Below are positions 1 through 64,000 of a stretch of 64,000 nt of DNA, piece after piece. This DNA comes from a virus. Its lineage: Duplodnaviria > Caudoviricetes. Each line of letters opens with the position of its first letter. The stretch's first letter is position 1. The notes below the pieces were generated by a model. The model saw only the letters and a list, made by a program, of their open reading frames with translations. It was not told the origin of the DNA and made no database searches. The DNA lies in IMG/VR virus record IMGVR_UViG_3300021254_000021, positions 32,001-96,000 of that record, one strand, 5' to 3'. A program made the position numbers and the translations under genes.

Positions 1-1
1 G

Positions 2-1090
2 GAATCAACAGAGGATAACACTGATTTAGAGTCTTTTGATTCGCAGACACCTTTTTATAGGGCTACAATTACCTTTACTCTTAGGGCTTATATTTATAGG
101 AAGTATGCCGCCTTATTGCTTGAGGAAGTGATAAGTGGGTATAGGATTCTTGACTATAACAAGGTTACACAACAGGTCGTAGATTCTGATTATCCCGATT
201 TTCCACCAGAACCAGATCCACCTTATCCGCCACCTGGTCCTGATCCGGAACCTACAGGAACTAAATTAACTACGGATAATGTTGCTGTCTTAAACGGCAT
301 AGCGTCCATAGGTTTGTTCCAGTATTCCGAAGCAGGAGAGATGAAGTCGTATGGTGCAGAGGTTGATGGTAAATACCTTAAACCCATAAGTCTCAACTTC
401 ACTAATGGTGGAGCATTCTCTTACACCCACTACGATAAAGTTAATTTAACTGGTAAGTGGAAACTCTTATCTGTAGCCAAAGCCCGTACAGCCGTGCAAC
501 CCTGTATCGTGTTTGCGATTAAGGTAGCGGATAAGTTTACTGATTCTGATACAGAGGATTCTAGCACAGGGAATACTCAAGGTTCTAACACACAGGATTC
601 CTCTGATACTCAGCCCGATAATACTCAATCTGACAACACAGATGTTGGATCTTCTACGGATGATTCCCAGACTATTATCTCAGACGATTCCTTAAACTTT
701 GGATCAATAAAGCCTTCTCTGTCCGATGAAACAGAGAATAGTGATTCGCAGTTAGATAATCCCCAATCAGAGGTAGAAAATACAGAGACAGAGGATACGG
801 AAAGTCCGATTAAATTAGGTTATTTTAATTTAAGTCATACAGATCAAGAACTTAGCTTAAACATCCTTATTTCTGATGAGAATCAGTACATTTATTACGA
901 TTCAGAGAAGGTCTATACTATAGTCTCTTTAAGAAACTATGATGATGATGAGTTAGACATAGAAGGGGTAGAGTTAGTTAATAATGAAGGGAAGTTGGCG
1001 GTTAATACGCATGGAGTTAATTTAAGTGCTTGTGTATTAACTTACTTAGAGAATATCGGCGTTCATACTACGGAAATATTGTCTATCTAA
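2..1090 (+). CDS. 5'-truncated tail completion/terminator-like protein fused to a fibre-type C-terminal module and acidic Ser/Thr/Asp linker
   Basis: The frame of ORF 116..1090 is open back to base 2 (ESTEDNTDLESFDSQTPFYRATITFTLRAYIY, reminiscent of the T4 gp15-like C-terminal strand). Then a Pro-rich linker and a GSIGLF..G.W.LLS..PC.V.A.K module shared with ORF 1122. Confidence 0.5.
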   Translation, partial: ESTEDNTDLESFDSQTPFYRATITFTLRAYIYRKYAALLLEEVISGYRILDYNKVTQQVVDSDYPDFPPEPDPPYPPPGPDPEPTGTKLTTDNVAVLNGIASIGLFQYSEAGEMKSYGAEVDGKYLKPISLNFTNGGAFSYTHYDKVNLTGKWKLLSVAKARTAVQPCIVFAIKVADKFTDSDTEDSSTGNTQGSNTQDSSDTQPDNTQSDNTDVGSSTDDSQTIISDDSLNFGSIKPSLSDETENSDSQLDNPQSEVENTETEDTESPIKLGYFNLSHTDQELSLNILISDENQYIYYDSEKVYTIVSLRNYDDDELDIEGVELVNNEGKLAVNTHGVNLSACVLTYLENIGVHTTEILSI

Positions 1091-1121
1091 AGACTAGAAA
1101 TACTCTATATAGGAGGGGTTT

Positions 1122-3554
1122 ATGATAAGATTTAATGTTACTACAGCGGGACAGACAGCACTTGATGGTGCTACTGCTGGCTCATCTCCTGTAATAATTG
1201 ATGCAGTATCTTTATATGGTGGAGCAACAGGCACATCCAGTATTAAGACCATATCCGAGGTATTTGGTAGCTCATATAAGGATGATACAGGGATTGGCCC
1301 TTATTGTAAAATTTCTTTTGAGGATAATTCTGATTCTTCTTACACCATCACCATGCTTGTTTTAAAGTCTGGTAGTACGGAGATAGCTAAGTCAGAGTTA
1401 ATCTCGGTAACAAAAGCCTCTAATAAAGGTTTGCAGTTAGAGGTTTCTTGTCAGTTTACAGGAGCAGAGAAATGTTCCTTTAATACCATTAAAGTAGCTC
1501 TGCCTCACTCCACACAATTCCGTGAGGGTGTCATTCGTATAGCTCGTCCTACAGGTGAGACAAATAAAGACTTTACTGTCTATAATGCAACTCAAATCGA
1601 CACTATTGTTTCGGACATAGAGACGATCACAGATGGTCTTATTCCTTGGGACACTAATTCTGGATCACCAGTAGAGGGCTCTACCACATTAGAGACACTT
1701 AATATTGTCAATGATTACTCAACCCCTACCCAGACAGTTACGGTAGAAATTTCGGGTAGTGCAAGTGGTGGTGTTTCCAGTCTATCCGTTGGTGGTTATA
1801 TCACAGGTACAGCGGTTGAAACAACACCACACTATTCAGGTGCTATTAGTGCTTCTACTGTTTCCGATACAGCTAAATTAGTTAATGGGACATACATAAG
1901 TAACATTTATTTAAATGAGATTCAGACAGGTACAGAGACAGATATTGCTCGAAAACTCGTCACTTCTCATGCAGTCAGAGCTTATGTAGAGGGACAGGTT
2001 TCCACAATCAATAATGCAGTTGTGCATAAAGCGGGAGCAGAGACGATTGATGGCCCAAAGACCTTTACAGGTGGTATTGTAGCCAATTCCACAATTTCTG
2101 GTTCTGGTATTCAAAGCTCTACGTCCAATTGGGATGCCTCTGGTAATGCAAGCAAATTACCTACTGTGGATGTCGTTAGTACGGCTATAAAAGCGGGTGA
2201 TGAAGCTGTTACGGTAGCTTTCCAACAGGCCGATGCAGGTTTACAGGAACAGATTGATGGAATCAATGCAGGTCAGAATTTAGCAGATATTATAAACAGT
2301 CGCGGTGATGATAATACACAACAGCGCCATGATGATTTAGCTCTCTTGGATGCCTCTAATTTAAATGCAGGGGACAAAGTTCAAGTCCTGCATGATAAAA
2401 CTAAGACGGACGGAACTATTGATACTACACAAGGTTTTGATGGTGTCTCTACTGTTTATACCTTAAAGCAAGTAACCTCTGGACATCCTGCACCGAATAC
2501 ACGGGAAGTTGCGGCTTTAAATAAGTCTGGTTATTATTGGGAGTATGTTGGTCAGTATGGTTGTGACTCTTATACCAAATCACAGTCAGATGATAAGTAT
2601 GTCATTAAAGACAACTTAGATCAATCTATTGCTTCAACTTCTTCAACAACTAATGCACCTTCTACCAAAGCGGTTTATGATGCCTTAGAAGATTTATCAG
2701 ATACTGTAGAAGGTAATTATGTAAAATTAGTATCTGAGTCTGTACAGACAATAGAATCAGAATTAATCCTTGATACAGGATTTAACAGGGTTTCTTTAAC
2801 AGATAGTACATTTGCTTCTGATAGTTATTATGATTTAATTGCTGGAAATACATCTGGTAGTACTTTTGTTAAAGTTAAATTAGAATCTACTTATGGTCAT
2901 TTCGTTGTTTATTTGGGTAGTAGTGATAAGGCTTTTTCTATTGAAAGTTCTGGTGGTACTCCTAATGTTATAGGTACGCATGTAGCTAGTTATCAGGATG
3001 CTACTCATGGTGGAACTTTTACGGATGGTCGTCTTGTAACGGTAGATTATTTGAATGCCTTTACAGGAGACATGGGTGCTTATGCTAAGTTAAGTGCAGA
3101 AAATAACTTTGAAGGAAATATAAATACCTTTAAGGGTGTTTCTGCCACATCTTATACTGGTACAGGAGTTTACAGTTCTTATTCTTCTGGTTCTGATACA
3201 GGTGGATGGGATAATTCAGGTAGTAATTCAAAACTACCAACAGTAGCTTCAGTTAGATCCGCAATTACGGATGCAAAGAATGCTGTTTTAAACACCATTT
3301 CCTCTTCCGATACTATAGGTTCAATTGGTTTATTCATTTATTCAGAGGTTGGTGTGGAAAAAGGGTATGGTGATACCGTGGACGGACAATTTTTAAAAGC
3401 CGCCGCTATTTCGTTACCAATGTCAGGTCAAATTTCGTATAAAGCAGTAGGTCTTCCTATGTCGGGTACATGGACATTGTTATCTGGTGCTTTCAAGAGA
3501 ACAACAGCTACAGAGCCTTGCTTGGTATTGGCACAAAAGATTAGCACACAGTGA
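1122..3554 (+). CDS. tail fibre / baseplate-attached fibre protein
   Basis: AGGAGG RBS; N-terminal VTTAGQTAL like tail-collar fibre N-termini; VVHKAGAETIDGPKTF fibre motif; Ser/Thr/Gly rich. Confidence 0.75.
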   Translation: MIRFNVTTAGQTALDGATAGSSPVIIDAVSLYGGATGTSSIKTISEVFGSSYKDDTGIGPYCKISFEDNSDSSYTITMLVLKSGSTEIAKSELISVTKASNKGLQLEVSCQFTGAEKCSFNTIKVALPHSTQFREGVIRIARPTGETNKDFTVYNATQIDTIVSDIETITDGLIPWDTNSGSPVEGSTTLETLNIVNDYSTPTQTVTVEISGSASGGVSSLSVGGYITGTAVETTPHYSGAISASTVSDTAKLVNGTYISNIYLNEIQTGTETDIARKLVTSHAVRAYVEGQVSTINNAVVHKAGAETIDGPKTFTGGIVANSTISGSGIQSSTSNWDASGNASKLPTVDVVSTAIKAGDEAVTVAFQQADAGLQEQIDGINAGQNLADIINSRGDDNTQQRHDDLALLDASNLNAGDKVQVLHDKTKTDGTIDTTQGFDGVSTVYTLKQVTSGHPAPNTREVAALNKSGYYWEYVGQYGCDSYTKSQSDDKYVIKDNLDQSIASTSSTTNAPSTKAVYDALEDLSDTVEGNYVKLVSESVQTIESELILDTGFNRVSLTDSTFASDSYYDLIAGNTSGSTFVKVKLESTYGHFVVYLGSSDKAFSIESSGGTPNVIGTHVASYQDATHGGTFTDGRLVTVDYLNAFTGDMGAYAKLSAENNFEGNINTFKGVSATSYTGTGVYSSYSSGSDTGGWDNSGSNSKLPTVASVRSAITDAKNAVLNTISSSDTIGSIGLFIYSEVGVEKGYGDTVDGQFLKAAAISLPMSGQISYKAVGLPMSGTWTLLSGAFKRTTATEPCLVLAQKISTQ

Positions 3555-3584
3555 TAATAAGTTGCTTAACACTTTGTACTATCG

Positions 3585-3616
3585 AATAGGAAAGGCTAAC
3601 CACCTTTCCTATTTTT
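3585..3616 (+). terminator. rho-independent terminator
   Basis: AATAGGAAAGG-7nt-CCTTTCCTATT followed by T tract. Confidence 0.75.
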
Positions 3617-3638
3617 GTATTATCTCTAGGAGAAATAT

Positions 3639-6600
3639 ATGTTTCAAGTTGAACTTACATCTTATGGTCAAACACAGATTTCAGCTCAAGTTATTATAGA
3701 GGGTACAATCCTCTTATTAGATCAAATAGACAATATTTCTTCTTTAACAAGCATATCCTCTTATTCTACGGTTTATGATGATGAGGCTGTTGGTAATATA
3801 AAGGGGAGTTTAGGTAATGTCCGAATACTGGACTTGGGTAATACATCCTATCAGGCAAAGACTATTCTTTTCTATAAAACTGTAAACAATGAGAAGAAGA
3901 TTTTGGGAGGTTACTCTCAAGGTACACCACTTATTCAGAAGGTAAATCAACAGTTAAATCTTTTTCTCTCTTTTGATTTCTCAGCGTTTACTCATGGTTT
4001 TTTATTTTCCTCTATTCAAGCAGGGTTTTCCACAGCCACTCATAATACAGATGGTCTTGTGCATATAGAAGATCCAGATATTGAATCAGATAACCAATAC
4101 TCTGTATATTCAAAACCACAGGTAGATGCTCTTTTACTAAGAAATGATACAGAGTTAATTTTAGGTACACAGGCCGCCGCAACAGCTAACTGGACAGGTG
4201 TGACTAAAAGAAATGCACTTTATGTAGGAATGCAGATAAACTACTTCCTTCCTTTTGCTAGCGCCGCAGGATCTAATTTAACTTTAACTCTAGCTAATAA
4301 TACCACAACTGATGCTATTCCTGTTTACTTTAGAGGAGCAACAGTAGTAAGTACACATTTCCCTGTAGGTAGTTTGATTCAGCTAACCTATATGGAAAAT
4401 GTAACTATTGGATCAACTACTATTACTAAAGGGTGGTTTGCTGATTCTGATTATATTGATGGTAACACAACAACTTATATTTCCACATCACAACCTTTAA
4501 AAGCAGGAACTAACGGTATTTATGGTAGATGTCTTGTAATGCGCACAGGTGTAGATACATGGGAATCTATCATGTTGTCTTATTCAAACAAAGTCGCGAA
4601 CCATGTTTTAAATACAAGTGGTTTTTATCCAGATGTAATTTATTATACTTCAGGAACTACTAAAGTAAATTCTGGGTCTAACACTACCGCAACACACTAT
4701 AATATTTATAATACCTTATCATATACAAATTACTTTGCAGATGTAACAACTACACCTTTAGTTGTAGGTAAACCTTTTTATTTTGTTGGTACATTCCATA
4801 ATGATGGAAAGTTCTATTTTAACAATCCTAATTATTATGCACAAGAAGTTACAACAGATGATATTTATGTTCTAGTTGGTATAGCTTATTCAGCTACAAC
4901 AATTTCATTATTACCAGAACATCCTATGTACACCTTAAAAGATGGTGTAGTTACTCAAATAACACATCAGTCTTTTGTAAATTCTGAAAAAATAGATGGT
5001 TTAGAAAACTCAATACCAACAAACACCTCTGATTTAAATAATGATAGTGGATTTATTACTAGTTCAGATATACCAACGAATGTTAGTGCTTTTAATAATG
5101 ATGCGGGCTATCTTACCTCATACACAGAAACAGATCCTACTGTACCTAGTTGGGCTAAACAACCAAGTAAACCAACTTATACAGCTAGTGAAGTGGGGGC
5201 TTTACCAGACAGCACAGTTATTCCTACTGTCTATGATGCTACTTTAACCATTAAGAAGAATAGCTCTGATAATGGTGATACCTTTACTGCCAATGCTTCA
5301 CAGAATAAAACAATAAATTTAGATTTAGCTACGGTAGCTACCTCTGGTAGCTATAATGATTTAAGTAATAAACCCACAATACCTACAAAGACATCAGAAC
5401 TTACGAATGATGCAGAGTTTATTACAGCAGAGGATATACCATCAGACATTTCTGCTTTTAACAATGATGTGGGTTATCTTACATCCTATACAGAGACAGA
5501 CCCCACTGTTCCTGCATGGGCTAAAGAACAAAATAAGCCTAGTTATACATTAGATGAGGTTACAGATGGTTCAACCCGTAAACTTTCAGATTATGTCCCT
5601 ACAACACGTAAGGTAAATAATAAGGCTTTGTCAGCAGACATCACACTTAATTTAGATGATGTCGCAGACGGCTCAAACCGTAAACTTTCAAACTATGTTC
5701 CTTATGGAGAAATATTCTCTACGATAAACGGGTTTGATAATAGAAGACAATGGTTGTTCGAGGTGCATAATGTTCTTTGGGCGGCAACTCAAAGATATGA
5801 TGTTACCATGTCAGGGTTTTCCACAGGTGCTACCACTACGTTCTTTGACGGTTCTTTTGAAACACAATGTAAAGTAACCGCAGGTAATACAGGTGTTATT
5901 ACCATTGCAGGAAAGAATGGGACAAAAATGTTTGATGGTGGTTATCCCTATGGTTATTTAGAGGTAGCCTTTTATTATACGAGTATTCCAGAATCCGTTT
6001 CGTGTAGAGTGTACTCTGACTGGTCACAGAATCCCGGGTGGCATTTATTTACATTAACTAACGTATGTAAATATAACAACCAAGCTCTGTATAGAGGTCA
6101 AAACACAGGATTCTATGGTGTTACTCAAATGGAGATTACCGTAGTAGCCAAAGCAGGGAATGATGCCTCTGTCACAGAAATAGCTTTTTACCAAACCCGT
6201 GGCACACTTCAACAGCTCGCAGTCTTTAATAAAGGGATAGCACAGACTCTTTATTATAACCTAACAGGCCCAAAGTTTATTGTTACTGGTGGTACATCTA
6301 ATCAGTTTATGAAGGCGGACGGGTCTTTGGACTCGAACACTTATTTAACTTCCAGTGCTTTAGCTCCTTATGAGTTGTCTGCTAATTTAAAGGAAGGCGC
6401 TTATGTTGATGTAGATGAAACAACAATGACTTCTACATCGGGCAATCTTCCTACTGGTAAAGCGGTAGCCTCTTATATTTCAGGGTTAAATTATGCTACT
6501 GTCTCTCAAATACCCACTAATGTTTCACAGTTAGCTAATGATGTTCCTTATTTAACACAACACCAGTCCATTAAGACGATAAACAATAATTCCTTAGTGG

Positions 6601-9600
6601 GTACAGGAAATGTTCAGTTAGACTTAGGTGATCACAATGTTATTGAGAGTATTTCCGTAGATGGGGATGCACAGACAATAACAAACAAGAATGTGGATTT
6701 ACACATTCCAGACGATATTGTTTCCATAGAGACTATTGGCTCTTTTTATAGAAACAATGTTTCGGGTACAGGGTCAATCTCTAAACCTGTGGCTAACTGT
6801 TATGGTCAATTCCCAACCATTTCCGTAGCAGGGACATATAGTGTCAGAGTAAGAATGTATTCCTCTACATCCACTTACACACTGAATGTCACCTTTGGTA
6901 CAAACTCTTATTCCTTAACATCTTCAAGTGGTATTATAGATGATACTCGTACACTTACTTTAGCTAGTGGAGCTGTATGGAATGGAACACTTCCCGGCTC
7001 GGTAGCTTCTAATACTGTTATCCGTGTACACGTTTATAAAACAGGGGTGGTTATCAATACCGTTGGTGTAGCGGCTGTAAGTAATGATTACAATGATTTG
7101 GATAATATTCCAACTATTCCAACAGCTACATCTCAACTTACTAATGATAGTGGTTATTTAACACAGCACCAATCTTTAGCAGGAGTAGTAGCAACAGCAC
7201 AGTATAACTCTACGAATAAAACAATAGAGTTTTATAACTCGTCAGGGACAAAATTAAATACTGATATTGACGCTACTGCCTTTATTAAAGACGGTATGGT
7301 GGATAATGTAGAGGTATCTAATGGGAAACTGATTATTTCCTTTAATACCGATGCGGGTAAAGAGGATATAGAGATTCCTATATCTGATATTTTCGATGCT
7401 TCTAACTATTACACCAAGACAGAAACAGATTCAGAGATTAGTGGAGCTATAACAGCTTTAAATCTTGGTACAGCTTCTACTAAGAACTATTCTACTGATA
7501 TGAATACATCGGCTAATTTGCCCACCACATCTGCAATTACTACTTATATTTCTAATCAGAACTTTGCTACCACATCACAAATTCCTACTAAGATTTCAGA
7601 TTTAACAGATGATGTAAACTATGCCACTCAAAGTGATCTTTCTGGTTATGTACAGAAAATTTCATCCTCTACGGATAATGCCATTGTTCGTTTTGATGGT
7701 ACATCTGGTGCAGTACAGAACAGTGGTGTTACCATAGATGATTCAAACAATCTTTTAATTCCTTTAGGTAGTTCAGGTACATTCTCACAGAATGCTAAAT
7801 TGGTTATTGGTAATGCGTGGTTTGGATCAAATACCACAGGTGGTTTGGCTTATGGTGTTAAGTCAGGTTCTACCTATACAGGTTATTACACTTTTGAGAG
7901 TACAGCATTTAGACCTGTATCAACCAGTGATAATGCAATAGACATAGGTACATCCAGTTATCGTTGGAAAGATCTCTATATTGCAGGAAAGATTTGTAAG
8001 AATGGTACATATAAAATTACCGTACCTAGTGCTACTGGCACTATGGCTTTAACTTCGGATATTCCTACGAATGTCTCTCAATTAACCAATGATGCAAACT
8101 ATATTACCTTATCCAGTGTACCTACGAATGTCTCTCAATTAAATAATGACGCCAATTACATTAGTACGGAAACAGACCCAACTGTACCATCGTGGGCTAA
8201 ACAACCAAGTAAACCAACTTATACAGCCAGTGAGGTAGGCGCACTTCCTTCCAACACATTTATTCCCGCTAATACCTCTGATTTAAATAATGATGCAGGG
8301 TTCATAACAACTAGTGATTTATCACCTTATGAGTTATCTGCAAATTTAAAAGAGGGGGCTTATGTGGATGTAGATGAGAACACGACGACTGCATCCTCTA
8401 CAAACCTTACTACAGGTAAATCTATGGCGGCGTATGTGTCGTCACAGAACTTTGCTAAAGTATCACAGTTACCTACTGTTAATAATGCTACTTTAACTAT
8501 TCAGAAGAATGGAACAACCGTAAATACTTTTACGGCAAATGCCTCATCACCTGTTACAGCTAATATTACCGTTCCAACAACCGTAGCGGAATTAACAGAT
8601 GCAAGTAATTACGTAACGGAAAATGATTTAGAGACAACCGTACAGGATTATTTAGAAGATCATCAGAATGTTATAGTAGCAGGAAACAATATTACTATAA
8701 CATCTAGCTCAAGTGTTTTACCTACAGGTTATTCACAAGTAGAGTATATTCAAAGTAATGGGTCTTCTTACTTAGACACAGGATTAGCTCCAACAGATAC
8801 TACTAAAATAATTGTAGACATCTTTAATAATTCTACGGGCTCTTTCTATGTTATTGGTGCAAGAGCTTCATCTAGCTCTACCATTATTCTTGCTCAATCA
8901 GGTAGTTCTACTGGTGCAGTCCTTTCAGGTACATTTAATGGTACATCTATAACTGCAAAGACAGGAAGTACAAATTGGTCAAGAACGTCATTAGGACAGA
9001 GATACGTAATTACCTTAGAGACAAACAATGGAACAGGCTTTTATGAAATAGAGGATTTAACGAATGATAGAGAGTTTAGTGCTTCTATTTCTTACTCTAC
9101 CATAGGTACGGTCTCTACACATATTCTACTGTGTGCTTTTAATTCCTCTAATGTCTTGGGTGGAACTACGCGGGTTTATAGGTGTGAGATTTATAGAGAT
9201 GATGTTTTAGCTTTCCAAGGTATTCCTTGTTATAGAAATTCGGACGGTAGATATGGTCTTTATGATACCGTATCCGATACCTTTATTACATCCTCATCTT
9301 CTACACAGTTTACAGGTAGTACGGAGATAAATGATGTCTTAACCATTTCCTCTAAGGATGAAAAGGCACAGTGGGGTAAAATTACAGGTACACTGTCTAA
9401 TCAGATAGATTTAAATACTGCTCTAGGTCTAAAGGCTAACTCTGCTGATTTAGCTACGGTAGCAACCAGTGGTAATTATAATGACCTTACAAATAAGCCG
9501 ACTATTCCAACGGTTAATAATGCTAAATTAACAATTAAAAAGAATAGCTCTGATACAGGAACGGAGTTTACGGCTAATGCTTCATCCCCAGTTACTTGCA

Positions 9601-12600
9601 ATTTAGGGTTAAAGGAAGGAGCGTTCGTTGATGTAGATGAAACGACAATGACTTCTTCGTCAAACAACCTTCCAACTTCTAAGGCAGTAGCTACTTACGT
9701 TTCTGGATTGGGTTATTTAACAACGGAGACAGATCCCACTGTTCCTTCATGGGCTAAACAGTCAAGTAAGCCAACGTATACAGCGAGCGAGGTTGGTGCT
9801 TTACCCGATAGTACAACAATTCCTTCAAAAACATCTCAATTAACAAATGATTCAGGGTTTATTACTCTGTCAGATGTTCCTGCTATTCCTTCAAAAACCA
9901 CAGCTCGTAGTGACCAAGGGTATTTATATAATGGTCAGTCCGTAGATGTGGTTATGAATAATATCGGATTCTCTAATGCCAATAACCTTATTAACACCTC
10001 TGGTGTTACGGCTTATGTGGCAATTAGAGCTAACAGCAATAATCCATTCTTAGGGTTAAAGGAAGGATCTAACTTGTGGTATGCTCAGGCAGCTTCAAAT
10101 TATTTTTATTTTGGACCTACCTCCGCAAAGGCATTGAGGTTAGATCAGTCTGGTAATGGCACATTTCAAACAGGTACTTGTACGGCTACAGGATTTAAAT
10201 ATAAAAATGGAACTACTGAGGGTAGACAAGACCAATTTTTGAAAGCGGATGGATCTTTAGATTCTAATACTTATTTAACCTCTTATACGGAAACAGACCC
10301 AACAGTACCCGCATGGGCAAAAACACCAAATAAGCCTACTTATACAGCCAGTGAGGTTGGAGCTTTACCAAGTACTACAGTAATACCTACAGATACAGGA
10401 GACTTAACAAATAATGCAGGTTATATTAATCAAATTAAAACCATAAATAATGAGAGTCTTATAGGTACTGGAAATATCACTATATCAGGTGGCCCAACCT
10501 ATACAGCAGGTGAAGGTATATCTTTATCAAATAATACTATTAAAACAACTGGTATTCCATTTGGAATATGTGATTCGACTTCAACAGCAACAGCTTTTAC
10601 AGTAACCGTCCCCGGTATATATAAATTGGAAGATGGTGTGTGCTGTATGGTAAAAAATGGTGTAGTAACCTCAGCTTCAGGTTTTACACTCAATGTAAAT
10701 GGTCTTGGTGGAAAACCATGCTACACAAATTTAGCAGCATCTACGCGTGACACTACAATCTTCAATGTATCATATACAATGCTTTTTGTGTATGATAGTA
10801 CAAGAGTGTCTGGCGGTTGTTGGATTTGTTATAGAGGGTACGACTCAAATACTAATACAGTAGGTTATCAGCTAAGAACAAATTCTAGCACTTTACCAGT
10901 AAAATTTAAAACATATAGATATAGGTTATATTTTACTAGTTTTGATGGTAATTACTTTGTTGGTGCAAATAGTTCGACTTCTACAGATAATACTACTGCA
11001 CGGACACCTACTACTGAAAAAATAAATCCATTTGGTCGTATTATATATTATAGTACAAATGGTACTACTAATTCTGGTGCTAATCTAACTGCTACAGCTA
11101 TATGGAATCAGTACACAGTATCAATAGGTTATTCATTTACAGTATCTCTAGTGGATGATAAACCCGTTTATGTAAAATGCTCACCTCAGAGTGACGGATC
11201 TGCTATTATTGATTCAGATACTCCGATTGTGCAAACCTTACCTTCTTCTAATGATGGAAAGATTTATATATTACTTGGTATTGCATATAGTACAACAGCT
11301 TTTGAACTAATACCTAACCATCCTGTTTATTACCATGATGGAACTGGGATACGTTTATGGTCAGGAAAGGATAGTTATTCAAAGACGGAGGCTGATAGTT
11401 CTTTTGTCACGATAAATTCTGATCAGACTATAACCTCTAATAAGACTTTACAGTTTGGTAAAAAACTATATTTAGGTTCAGCTTATTCTTATATAGCAGG
11501 TAGTTCTAATAGTGGGTCTATACACATTTGTGCTTTTCTCTCTACAAATTCTAGTTTTTATACTGAATTTGATGTAACTAGTAATGGTTTAACACTAACA
11601 AAGCATAGTGGTACAAGTGAAGCTCCTGTAGAAACGAAGTTAGTAAACCTTTCTTATACTTTAGACGCAAATAAACTTCAGGTGTGGACTACTTTGTTAA
11701 TGAAGGGTAGTGTATTAGAATTTGGGGATACTTCAAATAATAGCACTATTTATTTTCGGATACGATCTGTAGATCGTACAGTAAATTCTCAGACGGTTAA
11801 AGATACTTATTTAGATGTACAAAGTGATGGTAGACTAAATGTTAGTTATGGTAATAATATTAAGTGTTATGTAGATACTGATGGTGTTACTATATCTGAT
11901 TCTAAAACTTTAACTTTTAATGGAGCTAATAGCAATTACTCAACTTCTTTACAAAATGATAATTTTACAAGCACCTTAAAAATGACTGGTGTGTTTGCGC
12001 CTTCTACTACGGAAACATACACTCTAGGTACATCCTCTTTAAAATGGAGCAATGTTTATTCTACAACCTTCACAGGTAATCTAACAGGTGATGTTACTGG
12101 TAAATTTGCGACAGCAAGGAATATTAACGGACTCGCCTTTGATGGTAGTGCCGATATTCAGAACTTTGCTCAATGTACAACAGAAGGTAATGTTGCGGCA
12201 AAGACAGCAACCATTACAGGATTAACAGTGTCTAATGGTATAGACATTTATATCCATTTTAGTGCTTCTAATACAGCCACAGATCCAACCTTAAACATAA
12301 ATGATACTACAGCATACCCAATTTATTTTGGTGCTAATAAAGCAGGTACCACACAGGAATCATCTTGGTATAGTGGAGAGATTGTACACTTCGTATTCTT
12401 CACTATGGGTGGTGGTAGATGGTATGCAATAGGTAGATCACATGCTGTATTTGGTTATGATACTTTTGGCTATAATATAGCTCAAGGTTATCCTTACAAT
12501 ATGTACACAGCTAAGTCCTCTGGGGCACGTCATGTTGTAGATACTACTAGTCCTTCCTCGACTAATACGGCCATGATGCTAACCATGTGGTCTAAGACAG

Positions 12601-12974
12601 ATGATAGAAAGAATTTCTGTGGTATTTCTAACATAATAGCCAGTACAATTTGGGGTGTTAGTGCTACTGGTTATGGTGACTCTTATAGTAGTGTTTCAAG
12701 AACTACAAGTAGTTCAGGTGTAAGTAAAGGTGGAATAGGTGCTGTTAGACAAATGGTATTATACAGAACAGGTACGAAAAGTGAGATGTATATGGGCACT
12801 ATAATTAGTGATGGAACACTCTCTTATGGTAGTATATCTTTTAACTCACAGGGTATGCCCACTCCTTACAGAGATCAGAGTACAACAGCAGATGGAACAT
12901 GGGTAACGCTATCCACTATTCCTTCTCAAACATCCACCACTATTTATTTAATTATTGCAGTACGTATAGCTTAA
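3639..12974 (+). CDS. giant long tail fibre / receptor-binding protein (3111 aa)
   Basis: AGGAG RBS; many fibre repeats (ETDPTVPxWAK..KPTYTASEVGALP, PTKTSxLTNDxGFIT, DLATVATSGxYNDL); LamG/ConA-like segment LPTGYSQVEYIQSNGSSYLDTG; followed by a fibre chaperone. Confidence 0.85.
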   Translation: MFQVELTSYGQTQISAQVIIEGTILLLDQIDNISSLTSISSYSTVYDDEAVGNIKGSLGNVRILDLGNTSYQAKTILFYKTVNNEKKILGGYSQGTPLIQKVNQQLNLFLSFDFSAFTHGFLFSSIQAGFSTATHNTDGLVHIEDPDIESDNQYSVYSKPQVDALLLRNDTELILGTQAAATANWTGVTKRNALYVGMQINYFLPFASAAGSNLTLTLANNTTTDAIPVYFRGATVVSTHFPVGSLIQLTYMENVTIGSTTITKGWFADSDYIDGNTTTYISTSQPLKAGTNGIYGRCLVMRTGVDTWESIMLSYSNKVANHVLNTSGFYPDVIYYTSGTTKVNSGSNTTATHYNIYNTLSYTNYFADVTTTPLVVGKPFYFVGTFHNDGKFYFNNPNYYAQEVTTDDIYVLVGIAYSATTISLLPEHPMYTLKDGVVTQITHQSFVNSEKIDGLENSIPTNTSDLNNDSGFITSSDIPTNVSAFNNDAGYLTSYTETDPTVPSWAKQPSKPTYTASEVGALPDSTVIPTVYDATLTIKKNSSDNGDTFTANASQNKTINLDLATVATSGSYNDLSNKPTIPTKTSELTNDAEFITAEDIPSDISAFNNDVGYLTSYTETDPTVPAWAKEQNKPSYTLDEVTDGSTRKLSDYVPTTRKVNNKALSADITLNLDDVADGSNRKLSNYVPYGEIFSTINGFDNRRQWLFEVHNVLWAATQRYDVTMSGFSTGATTTFFDGSFETQCKVTAGNTGVITIAGKNGTKMFDGGYPYGYLEVAFYYTSIPESVSCRVYSDWSQNPGWHLFTLTNVCKYNNQALYRGQNTGFYGVTQMEITVVAKAGNDASVTEIAFYQTRGTLQQLAVFNKGIAQTLYYNLTGPKFIVTGGTSNQFMKADGSLDSNTYLTSSALAPYELSANLKEGAYVDVDETTMTSTSGNLPTGKAVASYISGLNYATVSQIPTNVSQLANDVPYLTQHQSIKTINNNSLVGTGNVQLDLGDHNVIESISVDGDAQTITNKNVDLHIPDDIVSIETIGSFYRNNVSGTGSISKPVANCYGQFPTISVAGTYSVRVRMYSSTSTYTLNVTFGTNSYSLTSSSGIIDDTRTLTLASGAVWNGTLPGSVASNTVIRVHVYKTGVVINTVGVAAVSNDYNDLDNIPTIPTATSQLTNDSGYLTQHQSLAGVVATAQYNSTNKTIEFYNSSGTKLNTDIDATAFIKDGMVDNVEVSNGKLIISFNTDAGKEDIEIPISDIFDASNYYTKTETDSEISGAITALNLGTASTKNYSTDMNTSANLPTTSAITTYISNQNFATTSQIPTKISDLTDDVNYATQSDLSGYVQKISSSTDNAIVRFDGTSGAVQNSGVTIDDSNNLLIPLGSSGTFSQNAKLVIGNAWFGSNTTGGLAYGVKSGSTYTGYYTFESTAFRPVSTSDNAIDIGTSSYRWKDLYIAGKICKNGTYKITVPSATGTMALTSDIPTNVSQLTNDANYITLSSVPTNVSQLNNDANYISTETDPTVPSWAKQPSKPTYTASEVGALPSNTFIPANTSDLNNDAGFITTSDLSPYELSANLKEGAYVDVDENTTTASSTNLTTGKSMAAYVSSQNFAKVSQLPTVNNATLTIQKNGTTVNTFTANASSPVTANITVPTTVAELTDASNYVTENDLETTVQDYLEDHQNVIVAGNNITITSSSSVLPTGYSQVEYIQSNGSSYLDTGLAPTDTTKIIVDIFNNSTGSFYVIGARASSSSTIILAQSGSSTGAVLSGTFNGTSITAKTGSTNWSRTSLGQRYVITLETNNGTGFYEIEDLTNDREFSASISYSTIGTVSTHILLCAFNSSNVLGGTTRVYRCEIYRDDVLAFQGIPCYRNSDGRYGLYDTVSDTFITSSSSTQFTGSTEINDVLTISSKDEKAQWGKITGTLSNQIDLNTALGLKANSADLATVATSGNYNDLTNKPTIPTVNNAKLTIKKNSSDTGTEFTANASSPVTCNLGLKEGAFVDVDETTMTSSSNNLPTSKAVATYVSGLGYLTTETDPTVPSWAKQSSKPTYTASEVGALPDSTTIPSKTSQLTNDSGFITLSDVPAIPSKTTARSDQGYLYNGQSVDVVMNNIGFSNANNLINTSGVTAYVAIRANSNNPFLGLKEGSNLWYAQAASNYFYFGPTSAKALRLDQSGNGTFQTGTCTATGFKYKNGTTEGRQDQFLKADGSLDSNTYLTSYTETDPTVPAWAKTPNKPTYTASEVGALPSTTVIPTDTGDLTNNAGYINQIKTINNESLIGTGNITISGGPTYTAGEGISLSNNTIKTTGIPFGICDSTSTATAFTVTVPGIYKLEDGVCCMVKNGVVTSASGFTLNVNGLGGKPCYTNLAASTRDTTIFNVSYTMLFVYDSTRVSGGCWICYRGYDSNTNTVGYQLRTNSSTLPVKFKTYRYRLYFTSFDGNYFVGANSSTSTDNTTARTPTTEKINPFGRIIYYSTNGTTNSGANLTATAIWNQYTVSIGYSFTVSLVDDKPVYVKCSPQSDGSAIIDSDTPIVQTLPSSNDGKIYILLGIAYSTTAFELIPNHPVYYHDGTGIRLWSGKDSYSKTEADSSFVTINSDQTITSNKTLQFGKKLYLGSAYSYIAGSSNSGSIHICAFLSTNSSFYTEFDVTSNGLTLTKHSGTSEAPVETKLVNLSYTLDANKLQVWTTLLMKGSVLEFGDTSNNSTIYFRIRSVDRTVNSQTVKDTYLDVQSDGRLNVSYGNNIKCYVDTDGVTISDSKTLTFNGANSNYSTSLQNDNFTSTLKMTGVFAPSTTETYTLGTSSLKWSNVYSTTFTGNLTGDVTGKFATARNINGLAFDGSADIQNFAQCTTEGNVAAKTATITGLTVSNGIDIYIHFSASNTATDPTLNINDTTAYPIYFGANKAGTTQESSWYSGEIVHFVFFTMGGGRWYAIGRSHAVFGYDTFGYNIAQGYPYNMYTAKSSGARHVVDTTSPSSTNTAMMLTMWSKTDDRKNFCGISNIIASTIWGVSATGYGDSYSSVSRTTSSSGVSKGGIGAVRQMVLYRTGTKSEMYMGTIISDGTLSYGSISFNSQGMPTPYRDQSTTADGTWVTLSTIPSQTSTTIYLIIAVRIA
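5127..10370 (+). repeat. dispersed coding repeats inside the giant fibre
   Basis: ETDPTVPxWAK block begins near 5127, 5493, 8169, 9726 and 10290; LKEGAxVDVDE x3; A-x-LTI[KQ]KN..FTANAS x3. Confidence 0.85.
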
Positions 12975-12988
12975 TTAGGAGACTTTAA

Positions 12989-13408
12989 ATGAGCGACGAA
13001 TCCTCTGATAAACTTACCATTATTCGTGCTGAGTATACTAATTCAAGTCATACTCAAGCTCTTGTTTTAATGAGAGATAAGGATAATGTAGACTATCCTT
13101 ATTTCTTTTGTCCGAACTCGGGTGATGAATCACCTATGTATCTTTATTTAAATGACCTCTATAATAAAGGGGAATTAAAGATAAGCATAAATAAAGCAGT
13201 AGATGAAGAATTGCTTTCGGCAGAGGCTTTGATGAAAAGGAATACTCTGTTAAAAGAGAGTGATTATTACATGGTTGATGATTATCCCATATCTAAGGAA
13301 AAGAAAGAGGAGATGAAGGCTTATAGACAGTCTTTAAGAGACATTACTAAACAAAAGAGTTTTCCAGACAATATTGTTTGGCCAAAAAAACCAGAGGTGG
13401 ATGCATAA
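12989..13408 (+). CDS. tail fibre assembly chaperone
   Basis: KRNTLLKESDYY..DYP..AYRQSLRDIT.Q..FP.NIVWPKKP is the typical Tfa/phage tail assembly chaperone C-terminus. Confidence 0.85.
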   Translation: MSDESSDKLTIIRAEYTNSSHTQALVLMRDKDNVDYPYFFCPNSGDESPMYLYLNDLYNKGELKISINKAVDEELLSAEALMKRNTLLKESDYYMVDDYPISKEKKEEMKAYRQSLRDITKQKSFPDNIVWPKKPEVDA

Positions 13409-13635
13409 TGCCAGAATTAACTTTATTCTTTGTCCTTAATTCATCCTCTCTTATATGTCCACCAACCAATATAGAATATCTGGATAATATAGGCCGATGT
13501 GTCTATATCTGTATAGAAGGGAGAGATTACCCCTGTATTACAGGCCCTTATGAGAATATGCAGACAGGTAAAGCAGACTTAAATTTACTTAACAAAGTCT
13601 GTGAAGATTTCGGAGTGTGTTATAAACCAGAATAA
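13408..13635 (+). CDS. hypothetical protein (75 aa)
   Basis: ATG overlaps the upstream stop (TAATG) with GAGGT RBS, suggesting translational coupling. Confidence 0.55.
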   Translation: MPELTLFFVLNSSSLICPPTNIEYLDNIGRCVYICIEGRDYPCITGPYENMQTGKADLNLLNKVCEDFGVCYKPE

Positions 13636-13685
13636 ATATCTACTACTCTAGTAGAATATTCTACTTAATTTAAGGAGAATTAAAC

Positions 13686-14075
13686 ATGTCATACCCATCT
13701 AGCTTAGACCTCGCTTTTGGTTCAGAAAAAGCAACAGCAGACCCTATAGGTCGTCTTTCTTTTGGTAAAGGTGGTAATTCTGATTTACCTAAAACTTCAG
13801 AAGAATTACATCAGTTAGCACAAGAGGGATTAGCATTCTTTGTTATGCTTGGTGCGGATAATACATTGGATTTAAGTGATACAGAACGCATACCTAGTAC
13901 TGTAGTAGAGACATTACCAGAGAATTTAAAAGGTGTTGTTATTGAAGACCCAGAGGATATGTCAATCACATCTCATACATACATAGTAACTACAGATCCT
14001 TTAGTTATCACTGTTAATTCAGTACCAGAAGGTGTTAAAGGTGCTTATATTATCCTTAAACAGGCTGTTGATTAA
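13686..14075 (+). CDS. hypothetical virion protein, paralog of 24111..24500
   Basis: AAGGAG RBS, TATCTA upstream; LDLAFGSEK.TADP.GRLSFGK shared with the minus-strand copy. Confidence 0.7.
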   Translation: MSYPSSLDLAFGSEKATADPIGRLSFGKGGNSDLPKTSEELHQLAQEGLAFFVMLGADNTLDLSDTERIPSTVVETLPENLKGVVIEDPEDMSITSHTYIVTTDPLVITVNSVPEGVKGAYIILKQAVD

Positions 14076-14111
14076 CCTAATCTATATAGCGTAACATCGT
14101 AAAACTTATCT

Positions 14112-14147
14112 ACCCCTTATAGGATTACCTGTAAGGGGTTTCTTTTT
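14112..14147 (+). terminator. rho-independent terminator
   Basis: ACCCCTTATAGG-ATTA-CCTGTAAGGGGT plus T-rich tail. Confidence 0.75.
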
Positions 14148-14167
14148 GTCCATTAAGGAGAGTAGCT

Positions 14168-16387
14168 ATGGTAAAACTAAGAAGAGTAAATGAGGCAGTG
14201 GATTCCAGTCATACCTCAATTATGTTTAATATGGCAAATTCATTTGCCGATAAAGGTTGGTATAAATTTCATGTTAAAAATTCTGACATTTCAGGTTGGG
14301 TATCTAAAGCAAATACCAGAGACAGCATAGAAGAGAAGGGTGGGGCTTATGTTACCACTGATGAAGTGGAATTAAGAGAGAGTCCTTCTAAGAATAGTGA
14401 TGTCATAGAGACAGTAAGACCAAACACTACTCTCCTTTTAGAGGATGAGAAAGATACTATTGATGCCACTTATTCGGACAAGGGTATGACGGTAGCTTTT
14501 AAATTAACAGAGAATGATGACCCTCATAATACTAAAGAAGGGAAGGCTTGGTTAAAAGCAAATAAAGGTAAAGACTTCATTTATAAAGGTGCGGGTCTTA
14601 CAGGCAATCTACGTTTTAACATTATTAAAAACAACTCAGGTAAACGTGAGCTTATTGTTGACAATGTTATTGTAGGCAAAGACAGCAATCTTTTAGTCTT
14701 ACAAAAGAAGTTAGTAGCGGATAAACCAAAAGAAGGAAGACTTACTGGTAAAAGTGTAAAGCCTTTTGAAAAACCACAGCCTTACACTATCACTAATTTA
14801 GCTACACCCACATTCCAGTCTTATATAAAGAAAACAAAAGACAATATTATAAAGGATATTGCTTTAGCTCTTAGTGAAGTGGTAGAGCTTCCTGCTAAAG
14901 AATCCACTACATACTTCATTGATTATGATGAGAATTTTAATCGTATTAATGAAGGGTACATTACAGAAGCAGAGACAGAGGAAGATCAGAAAAAGATTAG
15001 TTGGAAGGATGAGGATGTCCAGAAGGCTATCACAGATACCATTAAAGGGTTGGAGATTAATAAATCTAAGACAACCGATAAAGAGTTAATCTTTAAGTAT
15101 AATGGTAAGAATGGTTCTCTCCATCTTCAAGGTTATATGCTTGTTTTAGACACGGATACCGATGATGATATTCCCGCCACGAATTACCCTGTTAAAGACA
15201 AGAATAATCTTACCATAGAAAATCTCTTAGATACGATTAAAACAGTATTCTCTCGTAGGGAAGCTCGTTTAGCGGACAGTGACAAAGAAGAAGTAAAAGA
15301 GACTAAGAAAGAAGCTCATAAATGGGATGATGATATTCAGTCCGATGAATTACCTAGTCCACATGATTTAGATGCCTTTTACATTCTTAAGGGAAAGGTG
15401 GATGAGGAAGGTCACGATTTCTTTGAGGAAATCGTAGGGGATGAAAAAGGGTATATCTCTAAGGATGAAGCAATACAGATTGCCACAGACCTTCGCTATA
15501 ATGATCCTGACAGTCTCTTTGGTGTAACAGAATTGGTGGACATTGCTTACTTTATGAATGACACCTTCTGGGATGCTTTAGATGAAGGGGAGATAAAAGT
15601 TATTTGGAACTCGGTGGATTTAAGCAATAGTGGTATGGATACTATAGAGGAAAAAAGACTGGATGAAGCTAATGAAGATCATCCCGTAATGGAAGATCCC
15701 ACCATTGACAATTCCCCAGTTTTCCAAGATGTTGCTAAGTCCCGCTTTATGGAAAAGCTGTCCAAGTCTTTAATTATAGCCCCAGAATATAAAGGGGAAT
15801 GTAATTGCTTGGATGCCTGTGATGGTGATTTAGTTTGGCTTTATCTTTCACCTTCTTATGCCATAGAGCAACTCTCTGACATTGTTCTACCTCTCTGTAT
15901 TACAGGTAGAAAGGTGACAATGCCTGTTGTAGAGATGCCAGATCCTAATGCAGTATTTGGTGGTGATTTCTCTGAAAATGCTTTAGCTGAATACGACAAT
16001 GCTGTACAGGATTATATGCTTAATGATGCACCTATGTCTGATATAGCTATGTTGGATGTGGATAATGCAGATGATGTTAAAGCACAGGTTGTTGACTTAG
16101 TTAATACTATGGCAGACAGCTATCAAAACAAGAAAATGGAGCTGTCTGATGCACTAGATCTTAAAGGTGATTCTCTTTTAAAAGAATCCCGCTACTTTAT
16201 TGTTCCTAGTGACACAGATTTAACTTCGGATAAAGAAGTTAATAAACTGACTCCACTGGGTTATACCGATTTAGCTATAGCTCAGAATGAATTAAATAAC
16301 TTGGCAGACAGTGGTCGTTATGACTTTGATCTTAAAATCTTAGACACCAATTTCTCAAATAACAAAGAGAAGTGGACACTCGTATAA
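14168..16387 (+). CDS. putative internal head protein with SH3b-like segment
   Basis: MVKLRRVNEA leader; GWYKF..SGWVSK and VELRESPSKNSDVI SH3b-like motifs; acidic C-terminal half; upstream of head genes. Confidence 0.55.
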   Translation: MVKLRRVNEAVDSSHTSIMFNMANSFADKGWYKFHVKNSDISGWVSKANTRDSIEEKGGAYVTTDEVELRESPSKNSDVIETVRPNTTLLLEDEKDTIDATYSDKGMTVAFKLTENDDPHNTKEGKAWLKANKGKDFIYKGAGLTGNLRFNIIKNNSGKRELIVDNVIVGKDSNLLVLQKKLVADKPKEGRLTGKSVKPFEKPQPYTITNLATPTFQSYIKKTKDNIIKDIALALSEVVELPAKESTTYFIDYDENFNRINEGYITEAETEEDQKKISWKDEDVQKAITDTIKGLEINKSKTTDKELIFKYNGKNGSLHLQGYMLVLDTDTDDDIPATNYPVKDKNNLTIENLLDTIKTVFSRREARLADSDKEEVKETKKEAHKWDDDIQSDELPSPHDLDAFYILKGKVDEEGHDFFEEIVGDEKGYISKDEAIQIATDLRYNDPDSLFGVTELVDIAYFMNDTFWDALDEGEIKVIWNSVDLSNSGMDTIEEKRLDEANEDHPVMEDPTIDNSPVFQDVAKSRFMEKLSKSLIIAPEYKGECNCLDACDGDLVWLYLSPSYAIEQLSDIVLPLCITGRKVTMPVVEMPDPNAVFGGDFSENALAEYDNAVQDYMLNDAPMSDIAMLDVDNADDVKAQVVDLVNTMADSYQNKKMELSDALDLKGDSLLKESRYFIVPSDTDLTSDKEVNKLTPLGYTDLAIAQNELNNLADSGRYDFDLKILDTNFSNNKEKWTLV

Positions 16388-16398
16388 GGAGAGGAAAA

Positions 16399-17097
16399 AT
16401 GATTCGTTATAAAAAAGAACGCAAAGAGATCGTTGAGATGAACTCCAAGGATTTATTGGAACAGTACATTAAACTGTATCGGAGAGAATTACCTAAGAAC
16501 TTTGGAGTTGCCTTAGATAGAGTATCTACTACATTCTTTGAATTTAGTTCCTTAGACAACCCAGAGGACACCGTTCGGCTTCCTTATTCTATATTGAGTA
16601 GTGGTGTAGTAGAAATGGATATGACACCTCTTGGTGGTAGAAATGCCGCTCCTATGACTCTACGAGCCGCTTCTGGAAATAGATGGGATATGTATGAAAA
16701 CATTAAATATCTTGGCAGAGCTTTAAAAAGCCACTTTGCAGAGAATAAGAAAGAAGAGTCACGTAGATATGAAAGTAGAACTACGGATGTTTGGAAAGAA
16801 ATTGTGGCTAAGATAAAGAAGGATGCTATAGCCAGAAAATTGGTGGTTGCAGACAGTAAATTAAACAGCCTTACACTTGCTGATAAGAATGATCCTGATA
16901 AAGCAGTAAAATTAGACGTTGATTTAATGAATACTGGTTCGGGTGAATGTATTGTCAGCTTAGGTAAAAAGACATGGAAGATGGGTGATACTCAAATCCG
17001 TGATAGAAGCATGAAAGGTGGAACAAAGACACCTGATATGAGCAAGCAGATTGAGAACATACTTGATATGGTAGAGTTTACAATGGGTCGTAAGTAA
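16399..17097 (+). CDS. hypothetical protein, probable head-internal
   Basis: GGAGAGG RBS before ATG 16399 (start reassigned from 16372); basic N-terminus MIRYKKERKE. Confidence 0.6.
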   Translation: MIRYKKERKEIVEMNSKDLLEQYIKLYRRELPKNFGVALDRVSTTFFEFSSLDNPEDTVRLPYSILSSGVVEMDMTPLGGRNAAPMTLRAASGNRWDMYENIKYLGRALKSHFAENKKEESRRYESRTTDVWKEIVAKIKKDAIARKLVVADSKLNSLTLADKNDPDKAVKLDVDLMNTGSGECIVSLGKKTWKMGDTQIRDRSMKGGTKTPDMSKQIENILDMVEFTMGRK

Positions 17098-17123
17098 AAC
17101 AAATTAAATAAACTCCTCTAAAG

Positions 17124-17156
17124 AAAAGCCGCAGGGATAACCCTTGCGGCTTTTTT
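17124..17156 (+). terminator. rho-independent terminator
   Basis: AAAAGCCGCAGGG-ATAA-CCTTGCGGCTTTTTT. Confidence 0.8.
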
Positions 17157-17200
17157 ATTATCTAACATTTAGTATGTTACTCTCTTATTGGAGATTGTTT

Positions 17201-18139
17201 ATGCTTAAATTAAAAAGAGTACAGGAAGCAAAACAGGTTGGAATATTATACCATGTATGTGGTTTATCCTCAGCCTTATATAATATTAAACATAACTCCA
17301 TTACTCCCAGTGGTGCGGCCAATGACAGAAATGGGAAAAGGACTATATCCTTTACCAGAGACAAACTTTATCTAGTAGATACAGTCTCTTTAACTTCACC
17401 CATTCTTTTCCAGTTTGTTATAGACGGGGACAAGCTATCTGAAAACAATAAAATAGCTCCCTATGCCGCACCAGATTATAGTGAGGAATATTCTGAAAAA
17501 GAAGAAGTGATGGAAGGCTCACTTAAAGATCTAAAGAAGTTCACTAAGAGTTTGAATATCCTCATTATAAAAGACATCTTTACCCGTGCTAATCCAAGAA
17601 TCTTTAAAGGAATAGCAGACAGCTTAGAAGAGATGAAAGGTAGTGGGATACCGATGGATATAGTCTCTATCTCTGGCAGAAGAAACCCAAAGATTGTTAA
17701 GACGGATTTACCAAAAGATATAGATGCTTTTATAGCTCTATGTAGAAAGATTCATGCTTATGACAGCCCTAACATCTTCATTGCTATAAATAGTATATGC
17801 AAACAATTCTTTGGTAAATTAGGGGATGTTACAACAGGTAAAACAAAGATTACAGTAGAGTTTGATGAGGATCAGTCATTAAAGAATGTGGGTGATTTAA
17901 TTAACGCTATTGTAGAGATCATAGAAGAAGAATTAGAGAGCAAGAAACCAACCGTATCAACCTCTCCAAATAAAGAATCTACAATGTCTCTCTCTAAATT
18001 ACTAAACAGTAAGACTATGAAAATAGAGTCTTTAACTGTTTATCCCATGTTTGATTACATGACACATAAGACTCCTATTATTGCACTGAGCTTAGTAAAA
18101 CCAGATACTAAAGCCATATATATCAACTTTCCATTATAA
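17201..18139 (+). CDS. putative virion-packaged ADP-ribosyltransferase-like protein
   Basis: Start reassigned to ATG 17201 (GGAG RBS); MLKLKRVQEA leader; LYHV ... ISFTRD ... IDGDKLS ... SEKEE fits the H-S-E ART-fold motif order. Confidence 0.5.
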   Translation: MLKLKRVQEAKQVGILYHVCGLSSALYNIKHNSITPSGAANDRNGKRTISFTRDKLYLVDTVSLTSPILFQFVIDGDKLSENNKIAPYAAPDYSEEYSEKEEVMEGSLKDLKKFTKSLNILIIKDIFTRANPRIFKGIADSLEEMKGSGIPMDIVSISGRRNPKIVKTDLPKDIDAFIALCRKIHAYDSPNIFIAINSICKQFFGKLGDVTTGKTKITVEFDEDQSLKNVGDLINAIVEIIEEELESKKPTVSTSPNKESTMSLSKLLNSKTMKIESLTVYPMFDYMTHKTPIIALSLVKPDTKAIYINFPL

Positions 18140-18209
18140 TAGCTTAGAATAAATCTATGCACTAACAATCTATTTTAATGTTAGTCTTTTTAACGGTAGG
18201 AGTAAAAAG

Positions 18210-19442
18210 ATGAGTAGTAAATTGGTAACAGAATCCTTAATATCGGAGATGCGTGTTGTCGATAAAGACTCAAGCTCCCCTGCTCTTTGTATTATGGAAG
18301 GGCCATGTATGGAGTTTGATAAGGTCAATAGAAATAACCGTATCTATTCCAAGAAGTTGATTGAGGATAGAATCTTAAATAACTCAGTCGTTCAGGAAGC
18401 ATTAAAGAATAAGTCCATGTTAGGTGAAGGTGGACATCCTGAAACCAGAGTAGAGATTTCTTATCCAGATGTAGCTCTGTGTGTAGAGAAGCTATGGATT
18501 CCAAAAGATTCTAAGAATCTTTTATGGGGTCGCTTTGCTATCTTGGATACACCAGTAGGACGTATTTTAGAAACTTTAGTAAAATACGGTTCTTCTATTG
18601 GTATCTCTGCAAGAGCTATGACTGATTCCGTCGAAAAGGATGGCCATGAGGTTATATCAGAAACAACTTATGACCTCATTACTTTTGATGCTGTTCCTGA
18701 TCCCGGCTTTAAATCAGCCCGTCTTTCTAAAGTAGAATCTGCGATGCGTCCCATAGATTCTATGACTATCTCTGAACTTCAATCCGCCAGTTCCTCTTTA
18801 AAATCTGCAAAAGTACAGGCTTTTGAAAGCAGAATCCGAATGATTGATAAAGAGATAGAAAGAAGAAAGGCAATGGATATTAGCGTTGAAATCCAACAGA
18901 TAAAAGAGTGCCTTTCTTATATAAAGAAAGCGTACTCATTATCTAAAGTAGAGGATGTAGATTCTCTAATAGCTATGTCCAATACCTTTATAAATGAGTC
19001 TAAGATTAGACTTGAAGTATTTAAACGAACAAATGCAGAGTTAAAAGAAGAAATGGAAAGACTAACGTCTGAAAATCGGGCTCTACAAGAGGAAATAAGT
19101 AGATTGGATAATCTACTTTATACCCGCTCTTTATCACCCGATTATCTTACACAGTTAGACCATCTTAATACTCTGGTAAAACGAATAGAATCTTTACAAA
19201 CAGATAAATCCTCTATCAAAGAATCCAGAACATCTAAGGAATTTTCCAATAGATATTGTGTTAAAGAGAATAGAATTAGAACGCTTTTATCTAATTCTAA
19301 TGAAGGGTCTGTTTGTTCTCGTGACTCGCAAAAGATTGCTCAGTTTGAGCGTGAGCCAGATATTTTAATTCATTCAGAAGAATCGTCGCAAGAAATAGAG
19401 GATTCATTAACACGCACAATCCGTGCGCAAATAAGGAGATAA
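18210..19442 (+). CDS. prohead protease (T4 gp21-like) with C-terminal coiled-coil extension
   Basis: NRNNRIY, LGEGGHP (His), ILDTPVGRIL, GISARA (Ser), TFDAVPDPG (Asp); directly upstream of the capsid gene. Confidence 0.9.
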   Translation: MSSKLVTESLISEMRVVDKDSSSPALCIMEGPCMEFDKVNRNNRIYSKKLIEDRILNNSVVQEALKNKSMLGEGGHPETRVEISYPDVALCVEKLWIPKDSKNLLWGRFAILDTPVGRILETLVKYGSSIGISARAMTDSVEKDGHEVISETTYDLITFDAVPDPGFKSARLSKVESAMRPIDSMTISELQSASSSLKSAKVQAFESRIRMIDKEIERRKAMDISVEIQQIKECLSYIKKAYSLSKVEDVDSLIAMSNTFINESKIRLEVFKRTNAELKEEMERLTSENRALQEEISRLDNLLYTRSLSPDYLTQLDHLNTLVKRIESLQTDKSSIKESRTSKEFSNRYCVKENRIRTLLSNSNEGSVCSRDSQKIAQFEREPDILIHSEESSQEIEDSLTRTIRAQIRR

Positions 19443-19445
19443 CAA

Positions 19446-20891
19446 ATGAGCGTTATTACAGAAACAGACAAAAAGTATTTGCTTGAAGCATGGAAACGTA
19501 ATGTCCAGTCCGTGAATAAAATCCGTCCAATGGATGAAGCAGGACAGGTTCATTTAGCAAAGGTTCTTGAAAATACCAAGAACGCTCTCCGTGAACGTGG
19601 TATTTCCAATGAAAACTTTGTTCGTGGCGGCATTACTCAAGGTGCGGATATTTCTTGGTTTCCACCCCATGTCATTAACATGGTTTCTGCCCTCTATGCT
19701 TCACAGATCATTGAAGAGCTAGTTTCCATTCAGCCTCTTGACAATCCTATCGGACAGATCGTTTTCTTACAGTATCTCTATGGCGATACCCGTGGTGATA
19801 ATACTGTTGGTCAGGACATGATCAATGAATTTGGTGCAATGCAGAATCAGGATCAGCGTAATCGTTACGCTTCCCAGATCATTGACGGTGAACCTGCTAC
19901 CTCTACTGGTGGTAAAGACATTGATATGCACCTTCAGAACCTTCCAGTTCTCTTTGATGCAATGCACCCAATTGACCTCATTGATAACACCAATTCTGGT
20001 AACGTTTATCGTGTTAAGAAAACTTCTGACACCACCATTTCAGTTGTTATGGTTAATGCTAAGGGTTATGAAGAAGGTACAAACCTTCTGGATACCACTA
20101 AAGAAGTCATTGTTAAGCCCGATGCAGGTCACTTTAAATTCTCTTTGCTCTCTGCTATTGAATCTGGTGTGAATGCTCGTTATTCACAGGATCTTTCAAG
20201 CGGTCCCTCAATGGCAGGTCGTGTTACCCTTCACCTCAAAACCGAATCTGTTAAGGCCGAGCCACACAAACTCCGTGCCCAGTACGTCTTTGATGCAGGG
20301 TACAGCTTGGCAAAATCACACGGCATTGATATTGAACAGTGCCTCATTGATGCTTGCACAACTGAAATCCGCCATGAACGTGATATGGAAGTTATTAACA
20401 TCCTTATGCACCAAGCCCTTTCCTCAGTCCAGTGGAATAGATTAAACTCAAATTATGTTTCACAGCGTGAACATAATGAGAGCTTCCTCACCACACTGTT
20501 TGCCGCCGCTTCCGAAATCAGCTATCGTACAAAGAAAGTTTTCGGTAACTGGGTTGTCGTTGGTAAAGAAGGTCTTGACACCATTATGTCAGTTGGCGCT
20601 CCTCGTTTCCAAGCAACCGCTCTTAGCAACCTCAATGGTCCAACTGTAGTAGGTACACTTGATAACGCTATGAAAGTTATCTTCTCACCATACGTTGCCC
20701 GTAATGAGTTCCTAGTCGGTTACAAAGGTGATAGCTATATTGATGCGGGTTTCATTGTTGGTGACTATTTGCCGATCGCTTCCACTGATTTCATTACATT
20801 GGACGACTTCGTGAGCCGCAAAGGCTTCGTAAGTATTTGGGGTTCACGTATGGTCAATCCCAATATGTACGTAAAGGGTACAATTGTATAA
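19446..20891 (+). CDS. major capsid protein (T4 gp23-like)
   Basis: LAKVLEN, VSIQPLDNPIGQIVFLQYLYG, VKAEPHKLRAQY, EIRHERDMEVI, VGYKGDSYIDAG; high-expression codon usage. Confidence 0.93.
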   Translation: MSVITETDKKYLLEAWKRNVQSVNKIRPMDEAGQVHLAKVLENTKNALRERGISNENFVRGGITQGADISWFPPHVINMVSALYASQIIEELVSIQPLDNPIGQIVFLQYLYGDTRGDNTVGQDMINEFGAMQNQDQRNRYASQIIDGEPATSTGGKDIDMHLQNLPVLFDAMHPIDLIDNTNSGNVYRVKKTSDTTISVVMVNAKGYEEGTNLLDTTKEVIVKPDAGHFKFSLLSAIESGVNARYSQDLSSGPSMAGRVTLHLKTESVKAEPHKLRAQYVFDAGYSLAKSHGIDIEQCLIDACTTEIRHERDMEVINILMHQALSSVQWNRLNSNYVSQREHNESFLTTLFAAASEISYRTKKVFGNWVVVGKEGLDTIMSVGAPRFQATALSNLNGPTVVGTLDNAMKVIFSPYVARNEFLVGYKGDSYIDAGFIVGDYLPIASTDFITLDDFVSRKGFVSIWGSRMVNPNMYVKGTIV

Positions 20892-20912
20892 TCCTTATAA
20901 ATAAAGGATTTC

Positions 20913-20948
20913 AAGCCCCAAAGGAAGCTCCTTTGGGGCTTTTCTTTT
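20913..20948 (+). terminator. rho-independent terminator after capsid gene
   Basis: AAGCCCCAAAGGA-AGC-TCCTTTGGGGCTT plus T tract. Confidence 0.85.
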
Positions 20949-20977
20949 ATCTGAAATGACCTTTTCTGTTTTTATTG

Positions 20978-21006
20978 TTGCATATTAGTTCTCTTTTTGT
21001 TATTAG
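20978..21006 (+). promoter_or_regulatory. candidate sigma70-type promoter
   Basis: TTGCAT-N17-TATTAG with extended TG, between the capsid terminator and the nuclease gene. Confidence 0.4.
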
Positions 21007-21009
21007 TCA

Positions 21010-21093
21010 TAGTTGGGTGTTATATCCCTTTATTATAGAGCTAGTTGGGTGTTATATCCCTTTGTTCTTTATAGTTGGGTGTTAATTCCCTTA
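21010..21093 (+). repeat. three 22-bp direct repeats in the 5' leader of the nuclease gene
   Basis: TAGTTGGGTGTTATATCCCTTT at 21010 and 21042, TAGTTGGGTGTTAATTCCCTTA at 21072. Confidence 0.9.
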
Positions 21094-21114
21094 ATGATAA
21101 AAAGGAGATATATT

Positions 21115-23610
21115 ATGGCTAGGAAAAGGAAGTTTATAGTAAATATTGGAGACCAATTTGGGAGACTAACTGTATTAAGAGAAGAAGTTAATCCTAAAGA
21201 CATAAGTCACCCAAATTATTTATGTCAATGCTCTTGTGGTAATACTACTATAGTAAGAGCAAAACTATTATGTAAAGGTATTACACAATCTTGTGGGTGT
21301 CTTTGGAAAGACACTATGAAGGAGATAAAGGAAAAACAGAAACAAAAGTCTGCTATCCCTATTGGGACTGTTTCAGGTAATTTAACTGTTATAGAAGATT
21401 TAGGGATTTTGCCATGTGGTGTAAAAAAAGAACATTGTTATAAGTGTAAATGTGTTTGTGGTAAAGAAGTAGTAATTAGACAGCAATGTTTAAAGAGAGG
21501 TCAGGCTTCTTGTGGGTGTACTAAATTTGAAAATCCAAGAAAAGTTATATCTGAAAAAGCAAAGAAAAAGAGAGAGTATCCTACATGGCTGTCTAATTTT
21601 TTAGTGTTTGAAGAAGAAATTAATGGTATAAAAAATAAGGATTATTCTTATGAGACTAGACTTCATTTTCGATGTTCTAATTGTGGGCAAATTGTAGAGA
21701 AGCCAATCTCATATATTATGCGATTAAATAAAGAAAGAGAACAGCCAGTCGTATTATGCTTGAATTGTTCTAATCATCGTTCTTCCTTTGAAGAAGAAGT
21801 TTATCAATATATAAAATCCATAGTTAATGAAAAAACCATACAGAGAAATATATGGGGTATTCTAAGAGATGGTCAAGTACAGTATGAACTGGACATGTAC
21901 CTTCCTGATATAGGTGTAGCTATAGAGTGTAATGGGGATTACTTTCATTCTGCTAGTTATAATAAAGGGGGTTTGTATCACCAAAAGAAATACCAATTAG
22001 CAGAAGATAAAGGGATTCATTTAATTCAAATTTTTGAATCTTACTGGAAAAGTAATAAAGAGAAAATAAAAAGCTATTTACATGATTGTTTGGGAAAAAC
22101 TCAAAAAGTGTATGCACGTAGCTGTTTTATAAGAACTATTACTAAGAATGTAGCTAATAACTTTTATAATGAGAACCATATTCAAGGAGCTAGTTCACAG
22201 TGTGATATAAATCTTGGTCTTTATGATAAAGACTCTTTGATTTCCTGTATGAGTTTTACCAAAGTTGGTTTACACAACCCTACTGCAAAAAATGAGACTT
22301 ATTTTGAACTTGTTCGCTTTTCTGTAAAAAATGGTTTTTCTATTATAGGTGGTGCATCTAAGTTACTTACTTTTTTTGAGAAAGAATATACACCTAGTAA
22401 ATTGCTCTCTTATTCAGACAATGACTTCTTTACAGGGAAGGTGTATAGGATTTTAGGCTTTACATTAGATGCTTATGTAAAGCCTCGTTATCATTGGTTT
22501 ATGCGAGATCAGACAGTTCGTACCAGAGAGAGTTGTCAGTTAAAATATCTATCTAAACAATATCCAGATATTTACAATAAAGCCTTACAAGAGAAAGCTC
22601 TTAATAAAGAGGATTATATTATGGATCAACTAAGAGCTGTTAAGGTATACCACTCTGGTAATAAGAGATGGATAAAGGAATACAAAGGAAATAGTTTAAA
22701 GGAAAATGCTCCGTTAAATGAAAATTCCTCATTAGTCACACTCCCCATGAAAGAGGAAGTTAAGAGTTTTATAAATTCCTTAATTACGGATAGTGTAGTA
22801 GAGTATAGAGATTCTCTATTTGATTTATACTTAGAAAAATTTAATCTTGCTTTTATGTTTTCTTCCTCTATATATAATACAAACCTAAAGAGACCTAAAA
22901 ATTTTTATAGAGATAAATTCTATCTCGCTAGTGAGAAAGGGATTCGTTTAATTTCCATATTTGAGATGGACTGGAAGGCTTCTAAAGATAAGATAAAGAA
23001 TCTTATTAAGTACAACATTTTACCTAAAGAGAAAATCCCTGCTAGGAAGTGTGTGGTAAAGAGTGTATCTATACAGGAAGCATGGGAGTTTTATGATACC
23101 TATCATATTCAGAATAAGTCTTGTTTAGCAAAGATAAATTATGGTCTTTATTATAAAGATTCTTTGGTGGCAGTGATGGGTTTTGGCTCATCCTCTTTCC
23201 ATAACAGGCAGTATAATGAAGGGGATTATGAGCTACATCGTTTTGTAACAAAAACTGGTTTAACTGTTGTGGGTGGGGCGTCTAAATTACTTAGTCTGTT
23301 TGAAAGAGAATACCACCCTGCATTCTTGCTGTCTTATTCGTGGAATGATTGGTATGACGGTACAATGTATTCCAAGTTAGGTTTTACTCTGGATAAGAAT
23401 GTTCCACCAGACTATTTCTGGATTCTAAATGATGAGTGTATTAACAAAAGAAAATGCAGATTGAAAAGTCTTTCCAAGCAATACCCAGAACTGTATGAGG
23501 AAGCCATAGAAAAGAATGTGTCTAATAAAGAGGACTTCATCATGGAAAGTTTAGGTGCAATAAAAGTATATCGTTCAGGATCTAAAAGATGGGTTAAGAA
23601 ATATGTGTGA
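21115..23610 (+). CDS. Zn-finger / Vsr-like nuclease / Mom-like GNAT protein (Hef-like homing endonuclease type) with duplicated nuclease-GNAT module
   Basis: Start reassigned to ATG 21115 (AAGGAG). Two GxxxGxLTV..CxCxCG..SCGC repeats, ELDMYLPDIGVAIECNGDYFH, and two ARxC..H..ELxRF..GGASKLL..SYS..GxxYxxLGF..NKEDxIM domains. Confidence 0.75.
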   Translation: MARKRKFIVNIGDQFGRLTVLREEVNPKDISHPNYLCQCSCGNTTIVRAKLLCKGITQSCGCLWKDTMKEIKEKQKQKSAIPIGTVSGNLTVIEDLGILPCGVKKEHCYKCKCVCGKEVVIRQQCLKRGQASCGCTKFENPRKVISEKAKKKREYPTWLSNFLVFEEEINGIKNKDYSYETRLHFRCSNCGQIVEKPISYIMRLNKEREQPVVLCLNCSNHRSSFEEEVYQYIKSIVNEKTIQRNIWGILRDGQVQYELDMYLPDIGVAIECNGDYFHSASYNKGGLYHQKKYQLAEDKGIHLIQIFESYWKSNKEKIKSYLHDCLGKTQKVYARSCFIRTITKNVANNFYNENHIQGASSQCDINLGLYDKDSLISCMSFTKVGLHNPTAKNETYFELVRFSVKNGFSIIGGASKLLTFFEKEYTPSKLLSYSDNDFFTGKVYRILGFTLDAYVKPRYHWFMRDQTVRTRESCQLKYLSKQYPDIYNKALQEKALNKEDYIMDQLRAVKVYHSGNKRWIKEYKGNSLKENAPLNENSSLVTLPMKEEVKSFINSLITDSVVEYRDSLFDLYLEKFNLAFMFSSSIYNTNLKRPKNFYRDKFYLASEKGIRLISIFEMDWKASKDKIKNLIKYNILPKEKIPARKCVVKSVSIQEAWEFYDTYHIQNKSCLAKINYGLYYKDSLVAVMGFGSSSFHNRQYNEGDYELHRFVTKTGLTVVGGASKLLSLFEREYHPAFLLSYSWNDWYDGTMYSKLGFTLDKNVPPDYFWILNDECINKRKCRLKSLSKQYPELYEEAIEKNVSNKEDFIMESLGAIKVYRSGSKRWVKKYV

Positions 23611-23824
23611 GAGTAGGGCTATTGTGTCGAAGGTATCTCATAATGGAGAATTTAGAACGTACTTTGTCTCAGTAGATGTAGCTTTTTCTATAGCTCGTTG
23701 TTCTAAGAATTACGTTGTTGTGTTTATAGGAAGTGAGAGATATAGATTTTTTAATGGAGAGCCTATATTAACGATTGTTAGAGAAAATTTTAGAGACGAA
23801 AACATGTCTGTTTCTCTAAAGTAA
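23603..23824 (+). CDS. hypothetical protein
   Basis: 73-aa ORF overlapping the upstream stop; no motifs. Confidence 0.3.
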   Translation: MCESRAIVSKVSHNGEFRTYFVSVDVAFSIARCSKNYVVVFIGSERYRFFNGEPILTIVRENFRDENMSVSLK

Positions 23825-23951
23825 TTGTTAAATTCTTGTTTAATACATCTTCTACCTAAAGAGGGAGATGATTTGTTTGAGTATTTAACAACATGAACAG
23901 ACCTTTTTTCTGAAAAAACTTTTACATATAATAGAAAAGGACGTATAGGCT

Positions 23952-24040
23952 ATGGTTAAGCTAGTTAAAAAAGAGTTAGTTAGTGAGGCTCTAAACGTTG
24001 GGTGAAGAAGTACAGCACTAAAAATAAAAGCCCCAATTAA
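23952..24040 (+). pseudogene. chimeric remnant: MVKLVKKE leader joined to a nuclease C-terminus
   Basis: 23952-24005 encodes MVKLVKKELVSEALNVG*; a different frame at 23987-24040 encodes GSKRWVKKYSTKNKSPN*, matching GSKRWVKKYV* at the end of ORF 21115. Confidence 0.6.
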
Positions 24041-24055
24041 GGGGCTTTTATTTTT
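24020..24055. terminator. bidirectional terminator
   Basis: AAAAATAAAAGCCCC-AATTAA-GGGGCTTTTATTTTT between convergent units. Confidence 0.85.
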
Positions 24056-24110
24056 ATCCTTTATGTAAACATTCCAATGTTTCTTTATTATCTGGGTTTA
24101 TTTAAGTAGT

Positions 24111-24500
24111 TTACTCTACTGCCTGTTTAAGAATAAGAAATACATATTTTGGCATTATCTCTAATACAGAAGTAATATAGATCTCTAATGAAGGATCTGT
24201 AGAAACATTATAAGAGAGAGGCTCTATAAGATTTTCTGGTAGCTTCTGATAAATTATACCAGACAAATTCTCTGGTAAAGAATCTACCTGTTCTTGAGTT
24301 ATTCGCTCTCTATCTGACAGGTCTACGATATTTTTATTTAGATTCACTACTACGGCTAAACCTTTTTCTCTCATCTCCTCTACTTCTTCTATAGTAGTAG
24401 GAAGTCTTGAGGAACTTTTACCAAAAGAGAGTCTACCTTGAGGATCGGCGGTAGGTTTTTCACTACCAAATGCTAAATCTAAAACGTATGGAAATGACAT
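24111..24500 (-). CDS. hypothetical virion protein, inverted paralog of 13686..14075
   Basis: 129 aa, same N- and C-terminal motifs (ILKQAV[DE]); AAGGAG RBS and TATCTA on the minus strand. Confidence 0.75.
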   Translation of the reverse strand: MSFPYVLDLAFGSEKPTADPQGRLSFGKSSSRLPTTIEEVEEMREKGLAVVVNLNKNIVDLSDRERITQEQVDSLPENLSGIIYQKLPENLIEPLSYNVSTDPSLEIYITSVLEIMPKYVFLILKQAVE

Positions 24501-24609
24501 AATTTAATCTCCTTAAAATAAGGGTAAGTGTTAGGCTAATAGCCTAATTAGGTAGATAGCGCGTGTAGCCTATCAAATTGTTTAGTTTATCCTTTAAGGA
24601 GGGGTAATT

Positions 24610-27600
24610 ATGAGACCTAATGATGGTAGAGAAGCCGCGTATGTTCGTTCCCGCGTTATAGATAAAAGCCTAGTTCCTGCTTCCACGGAATATCTCCCTT
24701 TATTTACCTGTTTAGCACCAAAAGGCACATCTACAGAACCCGTACTTATTCGTCAGGTGGATGATCTTTTAAATGAGTTTGGTGATCCTTCTATAAACCC
24801 TATTTTATACAGGGATTTAATTACCATTAGAGATTTTGTAAAGGGTGGGCGATCCTGTTGGGTGAATCGTGTCCCTGTAAATGCACAGAAGTTCCACTAC
24901 TATTTTTATCTTAACAATACTCTACCTTTGGTCTATATGCTTTATTTTACTTATCCTAAGTGGAATACACTTACAACAGAGGAAAAGCGTATAGCTAATG
25001 CAGGTTATCTCTATGGTGGTTCAAGCGTTATCCGTTTTCAGGATCATTTAGGTAATTACCTCGATGTAGACATCTTTACTGAAATATATGATATTGTTTC
25101 AAAGAAGGATGAGATATTTGAGAAAACGGGGTGGGTGGTAGATGTACCAGAAAATCCTCTTATCCGAATTGCAGAAAAGCATAACTCTTTACAGCAGTTC
25201 ACCACTTCTGTAAACAAGGGTAGGAAATACATTACTATGAGGTGGCAGGGTACATACTCTACACCAGAAAAACATACTTTAACCTCTACTGTTTATGTAC
25301 AACCTGTTGGTTCTGATGGGAAAATTATCAGAGATTCCGAAGGTCATTTAATTAGACCTGATAATCCAAATAACATCTCCCTTTTTAAGCAGACGGTTGT
25401 ACCTGTAAAGGTATTGGAAGATGTTGTAGATGCCTATATTGGTACACCAGAACATACCTCTTATACAATACCAAGTGTGGGATACTCAAATATTTATAAA
25501 CAAACAAATCATCTTTATTCTAGGAAAACGTCTATAACAGTAGAAAAACCAAATCCAGAACCTCACATTTACTATTTAGAACCTGCTCAAGAAGGTTCTA
25601 ATACCGTTATCATAGGTAAAACTCAAGAGGATGGGGATGGATGGATTTATCTTAATACAGTTAATGGTAGTACATCTTCCAGTACACGTGTAGATAAAGT
25701 TACTCTAAAAAATTCTCTTGTTGCTGATGAAAGGTATAAAGATTGTTTAGAGTTTACAAATGAAGTGAATAAGAGAATAAAAGTTAAAGATGATTATAGT
25801 CAAGATACTATAACAGTAAGTCCATTAGATATTCTTATTCATAATAAAGCTATTTATAAAGTATATTATACTCCTAATTATGTTGTAGACCCTAAAGACC
25901 CTTCTTCTAATTACAACAAAGTGGATGACGCTACTTATGTTTGGAAATTTCCGAATTTATCCACAGAAGGATTAACTCTTACTTTTTCTCCTAGTACATA
26001 CCTAGGGTATTCATATCTTATGTACTCTATTAGTGTAGAATGTACAGAGTATTATACTGGTCCCACTACTATAGAAATAGAACCTTTTGATATATTTGAA
26101 GGAGAGAAGATTCCTTATGATACAAATACACATACATACTTTCCAATAAACACGGAATCAAACCCAGACCTCCTTAGTTTAACCTTTACAGCATCTATTG
26201 GATACTACGTTTTACGAAATAATCCAATACCTTTCCCAGTTTTACAGGATAACCATATTAAGATTGGTATGGCTAATTCTAGTGGTACAGGGGATATTTA
26301 TCAGGAGATAAAATTACCCGCAGGTACATATAACCAGTCAGGTGCAAGGTATATCATAGATAAGTTAATCCATGTCTTTTATAAAGCTACTAGATACACT
26401 GAATCTAAACTAAGAAAAAGGAAGGTGTATTCTGAAATACCTACGACAGATGAGGAATGGGAAGATTATCTTGTTCCAGAATCCGAGTTAATAGATGGTA
26501 CGGAATACTATACCAATGAGAAAGACTCTACCTCTATAGAAAGGATAGAGCCTAATTGGCAAACATTTATTTATTCTTCTTCATCTCCTAATATACCTAA
26601 AGCTCCACTATACAGACTCTTTTATACCTCTACATCATCCTCTAATTATTATTATAATGCGGCTTTTGAAATATGTGATAGCAATTATAGTCTTATTTAT
26701 TCTATTGGAGCAAACTTAGTCTATGTGGACGACCGTATTATAAACAACTTGATGTCAAGAACATTATATAGGGGAGAAGAAGCAGAAGATTTCTCTGTTT
26801 ATTTCCCTTATAGCTATTGGTCTGAGATAGAGGATTATCTTAAAGATAATTTCGACATAGAGATGCACTACCCAGATGGGTTCTCTTCAAGTGAGACACA
26901 TCTTACCTCGTTTGACACAACTTTAATACCAGAATTAAGTGCAGAGGATCTTTTACTCTTTAGTATGGATTCGATGCTCTATCAGGACTCAAATATTTTG
27001 ACCATAACCTCTGTGACTAAATTAAAACCCGCTTCGGCAGGACTGCGTATTAAGTATGTTTTACAGGGTTATGACTTTTCCTACACCAACTTCTTAATTG
27101 AGGAAACAATTACTCTGCCAGATCACTTTACCAATCAGCAATTTGCTGATGCAATGAATGAGAATCCATACGTTAATGTTACTGTGGATGATCCAGAAGC
27201 AGACAATATTTACAGGAATGTTATAGCAGGGTATTTTAGTAACTTAGCCTATACAGTTCACTATGACTTGGATGTAGAAATAACATTAGAGGATTACCAG
27301 AAAGCAATTAAGGTTTATTCAGATCCAAAGTATTATGGAAACTTTATTGCTGATTTAACATATCCTTTAGTAAGGTGGTATGAAAATCCAGACCCAGATA
27401 GTGAGCCTTATTATGAAATCTACATCATGCCAGAAAATGAACGTAGGGCGATTCATTGGACAATGAAGGAGATTGCGGCAACACGTAAGGATTTAATCTG
27501 CATATTCTCAACACCTAATTTACCTTTAGATCAAGCCTGTAATTGGGTAGCCGCTAAAGGTGATTATGCAGATTATTGGGAATACGGTACATCTCAAACC

Positions 27601-28299
27601 TTAGAGTATTCTGAACAGGCTTTCTACTGCGAGATGTACTATGGTTGGTTTAGTTATAAAACAGCCTTAGTTTCCGGCCAACCTTATAAGATTAAGGAAG
27701 TGAATGCAACTCTCTTTGTTATTGCCAACATTATTGATGCTTGGAATAACAAAGGTATCTCTTTCCCTGTTGCGGGAGATCAGGGTGGTGTTTTAAATAG
27801 TAACATAGATTACATAAGTATTCTGGATAACCCAGATACGAAACAGAAGAAGGATAAATTAGTCTCTTACAGAATTAACCCTATTTGGGACACAGGTACA
27901 CGTGGTATTCAGATTTATGGTAATGAGACTTTGAATCCTCTCTATACAGATTTATCTTCGGCGCATATTGCAAGAATGCTTGTGCAGATACGTAACCAGA
28001 TAGACACGTACACAGAGTCGATTAAATTCTCTTTAAATAACAAGTACACATGGGGTAGTTGGATTAATAATGTATCTACTAAGATTCTTGATCCTTTAAA
28101 GGCACAAGGTGGCTTAGTTTGGTACAGTGTTAAGATGGGTACAGACACAACTACGCCCGACCAGATAGCACAAAGAAGAATAAACGGTATTGTTTCTCTG
28201 CAATTCCGACCAGATTTAGAGATAATAGACTTAGAATATACCGTATATTCCTCTGCTTTAGATATGGTTGAGGTTTCTAGTAATATAGTCCTCTTGTGA
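24610..28299 (+). CDS. tail sheath protein paralog 1 (large insertion domains)
   Basis: FGDP motif near N-terminus; FPVAGDQGG, RINPIWDTGTRGIQIYGNETL, HIARML and IKFSLN sheath C-terminal motifs. Confidence 0.88.
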   Translation: MRPNDGREAAYVRSRVIDKSLVPASTEYLPLFTCLAPKGTSTEPVLIRQVDDLLNEFGDPSINPILYRDLITIRDFVKGGRSCWVNRVPVNAQKFHYYFYLNNTLPLVYMLYFTYPKWNTLTTEEKRIANAGYLYGGSSVIRFQDHLGNYLDVDIFTEIYDIVSKKDEIFEKTGWVVDVPENPLIRIAEKHNSLQQFTTSVNKGRKYITMRWQGTYSTPEKHTLTSTVYVQPVGSDGKIIRDSEGHLIRPDNPNNISLFKQTVVPVKVLEDVVDAYIGTPEHTSYTIPSVGYSNIYKQTNHLYSRKTSITVEKPNPEPHIYYLEPAQEGSNTVIIGKTQEDGDGWIYLNTVNGSTSSSTRVDKVTLKNSLVADERYKDCLEFTNEVNKRIKVKDDYSQDTITVSPLDILIHNKAIYKVYYTPNYVVDPKDPSSNYNKVDDATYVWKFPNLSTEGLTLTFSPSTYLGYSYLMYSISVECTEYYTGPTTIEIEPFDIFEGEKIPYDTNTHTYFPINTESNPDLLSLTFTASIGYYVLRNNPIPFPVLQDNHIKIGMANSSGTGDIYQEIKLPAGTYNQSGARYIIDKLIHVFYKATRYTESKLRKRKVYSEIPTTDEEWEDYLVPESELIDGTEYYTNEKDSTSIERIEPNWQTFIYSSSSPNIPKAPLYRLFYTSTSSSNYYYNAAFEICDSNYSLIYSIGANLVYVDDRIINNLMSRTLYRGEEAEDFSVYFPYSYWSEIEDYLKDNFDIEMHYPDGFSSSETHLTSFDTTLIPELSAEDLLLFSMDSMLYQDSNILTITSVTKLKPASAGLRIKYVLQGYDFSYTNFLIEETITLPDHFTNQQFADAMNENPYVNVTVDDPEADNIYRNVIAGYFSNLAYTVHYDLDVEITLEDYQKAIKVYSDPKYYGNFIADLTYPLVRWYENPDPDSEPYYEIYIMPENERRAIHWTMKEIAATRKDLICIFSTPNLPLDQACNWVAAKGDYADYWEYGTSQTLEYSEQAFYCEMYYGWFSYKTALVSGQPYKIKEVNATLFVIANIIDAWNNKGISFPVAGDQGGVLNSNIDYISILDNPDTKQKKDKLVSYRINPIWDTGTRGIQIYGNETLNPLYTDLSSAHIARMLVQIRNQIDTYTESIKFSLNNKYTWGSWINNVSTKILDPLKAQGGLVWYSVKMGTDTTTPDQIAQRRINGIVSLQFRPDLEIIDLEYTVYSSALDMVEVSSNIVLL

Positions 28300-28414
28300 A
28301 CAATGTCAGTTAATGCATGTGGCAGAGGTAGCTCAACCTTAACTTACTCCAACTTATCTATCTTTAGTAAGAGAATGTTTCCTTACTAAAGGTAGAAGCA
28401 TAAGGAGATGGATT

Positions 28415-28579
28415 ATGACAGAGAAAGAGTATTTGGATTATAAAAGAGCAATGAATATCTTTGTTTCCTCTCAATACATTTCAGATATGCGCCCAATTCC
28501 CGGCACACCTGTATTACCCTCTATTCCAGTTCCTGATCCAGAGGAAGATGGGGAAGGTGATAATACAGAAAATCCTTAA
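28415..28579 (+). CDS. small Pro/acidic protein (54 aa), not in the ORF track
   Basis: AAGGAG RBS; MTEKEYLDYKRAMNIFVSSQYISDMRPIPGTPVLPSIPVPDPEEDGEGDNTENP*; TATCTA at 28355 and terminator downstream. Confidence 0.65.
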   Translation: MTEKEYLDYKRAMNIFVSSQYISDMRPIPGTPVLPSIPVPDPEEDGEGDNTENP

Positions 28580-28603
28580 TTAGCTTAGAAGTTTAACTAA
28601 AAC

Positions 28604-28648
28604 AAAACCCTCTAAGAGATTATCTAATTCTCTTAGAGGGTTTTTCTT
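28604..28648 (+). terminator. terminator hairpin with TATCTA in its loop
   Basis: AAAACCCTCTAAGAGA-TTATCTAAT-TCTCTTAGAGGGTTTTT. Confidence 0.75.
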
Positions 28649-28683
28649 TATCCACCCACTACTTCAATAGAAGGAGAAATAGT

Positions 28684-31284
28684 ATGAATCCAAATCAAGG
28701 TCGTGAAGCGGCGTATGTAAAATCCAGAGTTAAAGACCTTAGTCTTATTACCAATACACCAGACTATGTAGGGTGCTTTGCTTGTATTACACCTAAAGCT
28801 CATTCTTCTTTAGATGAGCCAGAAAATTATACCATTGTTGACGGTGTTAAAGTCTACCTTCCTCAGTTAGTTAGAGATGTCGATACTCTGACAGAATTAT
28901 TTGGTGATCCTAGAATTGATCCTGCTACCTATAAAGACCTTTATGCTATCAGAACAATCGTGCAGAATGGTTTTGCCTGTCATATTGCAAAAGTTAAATC
29001 AGGTGAACCCTATACTGCTATTGTAAACTCCTCTGGTCTTTTTGAATCAGCAGGTTGTATTCCAAATACTCAGTTAGATGATGAATCAGAGTTAATTCAG
29101 CTTAAAGCAGACTTACAAGACATTAACTTATTTAATGTAGAGTCCTCTATTGTAGGTACAAACAAGCTGTCTGTCGCCCTTATTCCTTTAAAACCATTCT
29201 CAATCAACCAAGTTGTTTTAGAGATTCACTTTACCTCTAAAGCTACATCATCTTCTGATGAAGTAGAGGTTTCCTCTGCTAGAATAATGCTTACACCCGA
29301 TACCAAGAATGCGGATTTGATTAAAACAATCAATGGTTATCTTGGTGGAGACATTAGCTTCCAGTTACCAGACATTCTTAATGATGCCACGTTTGCTACG
29401 GTTACAGATGCCAGTGAGGTGATTGAACCTGATTCCTCTACTGGTGAAAAGTATTACTGCATTGCGAACGTCCTTCTCTATATCTGCGGACTCTATGTTT
29501 TAAGAAAAGAGGGTGATCACTTTGACAGCACCGATCTTCTTATGGACAATATGGAACTGTGTACAAAAGAAGTGTCTGGTGTTACCAAGAGAGGTTTGGA
29601 AGCTCTTAAAGTGGAATGGACAAATGGCTATGTTGGACATAACAGAACAACATTTATATGCAAAGTGAATAAAGGTGAGGATGCTACCCTTTCCGTTTCA
29701 CAGGCAGATTATGTCCGCTCTTTAAATCTTTATAGTGATCCTAAGTACAATGGTTGCTTTATCTCTGATTTAAGCTCTGATGTCACAGTCACAATAGAGA
29801 AAGATAAACCCACTTATAAAGCAACCAACTATATAGCTAATAGCTATAATGAAGAAGCTCTGCCCGAAGATTACCCAAAGACAACAGGTTATCTCTTTGT
29901 TAAGAGAGGTGACGAGGATGATCCTACCACTACCTATGACAGCATGAAGTATATTGCTGATAATACCGCTTACTTAGCAACACGTGGTCTGGATAGACAG
30001 AAATTCACACAGACCTCAGAAACAGAGGGTGATGTCACCGTTTATACCTATACACCAGATCCTTCAGGAACATTCGTAAGAAAGTATGAGTCTAATCCCA
30101 CCTTAACAGAGAGATTTGCTCCCGATACGGAAAACTCCAACTTTGTTACTCTGGAGGCAGGGGTAAACGACAAGTATAATAAACAGCTCTATAACCCTAA
30201 TGGTTATACCAGAGTTAATTTAACTTCTGAACCATCCCCGGCTACAGACCAAATCTTTTTTGTTAAAAATGAAGATGGTACAGCTTATGTGGAGAGAATT
30301 GTAGCTAATCCAAGTGCAGAACCACCAGTAGAAGGTAATGATAAAGAAGAAGTGACAGAGATGGTGGAAATGCCGTCCGATGATAGACGTGGTTTACACT
30401 ATATCATTAAACATGTAGCCGCTCTTAGAAAAGACTTAACCTGTGTATTTACCACCCCATACAAACCTTGTGACATAGAACAGTCTATAGTACAAAAGAC
30501 ACTTATCTATGAGGATTTGTTTGATTTAAATAGAGCCTGTAATTGGGTTGCCGTTAAAGGTGATTTTACAGACTTATTTGAATATGGTAATTCTCAGGCT
30601 GTCGATTACTCCGAACAGGCTTTTTACTGTGAAATGTACTGGTCATGGCTTAAATGGCGTGTAGCTAAATTAGTTAATGGTTTGGCCACTGGTTCTTCCG
30701 TTGTAATCATGCCACCCACACCTTTCGTTATTTTGAATGCTTTAGCCTCTTATCGTACAAAAGGTTCGTTCTACCCTGTTGCAGGTGATCAAGGTGGTGT
30801 CCTTCCTGATTCCTGTACCATTCTACAGAATCCTTCTACCAAAGGACAGAGAGACAAACTAATCTCTTATAGAATTAACCCCATTTATGATACTGGTTTA
30901 CGTGGTATTCAGATTTACGGTAATGATACCCTTAATCCACAATACACCGATCTTTCAGCCGCTCATATAGCCCGTACCCTCGTTCAGATTCGATCCAGAG
31001 TTGATGCTTACTCAGAAACCATTAAGTTCTCACTCAACGATAAGTACACTTGGGGTACATGGATCAATTACGTCTCTACCAAGATTCTTGATCCTATCCG
31101 ATCCTTGGGTGGATTACAGTGGTATCAGGTCGATATGGGTTATAACACCACTACACGAGATGAGATAGCACAACGTAAGATTCGTGGCATGATTAGCCTA
31201 CAGTTTACGCAGGCTCTTGAAATAATCGACTTAGAATTTGTCGTTTATTCTTCTGCTCTGGATATGGAAGCTACTACAACGTAA
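28684..31284 (+). CDS. tail sheath protein paralog 2
   Basis: Same N-terminus (GREAAYVKSRV) and C-terminal sheath motifs as paralog 1. Confidence 0.9.
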   Translation: MNPNQGREAAYVKSRVKDLSLITNTPDYVGCFACITPKAHSSLDEPENYTIVDGVKVYLPQLVRDVDTLTELFGDPRIDPATYKDLYAIRTIVQNGFACHIAKVKSGEPYTAIVNSSGLFESAGCIPNTQLDDESELIQLKADLQDINLFNVESSIVGTNKLSVALIPLKPFSINQVVLEIHFTSKATSSSDEVEVSSARIMLTPDTKNADLIKTINGYLGGDISFQLPDILNDATFATVTDASEVIEPDSSTGEKYYCIANVLLYICGLYVLRKEGDHFDSTDLLMDNMELCTKEVSGVTKRGLEALKVEWTNGYVGHNRTTFICKVNKGEDATLSVSQADYVRSLNLYSDPKYNGCFISDLSSDVTVTIEKDKPTYKATNYIANSYNEEALPEDYPKTTGYLFVKRGDEDDPTTTYDSMKYIADNTAYLATRGLDRQKFTQTSETEGDVTVYTYTPDPSGTFVRKYESNPTLTERFAPDTENSNFVTLEAGVNDKYNKQLYNPNGYTRVNLTSEPSPATDQIFFVKNEDGTAYVERIVANPSAEPPVEGNDKEEVTEMVEMPSDDRRGLHYIIKHVAALRKDLTCVFTTPYKPCDIEQSIVQKTLIYEDLFDLNRACNWVAVKGDFTDLFEYGNSQAVDYSEQAFYCEMYWSWLKWRVAKLVNGLATGSSVVIMPPTPFVILNALASYRTKGSFYPVAGDQGGVLPDSCTILQNPSTKGQRDKLISYRINPIYDTGLRGIQIYGNDTLNPQYTDLSAAHIARTLVQIRSRVDAYSETIKFSLNDKYTWGTWINYVSTKILDPIRSLGGLQWYQVDMGYNTTTRDEIAQRKIRGMISLQFTQALEIIDLEFVVYSSALDMEATTT

Positions 31285-31306
31285 GATGAAAATTTAAACT
31301 CAGTTA

Positions 31307-31346
31307 AAAACCCGATTAGGATTGTACTTAATCGGGTTTTCTTTTT
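31307..31346 (+). terminator. rho-independent terminator
   Basis: AAAACCCGATTAGG-ATTGTA-CTTAATCGGGTTTT. Confidence 0.8.
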
Positions 31347-31348
31347 GT

Positions 31349-31377
31349 TTGACTTTCATCTCAGAATGTAGTATAGT
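31349..31377 (+). promoter_or_regulatory. sigma70-type promoter
   Basis: TTGACT-N17-TATAGT; followed by a 9-bp-stem hairpin ATTAAGTGA-AATCCC-TCACTTAAT (31384-31407). Confidence 0.7.
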
Positions 31378-31425
31378 AGTTACATTAAGTGAAATCCCTC
31401 ACTTAATAAGATACGGAGCTACATT

Positions 31426-33273
31426 ATGGGTAAAGATTATCGACATTTTACAAAATATCCAACGTGGTTTATAGAGGAATTAGTTAATAAAGAAGATCGT
31501 GAGGATGCTAAGAAAGGTATTTTACCTCGTTCTAAAAAGGTTACTCTTTTCTGTAAAGATCATGGCTCTTATCTCCAAACACCCTCGAACCACATAGACT
31601 TTAAAACTATGTCTTTAAAGGGAGGTTGTCCGAAATGTGGGAGACGCCTACAAATAGAAAAGAGTAAGATAACTAAAAGAAAAGTTAGAAAGTCTTATCC
31701 AGAGTGGTTTATAAATGAGTTAGCACATGATGAGGATAGAATTAAAGTGAAAAATAAGGAGCTTTCTACGGGAGACAGAGTAGATTTTCTATGTCCTGTA
31801 CATGGTATTTACAGTATGGCAGTCTTTAATCATATTCGTTTAAAGACAGGATTAAGACTACGTGGATGTCCAGAGTGTGCAAAAGTAGATAGGAGAGAAC
31901 ACTGTATTAAAACAAAGATGGAAAATAGACCAGACTATCCTGTTTGGTTTATAGAAGAATTATTTAAAGAGGAAGATAAAGAGCGTGCTAGGAATAAGTG
32001 TTTAAGGTATAATGAAAAGGTTTCTTTTTATTGTAAGGATCATGGTGTCTATACACAGATAGTAGCAGATCATATAGAGTATAAGACAGGGGAAAAGAAA
32101 CAGGGATGCCCAAAGTGCGGAATAATAAAAAGAAATTTAAATAAGAAAGAGAGAAATAAACAGAAAAGACCAAACTATCCAGACTGGTTTATTGAGGATA
32201 TAGCTAGTGAGGAAGATAAAGATAGGGCGAGAAACAAAGAACTAACGTGGTCTGATAAGGTAAATTTTATTTGTCCTATACATGGTGTGTATAAACAAAG
32301 AATAGATGCACACATGAACACTTCTACTTTAACACCAAAACAAGGTTGCCCTTCTTGTGGAATCCTTCTTTCTAAAAGTGAGATAGAAATATCTGATTTT
32401 ATTAAATCACTAGGGGTAGAGATAGAAAAAAGAAATAGATCTTTGATTAAAGAGAAAGCGTCTACGCGATTTTTAGAATTGGATATTTTTATTCCTAATA
32501 AAAATATAGCTATTGAGTATAATGGAAGTTACTGGCATGGAGAGTTGCATAAAAAAGATAAGAAAAGTAATTTGAATAAATTCTTACTCTGTGCAGAACA
32601 AGGTATTCGCTTAATCTCTATTTATGATCGTGATTGGAAAGAAAACAAAGATAAGATTTCTAACTTTCTAAAAGATTTGTTAGTTCCTAAAATTAGAATT
32701 TTCGGTAGATGTACAGAAGTTAGAACCCTTTCCTTACAAGAAGCAAAGAAGTTTTATGATGAAAATCATTTAAAAGGGAGTGGTAATCACAATAAAATTT
32801 CTTATGGTCTGTTTTATAATGGTAGTTTGGTATCAGCAATGTCCTTTTCTAAACCGAACTTTGGGAATCAAAGAAAGGTAGAGTGGGATTTGACACGTTA
32901 TTGTGTTAAGTTTGGTTATTCTGTTATAGGAGGTGCTGAAAAACTCTTTAAAACATTTATAAAAGAATTTAATCCTTCTAATGTAATAACTTATTCTGAC
33001 AATGATTACTTTACAGGAGAAGTCTATTCCAGACTAGGTTTTCTTTTGGATAAGATAACTAGTATTCCTTATTACTGGGCTAAGAGTGATCACATTTTTC
33101 TAAATAGAGAGGTGTGTCAGGTACATAAACTAAAAGAAAAGTATCCTGATATTTTCCAGAAATCTATAGATGAGAATGCATCTAACAAAGAGGATTATAT
33201 CATGCACACTTTAGGTTATTATAAAGTGTATCGTTGTGGTAATAAAAGGTGGATTTGGAAATCCACTATCTAA
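31426..33273 (+). CDS. 4x Zn-finger repeat / Vsr-like nuclease / Mom-like GNAT protein
   Basis: Four ~77-aa YPxWFIxEL..CxxHG..H..GCPxC repeats; ELDIFIPNKNIAIEYNGSYWH; ENHL, DLTRY, GGAEKL, TYSDND, GEVYSRLGF. Confidence 0.75.
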   Translation: MGKDYRHFTKYPTWFIEELVNKEDREDAKKGILPRSKKVTLFCKDHGSYLQTPSNHIDFKTMSLKGGCPKCGRRLQIEKSKITKRKVRKSYPEWFINELAHDEDRIKVKNKELSTGDRVDFLCPVHGIYSMAVFNHIRLKTGLRLRGCPECAKVDRREHCIKTKMENRPDYPVWFIEELFKEEDKERARNKCLRYNEKVSFYCKDHGVYTQIVADHIEYKTGEKKQGCPKCGIIKRNLNKKERNKQKRPNYPDWFIEDIASEEDKDRARNKELTWSDKVNFICPIHGVYKQRIDAHMNTSTLTPKQGCPSCGILLSKSEIEISDFIKSLGVEIEKRNRSLIKEKASTRFLELDIFIPNKNIAIEYNGSYWHGELHKKDKKSNLNKFLLCAEQGIRLISIYDRDWKENKDKISNFLKDLLVPKIRIFGRCTEVRTLSLQEAKKFYDENHLKGSGNHNKISYGLFYNGSLVSAMSFSKPNFGNQRKVEWDLTRYCVKFGYSVIGGAEKLFKTFIKEFNPSNVITYSDNDYFTGEVYSRLGFLLDKITSIPYYWAKSDHIFLNREVCQVHKLKEKYPDIFQKSIDENASNKEDYIMHTLGYYKVYRCGNKRWIWKSTI

Positions 33274-33313
33274 CACATAGTGACTTTGTTCCTTAAAAAT
33301 AAAGGAGAGTATC

Positions 33314-33757
33314 ATGCGTAAATTAAAAAGAAATGAAACAAGAACAGTGACAGAGGGTATCTCCCCTTCTGCTATTGGTCGTAGTAAAGAGATCGTGGAT
33401 TGGGCTATTGACTACATTAAAGACACCCTTCCTGATTATGAGGGAGAAACTGTTTATGGTAGTGATTTAGGCGCTACCATTACAGAAGGCCCTAATGCAA
33501 ATGGGGTTTATGAAGAAGATGCTTGGGGTTTCATATCCAAGCATATCAATGATGCCCGTGATGAGTACGAGTATGAGAAGGATAACTTTGGTGAGGTTCT
33601 GCATAACCCGTTTGAAGACCCAGATGCTTTTGTTGTCTGTATGTTAATCAACACAGTGGAAGGTGTTTTGTCTCAAGTTCCATTGGTGGAGGAGAACTGG
33701 AATGACGAGTTCGAGCTGACTAAAGAGAATATAGATGCTATCTTAAAAGCTCTTTAA
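33314..33757 (+). CDS. small acidic protein, probable capsid cargo
   Basis: AAGGAG RBS; MRKLKRNE leader then a strongly Asp/Glu-rich body. Confidence 0.65.
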   Translation: MRKLKRNETRTVTEGISPSAIGRSKEIVDWAIDYIKDTLPDYEGETVYGSDLGATITEGPNANGVYEEDAWGFISKHINDARDEYEYEKDNFGEVLHNPFEDPDAFVVCMLINTVEGVLSQVPLVEENWNDEFELTKENIDAILKAL

Positions 33758-33785
33758 TTACAACTATATCTATCTTAGTAAAGAG

Positions 33786-33815
33786 AAAGCCCAACTTAAA
33801 TAGTTGGGCTTTTTT
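33786..33815 (+). terminator. rho-independent terminator
   Basis: AAAGCCCAACT-TAAAT-AGTTGGGCTTTTTT. Confidence 0.8.
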
Positions 33816-33831
33816 ATATAGGAGAAATACT

Positions 33832-34488
33832 ATGGTTAAGTTAAAGAGAGTCTGTGAGAGATATGATCATATCCGTTCTTTAGAGAACCTATTAAAGTTT
33901 TACTCTAGGAATCCAGATAATTGGGATAAAGAGTGGTCTGTCAACCCTTATTATCTTGTAGATTTAAAGAATTATGGTGCAGGTCATTGTGTTTGTGGAC
34001 ATCCTATTCGTTACCAATACCAATTTTTAAATACGGTAACAGGTAGAACATTCCCTGTTGGATCAGAATGTGTCCATCTTTTACATCTCGCCAAATTTGA
34101 CGAGACAGTGGATAAACTGGAAAAGATTGCTCAAATGGCTAATGCTGAAATAGACACTTCTTTAAAGGCTGAGGACTTTATTAAAGCGTATAAGAAAATA
34201 TACGATATGGCTGGTGTCTCTGCTTTAACAAGCTATGGACAGTATAAACCAGATCCCACAGATCTATTTATCTATCGTAACTCTATTGGTAAACGTAAAT
34301 ATAAAGAGTATGCAGAGAAGATGAAAGCGTTTATGATAGAGTTGCATGATGAAGCTAAGAAGTTTGTCAACAGTATGGAAAGAAAATCAAAACCTGTGAC
34401 ACCAGATCAGGTACAGCAGATTGTCGATGATAGCGCCGCAGAGATGTTACGTTTTGCACAGGCCAAACAAAATAAACTTCCATTCTAA
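33832..34488 (+). CDS. Zn-binding hypothetical protein, probable capsid cargo
   Basis: MVKLKRVCE leader; HCVCGHPI...VGSECV metal-binding pattern. Confidence 0.6.
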   Translation: MVKLKRVCERYDHIRSLENLLKFYSRNPDNWDKEWSVNPYYLVDLKNYGAGHCVCGHPIRYQYQFLNTVTGRTFPVGSECVHLLHLAKFDETVDKLEKIAQMANAEIDTSLKAEDFIKAYKKIYDMAGVSALTSYGQYKPDPTDLFIYRNSIGKRKYKEYAEKMKAFMIELHDEAKKFVNSMERKSKPVTPDQVQQIVDDSAAEMLRFAQAKQNKLPF

Positions 34489-34538
34489 ATAAACCTCTAT
34501 CTATCTTCATATACCCCTTTTGTGTATGGAGATAGATT

Positions 34539-34964
34539 ATGTATAAAGACAAACCATTAATTCTAAACATCTTACTAGGTATATGGCAACTACCACAGAT
34601 ATTGGTTGGTCTTGTTATGTTAGCTATATTCCGTAACAAGACATCATACACAAATCCGCATAACCATATTACGGTATGGAATATTAACTGTCATCGTGCC
34701 TTTGGTACAGCCTGTTTCTCAACAGGCCCATTCATAATAACTTGTGATGATTATGTGGATGATGAAATACTTAGACATGAGACTGGTCACAGTCTTCAAA
34801 GCGTAATACTGGGACTATTCTATCACATTGTTGTTTCCATTCCGAGTGTTTGTTTATTTTGGTATAAGAGGAGAAAGAAAAAAGATCAGAAATGGTATTA
34901 TAGTCATTATCCAGAAAATTGGGCGAATAAAGCGGGTGGTGTAGAGACCTCTATGTACGAGTGA
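34539..34964 (+). CDS. small membrane protein with HExxH zinc-peptidase-like motif
   Basis: IWQLPQILVG hydrophobic N-terminus, RHETGHSLQS, YPENWAN. Confidence 0.6.
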   Translation: MYKDKPLILNILLGIWQLPQILVGLVMLAIFRNKTSYTNPHNHITVWNINCHRAFGTACFSTGPFIITCDDYVDDEILRHETGHSLQSVILGLFYHIVVSIPSVCLFWYKRRKKKDQKWYYSHYPENWANKAGGVETSMYE

Positions 34965-35055
34965 TAATCTAAATACACAGGGTTAAGTCGGCCAACCGAA
35001 AAAAAGCAGTACATAAGGTTATTATAAACAGAGATTATTCCTTTTTATCGTATAT

Positions 35056-35091
35056 AAGGGAAAGAGATTCCTCTCTTTCCCTTTTTCTTTT
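35056..35091 (+). terminator. terminator-like hairpin directly upstream of the third nuclease gene
   Basis: AAGGGAAAGAGA-loop-TCTCTTTCCCTT plus T tract. Confidence 0.6.
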
Positions 35092-35099
35092 ATCGTATT

Positions 35100-36923
35100 A
35101 TGGCTAAGAAAAAAAGAATATACCCACAATGGTTTATAGAAGAATTAGCAGACCCTACGGTTAAGCAACAGGCCGTAGATGGGTCACTCTCCACTGTATC
35201 TAAAGTAGAATTTAAATGTGCTTGTGGGAATACTTATATACAAAAAATAACAAACCATATTAACCTCTCTACTGGGGAGAGAAAGTTTGGACATTGTAAA
35301 GAGTGTACAAAGAGAATATCAGCTCAAAAATACAGAGACTCTTTAGGTACATCGAAACCTTATCCTAATTGGTTTATAGATGAGTTAGTTAGAGATGAGG
35401 ATAAGATTAAAGCTAGAGATGGAAAACTGAAGTCTGATGATAACGTCCCTTTTATTTGCCCTATATGTAAAGAGATATATAATCAAAGAGTGGCTAGTCA
35501 TATAACACTTTCTACAGGTATTAAAAAGAAGGGGTGTCCTAAGTGTGGTATAAGAAAACAGATAGAGTCCAGTAGAAAAACTAAAGAGATTATAAAGCCT
35601 TATCCACAATGGTTCATAGATGATCTTTACTCTAATGAGGATAAAGCATTAGCTACAACCACCAATTTTTATGGCAAAGAGGAAAAACAATTCTATTGTA
35701 AGAAACATGACTTGGTGTACATACAAAAAGTGAGGAGTCATATAGATTTAAAAACTCACTTACCAAAAGCGGGATGTCCACAGTGTAAAGTAGAGAAGTT
35801 TAGAAAATCTTTAAATACAGACACGCCTTTGCCTGATTGGTTCATAAAAGACTTAGTTAATAAAGAAGATAAGCAAAGAGCTAAAGAAGGTAAAATTAAG
35901 TCTAATGAGAAATTAGATTTCCAGTGTAAACAAAATCACATATATAAGCAGGAAGTACATGCTCATATAAATTTAGGTACACAAGAGCAACTATGTGGAT
36001 GTCCCGTTTGTGCTAAACAGAGGTCTAACACAGAGATTAGCATAGAGAACTTTATTAAAGAACTAGGATTTAATACCGAACATAAGCGGTTTAATTCATC
36101 TATATTACCCATCTTTGAGTTAGACATATTTATTCCAGATAAGTACATAGGCATAGAGTACAATGGATCTTTCTGGCATAAAACACTTCCACAGGATTTT
36201 TGTTTTAAGCCTAGGCTGTATCATAACCAGAAATACTATGCTTGTAAGGAATTAGGAATACAACTAATCTCTATATTCGATGTCGATTGGGAATATAGAA
36301 AGGATAAAATCAAGCAGTATCTTAAAGACCTCTTAACACCATCCTCTAATAGAATTTATGCAAGGAAATGTGAAGTAAAACAGATAAGTAAAGAGGAAGC
36401 TAATGATATGTATGAAGAGGATCACTTGTTAGGTAAAACTTCTGTACAGTCTGTCTCTTATGGTTTATTTTTTAACAATGATTTACTTTCTTGCATGAGC
36501 TTTCAAAAAGGAAGGTATAAAGAGGGTAAAGAATCCGTTTGGTGTCTCACTCGTTTTGTTACTAAGTCTTGTTACTCTATTGTAGGTGGGGCTTCTAAAC
36601 TTTTAACAGAGTTTGAAAAGGAATTTAAACCATCTATTTTAATCTCTTATTCTGATAATGATTATTTCACTGGTAGAGTATATTCTAAGTTAGGTTTTGA
36701 TTGTTTTGGTGATACAGGATCTCCACGCTACTACTGGTATTTAAATGGATCAGAGCTTAAAAGAGAGCAATGTCAGTTAAAATTCCTTTCTAAACAATAT
36801 CCAGAACTGTATCAAGAGTCTTTAAATAGGACTGGAAATAAAGAGGATTATATTATGCTTAGTCTTGGTGCTAATAAGGTGTATAGGTCTGGACATACCA
36901 AATGGATAAAAAGATATAGCTAA
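35100..36923 (+). CDS. 4x Zn-finger repeat / Vsr-like nuclease / Mom-like GNAT protein
   Basis: Four PxWFI..C..HI..GCPxC-type repeats; ELDIFIPDKYIGIEYNGSFWH; EDHL, LTRF, GGASKLL, SYSDND, GRVYSKLGF. Confidence 0.75.
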   Translation: MAKKKRIYPQWFIEELADPTVKQQAVDGSLSTVSKVEFKCACGNTYIQKITNHINLSTGERKFGHCKECTKRISAQKYRDSLGTSKPYPNWFIDELVRDEDKIKARDGKLKSDDNVPFICPICKEIYNQRVASHITLSTGIKKKGCPKCGIRKQIESSRKTKEIIKPYPQWFIDDLYSNEDKALATTTNFYGKEEKQFYCKKHDLVYIQKVRSHIDLKTHLPKAGCPQCKVEKFRKSLNTDTPLPDWFIKDLVNKEDKQRAKEGKIKSNEKLDFQCKQNHIYKQEVHAHINLGTQEQLCGCPVCAKQRSNTEISIENFIKELGFNTEHKRFNSSILPIFELDIFIPDKYIGIEYNGSFWHKTLPQDFCFKPRLYHNQKYYACKELGIQLISIFDVDWEYRKDKIKQYLKDLLTPSSNRIYARKCEVKQISKEEANDMYEEDHLLGKTSVQSVSYGLFFNNDLLSCMSFQKGRYKEGKESVWCLTRFVTKSCYSIVGGASKLLTEFEKEFKPSILISYSDNDYFTGRVYSKLGFDCFGDTGSPRYYWYLNGSELKREQCQLKFLSKQYPELYQESLNRTGNKEDYIMLSLGANKVYRSGHTKWIKRYS

Positions 36924-36932
36924 TAATCAGAT

Positions 36933-36938
36933 TATCTA
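36933..36938 (+). promoter_or_regulatory. TATCTA candidate late promoter (example; about 15 intergenic copies)
   Basis: Also at 1084, 13637, 14107, 17159, 28355, 28621, 33267, 33767, 34498, 39995, 62074, 62483, 63435 (+) and 24553 (-). Confidence 0.65.
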
Positions 36939-36989
36939 TCTTAATTAGAGGATTTGGTTTCTCTTACCTTTAATTAAGGAGATAATATT

Positions 36990-37553
36990 ATGGCTTATGA
37001 TACATATTCAGGTGCATCACATTTTGCGAACGACTCCAATTATGAAGTCCAACGTGGTAATCATTACGAGATTGTTATAGACTTGGATGCCTTACAGCCT
37101 AAGTTTGATTCAACTTATGCAGAAGCTATTCGTCTTTGTTGTACTTCTGCTCCTGTTCCTGATATTTCTATTCAAGCACAGCCTTTACGTCATGGTAATG
37201 AAACAGTAAACGTTGCAGGTTCTCCTTCATGGGGAAACATGTCCATTAGTGTTTATGATGTTATTGGACGTGATATGGCTACTTTATTACAGGAATGGTT
37301 TTGGAGAGTCTTTAATCCTGCTACACATACAATGGGTTTAGTTACATCATATAAAACCTCTGCAACACTTTATCTGTATTCACCAGATGCTTCTACCTTT
37401 AGAAAATGGATTTGTTATGGTGTTTTCCCAACAAACATAAACTTTGGTAGTTATTCTGCTGACAGTCAGGGCGCTCCAGTTTCCATTACTATGAATCTTG
37501 CAGTGGATAGAACTGAACTAGTTTCCGCAGGTGGTACAGCTATTGGTTTTTAA
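36990..37553 (+). CDS. tail tube protein (T4 gp19-like)
   Basis: QRGNHYEI, SAPVP, GNETVNVAG, ISVYD, LQEWF..V, GVFPTNI gp19-type motifs; 187 aa. Confidence 0.88.
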   Translation: MAYDTYSGASHFANDSNYEVQRGNHYEIVIDLDALQPKFDSTYAEAIRLCCTSAPVPDISIQAQPLRHGNETVNVAGSPSWGNMSISVYDVIGRDMATLLQEWFWRVFNPATHTMGLVTSYKTSATLYLYSPDASTFRKWICYGVFPTNINFGSYSADSQGAPVSITMNLAVDRTELVSAGGTAIGF

Positions 37554-37578
37554 TAAAGGTTAAAGGGAGATATAAGTT

Positions 37579-39957
37579 ATGGTTAAATTAGTAAAACAAG
37601 AATCTTCCTTAGTTGAGGAAAAGTTTGAAGGTGGGCAGGGGCAGTTATGGAAGTCTGGTGCTAAAGGCACAGCTACCATGTTTGTTTCTTGGGTTAGCAA
37701 TGTGATTAAAGCTAACTCTAATAATGTTTCTGCTATAAAGACCCGTAGAGAGTATGTGACACAGGAAGATGGGTACGAGACTCTGAATATTTCCTATGGT
37801 CGTAAAGATACTTTACCATTAGACATTCGTGTCAGTGTTCCACAGACAGGGAAATCTTTAATTAATTTAAAGTATCGTAAAGAGCCTAAAGCCGCTATTT
37901 GGACAGAAAGGAATTTCTCTATTAAAAATCCGATGTCTCTCTCTGTTGATCCTACTACTAAGAAGCTGATTTCTGTTGTATTTACAGGCCCACAATTTTC
38001 CTTTGCAGGACAGGGTAGAAAACTAATAAATATCCCTGGGTATGAAGATGCTCTCTCTGAAATAGAGAGACCTATAATTGAAGCGGCTAAGATTTTAGAC
38101 AAGTTTGATTCAGAGATGTATAAATCCCGTAACTTAGTAGATTTTGATTCTACACCAGAGTTACAGGAATTAAAGGAGATGTATAGTGACTGGGAGATGG
38201 ATGTTGATGCTTCTAAGTTAGCTTCCAGTAATAAGGTTACATACATCTTTAATCATCCCACAGATCCAGACTACAATTTTACCGTTTATTTCCAAGATGA
38301 GGGTGGCTCTGAATATAAGATTTATGCCACTTATCGAAATCAGGAAATGAGCCTAGCTAAATTAGCCAAACTCCTTGAAAAGGAAAGAGAAAGATTAGCA
38401 GATCAGAAAGATAAATATTCTGATTATGCTAATGAATTTGAGTCTCGCAAGTTAGCAAAAGAGATGAAGGTATCAGGTGCTTCCTCTATTTCTATGTTGG
38501 ATGACCCTAAGAAACTGGATGCTTTTGTAAAGAAGATTGGGGATGCCTTAGAGGATTTCTCTTTAGCCAGATGGGCTAATATAGACATCACACAGAATGC
38601 AGACGGTTCTGAGGATTGGGATTTAATCCTCACTACACAGCATACTCTTAAATCAAACAGTCCTGCGGGAATTATCTCTTGGCGTATTGAGCCTAATTTA
38701 CCCTTACAGTTTTATCAGAAGGATAAAGACATTCATGGTGAACCCACCACGAAGGTAACATATAAGGGTAAAATAGCCGCCACAGATATGAAAACCAACT
38801 TTGGCTACACCCCTTCTATCAGGGATGTGGAGCTTAATTCCCCTGCATTCTTTAAAGAAATAACGAATGCGGCAGAAAAATTCTTGGAAGACTTTGGTGC
38901 TTATAATAGGCCGTTAGCTACTATATCAGACATAGACAATCAGATCATTGGTGGTAAAGACTGGATTGTTTCCTATGATAAGCCCGATTACAACTTAGCT
39001 AACTGGGCAGATCGTACTTTAGGCAAGATTGAGCCTGAATTAGAGAAGTTACAGGAAACTTATAATCTTTCTTTAGAGAAGAAGGTGGAGGAGATCGAGA
39101 CAGATGATTATGTCGATTTCCTAGCACAGTATGGTGTAGTTGGTGATAATCCTCAAGCAGATGCCGCAAGGGATATGTCTGGTAAATTAGTCTTTACAGG
39201 TTCTTATGTGGACAAATCCTTTACAGACCATTTACTTGAATTACGTGTCAACTTTGATCGTGGTGACAAGTTTGTTGTTTGGATTCGTCCAGACCTTAAA
39301 GGAAGTGCTAATACCAAAGCAGAAGGTCAGTCTGATCTTTCCTTCTTAGAGAAATGGGCAAAGGATAATGTGGCTTTACGTACAGCACAGAAAACCTCTG
39401 ATAATTTCCGTCAGGCTATTTCACAAGAGTTAATTAACTTAGGTGCGATAGAGGGTCATGTTAAAGGTACATTTGACATTTCCACATCTAAGATTAAAGG
39501 CATTACCATTGATCTGAAAGTGACAAACAATCAGATATTGGTCAATGCTTATAGAGATGGAAAAATTGTCGATAAGATTACCATAGACATTGCTCCATTT
39601 GCAGAGAATCCTGTCAAGGTTGCTAAGAATATCCTTAATCTCTTATCCAAGCACATTAAGGAATCCTACCCGAGTATTGACAGACAGATGCCTAATTTAA
39701 ATCGTTATTGGGATGCCCTGTTTGATAAACTAAAGGTAGAGAGTGGTATTCAAAAGCAGTCTAATCTTAACACCCATTATCTTCAAGTTGGATCAAAGAG
39801 ATGTAAGGTTGAGTTTGGACCTTTAGGACAAGTTAAATTAACTACGCTCTTAGGTAAGGAAGTGGTTGAGGAGCAGTTCAACGCAGATCCCCGCTACTTC
39901 ATTGAAGATAAAGAGAAGATGCAGAATCTTTTAAATGAGTATCGAGCCAGATTTTAG
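37579..39957 (+). CDS. large hypothetical protein, probable internal head protein
   Basis: MVKLVKQES leader; GGGAG RBS. Confidence 0.6.
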   Translation: MVKLVKQESSLVEEKFEGGQGQLWKSGAKGTATMFVSWVSNVIKANSNNVSAIKTRREYVTQEDGYETLNISYGRKDTLPLDIRVSVPQTGKSLINLKYRKEPKAAIWTERNFSIKNPMSLSVDPTTKKLISVVFTGPQFSFAGQGRKLINIPGYEDALSEIERPIIEAAKILDKFDSEMYKSRNLVDFDSTPELQELKEMYSDWEMDVDASKLASSNKVTYIFNHPTDPDYNFTVYFQDEGGSEYKIYATYRNQEMSLAKLAKLLEKERERLADQKDKYSDYANEFESRKLAKEMKVSGASSISMLDDPKKLDAFVKKIGDALEDFSLARWANIDITQNADGSEDWDLILTTQHTLKSNSPAGIISWRIEPNLPLQFYQKDKDIHGEPTTKVTYKGKIAATDMKTNFGYTPSIRDVELNSPAFFKEITNAAEKFLEDFGAYNRPLATISDIDNQIIGGKDWIVSYDKPDYNLANWADRTLGKIEPELEKLQETYNLSLEKKVEEIETDDYVDFLAQYGVVGDNPQADAARDMSGKLVFTGSYVDKSFTDHLLELRVNFDRGDKFVVWIRPDLKGSANTKAEGQSDLSFLEKWAKDNVALRTAQKTSDNFRQAISQELINLGAIEGHVKGTFDISTSKIKGITIDLKVTNNQILVNAYRDGKIVDKITIDIAPFAENPVKVAKNILNLLSKHIKESYPSIDRQMPNLNRYWDALFDKLKVESGIQKQSNLNTHYLQVGSKRCKVEFGPLGQVKLTTLLGKEVVEEQFNADPRYFIEDKEKMQNLLNEYRARF

Positions 39958-39981
39958 TCTGATTCTCTGAAACCAAATCCG

Positions 39982-40021
39982 AACCCCTAAGATGTATCTA
40001 ATATCTTAGGGGTTTTCTTTT
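39982..40021 (+). terminator. terminator hairpin with TATCTA in its loop
   Basis: AACCCCTAAGAT-GTATCTAAT-ATCTTAGGGGTT plus T tract. Confidence 0.75.
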
Positions 40022-40041
40022 ATATGCAAAGAGGTTGAGTA

Positions 40042-43000
40042 ATGGCTAATCCAGAAGAATCAAATACTCCTGTTCCTGTAATAGTAACTAATATAGTTGA
40101 TCCGAAACAGAGTTTAGAAAAGATACGCAAAGAGTCAGAGAATACCTATAAGCTCTTAAATGGGAAAGACTATAAAGATGTTATTAAGAGTCTCAGTAAG
40201 AAGCAGGACACTATAGCTATAAAGACTCAGAGTATTGAAAAGCTACTAGGGGATATTAAAACTTCTTTAACTACAATTAAATCAACCTCTACAACACAAG
40301 CCTCCACTCAAACTCAAAGCCAAGCAAGTAATCAGGATAACTCTAATAAATCATCCTCAAGTCAAGATGATAAAGTTTGGCGTGATAATGTTTACAGCTC
40401 TTTAGTATCCATTGAGAATGAAGTAGTAGGAACAAAGAAGCAGGAAAAGAATGTAGAGTTTTTAATAGAGGGGATAAATAAACTCGTAGAGGAAGGTAAA
40501 TTAAATGAGGAAGTTTCTAAGTCTATTAAAGAACTATCACACAATTATAAAGAGCAATCCGAGAAACAAAAGAGAAACTTAGAAAGGGCACAAGAAGAAA
40601 CAGCGGCAGAGAGAGAAAGTTCTGAAAGAGCTTTAGATGCAATTAAAGATGCCATAGAAGAAGGGAATGATTTAACTGAGTCTGAAGAAGAATCTATAAA
40701 AAGGGCTCAGGGGGCTATTGATGAGATTAAAGATCATACCTCTAACTTTAGCGATTCCCTTAAAAGAGTTACGGATGATTTAAAGAATTTACTTAGCAGT
40801 AACTTTAGAAAAGTTTTTGATCAGTGGGACAGACAGATAGCCACCTTAAAAGAGCAAGGTATGGGTGGTCCTAATGCGGCGATGTTAAATAAAATGACAC
40901 GTCGTACAATGGATGCTACCGAGGAAACATTAGGGTGGAACGTTTCCATTGATAAAGCAATCAAAGCTACCAATGCTATGATTGCCGCAGGACAATCTCC
41001 ACGCTACCTTAGAGAAAATAATAAACAGCTCATTACTGGTTTAGAGGGAGTTGGTTTTAACTTACAGCCCTTTACCATTAGAGCTATAGGTCAATCTGTA
41101 TTTGATTCCTCTCAAGTAAAAGATTTAGCACAGGGTTGGGCAGAACTTTCATCTCCCGATACAGAGGGTGCTATTAGTAAAGAGCAAATATCTTCCTTCT
41201 TAGATTCAGATGATTTTAAGAAAGCGACAGCCGCCATGATGATGGACGGTACAACCACTTATGCTGAAATCCAGAAGGAGATGATTGCTCAATTAAAAGA
41301 AGCAGTCAAAGCAGGTGTTACTGGTCAAGATGCTTTAGCAATGGCTTTAACCTCTACACAGAATAATCTTGGTAGAGGTGCAGTCGTTGTTGTGCCCGAC
41401 AGATTAAGTTCTTATATTGGTGCGGCACAAATAGCGGGAACTTATTCTGGGAATGTAGGTAATTTAACTGCGGACTTTGCGGCGGCGACAAGAAAATATC
41501 ATTCCGATGCTAATGTTAGACAGAGAATAGATGAAGCGTCAGCCTCTTTAGCTCAATCAGGTGATTATTCCTTATTAGAGAATATTCAATTTAATGATGG
41601 CCATACACGTAGAATAGCTACCACGCAGGATATAAAGGAGGGGCAGTATGAAGGTCTCGTACCTCGTATCACTAAGGCGGTAGCAGGTCTTTTACCCGCT
41701 GAAAGTTTAGGTTCTGTATCACAGCAACTAACAGGTGATTCTGGATTCTTAACCAAACAGGCTTTTGAATTAGGTGGTGGTTTACTTAAAGACAGCCCAC
41801 AAATCTTTTATTTAAGAAAGATTGCTAATAATACCGAGAAAGAAGCTAATGGTACGGGTGAAAAGGGTAAGAGTATGTCCAAATTCTTTAAAGGCGCTCT
41901 ACCCTTAATGGCAGGATTAGCTGTAACAGCAGGATTGATGTATACCGCTTATTCTGATAGTCAGGCAGAGGAAAAAGCGGCAGAGGAAGCAAGACAGAGA
42001 GCTTTGGAATCCTTTGCTAAAGAAATGGAGTTAGAGAAACAACAGAGGGATGCTTTACTTAATGGTAATAAGAAGTTAGCGAATGATATAGACAAGCAGT
42101 TAAAAGAGGCTAGAGAGAGAACAAACCAAGAATTAAGTTCTGAAATTACCCTTAAAGAGGGGTCATCTGATGATCTCTGGAAGATGGGTGGTGCAGGAAT
42201 TGGTGCAACTATAGCGGGTATTATAGCAGGTATAGCTCTTATTGGTTCAGGTGTTGGTGCAGGTGCAGGTGCGGCTATTATTGGAGCTAGTATAGCAGGT
42301 GGGGCAGGGCTAGGTTATGGTGGTACGGCGTTAGCCACAGGTGCTAGTGGCCCAAATATGTCCAGTGAGGTTTCTTCTGCAAGGTCGGAGTTAGCACAAT
42401 CTTATGCGGCGGAACAAGCTAAAAAGAATAAGTATGCAGAAGGTGGAATCATTACCAAAGAGCAAGTTGCAACAGTTGGTGAGGATGATAAACCAGAGGC
42501 TATTATTCCTTTAACTAATCCAGAAAAAGCCAAAGAGGTGATGGATCAAGCCGCAAATATGTCCTCTACCAATCCAGAAGTAGCATCTATGATGTCTCAA
42601 GAACCGAATCAGTCTCAAGAACCGAATCAGTCTCAGGGTTCTTTAGCAGATTTAATTGTAAAGGCGGCGGAGTCTGTTATAGGTGTTCCTTATGTAGCGG
42701 GTAATTTAAAACATCCAGAAAAAGGGTTGGTGTGTAATCAGGTAGTGGAATACGCTTATGCTAAAGCAGGTGTACCTCTTAAATCAGGCGGTGTTTCAAG
42801 ACAGTATGCAGGAGAGAATCCGTGGATCTTTACTGAGACACCACAGCCCGGCTTTGCCATCTTTAATAACTGGGGCTTAAATAAATATGGTAAAGTTGTT
42901 TATCAACACATGGGTATTGTTGGTCATAATAACTCACGTATCCATGCCTCTCAGAAATGGGGACGAGTTGTAAAGAATCCTGATCTTTATGGCAAAACGA

Positions 43001-43737
43001 CATGGAAAAGTCCCGAAGATGGTATGGGTATAGAGTTTAACAATCCTAAGAAATATGCGAAAGAGCCGATTTTTGCTTATCTTTCAGGCATAGATTACGG
43101 TTCAGCCGTAGATATGTCTAAGGTTAAACAGATTGATTTAAGTAGTTTGCCGTCTGTCTCTGACTCAGGGTTTGGGGATATGTCACAGCCCACACCAAAC
43201 AGCAGAGGAACAATTAGTGTTAATGGAGAGGAAAGACACGTTATTAACCAAGATACCATGTCTAAAGTAGATACACGTAGAATCTTTAATGAATCTGTCC
43301 AGAATGCTAAGTTAAAATACACCGACTTTAACCCTCAAGTATTAACAGATCTTCTCTTAGCTAAGAGCAGGGATATGTCCCCCGATTTTGATGCTAAGAT
43401 AGCGGCGCATAATCCTTTTGGTATTTTAAACATTGATGGTTCTTTAAAAGAGTACGATGATGTGGAATCTGGTATTCAGGCTTTCATATCAAAATTAGAA
43501 GCGGCGTATGATAAATTAGAGTCTATGGATTATGAGAAACAATTGGATGCTTTAAAAGAAAGACATCTGATAAGTGGTTATGATTATGATAGAACGATGA
43601 GTGTACGCCAAGATCGTTTGGCTAATGCGTTAGACAAACTTAATAGTTCTGTTGAAGAAAGTAATAGGATAGCGATGAAGGCGACGATAAATAAGAATGC
43701 TATGCCCATCAGTCCATTAGCAGGTAGGAGATACTAA
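40042..43737 (+). CDS. tape measure protein with NlpC/P60 peptidoglycan hydrolase domain
   Basis: Helical coiled coil, Gly/Ala hydrophobic stretch, YAEGGII..VGE..PEAIIPL motif, GVPY..GLVCNQVV..HMGIV..IHAS (Cys-His-His). Confidence 0.85.
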   Translation: MANPEESNTPVPVIVTNIVDPKQSLEKIRKESENTYKLLNGKDYKDVIKSLSKKQDTIAIKTQSIEKLLGDIKTSLTTIKSTSTTQASTQTQSQASNQDNSNKSSSSQDDKVWRDNVYSSLVSIENEVVGTKKQEKNVEFLIEGINKLVEEGKLNEEVSKSIKELSHNYKEQSEKQKRNLERAQEETAAERESSERALDAIKDAIEEGNDLTESEEESIKRAQGAIDEIKDHTSNFSDSLKRVTDDLKNLLSSNFRKVFDQWDRQIATLKEQGMGGPNAAMLNKMTRRTMDATEETLGWNVSIDKAIKATNAMIAAGQSPRYLRENNKQLITGLEGVGFNLQPFTIRAIGQSVFDSSQVKDLAQGWAELSSPDTEGAISKEQISSFLDSDDFKKATAAMMMDGTTTYAEIQKEMIAQLKEAVKAGVTGQDALAMALTSTQNNLGRGAVVVVPDRLSSYIGAAQIAGTYSGNVGNLTADFAAATRKYHSDANVRQRIDEASASLAQSGDYSLLENIQFNDGHTRRIATTQDIKEGQYEGLVPRITKAVAGLLPAESLGSVSQQLTGDSGFLTKQAFELGGGLLKDSPQIFYLRKIANNTEKEANGTGEKGKSMSKFFKGALPLMAGLAVTAGLMYTAYSDSQAEEKAAEEARQRALESFAKEMELEKQQRDALLNGNKKLANDIDKQLKEARERTNQELSSEITLKEGSSDDLWKMGGAGIGATIAGIIAGIALIGSGVGAGAGAAIIGASIAGGAGLGYGGTALATGASGPNMSSEVSSARSELAQSYAAEQAKKNKYAEGGIITKEQVATVGEDDKPEAIIPLTNPEKAKEVMDQAANMSSTNPEVASMMSQEPNQSQEPNQSQGSLADLIVKAAESVIGVPYVAGNLKHPEKGLVCNQVVEYAYAKAGVPLKSGGVSRQYAGENPWIFTETPQPGFAIFNNWGLNKYGKVVYQHMGIVGHNNSRIHASQKWGRVVKNPDLYGKTTWKSPEDGMGIEFNNPKKYAKEPIFAYLSGIDYGSAVDMSKVKQIDLSSLPSVSDSGFGDMSQPTPNSRGTISVNGEERHVINQDTMSKVDTRRIFNESVQNAKLKYTDFNPQVLTDLLLAKSRDMSPDFDAKIAAHNPFGILNIDGSLKEYDDVESGIQAFISKLEAAYDKLESMDYEKQLDALKERHLISGYDYDRTMSVRQDRLANALDKLNSSVEESNRIAMKATINKNAMPISPLAGRRY
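42595..42635 (+). repeat. 18-bp tandem duplication (SQEPNQ x2)
   Basis: TCTCAAGAACCGAATCAG twice, then TCTCA. Confidence 0.85.
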
Positions 43738-43739
43738 TA

Positions 43740-46202
43740 ATGTCTAATTCAACTAACGTAACTAAGCAAGTAGAGACTACTGCTCCCTATACATCTTCTA
43801 CCAATGCTAATTTATTAGCTTGTATGGTGAATACGTCAATCAATGGTGTTTCACCAACTTCTCAATCTATAGTCAGTCGATCTTTAGACTCTACTGATTA
43901 TACAAATCTTGTACAGGCTAAACAGCAGGATGGTATCTTTACCTCTAAGACAGATAAGAAAATCTTTACGATTGATTCTAATTTAGACTTTGAGTTTAAT
44001 CCGATAAAGTCTTTAGAGAGTAATATAGGAATATCTTATAATTATGTCTCTAATTTAGCGGCTGAGGATAAAGATAATCGTGTACAGAAAGATAATATTC
44101 CTGCAAGCCCTTATCCTTCTTATGGCCCAGAGATATATTCAGGTACAAACTCTAATTCACCTGATGTTTTTATTGCTACTCCCGCAAGAAATCCACCTTG
44201 TATTATATCAGAGAGTAGAACAGGGACAGCTTCTTACACACAGATAAATGAGCGTGGTGTCTTTTCCGAAGGGAAAGAGGTAGAGATACGTGTATTAACT
44301 AGTCCTAATAACTATTCCTTTGGTACATCACAGAACTTTGATCAGATAGAGCCCAGAGGATCACAAACACCACAAAGATACTATAACCATAATTCTGGTA
44401 GAACACTTAGCTTTGTAGCCGAGTTCCACCAACAGGAATATCCTTTAGAACCTCTACTCTCTATTGCAGAAAAAGCTCAATATCTTGCACGACCTTATAA
44501 GCATGGTGATTATGCACTAATACCTAAACTGGTAATGGTACAGATTCCCGGACGTGTATTCAGAGGTTATTTGCAGAGTGTGTCTATAAACACTTCTGGT
44601 GATGATTATAGTAACTGGAACTTTATAGATATAAAAAGCAAAGTTGGAACAATGGGTGAACAAGAGGGTTTCTATGGTGGTTATAATTCCAGAGAGTTAG
44701 AACCTATTGGTGGTATTTCTAATGATCGTAAAGACATTATGACGGATAACCAGAATGTTTATTATGGTTTGTCTAAAATGACTATCGACTTTACCCTTCT
44801 TATTGTAGAGGATATTGTTTTAACTACTTATGAAACACAAGAAGAAATAGCAGAGAAAGAAAGAATACAGCAGGAAGAGGAAAGAAAGAGAAAAGAAGAA
44901 TTAGAAAGACAAATTGCAATTGATCAAGCTCGTGGTTATGTAGAATTACATAAAAGTGTAATGGATGGAACATATATAGATGACTGTATCTATGTTGATC
45001 CTAAAACAGGTGAAATAATAGGTGTAAAATTTATAGATTCAGATGAGAATGAAATAGATACTACAAATGGTAGGGAAGGTATTACTTTAACTGAATGGGA
45101 GAAACAACAGGAAATAAAGAAAGGTGATACAGTAGAGCAGAATACAACAGCAGATATTATAGATGCAGGTACACAAGAGGCTTGGAATATTATAAATGAT
45201 TCACAGAGTGTAACTTCTATGCGAACTTACTTAGAGGAACGGTGGGTACAGGAACATCCAGAGCCTCAGACAGGCACACCAGAACACCAAGCATGGGAAG
45301 CCGAAAAAGCTGAATATGAAACAAAACTTGATAATGTAGACTTCTTAGAGGCTGAATATAAACAGAAGGCTATCACAGAAGGGGTTGGAAAAGATAATTC
45401 AGATGTGGCTTATTTTACTAATGGTTCTTTCTATATGCCGGAATCAGGTAAACCACAGACAAATCTTCCATTACCACTAAGTACTTTTTTAAAGACAGAT
45501 ATTAAAAGTACAGAGGATATTCATACTGTGCTTACTAGCATAGAAACAGAAAAATCAGATCCAAATATAGTTCTTAATCAAATAGAAAAAAATGGTTGGG
45601 ATGATTCTTGGTCTTACCACTTATTATGGGAGGTATGTTGTGTAAATGGTGTAGGTATAAAAACACCTACAGCTACAACTAATAAGTATGGCTTACATGA
45701 TTGGCATATACCAAATCCTATATATTTCAATGCTTATAATAGATTTACGGGTTTTATTTTTCAGAAAGGTGATCAAGGTATTCAGATAAGAAATAACTTT
45801 AAAGAGTGTGGTATAGAGATAACAGAGCAAGAGGCTTTACTTTATTTTGAAACAATAAAGGATTCTGGTTATTGTGATAAAGAAAATGATAATGAATGCA
45901 AAATATCTTTTTATACACTAGCAAAGATAACAGACTTTACTAAATTTCTCGTACTTGTAGATGATCAAGGAACTATTTTAAAGACACCAGATAATAGAAT
46001 CCTTCTATTTTTTATGAAAGCTATAGGTGCTGTAAGAAGTGCTTTTTATAGTGGTTTTAAAAAGATTTGTTCAGAAAAAATTACAGAGGATGGTGCAGAG
46101 TTATTTCCAAATAAAAAAAGTGCTTTAGATTTTATGAATACTCGTGTTAGTTCACAAGGTGGCGAAATTAAGTATGCTTATTATTGGGAGTATAAACCAT
46201 GA
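43740..46202 (+). CDS. baseplate tube-initiator-like protein
   Basis: SPNNYSF..NFDQIEPRGSQTPQRYY..GRTLSF..F ..P.LV..FRGYLQSVSI resembles contractile-tail tube-initiator domains; position after tape measure. Confidence 0.5.
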   Translation: MSNSTNVTKQVETTAPYTSSTNANLLACMVNTSINGVSPTSQSIVSRSLDSTDYTNLVQAKQQDGIFTSKTDKKIFTIDSNLDFEFNPIKSLESNIGISYNYVSNLAAEDKDNRVQKDNIPASPYPSYGPEIYSGTNSNSPDVFIATPARNPPCIISESRTGTASYTQINERGVFSEGKEVEIRVLTSPNNYSFGTSQNFDQIEPRGSQTPQRYYNHNSGRTLSFVAEFHQQEYPLEPLLSIAEKAQYLARPYKHGDYALIPKLVMVQIPGRVFRGYLQSVSINTSGDDYSNWNFIDIKSKVGTMGEQEGFYGGYNSRELEPIGGISNDRKDIMTDNQNVYYGLSKMTIDFTLLIVEDIVLTTYETQEEIAEKERIQQEEERKRKEELERQIAIDQARGYVELHKSVMDGTYIDDCIYVDPKTGEIIGVKFIDSDENEIDTTNGREGITLTEWEKQQEIKKGDTVEQNTTADIIDAGTQEAWNIINDSQSVTSMRTYLEERWVQEHPEPQTGTPEHQAWEAEKAEYETKLDNVDFLEAEYKQKAITEGVGKDNSDVAYFTNGSFYMPESGKPQTNLPLPLSTFLKTDIKSTEDIHTVLTSIETEKSDPNIVLNQIEKNGWDDSWSYHLLWEVCCVNGVGIKTPTATTNKYGLHDWHIPNPIYFNAYNRFTGFIFQKGDQGIQIRNNFKECGIEITEQEALLYFETIKDSGYCDKENDNECKISFYTLAKITDFTKFLVLVDDQGTILKTPDNRILLFFMKAIGAVRSAFYSGFKKICSEKITEDGAELFPNKKSALDFMNTRVSSQGGEIKYAYYWEYKP

Positions 46203-46480
46203 TAGAATACACACAGACATCCCGTTATTATAAAATAGTAGAAGTGGATAATGTTTTACAGACAGACCTTACTGTATTGAATGTTTCTTATACGGAAACC
46301 ACAGTACGTAGGGGAGAGGAAAATAATCCAGAGATATTGTCTCAAAGGATTTACAATAACCCTAACTACTGGTGGGTTATATGTCAGTATAATGGTATTA
46401 TTGATCCTAAGAATGATCTTCCTTTGGGTAAGAAAATTCGTTTCCCCAATATTACTAAATCGCCTAGAGAGGACATCTAA
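46199..46480 (+). CDS. baseplate wedge protein (T4 gp53/LysM-like)
   Basis: SRY..VRRGEENNPEILSQRIYNNPNYWWVICQYNGIIDP..LPLGKKIRFP. Confidence 0.85.
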   Translation: MIEYTQTSRYYKIVEVDNVLQTDLTVLNVSYTETTVRRGEENNPEILSQRIYNNPNYWWVICQYNGIIDPKNDLPLGKKIRFPNITKSPREDI

Positions 46481-48027
46481 TGGCCATTACAATTCTACCA
46501 GAATATGAATACTATACAGGTGTAGAGATAAAGCTGTATCTAGGTGGAGATGATAAAAAGGTTATAGAGCTGTCTAAGTTTGGTGAGCATTTTCAAAGTT
46601 TAACAATCACAGAGGGTTCACCTAAAATAGACGGTACACAATTACAGATGGAAAACCATGATGGTGGTGTGGCCTCTGGTAAAGTGTCTCTGTATGATGA
46701 GGATAACTCAATCTTTAGAGCTTTACTTGTTTCTAAGACACAAGGTGGTCAACAGCTAGAGAATATTCTCGATATTACTGTTAAGGCTTATACAGGAATA
46801 AGACGATACCCAAAGTGTCGTGTACAGAGATGGACTTGTGGCTTTAGTGGTGGCGTCCCTTCCATTACTTTAGAATGGCAGAATATGCCAGACAATACAC
46901 AACAGACCGAGGAAGGAACACCCACCTTTAAAGAAGTAAAGATGCGTGAGCTTCTTGTCGAAAAAGGTGTGGCTAACTTTGGTGAGTTTAAACAGGCTAT
47001 TAGAGAAGTGTTTTCCGATGCTTATGTCTTTAAGTATTCCACATCCCGAGAGTTAGAGGAAAACCAGTTAAAGGAGATAGAGGATGATGGAAAGATTCTC
47101 TATTATAATGGAGACAAACAAGAGGAATACACGATAACGATCCCAGAATCAATCTGTGTACTTGATGGGAATGAAGTAAAGAAATACAGAATGAGGATTG
47201 ATCCTACGGGTGATACAGCCTCTTTACTTCGTCTTGTAATGGATCAGTTCTGTCACGCTGTAAACGGAGAGAGTCAGATTAAGATTAACTGGAAGATTGT
47301 CTATGGTAATGTCCTTCTTATATACACCTTTAACAACTATAATGCTTTAAATATTCCGATGCCAAAAGGCACAGCTCCATTCCTAGAGGAATCAATTTTT
47401 GTTTATAATTCTTCGATGAAGCAGGGACAGTTATATAAGACTCCGCTTGGTGTGGAAAAGATGGTGTTTGTTGTGGATAGTCTTAGCACTACCTTTGACA
47501 ACAGCAATGTGGTTATAGCAAACTTTGATACTCAGGCTAATGCCAATAATCCTAATGGGAATCTTATTTTAACATCACGTGGTGCAATCACAATTCCCTC
47601 TGGTATGCCACAGGCTATTGCAGAGTCGATGTCCAAGCTCACAAGCATTTTATTGTCACAGCAACTACAGGTGACAATGACGGTCTATAACTTTATTCAG
47701 TTTTACGTAGAGGGCGTTACACCAATAGAGTTATTGGTATTTGATCATTTAGGTCAGGTACACCCATTAACAGGAAAAATGAGGATTGTTGGATACAACT
47801 ACATGATTGATGGTGGTGTGGTAAAAGCGGATGTTACATTAAAGCCAGAGTTGGATAACTCTTTACAGGCACAATACTTCAATACGCCCGCTTCAGCAAA
47901 TCAGTCCACTAACACTACCTCTTATCCACCATCTTCGGCAACAGAATATCCACCCGCCAATGCTTCTGGTGCAGGTCTCAGTTCTGGTGTAACAATTCAG
48001 TCAGGGGTCGATTATAAGGTTTCGTGA
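46480..48027 (+). CDS. putative baseplate hub protein
   Basis: Position between gp53-like and spike genes; C-terminal HPLTGKMRIVGYNY..VTLK beta motif. Confidence 0.5.
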   Translation: MAITILPEYEYYTGVEIKLYLGGDDKKVIELSKFGEHFQSLTITEGSPKIDGTQLQMENHDGGVASGKVSLYDEDNSIFRALLVSKTQGGQQLENILDITVKAYTGIRRYPKCRVQRWTCGFSGGVPSITLEWQNMPDNTQQTEEGTPTFKEVKMRELLVEKGVANFGEFKQAIREVFSDAYVFKYSTSRELEENQLKEIEDDGKILYYNGDKQEEYTITIPESICVLDGNEVKKYRMRIDPTGDTASLLRLVMDQFCHAVNGESQIKINWKIVYGNVLLIYTFNNYNALNIPMPKGTAPFLEESIFVYNSSMKQGQLYKTPLGVEKMVFVVDSLSTTFDNSNVVIANFDTQANANNPNGNLILTSRGAITIPSGMPQAIAESMSKLTSILLSQQLQVTMTVYNFIQFYVEGVTPIELLVFDHLGQVHPLTGKMRIVGYNYMIDGGVVKADVTLKPELDNSLQAQYFNTPASANQSTNTTSYPPSSATEYPPANASGAGLSSGVTIQSGVDYKVS

Positions 48028-48125
48028 ACTACCACACCACCTAAAGGTGGTGTGGCTTCTCGTGCAAGTCTTTTATGTTATTTTTTACCCACTGGCTAAA
48101 GCCGCGTGGGATTTCTTTTAGAAGG
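48024..48125 (-). mobile_element. 102-bp non-autonomous IS200/IS605 miniature (left-end plus right-end hairpins only)
   Basis: 48024-48069 matches the tnpB element right end (60627-60671); 48075-48125 matches its left end (~61986-62035); TTTAA flank at 48126-48130 (minus). Confidence 0.85.
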
Positions 48126-48143
48126 TTAAATAAGGAGAGCAGT

Positions 48144-49190
48144 ATGGCTAATGCAAATTTTGATACAGCCTGTACATATTACAGAATGTTTTTAAATAAT
48201 TTTTCTAAACCCCATAACTATAATGGAAAGAATTATGACCATTCTGTCCCTTCCTCTTTTGTTTACCATTTAGTTAGGGACAATTGTGTTTGGTTATTAA
48301 ATCTTATAGTAGGAGTGGCAGGTTACTCTGTTTACTTTGATGCTGATACCGAAACAAGTAAAGTTTTAACTAAGGAGTTACTGGATGCGGCAGGAGTGGT
48401 TGACCCAGTAGTTAATCTTAAATCTTCGGCAACACCATGGTCTGGTTTAACATCCTCTGGTAAGACTCCGTGGGCTCCTGTAGATAAAATGACTACGGGT
48501 GTTGGAATAGCTCACTTTAACAGAGGTGGTTTGGAAAAGTTTTATAAATGTTCCCCAATTACAGCTAATTTACCTAAAGTGGATGCTAATGGACAGATTG
48601 TTCGAGATGAACAAGGTGCTATGATAGTAGAGAATTATACTGTATGTTATAATTCTAAACCTCTTTATGGTTGGGGTGTAGGGTATGATGGTGGTAAAAG
48701 ACTTTCCTTCCAGTGTCTTACAAACAATCCGTCTAATTTGTGTTATGAGAATAGTGTGGAAGGGAAGTGCGCCGTTAAGGGTAAGTTTAGTGATAAATCA
48801 ATTAAGTTAATCGGCCCAGATTATGGAAAAAAGGAAGATAGTACATCTTATATGACTAGACCAGAGGCCACTGATTTTGTTGCTTGGTGTAACTATCACT
48901 TAAACCACGAGATAGATCAGCTTTATCCACCTTTAGTGTGGATGGCTAAGTACTGGTCGCCTTTTTACTCATGGCATAATGGTACACAGGAAAATACCAT
49001 TCAGGCTGTAATGATGGCTTCATCTGCATACAATTCAGGGGGTATGTCCATTAATGAAATGAATGGTAAGTCTGCACAGGCTATTGCAGATATGTACATA
49101 AATAAAGGGTCAGATAAAGATCATAGACGACGACGTATAGCTAACACGCAGAGAGCTATAGCTCTCCTAGAGTTTATTAAACGTGTTTAA
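48144..49190 (+). CDS. hypothetical protein, possible lysozyme-fold hydrolase
   Basis: Start reassigned to ATG 48144 (AAGGAG); GVGIAHFNRGGL and SSAYNSG weakly recall lysozyme-superfamily motifs. Confidence 0.4.
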   Translation: MANANFDTACTYYRMFLNNFSKPHNYNGKNYDHSVPSSFVYHLVRDNCVWLLNLIVGVAGYSVYFDADTETSKVLTKELLDAAGVVDPVVNLKSSATPWSGLTSSGKTPWAPVDKMTTGVGIAHFNRGGLEKFYKCSPITANLPKVDANGQIVRDEQGAMIVENYTVCYNSKPLYGWGVGYDGGKRLSFQCLTNNPSNLCYENSVEGKCAVKGKFSDKSIKLIGPDYGKKEDSTSYMTRPEATDFVAWCNYHLNHEIDQLYPPLVWMAKYWSPFYSWHNGTQENTIQAVMMASSAYNSGGMSINEMNGKSAQAIADMYINKGSDKDHRRRRIANTQRAIALLEFIKRV

Positions 49191-49221
49191 CTTAAATTAA
49201 CTCCATTAGAGGAAACCGAGC

Positions 49222-52200
49222 ATGAATATAAATGACATTTTTCCATACAATATTGATCCAAACACCATCTCTGTTTATGTAGGCAGGGTAATTAAACTGG
49301 ATGAGAACTTTGAGGATAATGGGATACTATTCGTTGATTTGTGTGACCCTAATGGGACAGATTTAGACAAAGGGGCTGAGACAGCTAATATAGCTACCGC
49401 TTCTTTTGCAGTAAGGAATACGCATAAGTGTTGGCAGAGTCCTCCAGAGATTCTTTCCAAAACTAACTTTAAAGGTGCTATGACAGCCACCATGTCAGGT
49501 GACTTTCACCTTCAGAATTACTGCTTCGATATGCAGTCAATCACATGGTTTGCTACGGTATCAGCCGCTCTTAATGCTTTAGGTATAGTCAATATACCAC
49601 CAGTGATGATGTCAATGGATCAGACACCCTTCCCGGGAAAAGCGGTATCCATTAACTTAGCTTCTGCATTAGAGGAGTTTATTAACGAGTTATTGGATGC
49701 TTTTTTACGAGAGATAGAATCTGAGGAAGCATTAGAAAATATATTTAACACTAAAAGTTTGGAAGATGTCATAAGTGATGTTGGTAGAAAAATAAATGGT
49801 GAAAGTGTAACACTAGACCCAATGGAAAGTGTTATATATAGTGTAGTAAACCCTGTTCATAGTTTAGCAGATACTATTCTCCAACCATATATAACTTTCT
49901 TACGATGTATCTCTTATACTTTACAGTTGGTACAAAGGAGAGTTTCTAACATCATGGATTGGACTTTCCCAATAACCAACTTTGCTGATTCAGATATATC
50001 ACAAGATATTTTATCTATTAGAACTGCTATTTCTAAACGAATAGATGAGATAGGTAATCAAATAACAGATATTGCTTGGCCACCAGAGATAGCTGAAATC
50101 TTTAATCATACAATGAATTACATTGTAGAGAGTACGTACAATCCTTTAGCTTACTTATTCACTACTTTGAATAATACTATTAAGGATATTATTGTACCTT
50201 TAAAGAAGAAGTTGGTAGAGGTTATTAACAGTGCTATTAGAAAGCCTCTATTGCAGATTGCAAATACAATAGCAATGTCTATTCAGCCAATGGTTTCCTC
50301 TTTACCAACTATTGTACAGTTAGTTGTAAAGTATGCCATAAAAGCCTTAATAAGAACCTTATTAGGTGTTCCTATTAACTCTATTATGTCAGGGTTGGCA
50401 GAACCTATTAAGTCTATCTTAGAGGAATCTATAAAAGCTATAAAAAATCAGGTTTCCTCATTTATTACCTCTTTTGCAGGGTCTCTTATAAACCCAATTA
50501 TAAAGAAAATCCAAGATACCCTTTATAACTTAATTCCCAGTTTTACTGTAAATGATTTAAATACTCTTTGTGCTAAGTTAAAAGAGTGGAAAAATCAACC
50601 ATTAGATACACCAATTCCATTGGACATTTATGTTGATGGTACAGTAGATTCTAAAAAGAATTTTGAGGAATTGGATTGGTCTAATCCTAAAGAGGTTTCC
50701 GCATTTATTATTGCTCTAGTAAGTTTGATTAAAAATACTATTCACGATCCTTCCTCTTTAGAACTAACAGAGGAAGTAAGAGAGATTTATCAGTCCTCTA
50801 ATGGTATTCCTTTTGGAAGTAACTTAATTAATACCAGTGAGGATTCTTTGGTAGTAGATGTATATAATGAAGCTGATTATTATGATCATAAAACAATTCT
50901 ACCAAAACAACCCTTAGTAGAAGGTAATATTTCCTATTCCACTCCATCTTCGGGAATGCAACAGGCACTATTCTTCTATAATGAATATAATTCTAAGGAA
51001 GAATTTTTACCTATTTTTGAGCTTTTACATACTCCTGTTAATAGAGAAGCACTTTTATCTGATTCAGATATGAGTAGTGCAGAAGTAAAAGAATGGATTA
51101 CAAATAAAGCTCTATATATAGAGACGCAAATTGACGGAGAGACAGTTCGGTATATTGTCAATAATACATCTTCGGATATTTATATTCATGTTACTAAGGA
51201 TAATACTGTAAAGGTTGAATCCAATAAGATTTATCTTTCGCAGGAGATTCCTCATGTTAGTATGAATGAAGATGATCCTGTTGTAGGTACTGATTTAGTA
51301 CCTCAGTATGATAGTGACTATAATCCTATTCCATTAACCATAGGGTCTATTACAGACGATGGTCAACCTTTATATAAGGTAGGTTTTAATGATCCTAGTA
51401 AAGAGTTAAGTGCAGAGGATGAGAAAACCTTTGCAGAAATTTCAGACTTATACTATATGTCTAAAACACCCTCAGCTACAGAGGAAAAGTTATTGATAGA
51501 TGATTTAGTAAATAAGTTAAATGAAGATTCTTCACCAGAAAGTTCTATAAAAAGCTCTTTGTTCTATGAATCTTTTAGTTTAGGAATGTCTAAACGTAAA
51601 GTGAATGAGGATTCTTTTTGTCAGATTATTCCTAATCCAGATACAAAATTAGCTTATACTGTTTCCAGTACGCAAATAGAAATAACACTATCCACTACAA
51701 TATCTCCGAATAAAGATACAGACTTTAAGATAATAATAACTATTCTTTTACAGGATGGAGATTACACTAGTACAGGATATACTTGCAGGTATTTTATTCC
51801 TGTACAGAATGTCATAACACATCTTTATACCTATGAAGAAAGATCAGAGGTAGAGATAACATGGACATCCTTAGTTAGTATAGAAGGAAGGTACTGTGCT
51901 TGGTTAGTTTCTTATTTGGGTTCTAAGCCAGTTGTTATAAAGCCAGATGAGAATTTTGAGCGTATGGTGAATTTATTTACGGAGATGTTTCAGCATACTT
52001 TATCTGCACTTAGTCAGGAAAACTTTGATCTTTCTTTCTTATTGAAAGCTATTGTAAGTAAAATAACATCATGCTTTGATAAAATAGCGGGTGTGGTAGA
52101 GGAGATAATGGGTAGAGTTAATTCCATGCTTAGTACAATAGATTCTTTAAAGAATCTCACTACAATCATGGATAAGATCCAATCTGTATCTTCGGTAATA

Positions 52201-52485
52201 GAAGGAGTGGCTAATACAATAGAGCCCGCATTAAAAGCAACAGCACAAGCCGCTTCGGCAGTAGCTATTCAGTCTTGTTCCATGACACAATCAGCAACGG
52301 GCAAAGACTTTACCTTTAATTCTGGGGATAACTACGATCTATCTACTACTACAACTGCAAAGGCACAACTTCCTTATTGTAAGGAGTTGGGCAGAGAGCA
52401 GTTCTTAGAGCCTAATTGTAAGGCTTTAGTTTTAGCCATTGGGGCAGGAAAACAAAACCTCTTTGTAGTGGATGTATTGTCATAA
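49222..52485 (+). CDS. putative gp5-like baseplate spike/OB protein with large helical insertion
   Basis: N-terminal VYVGRVIKLDE..NGILFVDL and C-terminal LPYC..LEPNCKALVL..G...LFVVDVL resemble the two halves of a gp5 OB fold; precedes gp25. Confidence 0.45.
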   Translation: MNINDIFPYNIDPNTISVYVGRVIKLDENFEDNGILFVDLCDPNGTDLDKGAETANIATASFAVRNTHKCWQSPPEILSKTNFKGAMTATMSGDFHLQNYCFDMQSITWFATVSAALNALGIVNIPPVMMSMDQTPFPGKAVSINLASALEEFINELLDAFLREIESEEALENIFNTKSLEDVISDVGRKINGESVTLDPMESVIYSVVNPVHSLADTILQPYITFLRCISYTLQLVQRRVSNIMDWTFPITNFADSDISQDILSIRTAISKRIDEIGNQITDIAWPPEIAEIFNHTMNYIVESTYNPLAYLFTTLNNTIKDIIVPLKKKLVEVINSAIRKPLLQIANTIAMSIQPMVSSLPTIVQLVVKYAIKALIRTLLGVPINSIMSGLAEPIKSILEESIKAIKNQVSSFITSFAGSLINPIIKKIQDTLYNLIPSFTVNDLNTLCAKLKEWKNQPLDTPIPLDIYVDGTVDSKKNFEELDWSNPKEVSAFIIALVSLIKNTIHDPSSLELTEEVREIYQSSNGIPFGSNLINTSEDSLVVDVYNEADYYDHKTILPKQPLVEGNISYSTPSSGMQQALFFYNEYNSKEEFLPIFELLHTPVNREALLSDSDMSSAEVKEWITNKALYIETQIDGETVRYIVNNTSSDIYIHVTKDNTVKVESNKIYLSQEIPHVSMNEDDPVVGTDLVPQYDSDYNPIPLTIGSITDDGQPLYKVGFNDPSKELSAEDEKTFAEISDLYYMSKTPSATEEKLLIDDLVNKLNEDSSPESSIKSSLFYESFSLGMSKRKVNEDSFCQIIPNPDTKLAYTVSSTQIEITLSTTISPNKDTDFKIIITILLQDGDYTSTGYTCRYFIPVQNVITHLYTYEERSEVEITWTSLVSIEGRYCAWLVSYLGSKPVVIKPDENFERMVNLFTEMFQHTLSALSQENFDLSFLLKAIVSKITSCFDKIAGVVEEIMGRVNSMLSTIDSLKNLTTIMDKIQSVSSVIEGVANTIEPALKATAQAASAVAIQSCSMTQSATGKDFTFNSGDNYDLSTTTTAKAQLPYCKELGREQFLEPNCKALVLAIGAGKQNLFVVDVLS

Positions 52486-52841
52486 TGTTTACGTTCACAG
52501 AATCCTTTTATAAAACATCCTTTTATTATAAGCGGGGTGTGCCCGCTTTAAAAGAGTACATATTGGATATTCTGAATACGGACAGAGGAACAAGACCATA
52601 TTATCCTGACTATGGTCTTTTGTTAGAGAAGTTCAAGTATATGCTTCTGGATCTTCCCACAGCTCAAAAGATTCATTCAGAGGTTTATTTTGTTATAAAT
52701 TCCATAGACAATCTTCGTATTGTAAATACGAATTATAAGTTAAAGCAAAAGCAAAAGAAACTTGAGCTTTACTTTGATCTTGTTTATGGTCAAGAACCGA
52801 TAGGGTTACACTTAACTTATTCTGATGGAGGTTTTAAATAG
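52485..52841 (+). CDS. baseplate wedge protein (gp25/GPW-like)
   Basis: ILDILNTDRGTRPYYPDYG. Confidence 0.88.
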   Translation: MFTFTESFYKTSFYYKRGVPALKEYILDILNTDRGTRPYYPDYGLLLEKFKYMLLDLPTAQKIHSEVYFVINSIDNLRIVNTNYKLKQKQKKLELYFDLVYGQEPIGLHLTYSDGGFK

Positions 52842-54750
52842 TATGCCTTCAAGATTTCAAGGACGTGATTTTCAAACACTCCGTCAAGAAATAATAGACT
52901 TTGTTAAACAGAGAGCGTCTGAAACATGGGACAGCAATAATGCCGCTGATCCCATGATTCGTTTTATTGAAACCATAGCAATGCTAGGGGACAACCTTCA
53001 CTTTTACATTGATGCAATGAGACGTGAAGCAGATATGGCTACTGCGGCTTTAGCATCCTCTGTTTACTCTTATGCTTTACGTGAAGGTTATACTCTTGTT
53101 TTACCTCGCTCCACTCACTTTAGAATAAATTTGTATTCAGAGTCCGCCGCTGAAATACCAAATGTTTCCTTCAATAAGTTTGATGAGTTTGAGCTTCAAA
53201 ATGTTGAAGGGACATATTATGTTTTAACTCCTTTACCACCCACCTCTGTTTATTATCAGTATCCATACACTAATAATGATCCTAGTAATCCAGTAGAGGT
53301 AAAAGAACCACCCGAGATAGAAATTGTCGCAGGTGAGGTAAAGGAAGTAACATTTACTTTTTCCGACATAGACTATTATTCTAGGATAGAGTTACCAGAG
53401 TCAAGGATTGATGCAGAGATGTGTCAGTTAATTGCTCAGTCTGGGCAGGAAGTAAGGGAAATTATCCGAGTAGAGGATGTTATTTCTGATTTACAGCAAG
53501 CAAATGTCTTTTCTCTTACACCATCTTTTATTCATGGGGTAGAGAGACTTTATATAGAGTTTCCTTATAATTACCGTAATCTGTTTCCAACAAACACCAT
53601 CTTTACCTTTAAGTATCTGACGATAAAACAGGAATCTAAAACATCCAATTATTTTGAGTCTAAAGATATGGAAGGGGTAATTGGGTTGGCCACAAGTTCA
53701 GGTGGTTATAGAGAGTACGAAAATCCAGAATCCATTAAGCAGAACTATAAGCATTATGTAAGAGATTTCACATCATTAGTAACAAAGTTTGATTATAAGT
53801 CTTTTGTAAATTATAACATTAACTCACGCTGTCAAGTATTCGATAAATCCGATGAGTACAATGGGAACTTTGAAAGTATTCCCGTCCGTACCATGTACAT
53901 TCTTTCAGACTTGGCGTATGCAGAAAGAGAGGCTTTACGTAAAGAGATTCTAAAGAGATCTTCCCGTTCGGATAACATCTTTATGATCCCTTATGGTCGT
54001 AAACTTTATAGAGCCTTTATTATAGTAGAGGCTAATCTGTTAGCTGAATCCGAGGAACACATTAGGTCTGCTATTAAGTCCTCTTTGGAGTCCTTTTATA
54101 ATGACATCTCCGAGGTACGTGACCCAATAGAATCTGTTATTTACTACAAAGTTCATTCTTGTAATTCTGCTATTGCACGTGCATGGGTTATTTTAATAGA
54201 AGAAGGGTACAGAGAGAAGTTTACTCGTACCATAGATGGCGTAGAGGTGGATGTAGAAGAAGATTGCTCAAACTTCCCAACAGAGCAGATAATCACAGAT
54301 TCTACACGTCTGCATGAGTACATTGATGAAAAGATTGGGGATGAGGAAAATCCTCATTATAATTACATCTTTAAATTCTTTTATGACCTTTTACCTAATG
54401 ATCCAGAGGATGATACAGTAAAGGATTTAAGTTACTTAGATCGTTATTCTGAATTACCTCTAAAGAAAGATACAGTAGTATTTAGAAATGTACTGACAGA
54501 TGCCATTGATCGTTTATATAGCTTTAAAGGACAGAAACCTCTTATTAGAACATCCTATTGGTATCAATATCCGAGAACACTTCCATATTCTACCGTAAAT
54601 GAAGACCTATCTATTGTATCGGAGAACTCAGAGTTCTACTATGATAGTGAGGACATAGATACAATGTCCTTAAATGATCCTGACTATGAAAAGACACACT
54701 TTGTTTTACCTAGTCTGTTCGATACAATTATTTGGGTATATTCAACGTAG
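52825..54750 (+). CDS. baseplate wedge protein (T4 gp6-like)
   Basis: RDFQTLRQEIIDFV..DP..IETIAMLGDNLHFYID..ATA..SVY..GY; GG..YENPESIK; LVTKFDY. Confidence 0.85.
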   Translation: MEVLNSMPSRFQGRDFQTLRQEIIDFVKQRASETWDSNNAADPMIRFIETIAMLGDNLHFYIDAMRREADMATAALASSVYSYALREGYTLVLPRSTHFRINLYSESAAEIPNVSFNKFDEFELQNVEGTYYVLTPLPPTSVYYQYPYTNNDPSNPVEVKEPPEIEIVAGEVKEVTFTFSDIDYYSRIELPESRIDAEMCQLIAQSGQEVREIIRVEDVISDLQQANVFSLTPSFIHGVERLYIEFPYNYRNLFPTNTIFTFKYLTIKQESKTSNYFESKDMEGVIGLATSSGGYREYENPESIKQNYKHYVRDFTSLVTKFDYKSFVNYNINSRCQVFDKSDEYNGNFESIPVRTMYILSDLAYAEREALRKEILKRSSRSDNIFMIPYGRKLYRAFIIVEANLLAESEEHIRSAIKSSLESFYNDISEVRDPIESVIYYKVHSCNSAIARAWVILIEEGYREKFTRTIDGVEVDVEEDCSNFPTEQIITDSTRLHEYIDEKIGDEENPHYNYIFKFFYDLLPNDPEDDTVKDLSYLDRYSELPLKKDTVVFRNVLTDAIDRLYSFKGQKPLIRTSYWYQYPRTLPYSTVNEDLSIVSENSEFYYDSEDIDTMSLNDPDYEKTHFVLPSLFDTIIWVYST

Positions 54751-54752
54751 TT

Positions 54753-56531
54753 ATGAAGATTCTACCACCATCACAGATAAATAATTTACCTATTTTAGAA
54801 GAGGTGCTAGAGGAGCTACGTCTTAATGTAGTAGACCATATATATGAAATAGCAGAGGCGCTGAATCTCTACGCTTTATCATCCTTAGAGTTAAAACAGA
54901 AATTAAACTTACTTGGCTTTTCCAGTATCTCTATTGGTAAGTTTATTTCTCTGGATATTAACTCTAAGGAATTTGAGTACATCTCCCCCGAGTTCTATAA
55001 GATGTATAGAAAGCTGAATCAGCATCGAGGGAATAAGATGTCTATGGATTATGTATTTCATTCAGCAGGAATGATGAATACCTTAGTCCACTCCAATACT
55101 CAATTCTATAAGCAGAATGATATATTTGGTGATACAGCCTCTTTCTTTGACTTTGATACCTTTAGAGATAACCAGTTCCCAGAATTAGGTGTAGGAGATG
55201 GTTATATTATTGTTCCTTATACCTCTAATCGTTTACAGGTATTAAAGACTTACTTAGCCACTAATCCAATCATCTTTAACTTTCTTCCTGCGGGTTACAC
55301 CTTTATCTTTTTATCAGAGTATAGAAACTCGTATAATACAGGTGTATTGCAGTTCGACAATTTTTTGAATTATAAGGATGATGATTCAGATATTTGTTAT
55401 TATGTAAACCCAAATACTAAAGAGAAGGAAGTAAAGCATACAGGTGATACTGTCTTTGTAGAGGCTGACCCAGAAACAGGTGTGGATGTTTACAGAGTTA
55501 TTCCATACTATAATAAACCCCTTTATTGGGAAGCTATGGATTTTAACTTTGTAAGAGAGGATATAATTATTGATGATGATAATTCTTTCCCTTATTACCA
55601 CCCAGTCTTTGATTATGATCCTTTAGTATGGCGAGATACAGGTATTCCTTTTACACAGATTAGTCATTCTCGTTTTACAGACGACACCATTCACCAAATA
55701 CCTTTACCTTATTTAAACCCTGAAACGAATGCACCTTTTCAAAACTTGGATGATTACTTAGCTTATTATTCCATGCTTCTTAATCAAGATGTACTGGATA
55801 AAGCACAACAGGGTTATGAGGCAGATTTAAATAACACCCTCTTTTATAAAGACATTTGGCTTGGTGATTACCTTCTTTCTACCCTTAAAGGTGAAAGTTG
55901 GTATCCAGAGTGGTATGACCATGTAAAAGGGTTAAAGGCTATTCAAGCTCCAACTTACTCTTTTGCTTCTTTAACTAATAGAGGTGAATCTTTAGCCTCT
56001 CAATACTTACAGAGAGAGCAAAAAATTGTTTTAAAAGCTGACTCTTTAATTCAGCAGAATAAAAGAGAGATTATTGCTGATCGCAGAGAGACTGACTTAT
56101 TTAAATTTTCCTTTGTGGATGATTACACAGTATGGATCATTTATGCTGATGATCTTTCTATGGCTAGGAGTCAGTTAGAATTAGTCTTAGGTATAGACAG
56201 TAATAACATAGAGTATATTATAAGAAATATGCCTTGTGCTATTACAAAAGCTATGCCTTATAGTGAAGCGGAGAACTTTTATAATCAGCTCCTACATGAT
56301 TTAGTTAGTACAGAGGTTATTTTTGCTGTTAAGGATTGGAGCGGGAATATTGTCTTAACCAATGCAAGTGATCATAACACTCATGTTGAGCTATTGAATG
56401 CAGATAACGTAATAGGTAGTGATACGACATCCTTACAGTCTGTAGAAGCCTCTGTCAACTTCACATTAGGCCAAGACACCTTGTACTTAGGTTCAACCGC
56501 TTATACATTACCTTATATAGACATAGAGTAA
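54753..56531 (+). CDS. putative baseplate wedge protein (gp7-like position)
   Basis: Follows gp6; YRKLNQHRGNKMSM and FLPAGY recall the tail-I/gp7 motifs; ATG at 54753. Confidence 0.5.
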   Translation: MKILPPSQINNLPILEEVLEELRLNVVDHIYEIAEALNLYALSSLELKQKLNLLGFSSISIGKFISLDINSKEFEYISPEFYKMYRKLNQHRGNKMSMDYVFHSAGMMNTLVHSNTQFYKQNDIFGDTASFFDFDTFRDNQFPELGVGDGYIIVPYTSNRLQVLKTYLATNPIIFNFLPAGYTFIFLSEYRNSYNTGVLQFDNFLNYKDDDSDICYYVNPNTKEKEVKHTGDTVFVEADPETGVDVYRVIPYYNKPLYWEAMDFNFVREDIIIDDDNSFPYYHPVFDYDPLVWRDTGIPFTQISHSRFTDDTIHQIPLPYLNPETNAPFQNLDDYLAYYSMLLNQDVLDKAQQGYEADLNNTLFYKDIWLGDYLLSTLKGESWYPEWYDHVKGLKAIQAPTYSFASLTNRGESLASQYLQREQKIVLKADSLIQQNKREIIADRRETDLFKFSFVDDYTVWIIYADDLSMARSQLELVLGIDSNNIEYIIRNMPCAITKAMPYSEAENFYNQLLHDLVSTEVIFAVKDWSGNIVLTNASDHNTHVELLNADNVIGSDTTSLQSVEASVNFTLGQDTLYLGSTAYTLPYIDIE

Positions 56532-56536
56532 GAGAG

Positions 56537-57709
56537 ATGAGTAAGTTATATATTTACAATAATGAGTATTACTCATGGGATTATCTCCACAATACTCTAG
56601 GCTTTTCTGAAACAAAGGCTTATTCAACTAATTTCCTTTCCTCTGAATCAGACACTTGGGGAAATGTTATTGGTTCTGGTTATTATACCTATACTAATAA
56701 AAATGATGTGAACACCTATTCTTACTTTGTCTCTGGTGTAACGGGATGGTTAATTATAAATCATCTTTTATCACAGCAACACATGATTCCGGGGTTTGCT
56801 AAGAGTACAACAGTAACAAAGAATGGTACAACCTATAATGCCTATTATTTAAATACCTCTAACTCTGTTTTCTACTTCTTTATAGAAGGAGGATCTTCAT
56901 GGATAACAAAAGCTCAGCTCATTTCTAATGGGTATGAATTACCAGCTTTCCCGAATCCTAGTGTTTTATACAGGACATATCCTACGGAGAAAGCATCGAC
57001 TATATCACCAAAAGGTTATGTCAATGTTGCTCCTAATGGGGAAGCAGTTATTTATAAAGTTAGTTCTGCTTTTCAGCCCGCCGCGAATACCATCTATGGT
57101 ATATCTAAATGGTCTATTCTCTCACATGAAACACATGGCGGTTTAAACTTAGGCCCAGCAGGTAAAGTAGAGAATAGAACAGCTCAAATACTGTCTATTA
57201 CAGATGTTACTTTAGGTTATTGTTCTTTTTATGCGGATATATCAGAAACAGTTTTATATGACACAACTACAAAGATTGGTTATACCACATTTGTTTATAA
57301 CTACTTTGGGACAAAGTATTACCATATTCTTACAGGTACAGGGAGTGTGTGGAGTACAAGTATAACAGGGTATTCCACAACTAAACCAACCTCTTATGAT
57401 TCCTTCAACGCCTACTTTGCATTTAGTGGAACAACACCCTTAACCGTTCCGATTTCTACAGGTACGTATCCTTTATGGAATAATTCCTCTGTTGAAACAG
57501 ATGCTTTTGGAGAGAGTAAAGAGGTATTTCTACCTTGGACATTTGTCTTTATAAATAGTTCTGATGAAGAGTCTGACCCTGCACTGATACCTATTATAAG
57601 CAAATTCGGTTTAGTAAATAATACTTCGGGGAAACTGGAAGTGGTTCTACAATTTAGTAGTAGCCGACTTTCCGCCAAAGGAATTAAGTATTATAAGATG
57701 TTAATCTAG
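56537..57709 (+). CDS. hypothetical structural protein (Tyr/Ser/Thr rich)
   Basis: 390-aa ORF in the baseplate operon. Confidence 0.55.
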   Translation: MSKLYIYNNEYYSWDYLHNTLGFSETKAYSTNFLSSESDTWGNVIGSGYYTYTNKNDVNTYSYFVSGVTGWLIINHLLSQQHMIPGFAKSTTVTKNGTTYNAYYLNTSNSVFYFFIEGGSSWITKAQLISNGYELPAFPNPSVLYRTYPTEKASTISPKGYVNVAPNGEAVIYKVSSAFQPAANTIYGISKWSILSHETHGGLNLGPAGKVENRTAQILSITDVTLGYCSFYADISETVLYDTTTKIGYTTFVYNYFGTKYYHILTGTGSVWSTSITGYSTTKPTSYDSFNAYFAFSGTTPLTVPISTGTYPLWNNSSVETDAFGESKEVFLPWTFVFINSSDEESDPALIPIISKFGLVNNTSGKLEVVLQFSSSRLSAKGIKYYKMLI

Positions 57710-57720
57710 GAGAATAAGTT

Positions 57721-59004
57721 ATGGCTTTCGATGTTTCCACGATAACTTTAAAAGGTGCGGAGTTATTAGCCGCCGCCACTTCCTCTGACAGATTTATTGT
57801 TGTGGGTTGTGATGCAGATACCAATGTTTTAACACAGCAACAGGCGATATACCATCCAAACCGCCCTGATTCCCCTGTATCCAATACCACAGAGGTAACA
57901 CCAATAAACCATTACACGATGAACTCTATTTATATTAGAGCTTATTTTAGAGCGGGGGAGACTACTGGTGGTAGTGTAAATACCCTATACCTTTATGGTC
58001 ATTTAGAGTCTGATTCTGCACATGACTATGTTATTTTTATAGCCTCTGCTTCTACATCTTTCCATCTACCAGAGGTAGGAGATGTTATGGATGAGTGGGA
58101 AGCAAGGTTGTCTATTAACTATAACCCTAATACAGATTCTATTGCTTATGCTACGTCTGCTACTTATGCTACTCAAGCGTCCGTAGATGCGTTAGAGGAT
58201 AGAATGGTATCTGTCCATGCTTTTAACAGCCTTACACAAGGTGATAATCAGGATATTTACGGAATAAAGACTTTTAAAAATGGAATTGAATCCCGTTATA
58301 TTTCTTTAGCAGATGACGATTATGTTTGTTTTGGTAGTAGTGATAATACTAGATTTTGGGGTGATGATGCTAGATTTATTATAGATCATGATAGTGGAGA
58401 AGGGTATAAAGAAGCATTACAAATTAGTTCAAGTGATTCTGGTAATGTTGGTACTACTTTATCCTCACATGGTTATGATCTTGAGTTTAAAGTATGTAAG
58501 CCTTATAATACTTCTTATAAAGATTTCCAAATTGCCTTAGTAAGAACAGATACATCCTCTGTACATACTCTTACAGTAGAGCCGTCGGTTGAGGGTAGTA
58601 CCTACTCTGGTTATTCCTTAAATTTAGGTTCTGCTTCAAAACCATTTAATAATGTATATGCGAATAATCTTAATGGTGTAATACCTTATCCTAGTGAGTC
58701 AGATAGCTTACCACCAGTAGGTAGTATATTTTTAGGTATAATAGAAGGTGTGAGTGGCTCTGGTGCTACACATTTAAAAGCCGGTTTTATACTAGATTAT
58801 TCTACCAATCAGGCATATTCAGAAAGAGAGTATGATATTCGTTATGCCACGGCTATGCCTATGTCTAATACATATACTCCAAACTTTAGTATTGGGGTAA
58901 GTTTGTCCACAGTTGGGACAAAGTATGTGTTATTGTGTGGAATATTCTTTAATTCAGGACAGCATGATTCTCAATTTTTAGTTTTAGTACAGAGAATACT
59001 TTAA
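57721..59004 (+). CDS. short tail fibre-like protein
   Basis: TITLKGAELLAAA tail-collar fibre N-terminus; QDIYGIKTF; NLGSASKPFNNVYANN; C-terminal PVGSIF..LVQRIL. Confidence 0.7.
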   Translation: MAFDVSTITLKGAELLAAATSSDRFIVVGCDADTNVLTQQQAIYHPNRPDSPVSNTTEVTPINHYTMNSIYIRAYFRAGETTGGSVNTLYLYGHLESDSAHDYVIFIASASTSFHLPEVGDVMDEWEARLSINYNPNTDSIAYATSATYATQASVDALEDRMVSVHAFNSLTQGDNQDIYGIKTFKNGIESRYISLADDDYVCFGSSDNTRFWGDDARFIIDHDSGEGYKEALQISSSDSGNVGTTLSSHGYDLEFKVCKPYNTSYKDFQIALVRTDTSSVHTLTVEPSVEGSTYSGYSLNLGSASKPFNNVYANNLNGVIPYPSESDSLPPVGSIFLGIIEGVSGSGATHLKAGFILDYSTNQAYSEREYDIRYATAMPMSNTYTPNFSIGVSLSTVGTKYVLLCGIFFNSGQHDSQFLVLVQRIL

Positions 59005-59064
59005 TACGAAATTCCACAGTCTATCATTTATATTAGCGGTTCTCTTTTGGGGATGGAGGTATAG

Positions 59065-59565
59065 ATGATAGACTCTTACACAGCTACCGTTGTTTTGGTA
59101 GTTTTTATTTTAGTCTTTGGATTGATTCTACCTATCTTGGATAAAGTCCCTTATGTTAAAGACTTTATCAGTCTTAGGTGGAGTTTGGTTGTTATTTATT
59201 CTGCAATGTGTCTTGGTGTTATTCTTGATTTTGAACACCTAGACACCTCTGTTAGATTTGCAGTAATAGTAGGTGGAATTATCCTTTCCGCCATATTTCT
59301 CATTGTTCGCTCTTTGGAAAAAGCGGCTGTAAATAAGTGGAAGTTTCCTAGATTTAGAGGGAAGGTACAGAGAGGTAATACCTCTGGTGAAATCTCTGTA
59401 AATCCGAAATTGGAAAATTCCAGACTTGGTGATAGGGCGAATGAACTTTCCAATTTCGTTGTCTCACAGAAAGAGGAAGACTTTGAAAAGGTAATGAATG
59501 AAACCCTGTTTATTAGGGACATAGAAGATAATAAACAGGAGAATAAAAAGGAGAGTAAAAAATGA
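59065..59565 (+). CDS. holin-like membrane protein A
   Basis: Three hydrophobic helices, charged C-terminal tail; FISLRW motif. Confidence 0.5.
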   Translation: MIDSYTATVVLVVFILVFGLILPILDKVPYVKDFISLRWSLVVIYSAMCLGVILDFEHLDTSVRFAVIVGGIILSAIFLIVRSLEKAAVNKWKFPRFRGKVQRGNTSGEISVNPKLENSRLGDRANELSNFVVSQKEEDFEKVMNETLFIRDIEDNKQENKKESKK

Positions 59566-59960
59566 TTAGTGCAAACCTCGCTCTTTGGATTTTAGTTGGT
59601 TTTATTGTGGTTTTGGCTATAGCCATTCCTCTGTTAGATTCCGTAGAGAAATTTTCCAAGTTTATTTCTCTTAGGTGGACGTGTGTATCAGTTATTCTTT
59701 TAATTATGGTTGGTGTTATCATTAACTTTAACCATCTTTCTGATAATACCCGTGATATTGTCATTCGTGGTGGCTTGATCGTTGTAGGTGTATTTCTCGT
59801 CCTTAGAACAGTGGAGAAGGTACTCTATAATGGTTGGCTAAAAGGATTTAATTTAAAAGGCTCAATAGAAAAAGGAGATTTGAAAGCTACCGCCGAACTC
59901 AATCATACTGACGATAATAAGGATGATGAGAAAAAAGATGATGGTGGAGAAGGGGAGTGA
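59562..59960 (+). CDS. holin-like membrane protein B (paralog of A)
   Basis: Same LD.V...FISLRW..F.HL...R....GG...FL..R..EK pattern. Confidence 0.5.
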   Translation: MISANLALWILVGFIVVLAIAIPLLDSVEKFSKFISLRWTCVSVILLIMVGVIINFNHLSDNTRDIVIRGGLIVVGVFLVLRTVEKVLYNGWLKGFNLKGSIEKGDLKATAELNHTDDNKDDEKKDDGGEGE

Positions 59961-60296
59961 TCTGAATTTTATTCATACCATTTTTTAAAAAGATGGGTTT
60001 TAAGGCTAAAAGATCATTTTCCTACAGGCGATAGAATCCCTTTTGAGAAAGTTGGTTTTATAAAATAAGATACATAGCGCCTATATTTGAATATTCTTCA
60101 TCTCAGATTAGATTTTCATATTTGAGTACTCTAAAAATGAAGAATATTCGGATATTTATAGGAAACCTTTTAGAATTTCCTGATTTACTACAGAGACATG
60201 TTTCATTTATTTCTATACTTTCAGTTAATTACCTAAGAATATACACACTATAAAATTCAAGGGTAATTAGAGTATAGTTTCAGAAAAACTGAAACG

Positions 60297-60337
60297 AAGG
60301 GCTGGGAGTCTAATAATCCCAAGCCCTTTCTTTTTTA
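60297..60337 (+). terminator. rho-independent terminator
   Basis: AAGGGCTGGGA..TCCCAAGCCCTT plus T tract. Confidence 0.6.
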
Positions 60338-60457
60338 TCAAAAAACCGCAAAATCGCTAGTATTCATGCGGGTTTGATTCGCTTTTTAAAGATTTTCAGA
60401 AAACGTGAATTTTTTGAAAAAGTCGCATGAATACTACACTTTAGAGAGGTTGGAGTT

Positions 60458-60646
60458 ATGGAAAATGATCTGGCTATGTATATGGACTTTAGGAAAGTGA
60501 TAGAGGAGTTTTGTTATCCCTTGTTGAAGGAGTGGTCTGGGGAAGGGTATGTGGAGATCAAGGATGGTGATGATGTAGTAGGGTTTATGATGGTATTGGA
60601 CAATTATTATGTGAATGCTCTTTATGGTGAACTACCACGCACATGA
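60458..60646 (+). pseudogene. GNAT acetyltransferase-like gene interrupted by the IS
   Basis: VVGFMMV..YVNALY; removing the IS gives NALYVKRE* (GNAT motif-A-like). Confidence 0.5.
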
Positions 60647-60800
60647 AGATTGCGTGGCTTCTCGTGCAAGTTCATCACATACCAAAACTCGTTCGGCAGT
60701 TTGATGCACAGTAAGCGAGCTATCCCCGTCGTCCCGACGGTTCAATATCCTTAGACCTTTTCTGTCTATATTCCTTGAGGCATTCAAATCTCTGTCATGC
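60611..60800 (-). ncRNA. predicted omega/reRNA of TnpB (boundaries approximate)
   Basis: Established TnpB architecture: the scaffold overlaps the 3' end of tnpB and the right end, and the guide comes from flanking DNA (CATAAAGAGCATTCAC). Confidence 0.5.
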
Positions 60801-62035
60801 ACTTCACCACAACACGGGCACACCCATTCCCTGACTTTCAATGATTTGATGCCTCTTATGCTTTTATTCTGGAAACCACAGCCTGAACATATCTGTGTCG
60901 ATGGATAAAAACGACCTATTTTAACAATAGTTCTACCATACCATTCAGCCTTATATTCAAGCATATTCACGAACCTGCTAAACGACGCATCTGCGACTGA
61001 TTTAGCAATGCAGTGATTTGCTTCCATTCCCTTGACGGATAAATCTTCTAAGCAAATCACTTGGTTTTCGCGAATAAGCCTAGTTGACAGTTTTTGCAAG
61101 AAATCTTTTCTCTGATTCTTTATCTTTTGGTGACATCGTGCCACTTTGATTCTCATCTTTTCGTGATTCTTAGAATCTTTAACAGTCTTGGCAAAAGAAC
61201 GCTGTCTCTTTGCTAGTTTTTCTTCTGCTTTTCTGAAATGCTTTGGAGCTTCAACACGTTTACCATCGGAGCAGACAATGAAGTCATGCAGACCTAAATC
61301 AATACCAACATGTTTATCTGTCTCTGGCAATTTTTCTGGTTCTTTAACCTCGCATAGCACTGATGCATAATATTCTCCACTGCGTTCATGCGAAACAACG
61401 ACGGATTTAATTTCACCTTCATGCTGTCTATGCTCAATGATTTTTACATAACCAATTTTAGGCAGTTTAAGACGATTGCCATCAAAACGAATCGATCCAT
61501 TTTGGTTATTCGTTTTATAACTTAGTCTTGAATGCTTTTTAGATTTGAACTGAGGAAATCCAAAGTGTTCAGGATTTTTGAAGAAATTTCGATATGCCTG
61601 TTCTAAATTTAGTTGTGCATTGGCAAGAGCAAGACTGTCAGCATCTTTTAAAAATGGGTAGTCGTTTTTGAATTTTGCAGGTGTAACATACAGGGTTTCT
61701 TTATATTGTTTATATTGTTTATAATGCTTTGTTTTGGCATCAAGCATGAGATTATAGACCAATCTAGCACAACCAATATTCTGGTTGATTTTATCAGCTT
61801 GTGCTTTAGTTGGATATAACCTGTATTTGAAAGCCTTTAACATCGTGGTATTTAGCCTTGAATACGTGCCTATTTTACCTCTAAAAGAGTGTGTGGCGGA
61901 CGTTAGGCTTTACGTCTTTTCGGTAGCTACCCTAGCCACACAAGTATATAGATAGAGAAATCTTTTTGATATTTCAATCTGTTTTTTGTTATTTAACCCA
62001 CGGGCAAAATGCCTCGTGGGATTTCTTTATTTAGG
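60627..62035 (-). mobile_element. IS200/IS605-family tnpB-only (IS1341-type) element
   Basis: Subterminal hairpins at both ends (CCCACG..CGTGGG; CCACGCA..TGCGTGG), right end terminating TCAC, TTTAA immediately 5' of the left end, no tnpA. Confidence 0.88.
60632..61843 (-). CDS. tnpB: RNA-guided endonuclease TnpB
   Basis: AFKYRLYPT HTH; RuvC GIDLG, LEDL, DRDLNA; Zn ribbon CSGCG..CPCCG. Confidence 0.95.
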   Translation of the reverse strand: MLKAFKYRLYPTKAQADKINQNIGCARLVYNLMLDAKTKHYKQYKQYKETLYVTPAKFKNDYPFLKDADSLALANAQLNLEQAYRNFFKNPEHFGFPQFKSKKHSRLSYKTNNQNGSIRFDGNRLKLPKIGYVKIIEHRQHEGEIKSVVVSHERSGEYYASVLCEVKEPEKLPETDKHVGIDLGLHDFIVCSDGKRVEAPKHFRKAEEKLAKRQRSFAKTVKDSKNHEKMRIKVARCHQKIKNQRKDFLQKLSTRLIRENQVICLEDLSVKGMEANHCIAKSVADASFSRFVNMLEYKAEWYGRTIVKIGRFYPSTQICSGCGFQNKSIRGIKSLKVREWVCPCCGEVHDRDLNASRNIDRKGLRILNRRDDGDSSLTVHQTAERVLVCDELAREATQSSCAW

Positions 62036-62114
62036 TTAAAAGAGAGTAAGAATAAGTAAGTTATTCTAGCTATTATCTAATCTAAGTGTTTGCTCTTATA
62101 GAGAGGAGTTGGTC

Positions 62115-62477
62115 ATGTTAGAAAAGATGGAACAAAACAGTTTGGAGAATGTCAGAGACAGCCTCTTATTCTTCTTTGATGATATAGAGGAAATGAGAAA
62201 GGAGTTTCTGGATAAAGAATCCCGACAATTCTTTGAATCATTAAAGAATAAATTTAGGGATAAAGTACAAGGGATTTTAGACGCTGTACAATCTAAGATA
62301 AAAGATGGGTCTCTTCCTTTAAAGGAAATATCGGATTCAGACGAATACAAGAAACTTAGATCTTTTTGTACAGACCTGATTTTCTTTTTGATGCAGAAAA
62401 AGAAAGAGTGTAAGGCATTAAGCAAGAAACTCAATGCTCTATTTCAGTTTTTGTGTACCCACCTAGAAAACAAATAA
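62115..62477 (+). CDS. hypothetical helical protein
   Basis: GAGGAG RBS, TATCTA at 62074. Confidence 0.55.
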   Translation: MLEKMEQNSLENVRDSLLFFFDDIEEMRKEFLDKESRQFFESLKNKFRDKVQGILDAVQSKIKDGSLPLKEISDSDEYKKLRSFCTDLIFFLMQKKKECKALSKKLNALFQFLCTHLENK

Positions 62478-62559
62478 GGTTCTATCTACTAAAAAGGGTA
62501 ACAAACCTAACTCTCTAAGGTTTCCTTAGATATATACACCCCTTATAAGGAGGAAAATT

Positions 62560-63336
62560 ATGGCAGATGTAAATTCCGTTAATCCCGTATTCGTTAATTT
62601 CGGTACGCTTGATCCTAATGTCACAGTCACATTCAAAGCTGATAGCGAAAGTGCGGCTGTCGAACAGAAAGGTGCTGAGCTTCTTGAAAAACTGGGTGAG
62701 CCCAATGGCGCTCGCTTTGGTTATGGTGTTGGCTATGCAGGTCTTCCTTATGTCAACAATGTAATCATGGACAGTGGTTGGGATGGCCCGAACATTCCTT
62801 TCCATTCAGAATTAGCAGGTGTTCCTTGGGGTCGTGCAGTTCTTTGCACGGGTAAGAAAACAGCCGCTTCTGGTGATGACCTCGCTAAAATCGAGCTTGA
62901 AGCGATTGATCCTAAGCACATTCATGGTACGTGCTATGGTACAACCATTAAAGATAGCAGTGTTCAGTTGAATTGTGGATTCTCTGTTGCCGCAGGTGCT
63001 GATCCTATAGCTTCTGATGCTACAAATGGTCTGTACATTGCTGTTATGGCACGTGCGGAATATAATGCTTCTGATGAATCTTGGACTATTGGTACAGGTG
63101 AGACTGTTGTTGCCCTTTCCGAAGCAATTGATCCTTCCGTCTTTAGCGTTGGTGATGGTAACACCCTCAAGTTCAACATTCCAGAGGCTACTGGTGGTTA
63201 CACCTTCACAGCCCGTGGTACACTGGCAAAAGCTCCATTCGTTCGTAGAGTTACCAATTACACCTCTATGAATGATAAAGTTTCATCCTATCCAACCTCA
63301 CAGGCTATTCTTGATGCCAAAGTGAATGCCGGTTAA
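62560..63336 (+). CDS. probable abundant virion protein (decoration-type)
   Basis: AAGGAGG RBS, TATCTA at 62483, own terminator, capsid-like codon bias (AAC/TTC/ATC). Confidence 0.55.
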   Translation: MADVNSVNPVFVNFGTLDPNVTVTFKADSESAAVEQKGAELLEKLGEPNGARFGYGVGYAGLPYVNNVIMDSGWDGPNIPFHSELAGVPWGRAVLCTGKKTAASGDDLAKIELEAIDPKHIHGTCYGTTIKDSSVQLNCGFSVAAGADPIASDATNGLYIAVMARAEYNASDESWTIGTGETVVALSEAIDPSVFSVGDGNTLKFNIPEATGGYTFTARGTLAKAPFVRRVTNYTSMNDKVSSYPTSQAILDAKVNAG

Positions 63337-63361
63337 TTTAAGTCTTTAAATTAACTCTTTT

Positions 63362-63397
63362 AGCCCCATAAGGATTTTATCTTTGTGGGGCTTTTTT
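63362..63397 (+). terminator. rho-independent terminator
   Basis: AGCCCCATAAGGAT-TTT-ATCTTTGTGGGGCTTTTTT. Confidence 0.8.
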
Positions 63398-63480
63398 GTA
63401 GTATTGCGTATAATAATCTGTGCTTTAGACACGCTATCTATTCTAAGGTGTGTTTACTTAATTTAGTGTAGGAGAGACAA

Positions 63481-64000
63481 ATGGGTATTTATACTGATTA
63501 TGGCCGTTTTATGAAGGCTAGAGAATTTAAGAATTGGTGTAACAGTGGTGCGGGGATTTGGTTTGGATTCAGTATTGGCTCTCCTCGTTGGGATGAGCTT
63601 GTTACACCTGTGGGTGGTAATTCCCGTCCTTTTGTCCCTCCCTCACAACCCGCCGCATATACCCCTCTATATCGTTGGCACAGACAGTATAAAGCAGACA
63701 AGGATAATGCACATGACTGGCCTTCACTCTATGATCTCCAACCGCAGGAAATGGAGTTATTAGACCGTTCTTTTGGTACGGATGAAGCACCTAGTGGGTC
63801 GGGTTTAACTCCACCATGCTATCCTAATAATGCACAGATAAAGAATGATCCTGACTGTCCTACAGATTATATGTCCCCTGCAATTAACGTGTATCATAAT
63901 GATTCACGAACATTAGAGACGTTTTTGTGGCAGGGAATGGACACACCAACAAGACAATACCCATCCCCATTTATTCCGCCTTTCCCAGTCTCTTATAGGA
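63481..64000 (+). CDS. 3'-truncated baseplate wedge protein (T4 gp8-like)
   Basis: AGGAG RBS; MGIYTDYGRFMKAREF..IWFGFSIGSPRWDE..PP; frame open to the window end. Confidence 0.55.
   Translation, partial: MGIYTDYGRFMKAREFKNWCNSGAGIWFGFSIGSPRWDELVTPVGGNSRPFVPPSQPAAYTPLYRWHRQYKADKDNAHDWPSLYDLQPQEMELLDRSFGTDEAPSGSGLTPPCYPNNAQIKNDPDCPTDYMSPAINVYHNDSRTLETFLWQGMDTPTRQYPSPFIPPFPVSYR

Follow-up and report, generated by a model that had tools for sequence, protein, structure and literature searches.

In bacteriophage T4, the internal proteins IPI, IPII, and IPIII and the Alt propeptide carry a capsid-targeting sequence (CTS) that is removed by the protease gp21 (PMC9026906, PMC3012670, PMC12373910). 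Residues 4 and 7 of this sequence serve targeting, and residues 8 and 10 serve processing (PMC9026906). In the jumbo phages phiKZ and SPN3US, a gp21-related protease likewise cuts many head proteins behind a Glu, and some of these proteins are ejected (PMC10052503, PMC5694885). However, their propeptides mostly comprise 20-254 amino acids, have an Ala-x-Glu motif, and share no short leader (PMC10052503, PMC5694885); no common targeting sequence is known for them (PMC10052503, PMC9026906), and most SPN3US head proteins are uncut (PMC10052503, PMC5694885). In the Agrobacterium jumbo phage Atu_ph07, the protein gp407 was detected in virions by mass spectrometry with 17 peptides, as given in Table S5 of PMC6102473.

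The record studied here is that of an uncultured gut jumbo phage of 252 kb and about 294 genes, with an estimated completeness of 94%. Goat or cattle gut samples contain this phage, and RNA runs include it only in small shares. The window, a stretch of 64,000 nucleotides in whose numbering positions are given unless marked as genome positions, contains several genes that start with a short basic leader. A preliminary description had listed six such starts and read them as a portable packaging tag. All six were confirmed at their coordinates; five belong to intact genes with ribosome-binding sites, encoding proteins of 739, 312, 147, 218, and 792 amino acids. The leader-bearing genes and the head genes among them are the following:

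14168..14194, plus strand: leader of 9 amino acids (E9, then Ala), heading the 739-amino-acid protein encoded at 14168-16387
16399..17097, plus strand: 232-amino-acid protein; its leader is degenerate, and a basic-Glu-Ser site lies internally at amino acids 122-126
17201..18139, plus strand: leader (E9, then Ala) and ADP-ribosyltransferase-fold domain, one of four genomic paralogues
18210..19442, plus strand: gp21-type prohead protease (Peptidase S77), triad H76/S133/D160
19446..20891, plus strand: gp23-type major capsid protein, candidate maturation site N55-E56 (E56 codon 19611-19613)
23952..24005, plus strand: remnant of 17 codons, with the leader and first residues resembling an ADP-ribosyltransferase-family gene
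33314..33757, plus strand: leader on an acidic helical protein of 147 amino acids, of which amino acids 1-12 are disordered; probable cut at E14
33832..34488, plus strand: leader (E9) on a 218-amino-acid protein that has two Cys-rich motifs and, at its C terminus, a sliding-clamp-like motif
37579..39957, plus strand: leader (E8, then Ser) on a 792-amino-acid protein, between the tail tube and tape-measure-like genes

A scan of N termini over the whole genome revealed a larger set than first described. The strict pattern heads 14 real genes, one of which was added to the initial 13 by a start correction, and the medium pattern defines 24 core carriers; 10 looser forms chosen by eye raise the number to about 34, and the range is quoted as 24-34. 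Chance expectations for the strict and medium patterns were 0.012 and 0.07, respectively, at internal positions of the 294 genes, and 0.04 (maximum 2) and 0.23 (maximum 4) in 5000 N-terminal shuffles. The consensus consists of Met, Val/Leu/Arg, Lys, Leu, Lys/Arg, and Arg, with a Glu 1-5 residues further on. Synonymous codons differ at all leader positions but Met, which rules out a DNA-repeat origin, and the DNA upstream of the carriers is unrelated. The leader is conserved at the protein level.

The bodies that follow the leader had been described as unrelated, which holds for most of them, but three paralogues of the 17201 protein are encoded at other places of the same genome. Nor is the set confined to the surroundings of structural genes, as had been proposed, since the carriers are dispersed over the whole genome. 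Recognizable families among them are SprT-like, ankyrin, SWIM, and DUF3293; Pfam and PHROG left the five intact carriers of the window, and most carriers outside it, without a usable family. No carrier has a transmembrane segment, and a search for a general C-terminal tag found none. A literature search of incomplete coverage for such a leader, or for metagenomic surveys of CTSs, retrieved no description.

In this phage and in T4, a peptide of about 10 residues precedes unrelated bodies and ends in Glu, often followed by Ala or Ser; both encode gp20, gp21, and gp23 homologues, have ADP-ribosyltransferase-type proteins among the known or putative cargo (compare Alt), and keep accessory loci that are scattered. 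In contrast, the leader is basic-aliphatic, with Leu/Ile at position 4 and a variable position 7, and lacks the aromatic residues that occupy positions 4 and 7 in the CTS of T4 IPIII. The leader accordingly did not fit the T4 CTS consensus; T4-like sequences occurred only on homologues in other phages. Further differences are the number of carriers (24-34 versus 3-4 in T4), the size of the bodies (up to 792 amino acids), and a different late-type upstream element.

The head genes of the phage include a gp21-type protease, a gp23 capsid protein, and a gp20 portal. A PF03237 search for the terminase gave no match. Capsid identity to cultured phages is at most 31%. The protease, whose presence had been noted before, has an intact triad that is invariant across 7 relatives. 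It also has a long C-terminal extension with several Glu-Ser sites, possibly a fused scaffold. Its own start, previously counted as a looser leader match, does have a Val-Thr-Glu site at E8 but no basic leader. In homologues of the capsid protein, N55 is present in 72/81 and E56 in 78/81, with basic residues preceding, and a basic-Asn-Glu variant of the leader end resembles this site.

Glu is present in the leader of all carriers by definition of the pattern. Ala or Ser follows the first Glu in 17/34 carriers as compared to 15/110 controls (P=3e-5), and a strict Ile/Leu/Val-x-Glu occurs within the first 20 residues in 15/24 core carriers and 64/186 controls (P=0.012). At P1', the residue of several carriers is unfavourable (Arg, Lys, Leu, or Asp). 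As to the cleavage predicted initially, the likely site is not the first Glu in every carrier; it is probably E14 in the 33314 protein and E12 in the 23952 remnant. As a class, the carriers show no enrichment of internal Glu sites (12 observed against an expected 9.9); the gene at genome position 17676 alone stands out, by a pattern chosen afterwards. This gene encodes an acidic protein of 164 amino acids and lies two genes after the portal.

Carrier genes frequently share an upstream element, TATCTA, which is a candidate late promoter. It was discovered with the carriers in the training set and precedes 15/20 carriers, 6/12 structural genes, and 21/123 others (P=5e-7). An early-type element was found upstream of 0/20 carriers and 25/123 other genes. 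In the window, TATCTA is located as follows:

14107..14112, plus strand: upstream of 14168
17159..17164, plus strand: upstream of 17201
33267..33272, plus strand: upstream of 33314
33767..33772, plus strand: upstream of 33832
36933..36938, plus strand: upstream of the tail tube gene at 36990; 37579 starts 25 bases after that gene

The leader is absent from all identified sheath, tube, wedge, tape-measure-like, neck, baseplate, portal, ligase, and recombinase genes. In relatives, read in stretches of about 20 kb, it was found on 17/59 genes in four loci where capsid identity is 79-82%, and on 0/34 genes in two relatives at 43-47%. No close relative was found in IMG/VR, and an attempt to assign the host from HU returned scattered matches at 40-50% that named no host.

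Four leader carriers, the 17201 protein and its three paralogues, share an ADP-ribosyltransferase (ART) fold. The structure model, built from the paralogue at genome position 172286 (pLDDT 83), matched Tpt1 (7yw4) with a Z of 11.6 and an rmsd of 2.3 over 110 aligned residues, and DarT (7yk3, 7omv, and 8baq) with a Z of 9.9 and an rmsd of 3.8 over 139 residues; nearly all of the best 50 structure matches were ART-fold proteins. His, Ser-x-Thr, and Glu-x-Glu motifs are invariant in 9 family sequences and contain candidate catalytic residues for NAD-dependent transfer. Identity to Tpt1 and DarT is 9-19%. Pfam and PHROG contained no above-threshold match, and tblastn of the ART body against cultured phages found nothing; homologues were reached by profile and fold searches.

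Across homologues of the ART domain, the gp21-type site is clear: Glu is the last residue of 133/134 N-terminal extensions, P3 is Ile/Val/Leu in 96/126, and P1' is Ala/Ser/Gly in 118/126. The leaders are interchangeable among homologues and include targeting sequences of the T4 type; in the T4-like contig L023, the ART domain and two unrelated neighbours have a common T4-type leader. Part of the Glu conservation could be structural, because the Glu that precedes the domain is retained in internal copies as well.

Another homologue links the family to a cultured phage. Atu_ph07 gp407 is a distant homologue of the ART-fold cargo (22% identity, hhalign 86%). Like the phage studied here, Atu_ph07 has T4-like head genes and some two dozen scattered genes that start with a Glu-ended leader peculiar to its lineage, but this leader has a consensus of its own, with an aromatic residue or Leu at position 3 and an acidic residue or Gln at position 5. 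Using a leader pattern drawn in this analysis after the virion list of PMC6102473 had been seen, 22/23 leader genes are in that list, compared to 116/766 others; counted by independent body family, the figure is 11/12. These data are whole-virion spectra, in which the inside and the outside of the particle are not told apart.

The other carriers of the window differ widely. The 14168 protein has an SH3-like module (about amino acids 10-260) between leader and conserved core, with further Glu sites at amino acids 262 and 267, at the joint of the two; in its L011, L013, and L018 orthologues the leader is joined straight to the core, which starts near amino acids 254-272. The only lead from the ESM Atlas was SH3, with a score of 0.83-0.84, and the 37579 protein had no match there. 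An orthologue of the latter in L024 is likewise leader-bearing. Both proteins are large, syntenic, and conserved. The C-terminal part of the 16399 protein is homologous to an L011 protein; because this partial orthologue has a canonical leader, the looser match at the start of the 16399 protein is supported. The 12-residue leader of the 23952 remnant, after which a terminator-like hairpin comes, is identical to that of the intact family members P0095 and P0097; the remnant looks like the start of a lost fifth ART-family copy, because it lies near the place of tandem copies in the relative L013. The leader of the 33314 protein lies outside the predicted fold, and some homologues lack it, two of them adjoining an integrase or resolvase. 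Its model had no match above Z 4.8 among solved structures, and T7 Ocr gave a nonsignificant Z of 3.1. The leader of the 33832 protein is present in 16/16 homologues.

These data argue that the leader is probably this lineage's own counterpart of the T4 CTS, by which proteins would be packaged, processed, and injected. The packaging-tag reading is supported indirectly by the N-terminal enrichment, the element shared with structural genes, the intact protease, the absence from identified tail and replication genes, the T4-type leaders on the same cargo domain, and the homologue in virions of another phage. The common upstream element suggests that the carrier genes and the head genes would be expressed at the same, late stage. 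On the model of T4, the leader, a short and unstructured basic peptide, may then bind the prohead core during assembly, with the acidic protein at genome position 17676 and the C-terminal extension of the protease as candidate receptors. Motif and enzyme point to a cut by the gp21-type protease after the terminal Glu, with Ala, Ser, or Gly mostly following; the site would be of the kind predicted for the capsid protein, and the cut would set the folded body free within the head. In the least certain step, many bodies may be ejected with the DNA, then to affect the host or shield the genome; examples would be the four ART-fold proteins, the SprT protease, the ankyrin protein, and those that have clamp-binding-like motifs. 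For some large conserved carriers, a role in the core or the ejection apparatus may apply instead; without cleavage or unfolding, those of 739 and 792 amino acids would be large for passage. Fusion of the leader to new bodies may recruit new cargo. Natural fusions and leaderless homologues are suggestive of a leader that would suffice to package a foreign protein.

It is also conceivable, but unlikely, that the leader is only a head propeptide removed by the protease, that the bodies decide on packaging, and that many carriers, instead of being portable effectors, belong to the structural core or the ejection proteins. The terminal Glu site is indeed the part best conserved across lineages, with an exchangeable part upstream of it; the size and synteny of the 14168 and 37579 proteins, and the propeptides of SPN3US and phiKZ, point the same way. 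However, residues 2-6 are conserved over more than 20 unrelated bodies within one genome, although cleavage by itself would not call for this; on the ART cargo tree, leader types form clusters and have switched several times; and T4 has separate residues for targeting and processing (PMC9026906).

That the motif is unrelated to the virion, being a by-product of a cassette for late expression or translation initiation, or a tag for cytoplasmic sorting, modification, or degradation, appears quite improbable. It would agree with the common upstream element, with the A-rich leader region, and with the codon TTA for Leu4 in 20/24 carriers (42% genome-wide). Against it stand the synonymous variation and unrelated upstream DNA, the carrier homologue in the Atu_ph07 virion list, and the late tail and baseplate genes that share TATCTA but lack the leader. 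As to modification, no SPASM match was found in the 94% complete record to suggest a radical-SAM/SPASM maturase, and the sole radical-SAM gene found encodes 160 amino acids and lies beside a nucleotide-reductase-like gene. Docking of uncut accessory proteins on the virion exterior (capsid, neck, or tail) is very improbable: the Atu_ph07 spectra and the SH3-like module of the 14168 protein would be compatible with it, but the leader ends in a protease-type Glu site, the recognizable bodies are intracellular-type enzymes (ART fold, SprT, and clamp motifs), and the ART domain also bears T4-type leaders.

The preferred reading, a capsid-targeting and maturation leader, can be extended to a wider proposal that we put forward tentatively, with doubt slightly prevailing: T4-type heads in many lineages would use interchangeable leaders of unrelated sequence (basic, coiled-coil, or classic CTS) before one conserved Glu site, and the rumen-type lineage would load 24-34 different proteins per head, among them four ART-fold enzymes and clamp-binding proteins, and inject them as a toolkit readable from N termini alone. 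The principle of a packaging leader is already known from T4. Atu_ph07 is a cultured system in which the leader rule can be tested, the check made there being retrospective. If the reading is true, the first ten residues would suffice to assign about 1/10 of the genes of this phage, nearly all unannotated, to the capsid cargo, and candidates for injected proteins that counter defences or take over the host could be listed directly. The T4 packaging signal would then represent a function whose sequence can be rewritten with the cut site retained, and large capsids could be loaded with foreign proteins by means of new leaders.

The short basic, Glu-ended leader was found to be a genuine feature of this virus record, which comprises 252,372 bases at 36% G+C, is estimated to be 94% complete and contributes its bases 32001-96000 as the window. 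All six leader starts in the preliminary description (window 14168, 17201, 23952, 33314, 33832 and 37579) were recovered. Among the 294 genes predicted with our own gene caller, the genome-wide scan that it had proposed identified the strict pattern at the start of 14 real genes and the medium pattern at 24, and visual inspection added ten looser forms. Internal positions gave chance expectations of 0.012 (strict) and 0.07 (medium), and shuffles gave 0.04 and 0.23, all below 0.3. Leader codons show synonymous variation and the DNA upstream of the carriers is unrelated, which argues that selection acts on the peptide. The carrier bodies had been described as lacking evident similarity, which is correct for most of them; with the leaders removed, the sole strong similarity was that within one family of four, consisting of window 17201 and three paralogues elsewhere. 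The remnant at 23952 is probably a deleted fifth copy of this family, since its 12-residue leader is identical to that of intact homologues and its location is close to that of tandem family copies in the relative L013.

Of the genes that could be assigned to tail, neck, baseplate, portal, replication or nucleotide functions, not one has the leader, and no carrier contains a transmembrane segment. The hexamer TATCTA, a putative late promoter, lies upstream of 15/20 carriers with an intergenic gap, 6/12 structural genes and 21/123 other genes (P=5e-7); because the carriers were part of the discovery set, the independent evidence here comes from the structural genes. A conserved, early-type long element with C-rich and A-rich parts heads 25 accessory genes (25 sites, all outside the window) and none of the carriers. 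The suggested scattering of the cargo set among the structural genes applies to some carriers, but others, such as those at genome positions 122697, 134683, 200228 and 243986, are stranded far from the structural block and possess their own TATCTA. Close relatives carry the leader on 17/59 genes (four loci) and distant relatives on 0/34 (two loci), one of these loci having a coiled-coil-type start. This coiled-coil type, of about 20 residues, occurs in more distant relatives (L014:21148, L025:3646 and 39 hits of the family described below), and the C-termini of the late proteins L014:11669 and L014:13859 hold words similar to it.

The best cultured match to the capsid protein has 31% identity, and relatives at 79-92% are metagenome-derived, one being labelled bovine; sequencing runs with DNA of this phage came from goat, bovine and other gut samples. 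The head genes considered here are:
window 19446, gp23-type capsid protein
window 18210, gp21-type protease
genome 15319, gp20-type portal
genome 17676-18170 (L001:17676), 164-aa acidic protein that contains repeated basic-Glu sites and is encoded two genes past the portal

Baseplate genes and a gp19-type tube gene are also present in the window, as are two sheath-like genes; the two long tail-sheath-like paralogues, of 1229 and 866 aa (window 24610-28299 and 28684-31284), have a common N-terminus. Three other paralogues (window 13686-14075, plus strand; window 24111-24500, one of the few minus-strand genes; genome 170801) share a 25-residue start unlike the leader. The start of a 403-aa minus-strand gene (window 60632-61843) resembles, by sequence, IS605-family TnpB, and genes at genome 14751 and 184243 encode an HU-like DNA-binding protein and translation initiation factor IF-1.

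The protease, already recognized as gp21-like, aligns to T4 gp21 (5jbl), and H76, S133 and D160 are kept in 7/7 relatives aligned. Its residues 175-410 (gene at window 18210-19442) form an extended C-terminal region, coiled-coil in part and containing several Glu-Ser sites, that may be a fused scaffold. T4 gp21 cleaves after Leu/Ile-x-Glu, and residues 1-10 of IPIII are enough for packaging, residues 4 and 7 being those for targeting (PMC9026906). Homologues of the capsid protein of this phage conserve Asn55 (72/81) and Glu56 (78/81) within a variable stretch, preceded by basic residues and about 11 residues beyond the position aligned with the mature T4 gp23 start. Asn is also the commonest residue before the leader Glu, giving the same ending as the capsid site, and Ala or Ser follows this Glu in 17/34 carriers vs 15/110 controls. 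As only 15/24 carriers obey the strict T4 rule, the specificity of the protease is probably looser than that of T4, or includes a basic-Asn-Glu variant. The place that gene 17676 takes relative to the portal is one where T4 has core proteins. Its acidic product is a candidate gp67-like core or scaffold protein and ranks 1/294 for internal leader-type Glu sites, a pattern chosen afterwards; its C-terminal stretch is similar to capsid protein residues 13-19.

Portability of the leader was tested most strongly with the four-member family, whose model showed an ADP-ribosyltransferase (ART) fold (Z 11.6 to Tpt1, 9.9 to DarT); a family profile built without the leaders retrieved 1,942 proteins. Of 134 top hits in which a short extension precedes the domain at the N-terminus, 133 have Glu as the last residue of the extension, directly before the domain. 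Extension types (n=126) were basic (49), coiled-coil (39), similar to the T4 capsid targeting sequence (CTS; 3) and others (35); the junction reads aliphatic-x-Glu in 96/126, with Ala, Ser or Gly next in 118/126. Leader types cluster on the body tree, which has few columns and many open forks, yet about 9 changes are needed, and strong branches force at least 5 for the basic type. One T4-type case is surrounded by neck, terminase and sheath genes; its contig is 238 kb long and has T4 late promoters, and two unrelated neighbour genes there begin with the same T4-type start. The basic leader of this phage thus takes, on the same cargo, the place of a classic CTS in another phage. Domain copies inside long proteins are likewise preceded by Glu, which fits polyprotein cutting but may also be structural. 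Six long proteins of 735-2290 aa (P0087-P0090, P0128, P0172) with 3-8 ART-like domain matches each, the first usually after Glu, are candidate protease-cut cargo polyproteins.

Other carriers also point to a portable leader. Residues 1-12 of 33314 are disordered in a confident structure model, and the leaders of its close homologues vary in length and end in Glu-Ser/Ala/Gly; the leader is missing from several homologues, two of which lie beside an integrase or a resolvase. Relatives of 14168 have the leader fused directly to the core; in 14168 itself an SH3-like module lies between the two, and the joint has Glu sites. Sliding-clamp-like motifs directly follow the leader Glu in an SprT protein (genome 172814, L005:4814) and in 200228 (L007:2228), and occupy the extreme C-terminus of 33832. 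These motifs may target the host clamp, given that the record yielded no clamp gene of bacterial type.

Agrobacterium phage Atu_ph07 (MF403008) possesses the cargo-family domain according to fold and profile searches. From their masses of 39.66 and 30.60 kDa, the domain protein and its neighbour were recognized as gp407 and gp408 in the published list of virion proteins, with which the gp393-394 numbering is consistent; virions yielded 17 and 6 peptides of them, respectively (PMC6102473). Masses and gene order placed 138/140 listed proteins on the genome. Atu_ph07 has a Glu-ended leader of its own, and 22/23 genes with it are in the list vs 116/766 without; when the pattern is widened slightly so as to take in gp407, the list contains 11/12 independent body families. 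Since the pattern was drawn after the list had been seen, the fair part of this test is the single undetected matching gene genome-wide. We found no paper describing this leader. Homologues in Bacillus phage SP-15 also have a Glu-ended peptide common to their starts.

A non-virion role of the leader fits poorly with these observations, as does external docking on the virion, and head packaging with cleavage is very probable. That the leader itself has a targeting role is likely, though with less assurance; the principal alternative is a cut site with no address function. In the searchable literature the packaging signal is described for T-even phages alone (PMC12373910, PMC3012670), and a description of the present consensus was not found there. 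The motif and its distribution, the protease, the folds and the exchange of leaders are established by the analysis; timing, binding, cutting and injection are inferences. Most likely, the carriers would be synthesized late, bind the prohead core through the basic leader, be cut after Glu and be freed inside the head, with at least some bodies ejected; whether most carriers are injected is evenly balanced. The leader would work like the T4 CTS, yet is no sequence member of it.

Follow-up and report, generated by a model that had tools for sequence, protein, structure and literature searches.

The window, by which we mean the whole 64,000-nucleotide stretch of DNA that was analysed from an uncultured jumbo phage, carries three open reading frames beginning at 21115, 31426 and 35100, just as an initial annotation had reported, and these are referred to below as A, B and C. 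Their mutual similarity greatly exceeds what chance would give (phmmer E 1e-74 to 1e-146). Both chance resemblance and mis-called ORFs were rejected as explanations, and a fourth gene of the same type lies in this genome 0.5 kb ahead of the window start. The previously noted motifs occur in each of the three: ELDxxxPxxxxxIExNGxxxH in the nuclease, and E[ND]H, LxR[FY], GGA[SE]KL, [ST]YSDND and GxVYxxLGF in the C-terminal domain. The proposal that they share one layout does not hold: B and C are alike, whereas A differs at its N-terminus and has a tandem pair of nuclease-Mom modules. The capsid, sheath 2 and tube genes are indeed neighbours, but the statement that each gene sits between core virion genes needs qualification, because three small genes separate C from B, leaving C with a single core virion neighbour. 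The genes, their domains and the intergenic elements are as follows.

19446-20891, capsid gene, upstream neighbour of A
20913..20941, + strand, terminator-like hairpin in the interval from the capsid gene to A; relatives have its equivalent at their empty site
21000..21099, + strand, three imperfect direct repeats upstream of A, spaced by 32 and 30 nt; candidate operator
21115..23610, + strand, ORF A, 831 aa counted from ATG; Cys-rich N-terminus, then two tandem nuclease-Mom modules
21115..21771, + strand, A N-terminus; two phrog_374-type Cys repeats plus a single YPxW zinc finger, presumably DNA-binding
21772..22101, + strand, first nuclease of A, of the Vsr/EDxHD type; all five catalytic residues (E, D, E, N, H) present
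22102..22686, + strand, A Mom-like GNAT 1; keeps His58, Arg111, Ser124, Asp149 and Tyr159, with Arg151 changed to Asp
22738..23028, + strand, A nuclease 2, judged inactive from its sequence, which reads K, D, M, S, N across the five catalytic positions
23029..23607, + strand, A Mom-like GNAT 2; Asp149 changed to Trp and Arg151 to Asp
28684-31284, sheath 2 gene, upstream neighbour of B
31307..31340, + strand, terminator-like hairpin in the interval from sheath 2 to B
31349-31377, + strand, promoter-like match after that hairpin; such matches are not enriched (57 observed against 64 in shuffles)
31426..33273, + strand, ORF B, 615 aa; array of four zinc-finger repeats, then nuclease and Mom-like GNAT
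31456..32358, + strand, B zinc-finger array; four 80-aa repeats, DUF4379/DUF723, CapR-related
32359..32691, + strand, B nuclease, Vsr/EDxHD; E319, D353, E364, N366, H371
32692..33270, + strand, B Mom-like GNAT; keeps H448, R491, D525 and Y534, with E505 at Ser124 and D527 at Arg151
35056..35083, + strand, terminator-like hairpin ending 16 nt ahead of the C start; no Shine-Dalgarno sequence between it and the C ATG
35100..36923, + strand, ORF C, 607 aa; array of four zinc-finger repeats, then nuclease and Mom-like GNAT
35121..36017, + strand, C zinc-finger array; four repeats, DUF4379
36018..36347, + strand, C nuclease, Vsr/EDxHD; motif intact
36348..36920, + strand, C Mom-like GNAT; Arg151 changed to Asp
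36990-37553, tube gene, downstream neighbour of C

The N-termini of B and C each consist of four 76-80-aa YPxW..CxxH/C..CxxC repeats, and zinc fingers of these types are also found serving T5orf172 homing endonucleases. The double nuclease-Mom layout of A is common to three orthologs (54-63% identity). Both active sites of its second module are substituted, the nuclease lacking Glu and His and the Mom domain carrying Trp at Asp149, and the module is conserved across orthologs in this doubly substituted form; in comparison with one ortholog, GNAT 2 is the most conserved part of A (65% identity).

The nuclease and the Mom-like domain

The only clear match of the nuclease profile to a solved structure is the homing endonuclease I-Bth0305I (3R3P), at E 3.9e-7. 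The nuclease was assigned by this profile search because the fold searches with the two-domain model were filled by GNATs. The catalytic E-D-E-N-H set is intact in the first nuclease of A, in B and in C, and absent from the second nuclease of A, while the residue aligned with the final Asp of EDxHD (D222 of I-Bth0305I) is a conserved His, or Asn in B. The earlier description of the domain as Vsr-like stands, but not its placement as a PD-(D/E)xK enzyme with Lys; it is of the Vsr/EDxHD type with His. Like I-Bth0305I (PMC3239194, PDB 3R3P), the proteins combine a Vsr-derived catalytic domain bearing E, D, an extra acidic residue, N and H with repeated DNA-binding motifs at the N-terminus. Unlike I-Bth0305I, they have zinc fingers in place of NUMOD repeats, possess an additional Mom-like domain and lie outside introns.

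Homology to Hef-type proteins extends over the nuclease and the C-terminal domain: matches to phrog_559/3339 reach E 1e-69 to 1e-124, the best matches to annotated Hef-like genes show 36-39% identity over about 300 aa, and one homolog lies in the nrdA-nrdB interval of a T4-like phage (E 4e-32). Given that Hef has been assigned to the Vsr-like EDxHD homing family (Taylor et al., 2011), and that nrdB is the cleavage target of U5 Hef, the usual label of Hef-like homing endonuclease is justified and no misnomer. By sequence, A, B, C and the fourth gene are Hef-type free-standing homing endonucleases. They belong to a family that is found in 420 phage records and that, at E up to 1e-10, counts 17,120 clusters. 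U5 Hef, from a T-even phage, and the Hef-like genes of Campylobacter Fletcherviruses, Pseudomonas PA5oct/Paride and Acinetobacter T4-like phages have the same Vsr-like nuclease and the same C-terminal domain; they are likewise free-standing among conserved genes, some beside the capsid gene, and likewise multicopy, with 10-12 in Fletchervirus genomes. In contrast, A, B and C carry YSDNDY, that is, Asp at Arg151, where the Hef-like genes have DRRW, DRLY or NRRW, and are further set apart by the arrays of four 80-aa DUF4379/DUF723 zinc fingers in B and C and by the conserved double-module form of A with its doubly substituted second module.

As modelled, the C-terminal domain is a Mom-family GNAT, in agreement with what had been suggested from its motifs. 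Foldseek ranks Mu Mom first (8BV8, E 7.5e-8, TM 0.58), and structural comparison with Mom gives VIA Z 13.6 and rmsd 2.5 across 136 residues at 14-17% identity, although other GNATs are level with Mom in the Z-score ranking. The model of the domain has a pLDDT of 94 and a helical insertion after the D149 strand, and the model of nuclease plus Mom domain has a pTM of 0.90. PF25680 scores above its cut-off in the homolog P0100 and at the cut-off in three further homologs, and B matches phrog_1384 at E 4e-4. The link to Mom rests on the fold search and on the Pfam matches in homologs, because hhalign of the family profile against Mu Mom alone gave little signal (probability 7%, E 0.005) and a single-sequence PDB search with the C-terminal domain gave no match.

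Mu Mom carries out a Gly-tRNA-dependent adenine modification (PMC13219725), for which R111, S124, D149 and R151 (and H58, Y59, Y159, W48 and W181) are essential, as is an HTH-like insertion; flipping of dA has been modelled. The domain described here shares with Mu Mom (PF25680, PDB 8BV8) the GNAT fold and the conserved His58, Arg111, Asp149, Gly156 and Tyr159. Unlike Mom, which is a stand-alone protein, it is fused, and it does not keep the active-site set complete: Tyr59 is replaced by Leu, Ile or Phe, Trp48 is absent, Ser124 is variable and Arg151 has become Asp, these equivalences being drawn from sequence alignment at about 14-17% structural identity. At the Arg151 position, on which two aligners concur, Asp is present in five of the five Mom domains of the genome versus Arg in 68 of 86 IMG/VR domains, and it is common to a lineage of about 60 sampled relatives (61 Asp151 rows). 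Ser124, placed by one aligner only, is kept in 28 of the 61 Asp151 rows versus 63 of 78 Arg151 rows. Asp149 is kept in 56 of 61, and none of the 61 departs from His58, Arg111 or Tyr159, a pattern that would fit an active site with altered chemistry as well as it fits a non-catalytic domain. We treat Asp151 as the derived state by parsimony, because the tree, in which Mom sits on a very long branch, has no reliable root. The Mom domain is under purifying selection (dN/dS 0.08-0.32), as are all domains across long distances. The mutagenesis of Mu Mom may not transfer to the subfamily of A, B and C.

Gain and loss in related phages

The genes are mobile, as can be seen in relatives, where sites are empty, where one paralog has replaced another or where a decayed remnant is left. 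The site of A is empty in L010-L012, is occupied by other paralogs in L008, in L017 and in the 96%-identical strain L021, holds two copies in L013 and retains a deleted remnant in L024. Among more distant relatives, the site of B is empty in L010 and that of C in L015. The description of these genes as selfish and mobile, for which a comparison of related phages had been advised, is thus borne out at all three sites. No close relatives of the phage were found in viral_contigs, and among seven alleles, whose synonymous sites are near saturation, there was no co-conversion tract, fixed-codon signature or cleavage site in the capsid gene. Within the Mom domain of C, about 36500-36710, a patch has recombined relative to a sister strain.

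Cleavage, modification and the retained Mom domain

We believe, with moderate confidence, that A, B and C are homing nucleases in which the Mom-derived domain has been kept as a non-catalytic DNA-binding module. What the domains are, the intactness of the nuclease motifs, the traces of mobility, the residue substitutions and the purifying selection are findings; cleavage, the position of its target, the loss of catalysis and DNA binding by the Mom domain are inferred, in the following form. The N-terminal zinc-finger array would bind a long DNA site, the Vsr/EDxHD domain would cleave that site in a co-infecting relative, and repair by recombination would then copy the gene, together with its flanks, into the genome that had been cut. 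The Mom domain would act as part of one nuclease-Mom unit, gripping the DNA beside the cut through Mom's DNA-binding cleft, and the terminator-like hairpin ahead of each gene would hold expression low. Modification is doubtful because Arg151, which Mom needs, is Asp in all five domains. To judge from these residues, the domain most likely no longer performs Mu-type adenine modification in the Asp151 lineage, and the A, B and C copies probably cut DNA without modifying it.

The initial annotation had instead proposed active single-chain cut-and-modify enzymes, in which the Mom domain would place an acyl group on adenine at or close to the recognition site in the phage's own DNA and the nuclease would cut unmodified copies, much as type IIG enzymes do but with a mark other than methyl. 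We regard this as possible but unlikely. The rank of Mu Mom in Foldseek, the helical insertion where Mom has its essential HTH-like insertion, the invariant His58, Arg111 and Tyr159 and the mostly retained Asp149 argue for it, but Asp at Arg151 in every copy, the loss of Tyr59 and the free variation of Ser124 in the lineage, Glu in B, argue against it. Most of the wider family retains Arg151 and Ser124, the domain is under purifying selection, and U5 Hef reportedly cuts DNA from its own phage in vitro, an observation for which self-modification would account; however, the literature consulted reports no modification for any fused member. The layout, with nuclease, modifier and specificity region in one chain, fits a type IIG enzyme, but by sequence the modifier activity is doubtful. 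Moreover, Asp149 is replaced beside an intact nuclease in four single-module proteins (Trp in P0044 and P0074, Ala in P0076, Asn in P0099), and since nuclease-intact relatives carry Trp at this position, protection by Mom chemistry is not obligatory, as it would have to be in a type IIG enzyme with an intact nuclease. The Mom GNAT, the Vsr-like nuclease and the mobility of the proposal stand, whereas the changes at Arg151, Ser124 and Asp149 oppose Mu-type modification. Neither the fusion architecture nor the cut-and-modify idea is new; both were predicted for the jumbo-phage Mom-REase fusions of Iyer et al., 2021 (PMC7824862), which have the identical architecture and the identical logic of modification plus restriction, and whose five 'momylating enzymes' of PA5oct match the five tblastn places found here. 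Unlike those fusions, the lineage described here has lost a residue needed by Mu Mom and behaves as mobile homing genes.

It is distinctly unlikely that the Asp151 lineage is still catalytic with another donor or acceptor, its genes marking their own long zinc-finger-defined sites and cutting unmarked alleles. Were this so, each gene would be a homing element that protects itself by means of new DNA chemistry, an undescribed base modification.

We give little credence to the view that these are domesticated nucleases, kept for the damage they do to superinfecting phages, satellites or host DNA, with homing secondary and self spared by sequence. Homing-endonuclease domains are known to be co-opted in phage-satellite conflicts, and the sites remain occupied across phages with 79-92% identical capsids, but the empty sites, paralog replacement and decayed remnant form a selfish cycle of gain and loss, and the purifying selection on all domains over long distances also arises from homing alone. 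Very improbable is a nuclease that reads modification, in which the retired Mom pocket would flip and read an adenine and cutting would depend on the state of the base, as with the SRA domain of PvuRts1I-type enzymes. The nuclease is directly joined to a rigidly modelled base-handling domain, Mom is modelled as flipping dA, and the nuclease weakly resembles the PvuRts1I-like and MTES_1575 REases of Pfam; however, those matches fall under the curated cut-offs and could be anticipated for any domain of the Vsr-like kind, the length of the zinc-finger arrays points to sequence-based targeting, and no modification system was tied to these genes. A Mu-like genome-wide anti-restriction modification was rejected as their role.

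The Hef-Mom fusion is among the larger phage nuclease families, and the function of the Mom half is the question that it poses. With homing nucleases bearing a non-catalytic Mom module as the favoured reading, the lineage offers natural controls in the form of Asp at Arg151, Glu at Ser124 in B and Trp at Asp149 beside an intact nuclease, and its comparison with an Arg151 member such as T-even Hef could discriminate a modifier from a DNA-binding module. As nucleases with long target sites, proteins with such modular zinc-finger arrays also merit some attention.

The nuclease-Mom fusions and their family

Three open reading frames encode modules of a Vsr/EDxHD nuclease and a C-terminal Mom-like domain:
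21115-23610, + strand: ORF A, two modules
31426-33273, + strand: ORF B, one module
35100-36923, + strand: ORF C, one module

All three are real genes and paralogs of one another, but the single layout given to them in the initial annotation holds only for B and C, in which four zinc-finger repeats of 76-80 aa are followed by the nuclease and then by a domain of ~190 aa. These fingers belong to DUF4379 and DUF723, types known on T5orf172 homing endonucleases. Unlike B and C, A has an N-terminus of phrog_374 repeats plus one finger, and carries two nuclease-plus-C-terminal-domain modules. A fourth family copy, of 731 aa and with Asp at Mom position 151, lies just before window position 1 (G000:C1:29306-31501 in the source genome). 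Tandem nuclease-Mom modules also occur in the distant family members P0236, P0237, P0238 and P0281, some with two intact-looking nucleases.

A nuclease profile built from 67 sequences and run against solved structures gave one clear match, 3R3P (E 3.9e-7), the catalytic domain of the homing endonuclease I-Bth0305I. A module 1, B and C keep every one of the E, D, E, N and H positions, and A module 2 carries substitutions there. The Vsr-derived EDxHD family was defined by Taylor et al., 2011, who count Hef-type enzymes within it. For the C-terminal domain, the proposed Mom-like GNAT identity was borne out: the AlphaFold model (pLDDT 94) has a GNAT fold, Foldseek ranked Mu Mom first (8BV8, E 7.5e-8), VIA-align of the model with Mu Mom gave Z 13.6 and rmsd 2.5, on which other GNATs tie, and the Pfam Mom family (PF25680) was above cut-off in one homolog and at most half a bit from it in three more.

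The fusion is a known family. The module occurs in 420 records of cultured or deposited phages, where it is labelled a Hef-like homing endonuclease or, for certain Acinetobacter phages, a nuclease/acetyltransferase, and 17,120 module clusters were found at E up to 1e-10. A homolog in a T4-like phage lies between nrdA and nrdB, the location of U5 Hef, which cleaves nrdB. The hypothesis that such chains both cut and modify DNA is already published (Iyer et al., 2021, PMC7824862). Our sole addition is a lineage-specific alteration of the Mom active site, which makes it easier to test whether the Mom domain modifies.

The Mom active site and its proposed role

In Mu Mom, R111, S124 and R151 are required, and changes at D149, H58, Y59, Y159, W48 and W181 strongly impair the enzyme. 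Among 175 aligned domains, H58, R111 and Y159 are nearly invariant. Arg occupies position 151 in 68 of 86 IMG/VR domains, and Asp does so in all five domains of the source genome, on a residue mapping that is sequence-based at low identity and in which hhalign and MAFFT place R151 alike and MAFFT only places S124. A branch with 97% SH-aLRT support separates off the Asp151 sequences; 60 of the 69 rows on their side have Asp. Ser124 is retained in 28 of 61 rows of the Asp151 group versus 63 of 78 in the Arg151 group, a contrast that is descriptive only because the rows are related. B has Glu at Ser124, and single-module relatives with an intact nuclease have Trp, Ala or Asn at D149. Given Asp151 throughout and the other substitutions, every Mom-like domain of the window has an incomplete active site by the Mu standard. 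Since D149 is substituted beside an intact nuclease, such a nuclease cannot depend on modification for its persistence.

Mom-domain dN/dS was 0.08-0.32 in six comparisons, with similar values for the nuclease and finger regions. Module 2 of A, with both active sites substituted, is present again in three orthologs; against one ortholog its Mom part is the best-kept region of A (65% identity, with pN 0.22 and pS 0.78). The two-domain model (pTM 0.90) is consistent with nuclease and Mom domain forming one rigid unit, and the Mom domains are still basic (net charge +5 to +11). The simplest reading is that the Mom domain would serve a structural and DNA-binding role. Because H58, R111 and Y159 are constant, an altered yet active modifier is possible in place of a non-catalytic domain.

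In the proposed mechanism, the zinc fingers would select a long site, as family knowledge suggests, and the Vsr-type domain, whose motif is observed, would cut it by analogy with Hef and I-Bth0305I, for which cleavage activity is known. Donor-templated repair, whose footprints are observed, would then spread the gene. Given homing, we consider it somewhat better than an even chance that the Mom-derived domain would bind DNA without modifying it.

Occupancy of the insertion sites

Occupancy 3' of the capsid gene (site A) was compared among related contigs, and the search for empty sites suggested by the initial annotation yielded vacant, swapped and decayed alleles. Site A is vacant in L010-L012, where the capsid gene directly precedes the same 70-aa gene. 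It holds a single-module A-like gene in L018 and L013, a double-module ortholog of A in L112, a different paralog in L008 and L017, and a tandem pair of copies in L013. In L021, 96% identical over the adjoining 10 kb, a paralog 40-48% identical to A lies directly before the 70-aa gene, and in L024 a deleted remnant 3' of the capsid gene (L024:11582-11933) joins one zinc finger to the last 40 Mom-domain residues with broken frames. Sites B and C are vacant in L010 and L015, respectively, both more distant and somewhat rearranged. Such variation is the pattern of gain, swap and decay typical of homing genes. No target site for the nucleases was found when a co-conversion or fixed-codon signature was sought in the capsid gene of seven alleles.

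A sister allele of C (L019/L020) is 96-97% identical except for an 82% patch in the Mom domain (window 36500-36710), with dS of 0.39 versus 0.10-0.12 outside the patch; Mom-domain segments are swapped by recombination. A cluster of differences from the sister strain in the tail tube gene (window 37145-37185; gene dN/dS 0.41, high for a tube gene) may reflect either recombination or targeting of this region by a nuclease. In the near-identical strain L021, a further gene, of 367 aa, separates the two sheath genes, and the 218-aa gene 3' of B is cut short by an IS605/TnpB element (L021:5839-7158 and 12807-14139). In L017, a stand-alone DUF559/Vsr-like gene (L017:10679-11383) directly follows the tube gene, with two nuclease-Mom genes ahead of it.

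Candidate expression signals and genome setting

A terminator-like hairpin precedes each of A, B and C. In the fourth copy, a long perfect stem that stops 3 nt short of the ATG encloses a GGAG Shine-Dalgarno, an arrangement resembling the known repression hairpins of T4 homing endonucleases. An imperfect direct repeat with core TAGTTGGGTGTTA occurs three times, at spacings of 32 and 30 nt, in the stretch from the capsid terminator to ORF A (window 21000-21099) and is a possible operator; the repeat sequence was not seen upstream of the A-like genes of L018 and L013.

The window comes from a virus record of 252 kb whose virion genes are T4-like (prohead protease, Gp23 capsid, two sheaths, tube); one relative comes from a bovine metagenome. 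The sheath genes (window 24610-28299 and 28684-31284) are long (1229 and 866 aa) and have large insertions, and L010 has a single sheath gene in the corresponding stretch. A leader resembling M-x-K-L-[KRV]-[RK] opens many unrelated ORFs (window 14168, 17144, 33314, 33832 and 37579), as well as genes upstream of the window.

Follow-up and report, generated by a model that had tools for sequence, protein, structure and literature searches.

We observed that the genes of interest in the 64,000-nucleotide stretch of DNA analysed in this study (the window) are, with a probability of roughly 80%, free-standing Hef-like homing endonucleases of the EDxHD type, in which a zinc-finger array that would aim the protein at its target is joined to a Vsr-like nuclease and a Mom-like GNAT domain. 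The window phage is a T4-like rumen phage of 252 kb, and the endonuclease genes sit among its highly conserved virion genes: gene 1 directly downstream of a sheath-like gene, gene 2 with the tail tube gene directly downstream of it, and gene 3 downstream of the major head protein gene (Table 1). A fourth such homing endonuclease gene was seen just upstream of the window. The coordinates of genes 1 and 2 were verified, with no stops in either translation; the two proteins are 44% identical, and gene 2 retains the GGASKLL motif. Gene 1 matched phrog_559 (E 9.5e-97) and phrog_3339 'homing endonuclease' (E 5.3e-76), and gene 3 matched the latter in two stretches (E 1.8e-124). Gene 3 starts at an ATG 34 codons inside a TTG-started frame (21013-23610), and its composition as first described, with one repeat of the array type plus two modules of another Cys-rich class, was confirmed, the latter matching the N-terminal part of phrog_374 'HNH endonuclease'. 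Its single repeat is degenerate and is followed by the nuclease and GNAT domains and then by a second, decayed nuclease and GNAT module, which is 39% identical to the C-terminal half of gene 1 and in which the invariant nuclease residues are replaced. Terminator-like hairpins precede all three genes, and as such sites were not above shuffles in number (11 vs 8.2 +/- 2.9), the hairpins are given by position only and their function is a candidate one. The three small ORFs between genes 1 and 2 had no PHROG match and vary among related strains, since one of them (33832-34488) is deleted in contig X7 and replaced in X8, while X2 carries 1328 nt in place of 34796-34857.

Table 1. Positions of the predicted features in the window
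Feature	Position	Strand	Evidence
Terminator-like hairpin preceding gene 3	20913-20941		consensus scan
Putative Hef-like homing endonuclease gene 3	21115..23610	+	translation, phrog_3339, phrog_374
Other-class Cys-rich modules, gene 3	about 21154-21303, 21373-21522		
Single predicted zinc-finger repeat, gene 3	21574-21795		
Second, decayed nuclease + GNAT module, gene 3	22720-23607		
Sheath-like gene	28684-31284		
Terminator-like hairpin, sheath gene / gene 1 gap	31307..31340	+	consensus scan
Putative Hef-like homing endonuclease gene 1 (615 aa, P0001)	31426..33273	+	ORF, PHROG, tblastn, AF2
Four predicted 80-aa zinc-finger repeats, gene 1 array	31453..32385	+	start motif, 240-nt direct repeats, DUF4379/DUF723
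Repeat units, gene 1	31453-31692, 31693-31932, 31933-32172, 32173-32385		
Predicted Vsr-like (EDxHD-type) nuclease, gene 1	32371..32700	+	profile match to I-Bth0305I, invariant residues
Predicted Mom-like GNAT-fold C-terminal domain, gene 1	32701..33270	+	Foldseek, VIA, phrog_1384
Three small strain-variable ORFs	33314..34964	+	related-strain contigs
Terminator-like hairpin preceding gene 2	35056-35083		consensus scan
Putative Hef-like homing endonuclease gene 2 (607 aa, P0002)	35100..36923	+	ORF, phrog_559 E 5.1e-88
Four predicted zinc-finger repeats, gene 2 array	35118..36029	+	start motif, DUF4379 48.7 bits, repeat alignment
Repeat units, gene 2	35118-35357, 35358-35597, 35598-35825, 35826-36029		
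Predicted Vsr-like nuclease + Mom-like GNAT domain, gene 2	36027..36920	+	full-length alignment with gene 1
Tail tube gene	36990-37553		

The four tandem repeats that the initial annotation had proposed for genes 1 and 2 are borne out by the [YL]PxWF start motif, which occurs at residues 11, 91, 171 and 251 of the gene 1 protein and at 8, 88, 168 and 244 of the gene 2 protein, and by a direct-repeat finder at the DNA level, which gave repeat families spaced 240 nt apart with 60-81% identity. The period is exactly 80 aa in five of the six steps and 76 aa in the remaining one, and the repeat length of about 77 aa first given is to be corrected. All eight heptads (from LQTPSNH to KQEVHAH) had been read correctly, and the scaffold described as fixed is so at columns P3, W5, C34, C59 and C62, which are invariant in an alignment of the eight repeats with the single gene 3 repeat, but has exceptions elsewhere, with M in place of Q in repeat 2 and P in place of V in repeat 1 of gene 1, and a shifted second zinc ligand in two gene 2 repeats. 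Compared with the first repeat in the same alignment, the other seven repeats of genes 1 and 2 are 33-49% identical and the gene 3 repeat 21%. The gene 1 array has a net charge of +19, focused on the finger and the C-terminal helix.

Profile matches and structural models identify these repeats as treble-clef zinc fingers of the CapR/DUF4379/DUF723 group. The whole gene 1 protein scored 31.9 bits against DUF4379 and 29.2 bits against DUF723, and the whole gene 2 protein passed the DUF4379 cut-off as well (curated Pfam cut-offs 24.5 and 20.9, respectively), so that the repeats are not a product of chance. Scored singly against Pfam, one of the eight repeats was above the cut-off (27.4 bits), five gave weaker matches and two none; gene 3 had no CapR, DUF4379 or DUF723 match above the curated cut-off, and the CapR model matched none of the window's proteins, whole or as single repeats. 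Three members of the two ligand pairs (C-x2-[CH] ... C-x2-C) never vary, namely C34, C59 and C62; the residue at 37 is H, C or G with H at 38. In the AF2 model of gene 1 (mean pLDDT 91.2), each unit consists of two short helices, a beta-hairpin with a C-x2-H knuckle, and a C-P-x-C that starts a long basic helix, and a model of a single repeat (pLDDT 89.4) displays the same treble-clef layout, with the knuckle on the beta-hairpin and the second pair at the helix start. For the single repeat, Foldseek returned no match at E <= 0.001; its closest solved counterparts, in fold and in sequence, are kinetoplastid mitoribosomal DUF4379 proteins, one of which superposed in VIA with Z 5.9 and rmsd 2.9 over 61 aligned residues. 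These solved look-alikes are ribosome-associated only and none is DNA-bound. CapR, a single module of related type, is reported to bind a specific DNA probe and a defined 30-bp region, with binding lost once its four Cys are changed (PMC8096241), and by analogy with it, the sole relative in which sequence-specific binding is demonstrated, the window's repeats would bind DNA too.

The nucleases appear to belong to the Vsr-like EDxHD homing endonuclease family, to which Hef-type enzymes were assigned by Taylor et al. 2011 (PMC3239194). A family profile built from 91 relatives matched the I-Bth0305I catalytic domain 3r3p_A (E 2e-6, 29.8 bits), and the Pfam matches to Vsr and MTES_1575 (the latter E 3e-4 in gene 1) both lie under their curated cut-offs. 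Residues E351, D353, E364, H371 and K385 are invariant in 91/91 aligned relatives, E319 is kept in 90 of them and N366 is N or D in 88; these positions were mapped onto E170, D196, N208, H213 and D222 of I-Bth0305I from the motifs, in part by inference. None of the family-invariant residues is lost from genes 1 and 2 or from the first module of gene 3, and the window's proteins would be expected to cleave DNA in a site-specific manner.

The common catalytic unit assumed by the initial annotation does include a nuclease, but it also comprises a Mom-like GNAT domain that had been missed. The best Foldseek PDB match of the gene 1 C-terminal domain was phage Mu Mom (8bv8, E 5.7e-6), and for residues 426-615 VIA gave Z 12.4 and rmsd 2.7 over 132 residues against Mom, with Z up to 14.1 against other GNATs. 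Gene 1 also matched phrog_1384 'Mom-like' (E 4e-4); against Pfam PF25680 (Mom, cut-off 27.1), the isolated gene 1 domain gave no match, and the relatives P0066 and P0072 scored 28.6 and 26.8. Mom has four essential residues, namely R111, S124, D149 and R151 (PMC13219725). In an alignment of low confidence (hhalign probability 10.8%, E 0.0029), the R111 and D149 counterparts are kept in the window's proteins, S124 corresponds to Glu in gene 1 and to Ser in the other two, and R151 to Asp in all three. Among 39 close relatives, including the window's, the last position is Arg in none, Asp in 29 and Cys in six, and 52 more distant relatives keep R111 (52/52), D149 (47/52), R151 (50/52) and S124 (34/52). 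Ordinary 'momylation' by the window's subfamily seems doubtful because of this Asp.

With reference to phage records, relatives were found by tblastn in 681 of them at a best identity of 25-31%, and several are annotated as Hef-like, such as those of Tenacibaculum and Klebsiella phages (E 1e-46 to 1e-47), which bear the label 'putative Hef-like homing endonuclease'. Across 123 proteins the repeat number ranges from 0 to 7; five repeat classes were recognized, and in 11 orthologues they follow one order, repeats having been lost from either end; this conservation of class and order holds among orthologues at about 50% identity. Gene 1 orthologues adjoin the sheath 3' end (window, L009, L002-L004) and gene 2 orthologues the tube 5' end (window, L006, L005). 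L002 and L005 have flanks of 5.8 and 6.0 kb that are 97.6% identical, but the endonuclease allele enclosed by these flanks differs between the two, amounting to two array types that replace each other, and a relative in L015 splits nrdD; the window genes thus behave as mobile genes. Relatives at other loci (L014, L015) have a catalytic half 59-66% identical and an array only 28-36% identical, in a comparison of six related loci with the window that are phylogenetically non-independent, and the relative in L014 has seven repeats and lies beside an adaptor-like gene. Judged from these sequences, arrays that differ in length and composition are joined to catalytic halves that remain similar.

Whether the repeats carry a compact code was approached through class-specific residues, and no reading surface of such residues stood out in a coarse test. 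Columns 26, 45, 46, 50 and 57 were class-specific in the first orthologue group, whereas in the second only column 45 recurred, with 57 weakly, leaving 45 alone as class-specific in both groups tested. Within YxQxVxxH, even orthologous repeats differ freely at positions 41 and 43. The segment 43-57 held six of the ten top class-specific columns in group 1 (P 0.007) and four of ten, without enrichment, in group 2 (P 0.16), and the proposal of a ZFN-like compact code in the variable core was not replicated. Its companion idea, of modular arrays retargeting one catalytic unit, stands as far as the repeats lie N-terminal to the nuclease and the array varies relative to the catalytic half, but not for genes 1 and 2: a single catalytic unit with swapped arrays was ruled out for them, as they represent two lineages of paralogues, with the array varying in step with the catalytic half. 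It is plausible that modular arrays aim a shared cutting unit at DNA.

In a mixed infection with a related phage whose allele has no endonuclease gene, the basic finger-plus-helix units would bind the gene-less allele at a long asymmetric DNA site, and we infer the target sites of the window's endonucleases to lie near the sheath gene 3' end or the tube gene 5' end. The nuclease would then cut close to the bound site, and recombinational repair would copy the endonuclease gene with its flanking markers. Array make-up may shift through loss and gain of end repeats and through divergence, accompanying a change of genomic target. Four related-strain contigs (X2, X5, X7, X8) all carry both genes, with no gene-less allele among them, so the target site cannot be read from them. 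This study adds as support the range of repeat number, the class order, the replacement of arrays between flanks and the catalytic half outlasting the array elsewhere.

Other explanations were weighed against this one. The proteins might combine restriction and modification in one chain, the Mom-like domain modifying adenines of the phage's own DNA and thereby protecting it while the nuclease attacks host DNA or that of an unmodified superinfecting phage, as has been predicted in print for jumbo-phage Mom-REase fusions (PMC7824862). Both the closeness of the C-terminal domain to Mu Mom and the residues kept across the 52 distant relatives, S124 less often, agree with such a role, but we consider it unlikely, given the absence of Arg at the R151 position in close relatives and the Glu at that of S124 in gene 1, the low probability of the match behind these equivalences, and an array of 4-7 modules which, with insertion beside the same conserved genes, better suits a rare-cutting homing enzyme.

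It is also conceivable that the repeats have RNA or protein as their ligand, or serve only as spacers between the domains, leaving target choice to the nuclease and GNAT part. The I-TevI zinc finger is largely a distance ruler. Such a role would fit the mitoribosomal proteins as nearest solved relatives, the many surface positions of the repeats that differ freely even among orthologues, and the reported specificity of I-Bth0305I mostly around its cleavage site rather than in its distal binding region (PMC3239194). Against these stand the four-Cys-dependent binding of CapR (PMC8096241), the conserved classes and order of the repeats, and an array divergence that is greatest where the genomic locus differs, and we regard this explanation as very improbable. 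Scarcely credible is the domestication of the genes as CapR-like DNA-binding regulators that have lost the ability to cut, for which CapR offers a precedent (PMC8096241) and the dead second module of gene 3 an example, since the other nuclease modules retain every invariant residue, and the gene positions and allele replacement are typical of mobile genes. Homing endonucleases remain our preferred reading, and it is in these terms that we compare the genes with known systems.

Engineered zinc-finger nucleases consist of C2H2 fingers and FokI, and TALE nucleases likewise join a repeat array to a nuclease. The window's proteins resemble both in having a DNA-binding-type repeat array joined to a nuclease, but differ in their treble-clef fold and 80-aa unit, and their modules yielded no fixed DNA word and no small set of code residues in the two orthologue groups. 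With phage Mu Mom (8bv8) they share the closest GNAT fold, though the R151 and S124 counterparts deviate as above, and a Mom fusion to a REase-fold nuclease was already observed in jumbo phages (PMC7824862). I-Bth0305I (3r3p) is similar in its nuclease profile and conserved active-site counterparts; it differs in being intron-encoded, with NUMOD/HTH-like DNA binding and neither zinc fingers nor GNAT (PMC3239194). Like the window's repeats, published CapR/DUF723/DUF4379 modules lie N-terminal to a nuclease; they measure about 60 aa, with two Cys/His pairs 24-26 residues apart, and their modularity and inter-repeat recombination were proposed as a route to new targets (PMC8096241; PMC10448857; PMC12350094). 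The modular-array idea for such an architecture is already in print (PMC10448857, PMC12350094). Barth et al. 2023 described homing endonucleases whose DNA-binding domains are modular zinc-finger repeats, their cases differing in having T5orf172 (GIY-YIG-like) nucleases (PMC10448857), and a 2025 NAR paper on phage group II introns described 3-5 CapR/DUF4379/DUF723-like domains with an EDxHD/Vsr nuclease, which are intron-encoded and for which the accessible parts of the paper mention no GNAT domain (PMC12350094), whereas the window genes are free-standing with a Mom-like domain. The rumen-phage subfamily typically has the 80-aa repeat, which includes a YPxWFIxEL helix pair, whereas distant relatives have units of about 60-65 aa. 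Hef and Hef-like free-standing homing endonucleases of T4-related phages were reportedly described by Sandegren et al. in 2005, and the window genes agree with such enzymes in standing free between conserved phage genes and in falling into the same PHROG families. The F-LimIII/VII/VIII/X genes of phage LIMEstone1 also encode Hef-like free-standing homing endonucleases, and one LIMEstone1 homing endonuclease gene adjoins the tail tube gene (PMC3296691).

The three long open reading frames of the window are members of a known homing endonuclease architecture, and their main value is that of a tidy natural series for biochemistry. PHROG families named 'homing endonuclease' match all three ORFs (E 1e-76 to 1e-124), and 681 phage records contain tblastn relatives, none of which reaches 60% identity; several are annotated as 'Hef-like homing endonuclease'. 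Near-identical DNA was not found in the phage collection. A search of IMG/VR with the single gene 1 protein confirmed no close relatives, but an alignment query did find them. The virus record holding the window measures 252,372 bp and is estimated to be 94% complete. Around the repeat genes lie the virion genes of a large myovirus, a module that these ORFs interrupt, and the genome carries four Hef-like genes. Each endonuclease gene of the window is directly preceded by a strong terminator-like hairpin. The C-terminal part is conserved between the two tandem sheath-like genes; a relative (loci L001 and L009) has one such gene, against two in the window. Two int-alpA RNAs (Rfam RF02996, gathering score 35.8) were also noticed, one in the window and one in the related locus L015.

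Positions of the features discussed (window coordinates unless a locus is named; L015, related phage contig; L034, own genome just upstream of the window; X2, X7 and X8, contigs of related strains from other sequencing runs)
Feature	Position	Setting	Details
Head protease	18210	virion module	
Major head protein	19446	virion module	
First sheath-like gene	24610-28299	virion module	1229 aa
Second sheath-like gene	28684-31284	virion module	866 aa
Tail tube	36990	virion module	
Tape-measure-like genes		virion module	
Gene 3 ORF	21013/21115-23610	3' of head protein gene	
Gene 3, second module	22720-23607		nuclease+GNAT
Gene 1 ORF	31426-33273	3' of second sheath gene	
Gene 2 ORF	35100-36923	5' of tube gene	
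Fourth Hef-like gene	L034:807-3002 (C1:29306-31501)	just upstream of window	731 aa
Variable cassette	28242-28412	between two sheath genes	171 nt -> 1251 nt in X2, X7
Variable cassette	33816-34527	ORF 33832-34488	deleted in X7; 665 nt instead in X8
Variable cassette	34796-34857	inside ORF 34539-34964	62 nt -> 1328 nt in X2
Terminator-like hairpin	20913-20941		
Terminator-like hairpin	31307-31340		
Terminator-like hairpin	35056-35083		
Promoter-like site	31349-31377	after hairpin 31307-31340	TTGACT-17-TATAGT
int-alpA RNA	61878-61942 (-)	directly 5' of transposase-like gene 60632-61843	40.6 bits
int-alpA RNA	L015:5920-5988 (+)	directly 5' of homing endonuclease gene	40.4 bits
Split nrdD	L015:4117-8731	ORFs of 595 and 333 aa	

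Three domains are distinguishable in these proteins, namely the repeats, the nuclease and a C-terminal GNAT domain. The tandem repeats reported in the initial annotation are real, with [YL]PxWF starting at aa 11, 91, 171 and 251 of gene 1 and at aa 8, 88, 168 and 244 of gene 2, and the repeat alignment proposed there gave nine repeats with P3, W5, C34, C59 and C62 invariant. The period of about 77 aa had to be corrected to 80 aa, and families of direct DNA repeats are spaced at 240 nt. Pfam matches above cut-off assign the repeats to DUF4379, described as a 'probable treble clef zinc finger', and to DUF723. The single-repeat model (pLDDT 89.4) displays two short helices, a beta-hairpin with C34/H37, a short helix at 44-47 and C59-P-x-C62 starting a helix; in the full model (pLDDT 91.2), the last helix extends for about 19 residues through a basic linker into the next unit. 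The array has a net charge of +19, located on the fingers and C-terminal helices; the two N-terminal helices of every unit are acidic. A Foldseek search with the model of one repeat returned no match at E <= 0.001. Among solved structures, only DUF4379 proteins from the mitoribosomes of kinetoplastids resemble the repeat (Z 5.9, rmsd 2.9, with 61 of 68 residues aligned; profile E 0.0076). Regarding the nuclease, a PDB search by the gene 1 sequence alone gave nothing below E 0.2, and a profile of 91 relatives matched the catalytic domain of I-Bth0305I (3r3p; E 2e-6), with residues E351, D353, E364, H371 and K385 invariant in 91/91 relatives. Whole-model structure searches returned lists filled by GNAT matches, and the nuclease is thus a prediction from sequence profiles. 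A passage of Taylor et al. 2011 (PMC3239194) assigns Hef-type enzymes to the Vsr-like 'EDxHD' family.

The endonuclease gene surroundings are hot spots of cassette exchange. Among contigs from four sequencing runs, one per study, variation was confined to small cassettes between and beside both genes. Both endonuclease genes were present in all four runs, with about 97% identity, and no allele lacking them was detected, which is no proof that empty sites are absent. The sheath 3' ends of five genes, when aligned, were conserved (mean column identity 67%) and uninformative on the target.

Repeat number was counted with an HMM built from the nine window repeats in 123 proteins, comprising the 3 of the window and 120 homologues. 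It ranged from 0 to 7, with 1, 4, 12, 33, 51, 16, 4 and 2 proteins, respectively. Across 11 gene 1 orthologues (43-68% identity), five repeat classes, A to E, occur in fixed order; gene 1 and three others harbor A-D, three harbor A-E and four harbor B-E, and for 41 of the 47 repeats the nearest neighbour belongs to the same class. The fixed class order with missing end classes implies that arrays change through loss or gain at their ends. Gene-1-type genes adjoin the sheath 3' end (window, L009, L002-L004) and gene-2-type genes the tube 5' end (window, L006, L005). In L002 and L005 the sheath and tube genes adjoin each other, and the two loci share 97.6% identity in flanks of 5.8 and 6.0 kb; at the same spot, L002 has a four-repeat gene-1-type allele and L005 a five-repeat gene-2-type allele, oriented against the virion genes. 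At the sheath/tube locus, the array (49-62% identity) and the catalytic half (57-67%) are similarly conserved. The L014 member, which has seven repeats and lies next to an adaptor-like gene, and the four-repeat member of L015 show 59-66% identity in the catalytic half and just 28-36% in the array. The diverged four-repeat member in L015 splits nrdD into parts covering positions 4-407 and 404-710 of the PHROG 487 profile, and other homing endonucleases are known in ribonucleotide reductase genes. This locus-linked divergence, seen in few and related cases, fits arrays that track their target. Loci L001, L006, L009 and L014 belong to one 32.8-kb IMG/VR contig of a related phage. Within 33 kb it holds at least three Hef-like genes, whose repeats number 5, 5 and 7, and its sheath and tube genes are separated by runs of ORFs encoding about 400 aa each.

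Two further arrangements were observed within the genome. The second module of gene 3 is 39% identical to the C-terminal half of gene 1; the counterparts of the invariant E351, E364 and H371 have changed, and SW stands in place of the GNAT 'SD' motif. Gene 3 resembles an intact homing endonuclease to which a decayed copy has been fused in frame. The fourth gene encodes two zinc-finger repeats, about 270 aa of K/E-rich helical short repeats of 'NP[ED]xxK' type, one zinc finger, the nuclease and GNAT. Pfam identified neither NUMOD nor any other family in the helical repeats, which may resemble NUMOD-type helices.

With regard to a specificity code, entropies calculated per alignment column for 238 distinct repeats confirmed a fixed scaffold with many variable positions. 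Positions 41 and 43, which are part of the variable core highlighted in the initial annotation, vary equally within and between orthologous classes. Positions 31, 33, 35, 39, 61, 64 and 65 behave likewise, and all nine look unconstrained. Five columns are class-specific in the gene 1 group (identity within and between classes): 26 (0.73, 0.04), 45 (0.57, 0.05), 46 (0.82, 0.18), 50 (0.59, 0.07) and 57 (0.67, 0.18). For the gene 2 group, 54 repeats of 12 proteins were sorted into classes with these five columns left out; the leading columns were 37, 53, 45, 24, 51 and 49, and only 45 and, weakly, 57 recurred. Of the 10 highest-ranking columns, six fell in segment 43-57 for group 1 (P 0.007) and four for group 2 (P 0.16). 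When columns 43-57 were left out as a control, reciprocal-best-hit classing merged the group 1 repeats into a single, uninformative class. A coarse clustering test for specificity positions gave no standout. The repeat classes are therefore old and specialised, but a small set of reading residues was not demonstrated by the two orthologue groups and the coarse clustering.

Residues 426-615 of gene 1 form a GNAT fold in the model, with phage Mu Mom (8bv8) as the top Foldseek match (E 5.7e-6; Z 12.4). Mom residues R111, S124, D149 and R151, described as essential in a passage of PMC13219725, correspond to R491, position 505, D525 and position 527 in a low-confidence hhalign alignment (probability 10.8%). 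Distant relatives retain these counterparts (R 52/52, S 34/52, D 47/52, R 50/52). Position 527 is Arg in 0 of 39 close relatives and Asp in 29, and position 505 is Glu in gene 1. Mom-REase fusions in jumbo phages are read as modification-plus-restriction in a section of Iyer et al. 2021 (PMC7824862). A further reading is that the 80-aa units would constitute an ordered readable code, each conserved class (A to E in the gene 1 lineage) addressing its own DNA subsite through columns 43-57, above all column 45, where the second beta-strand is followed by a short helix and loop, and that the altered Mom-like domain would mark the phage's own target, giving the gene built-in self-immunity. We consider this unlikely, at roughly one chance in ten. 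If it were true, orthologues without the first or last class and the same-site replacing alleles would allow the code to be derived.

Phage genome exchange is shaped by homing endonucleases, which are also used as genome-editing scaffolds, and the family of the window genes is large and, to our knowledge, biochemically barely studied. A natural test set is at hand, comprising four paralogues of one phage that differ in their arrays, orthologues set apart by one end repeat, the same-site allele replacement and the relative splitting nrdD. If the modules read DNA additively, this set could provide a new programmable DNA-binding scaffold.

The reading of the arrays as interchangeable targeting modules, put forward in the initial annotation, is supported in part and has already been published for this architecture. 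CapR is a single module of this repeat kind, derived from a phage homing endonuclease; Netter et al. 2021 (PMC8096241) showed that it binds a defined promoter fragment and that changing its four Cys abolishes binding. Passages of Barth et al. 2023 (PMC10448857) describe CapR/DUF723/DUF4379 zinc-finger domains as repeated in 200 of 229 T5orf172 homing endonucleases and argue that modularity speeds target change. For phage group II introns, excerpts of a 2025 NAR paper (PMC12350094) report '3-5 ~60-aa domains' of CapR/DUF723/DUF4379 type followed by an EDxHD/Vsr nuclease, and call these domains likely NUMOD-like DNA-binding, with thousands of UniProt matches. The idea of an aiming array is not new, and the window genes are a clear example of an architecture already described.
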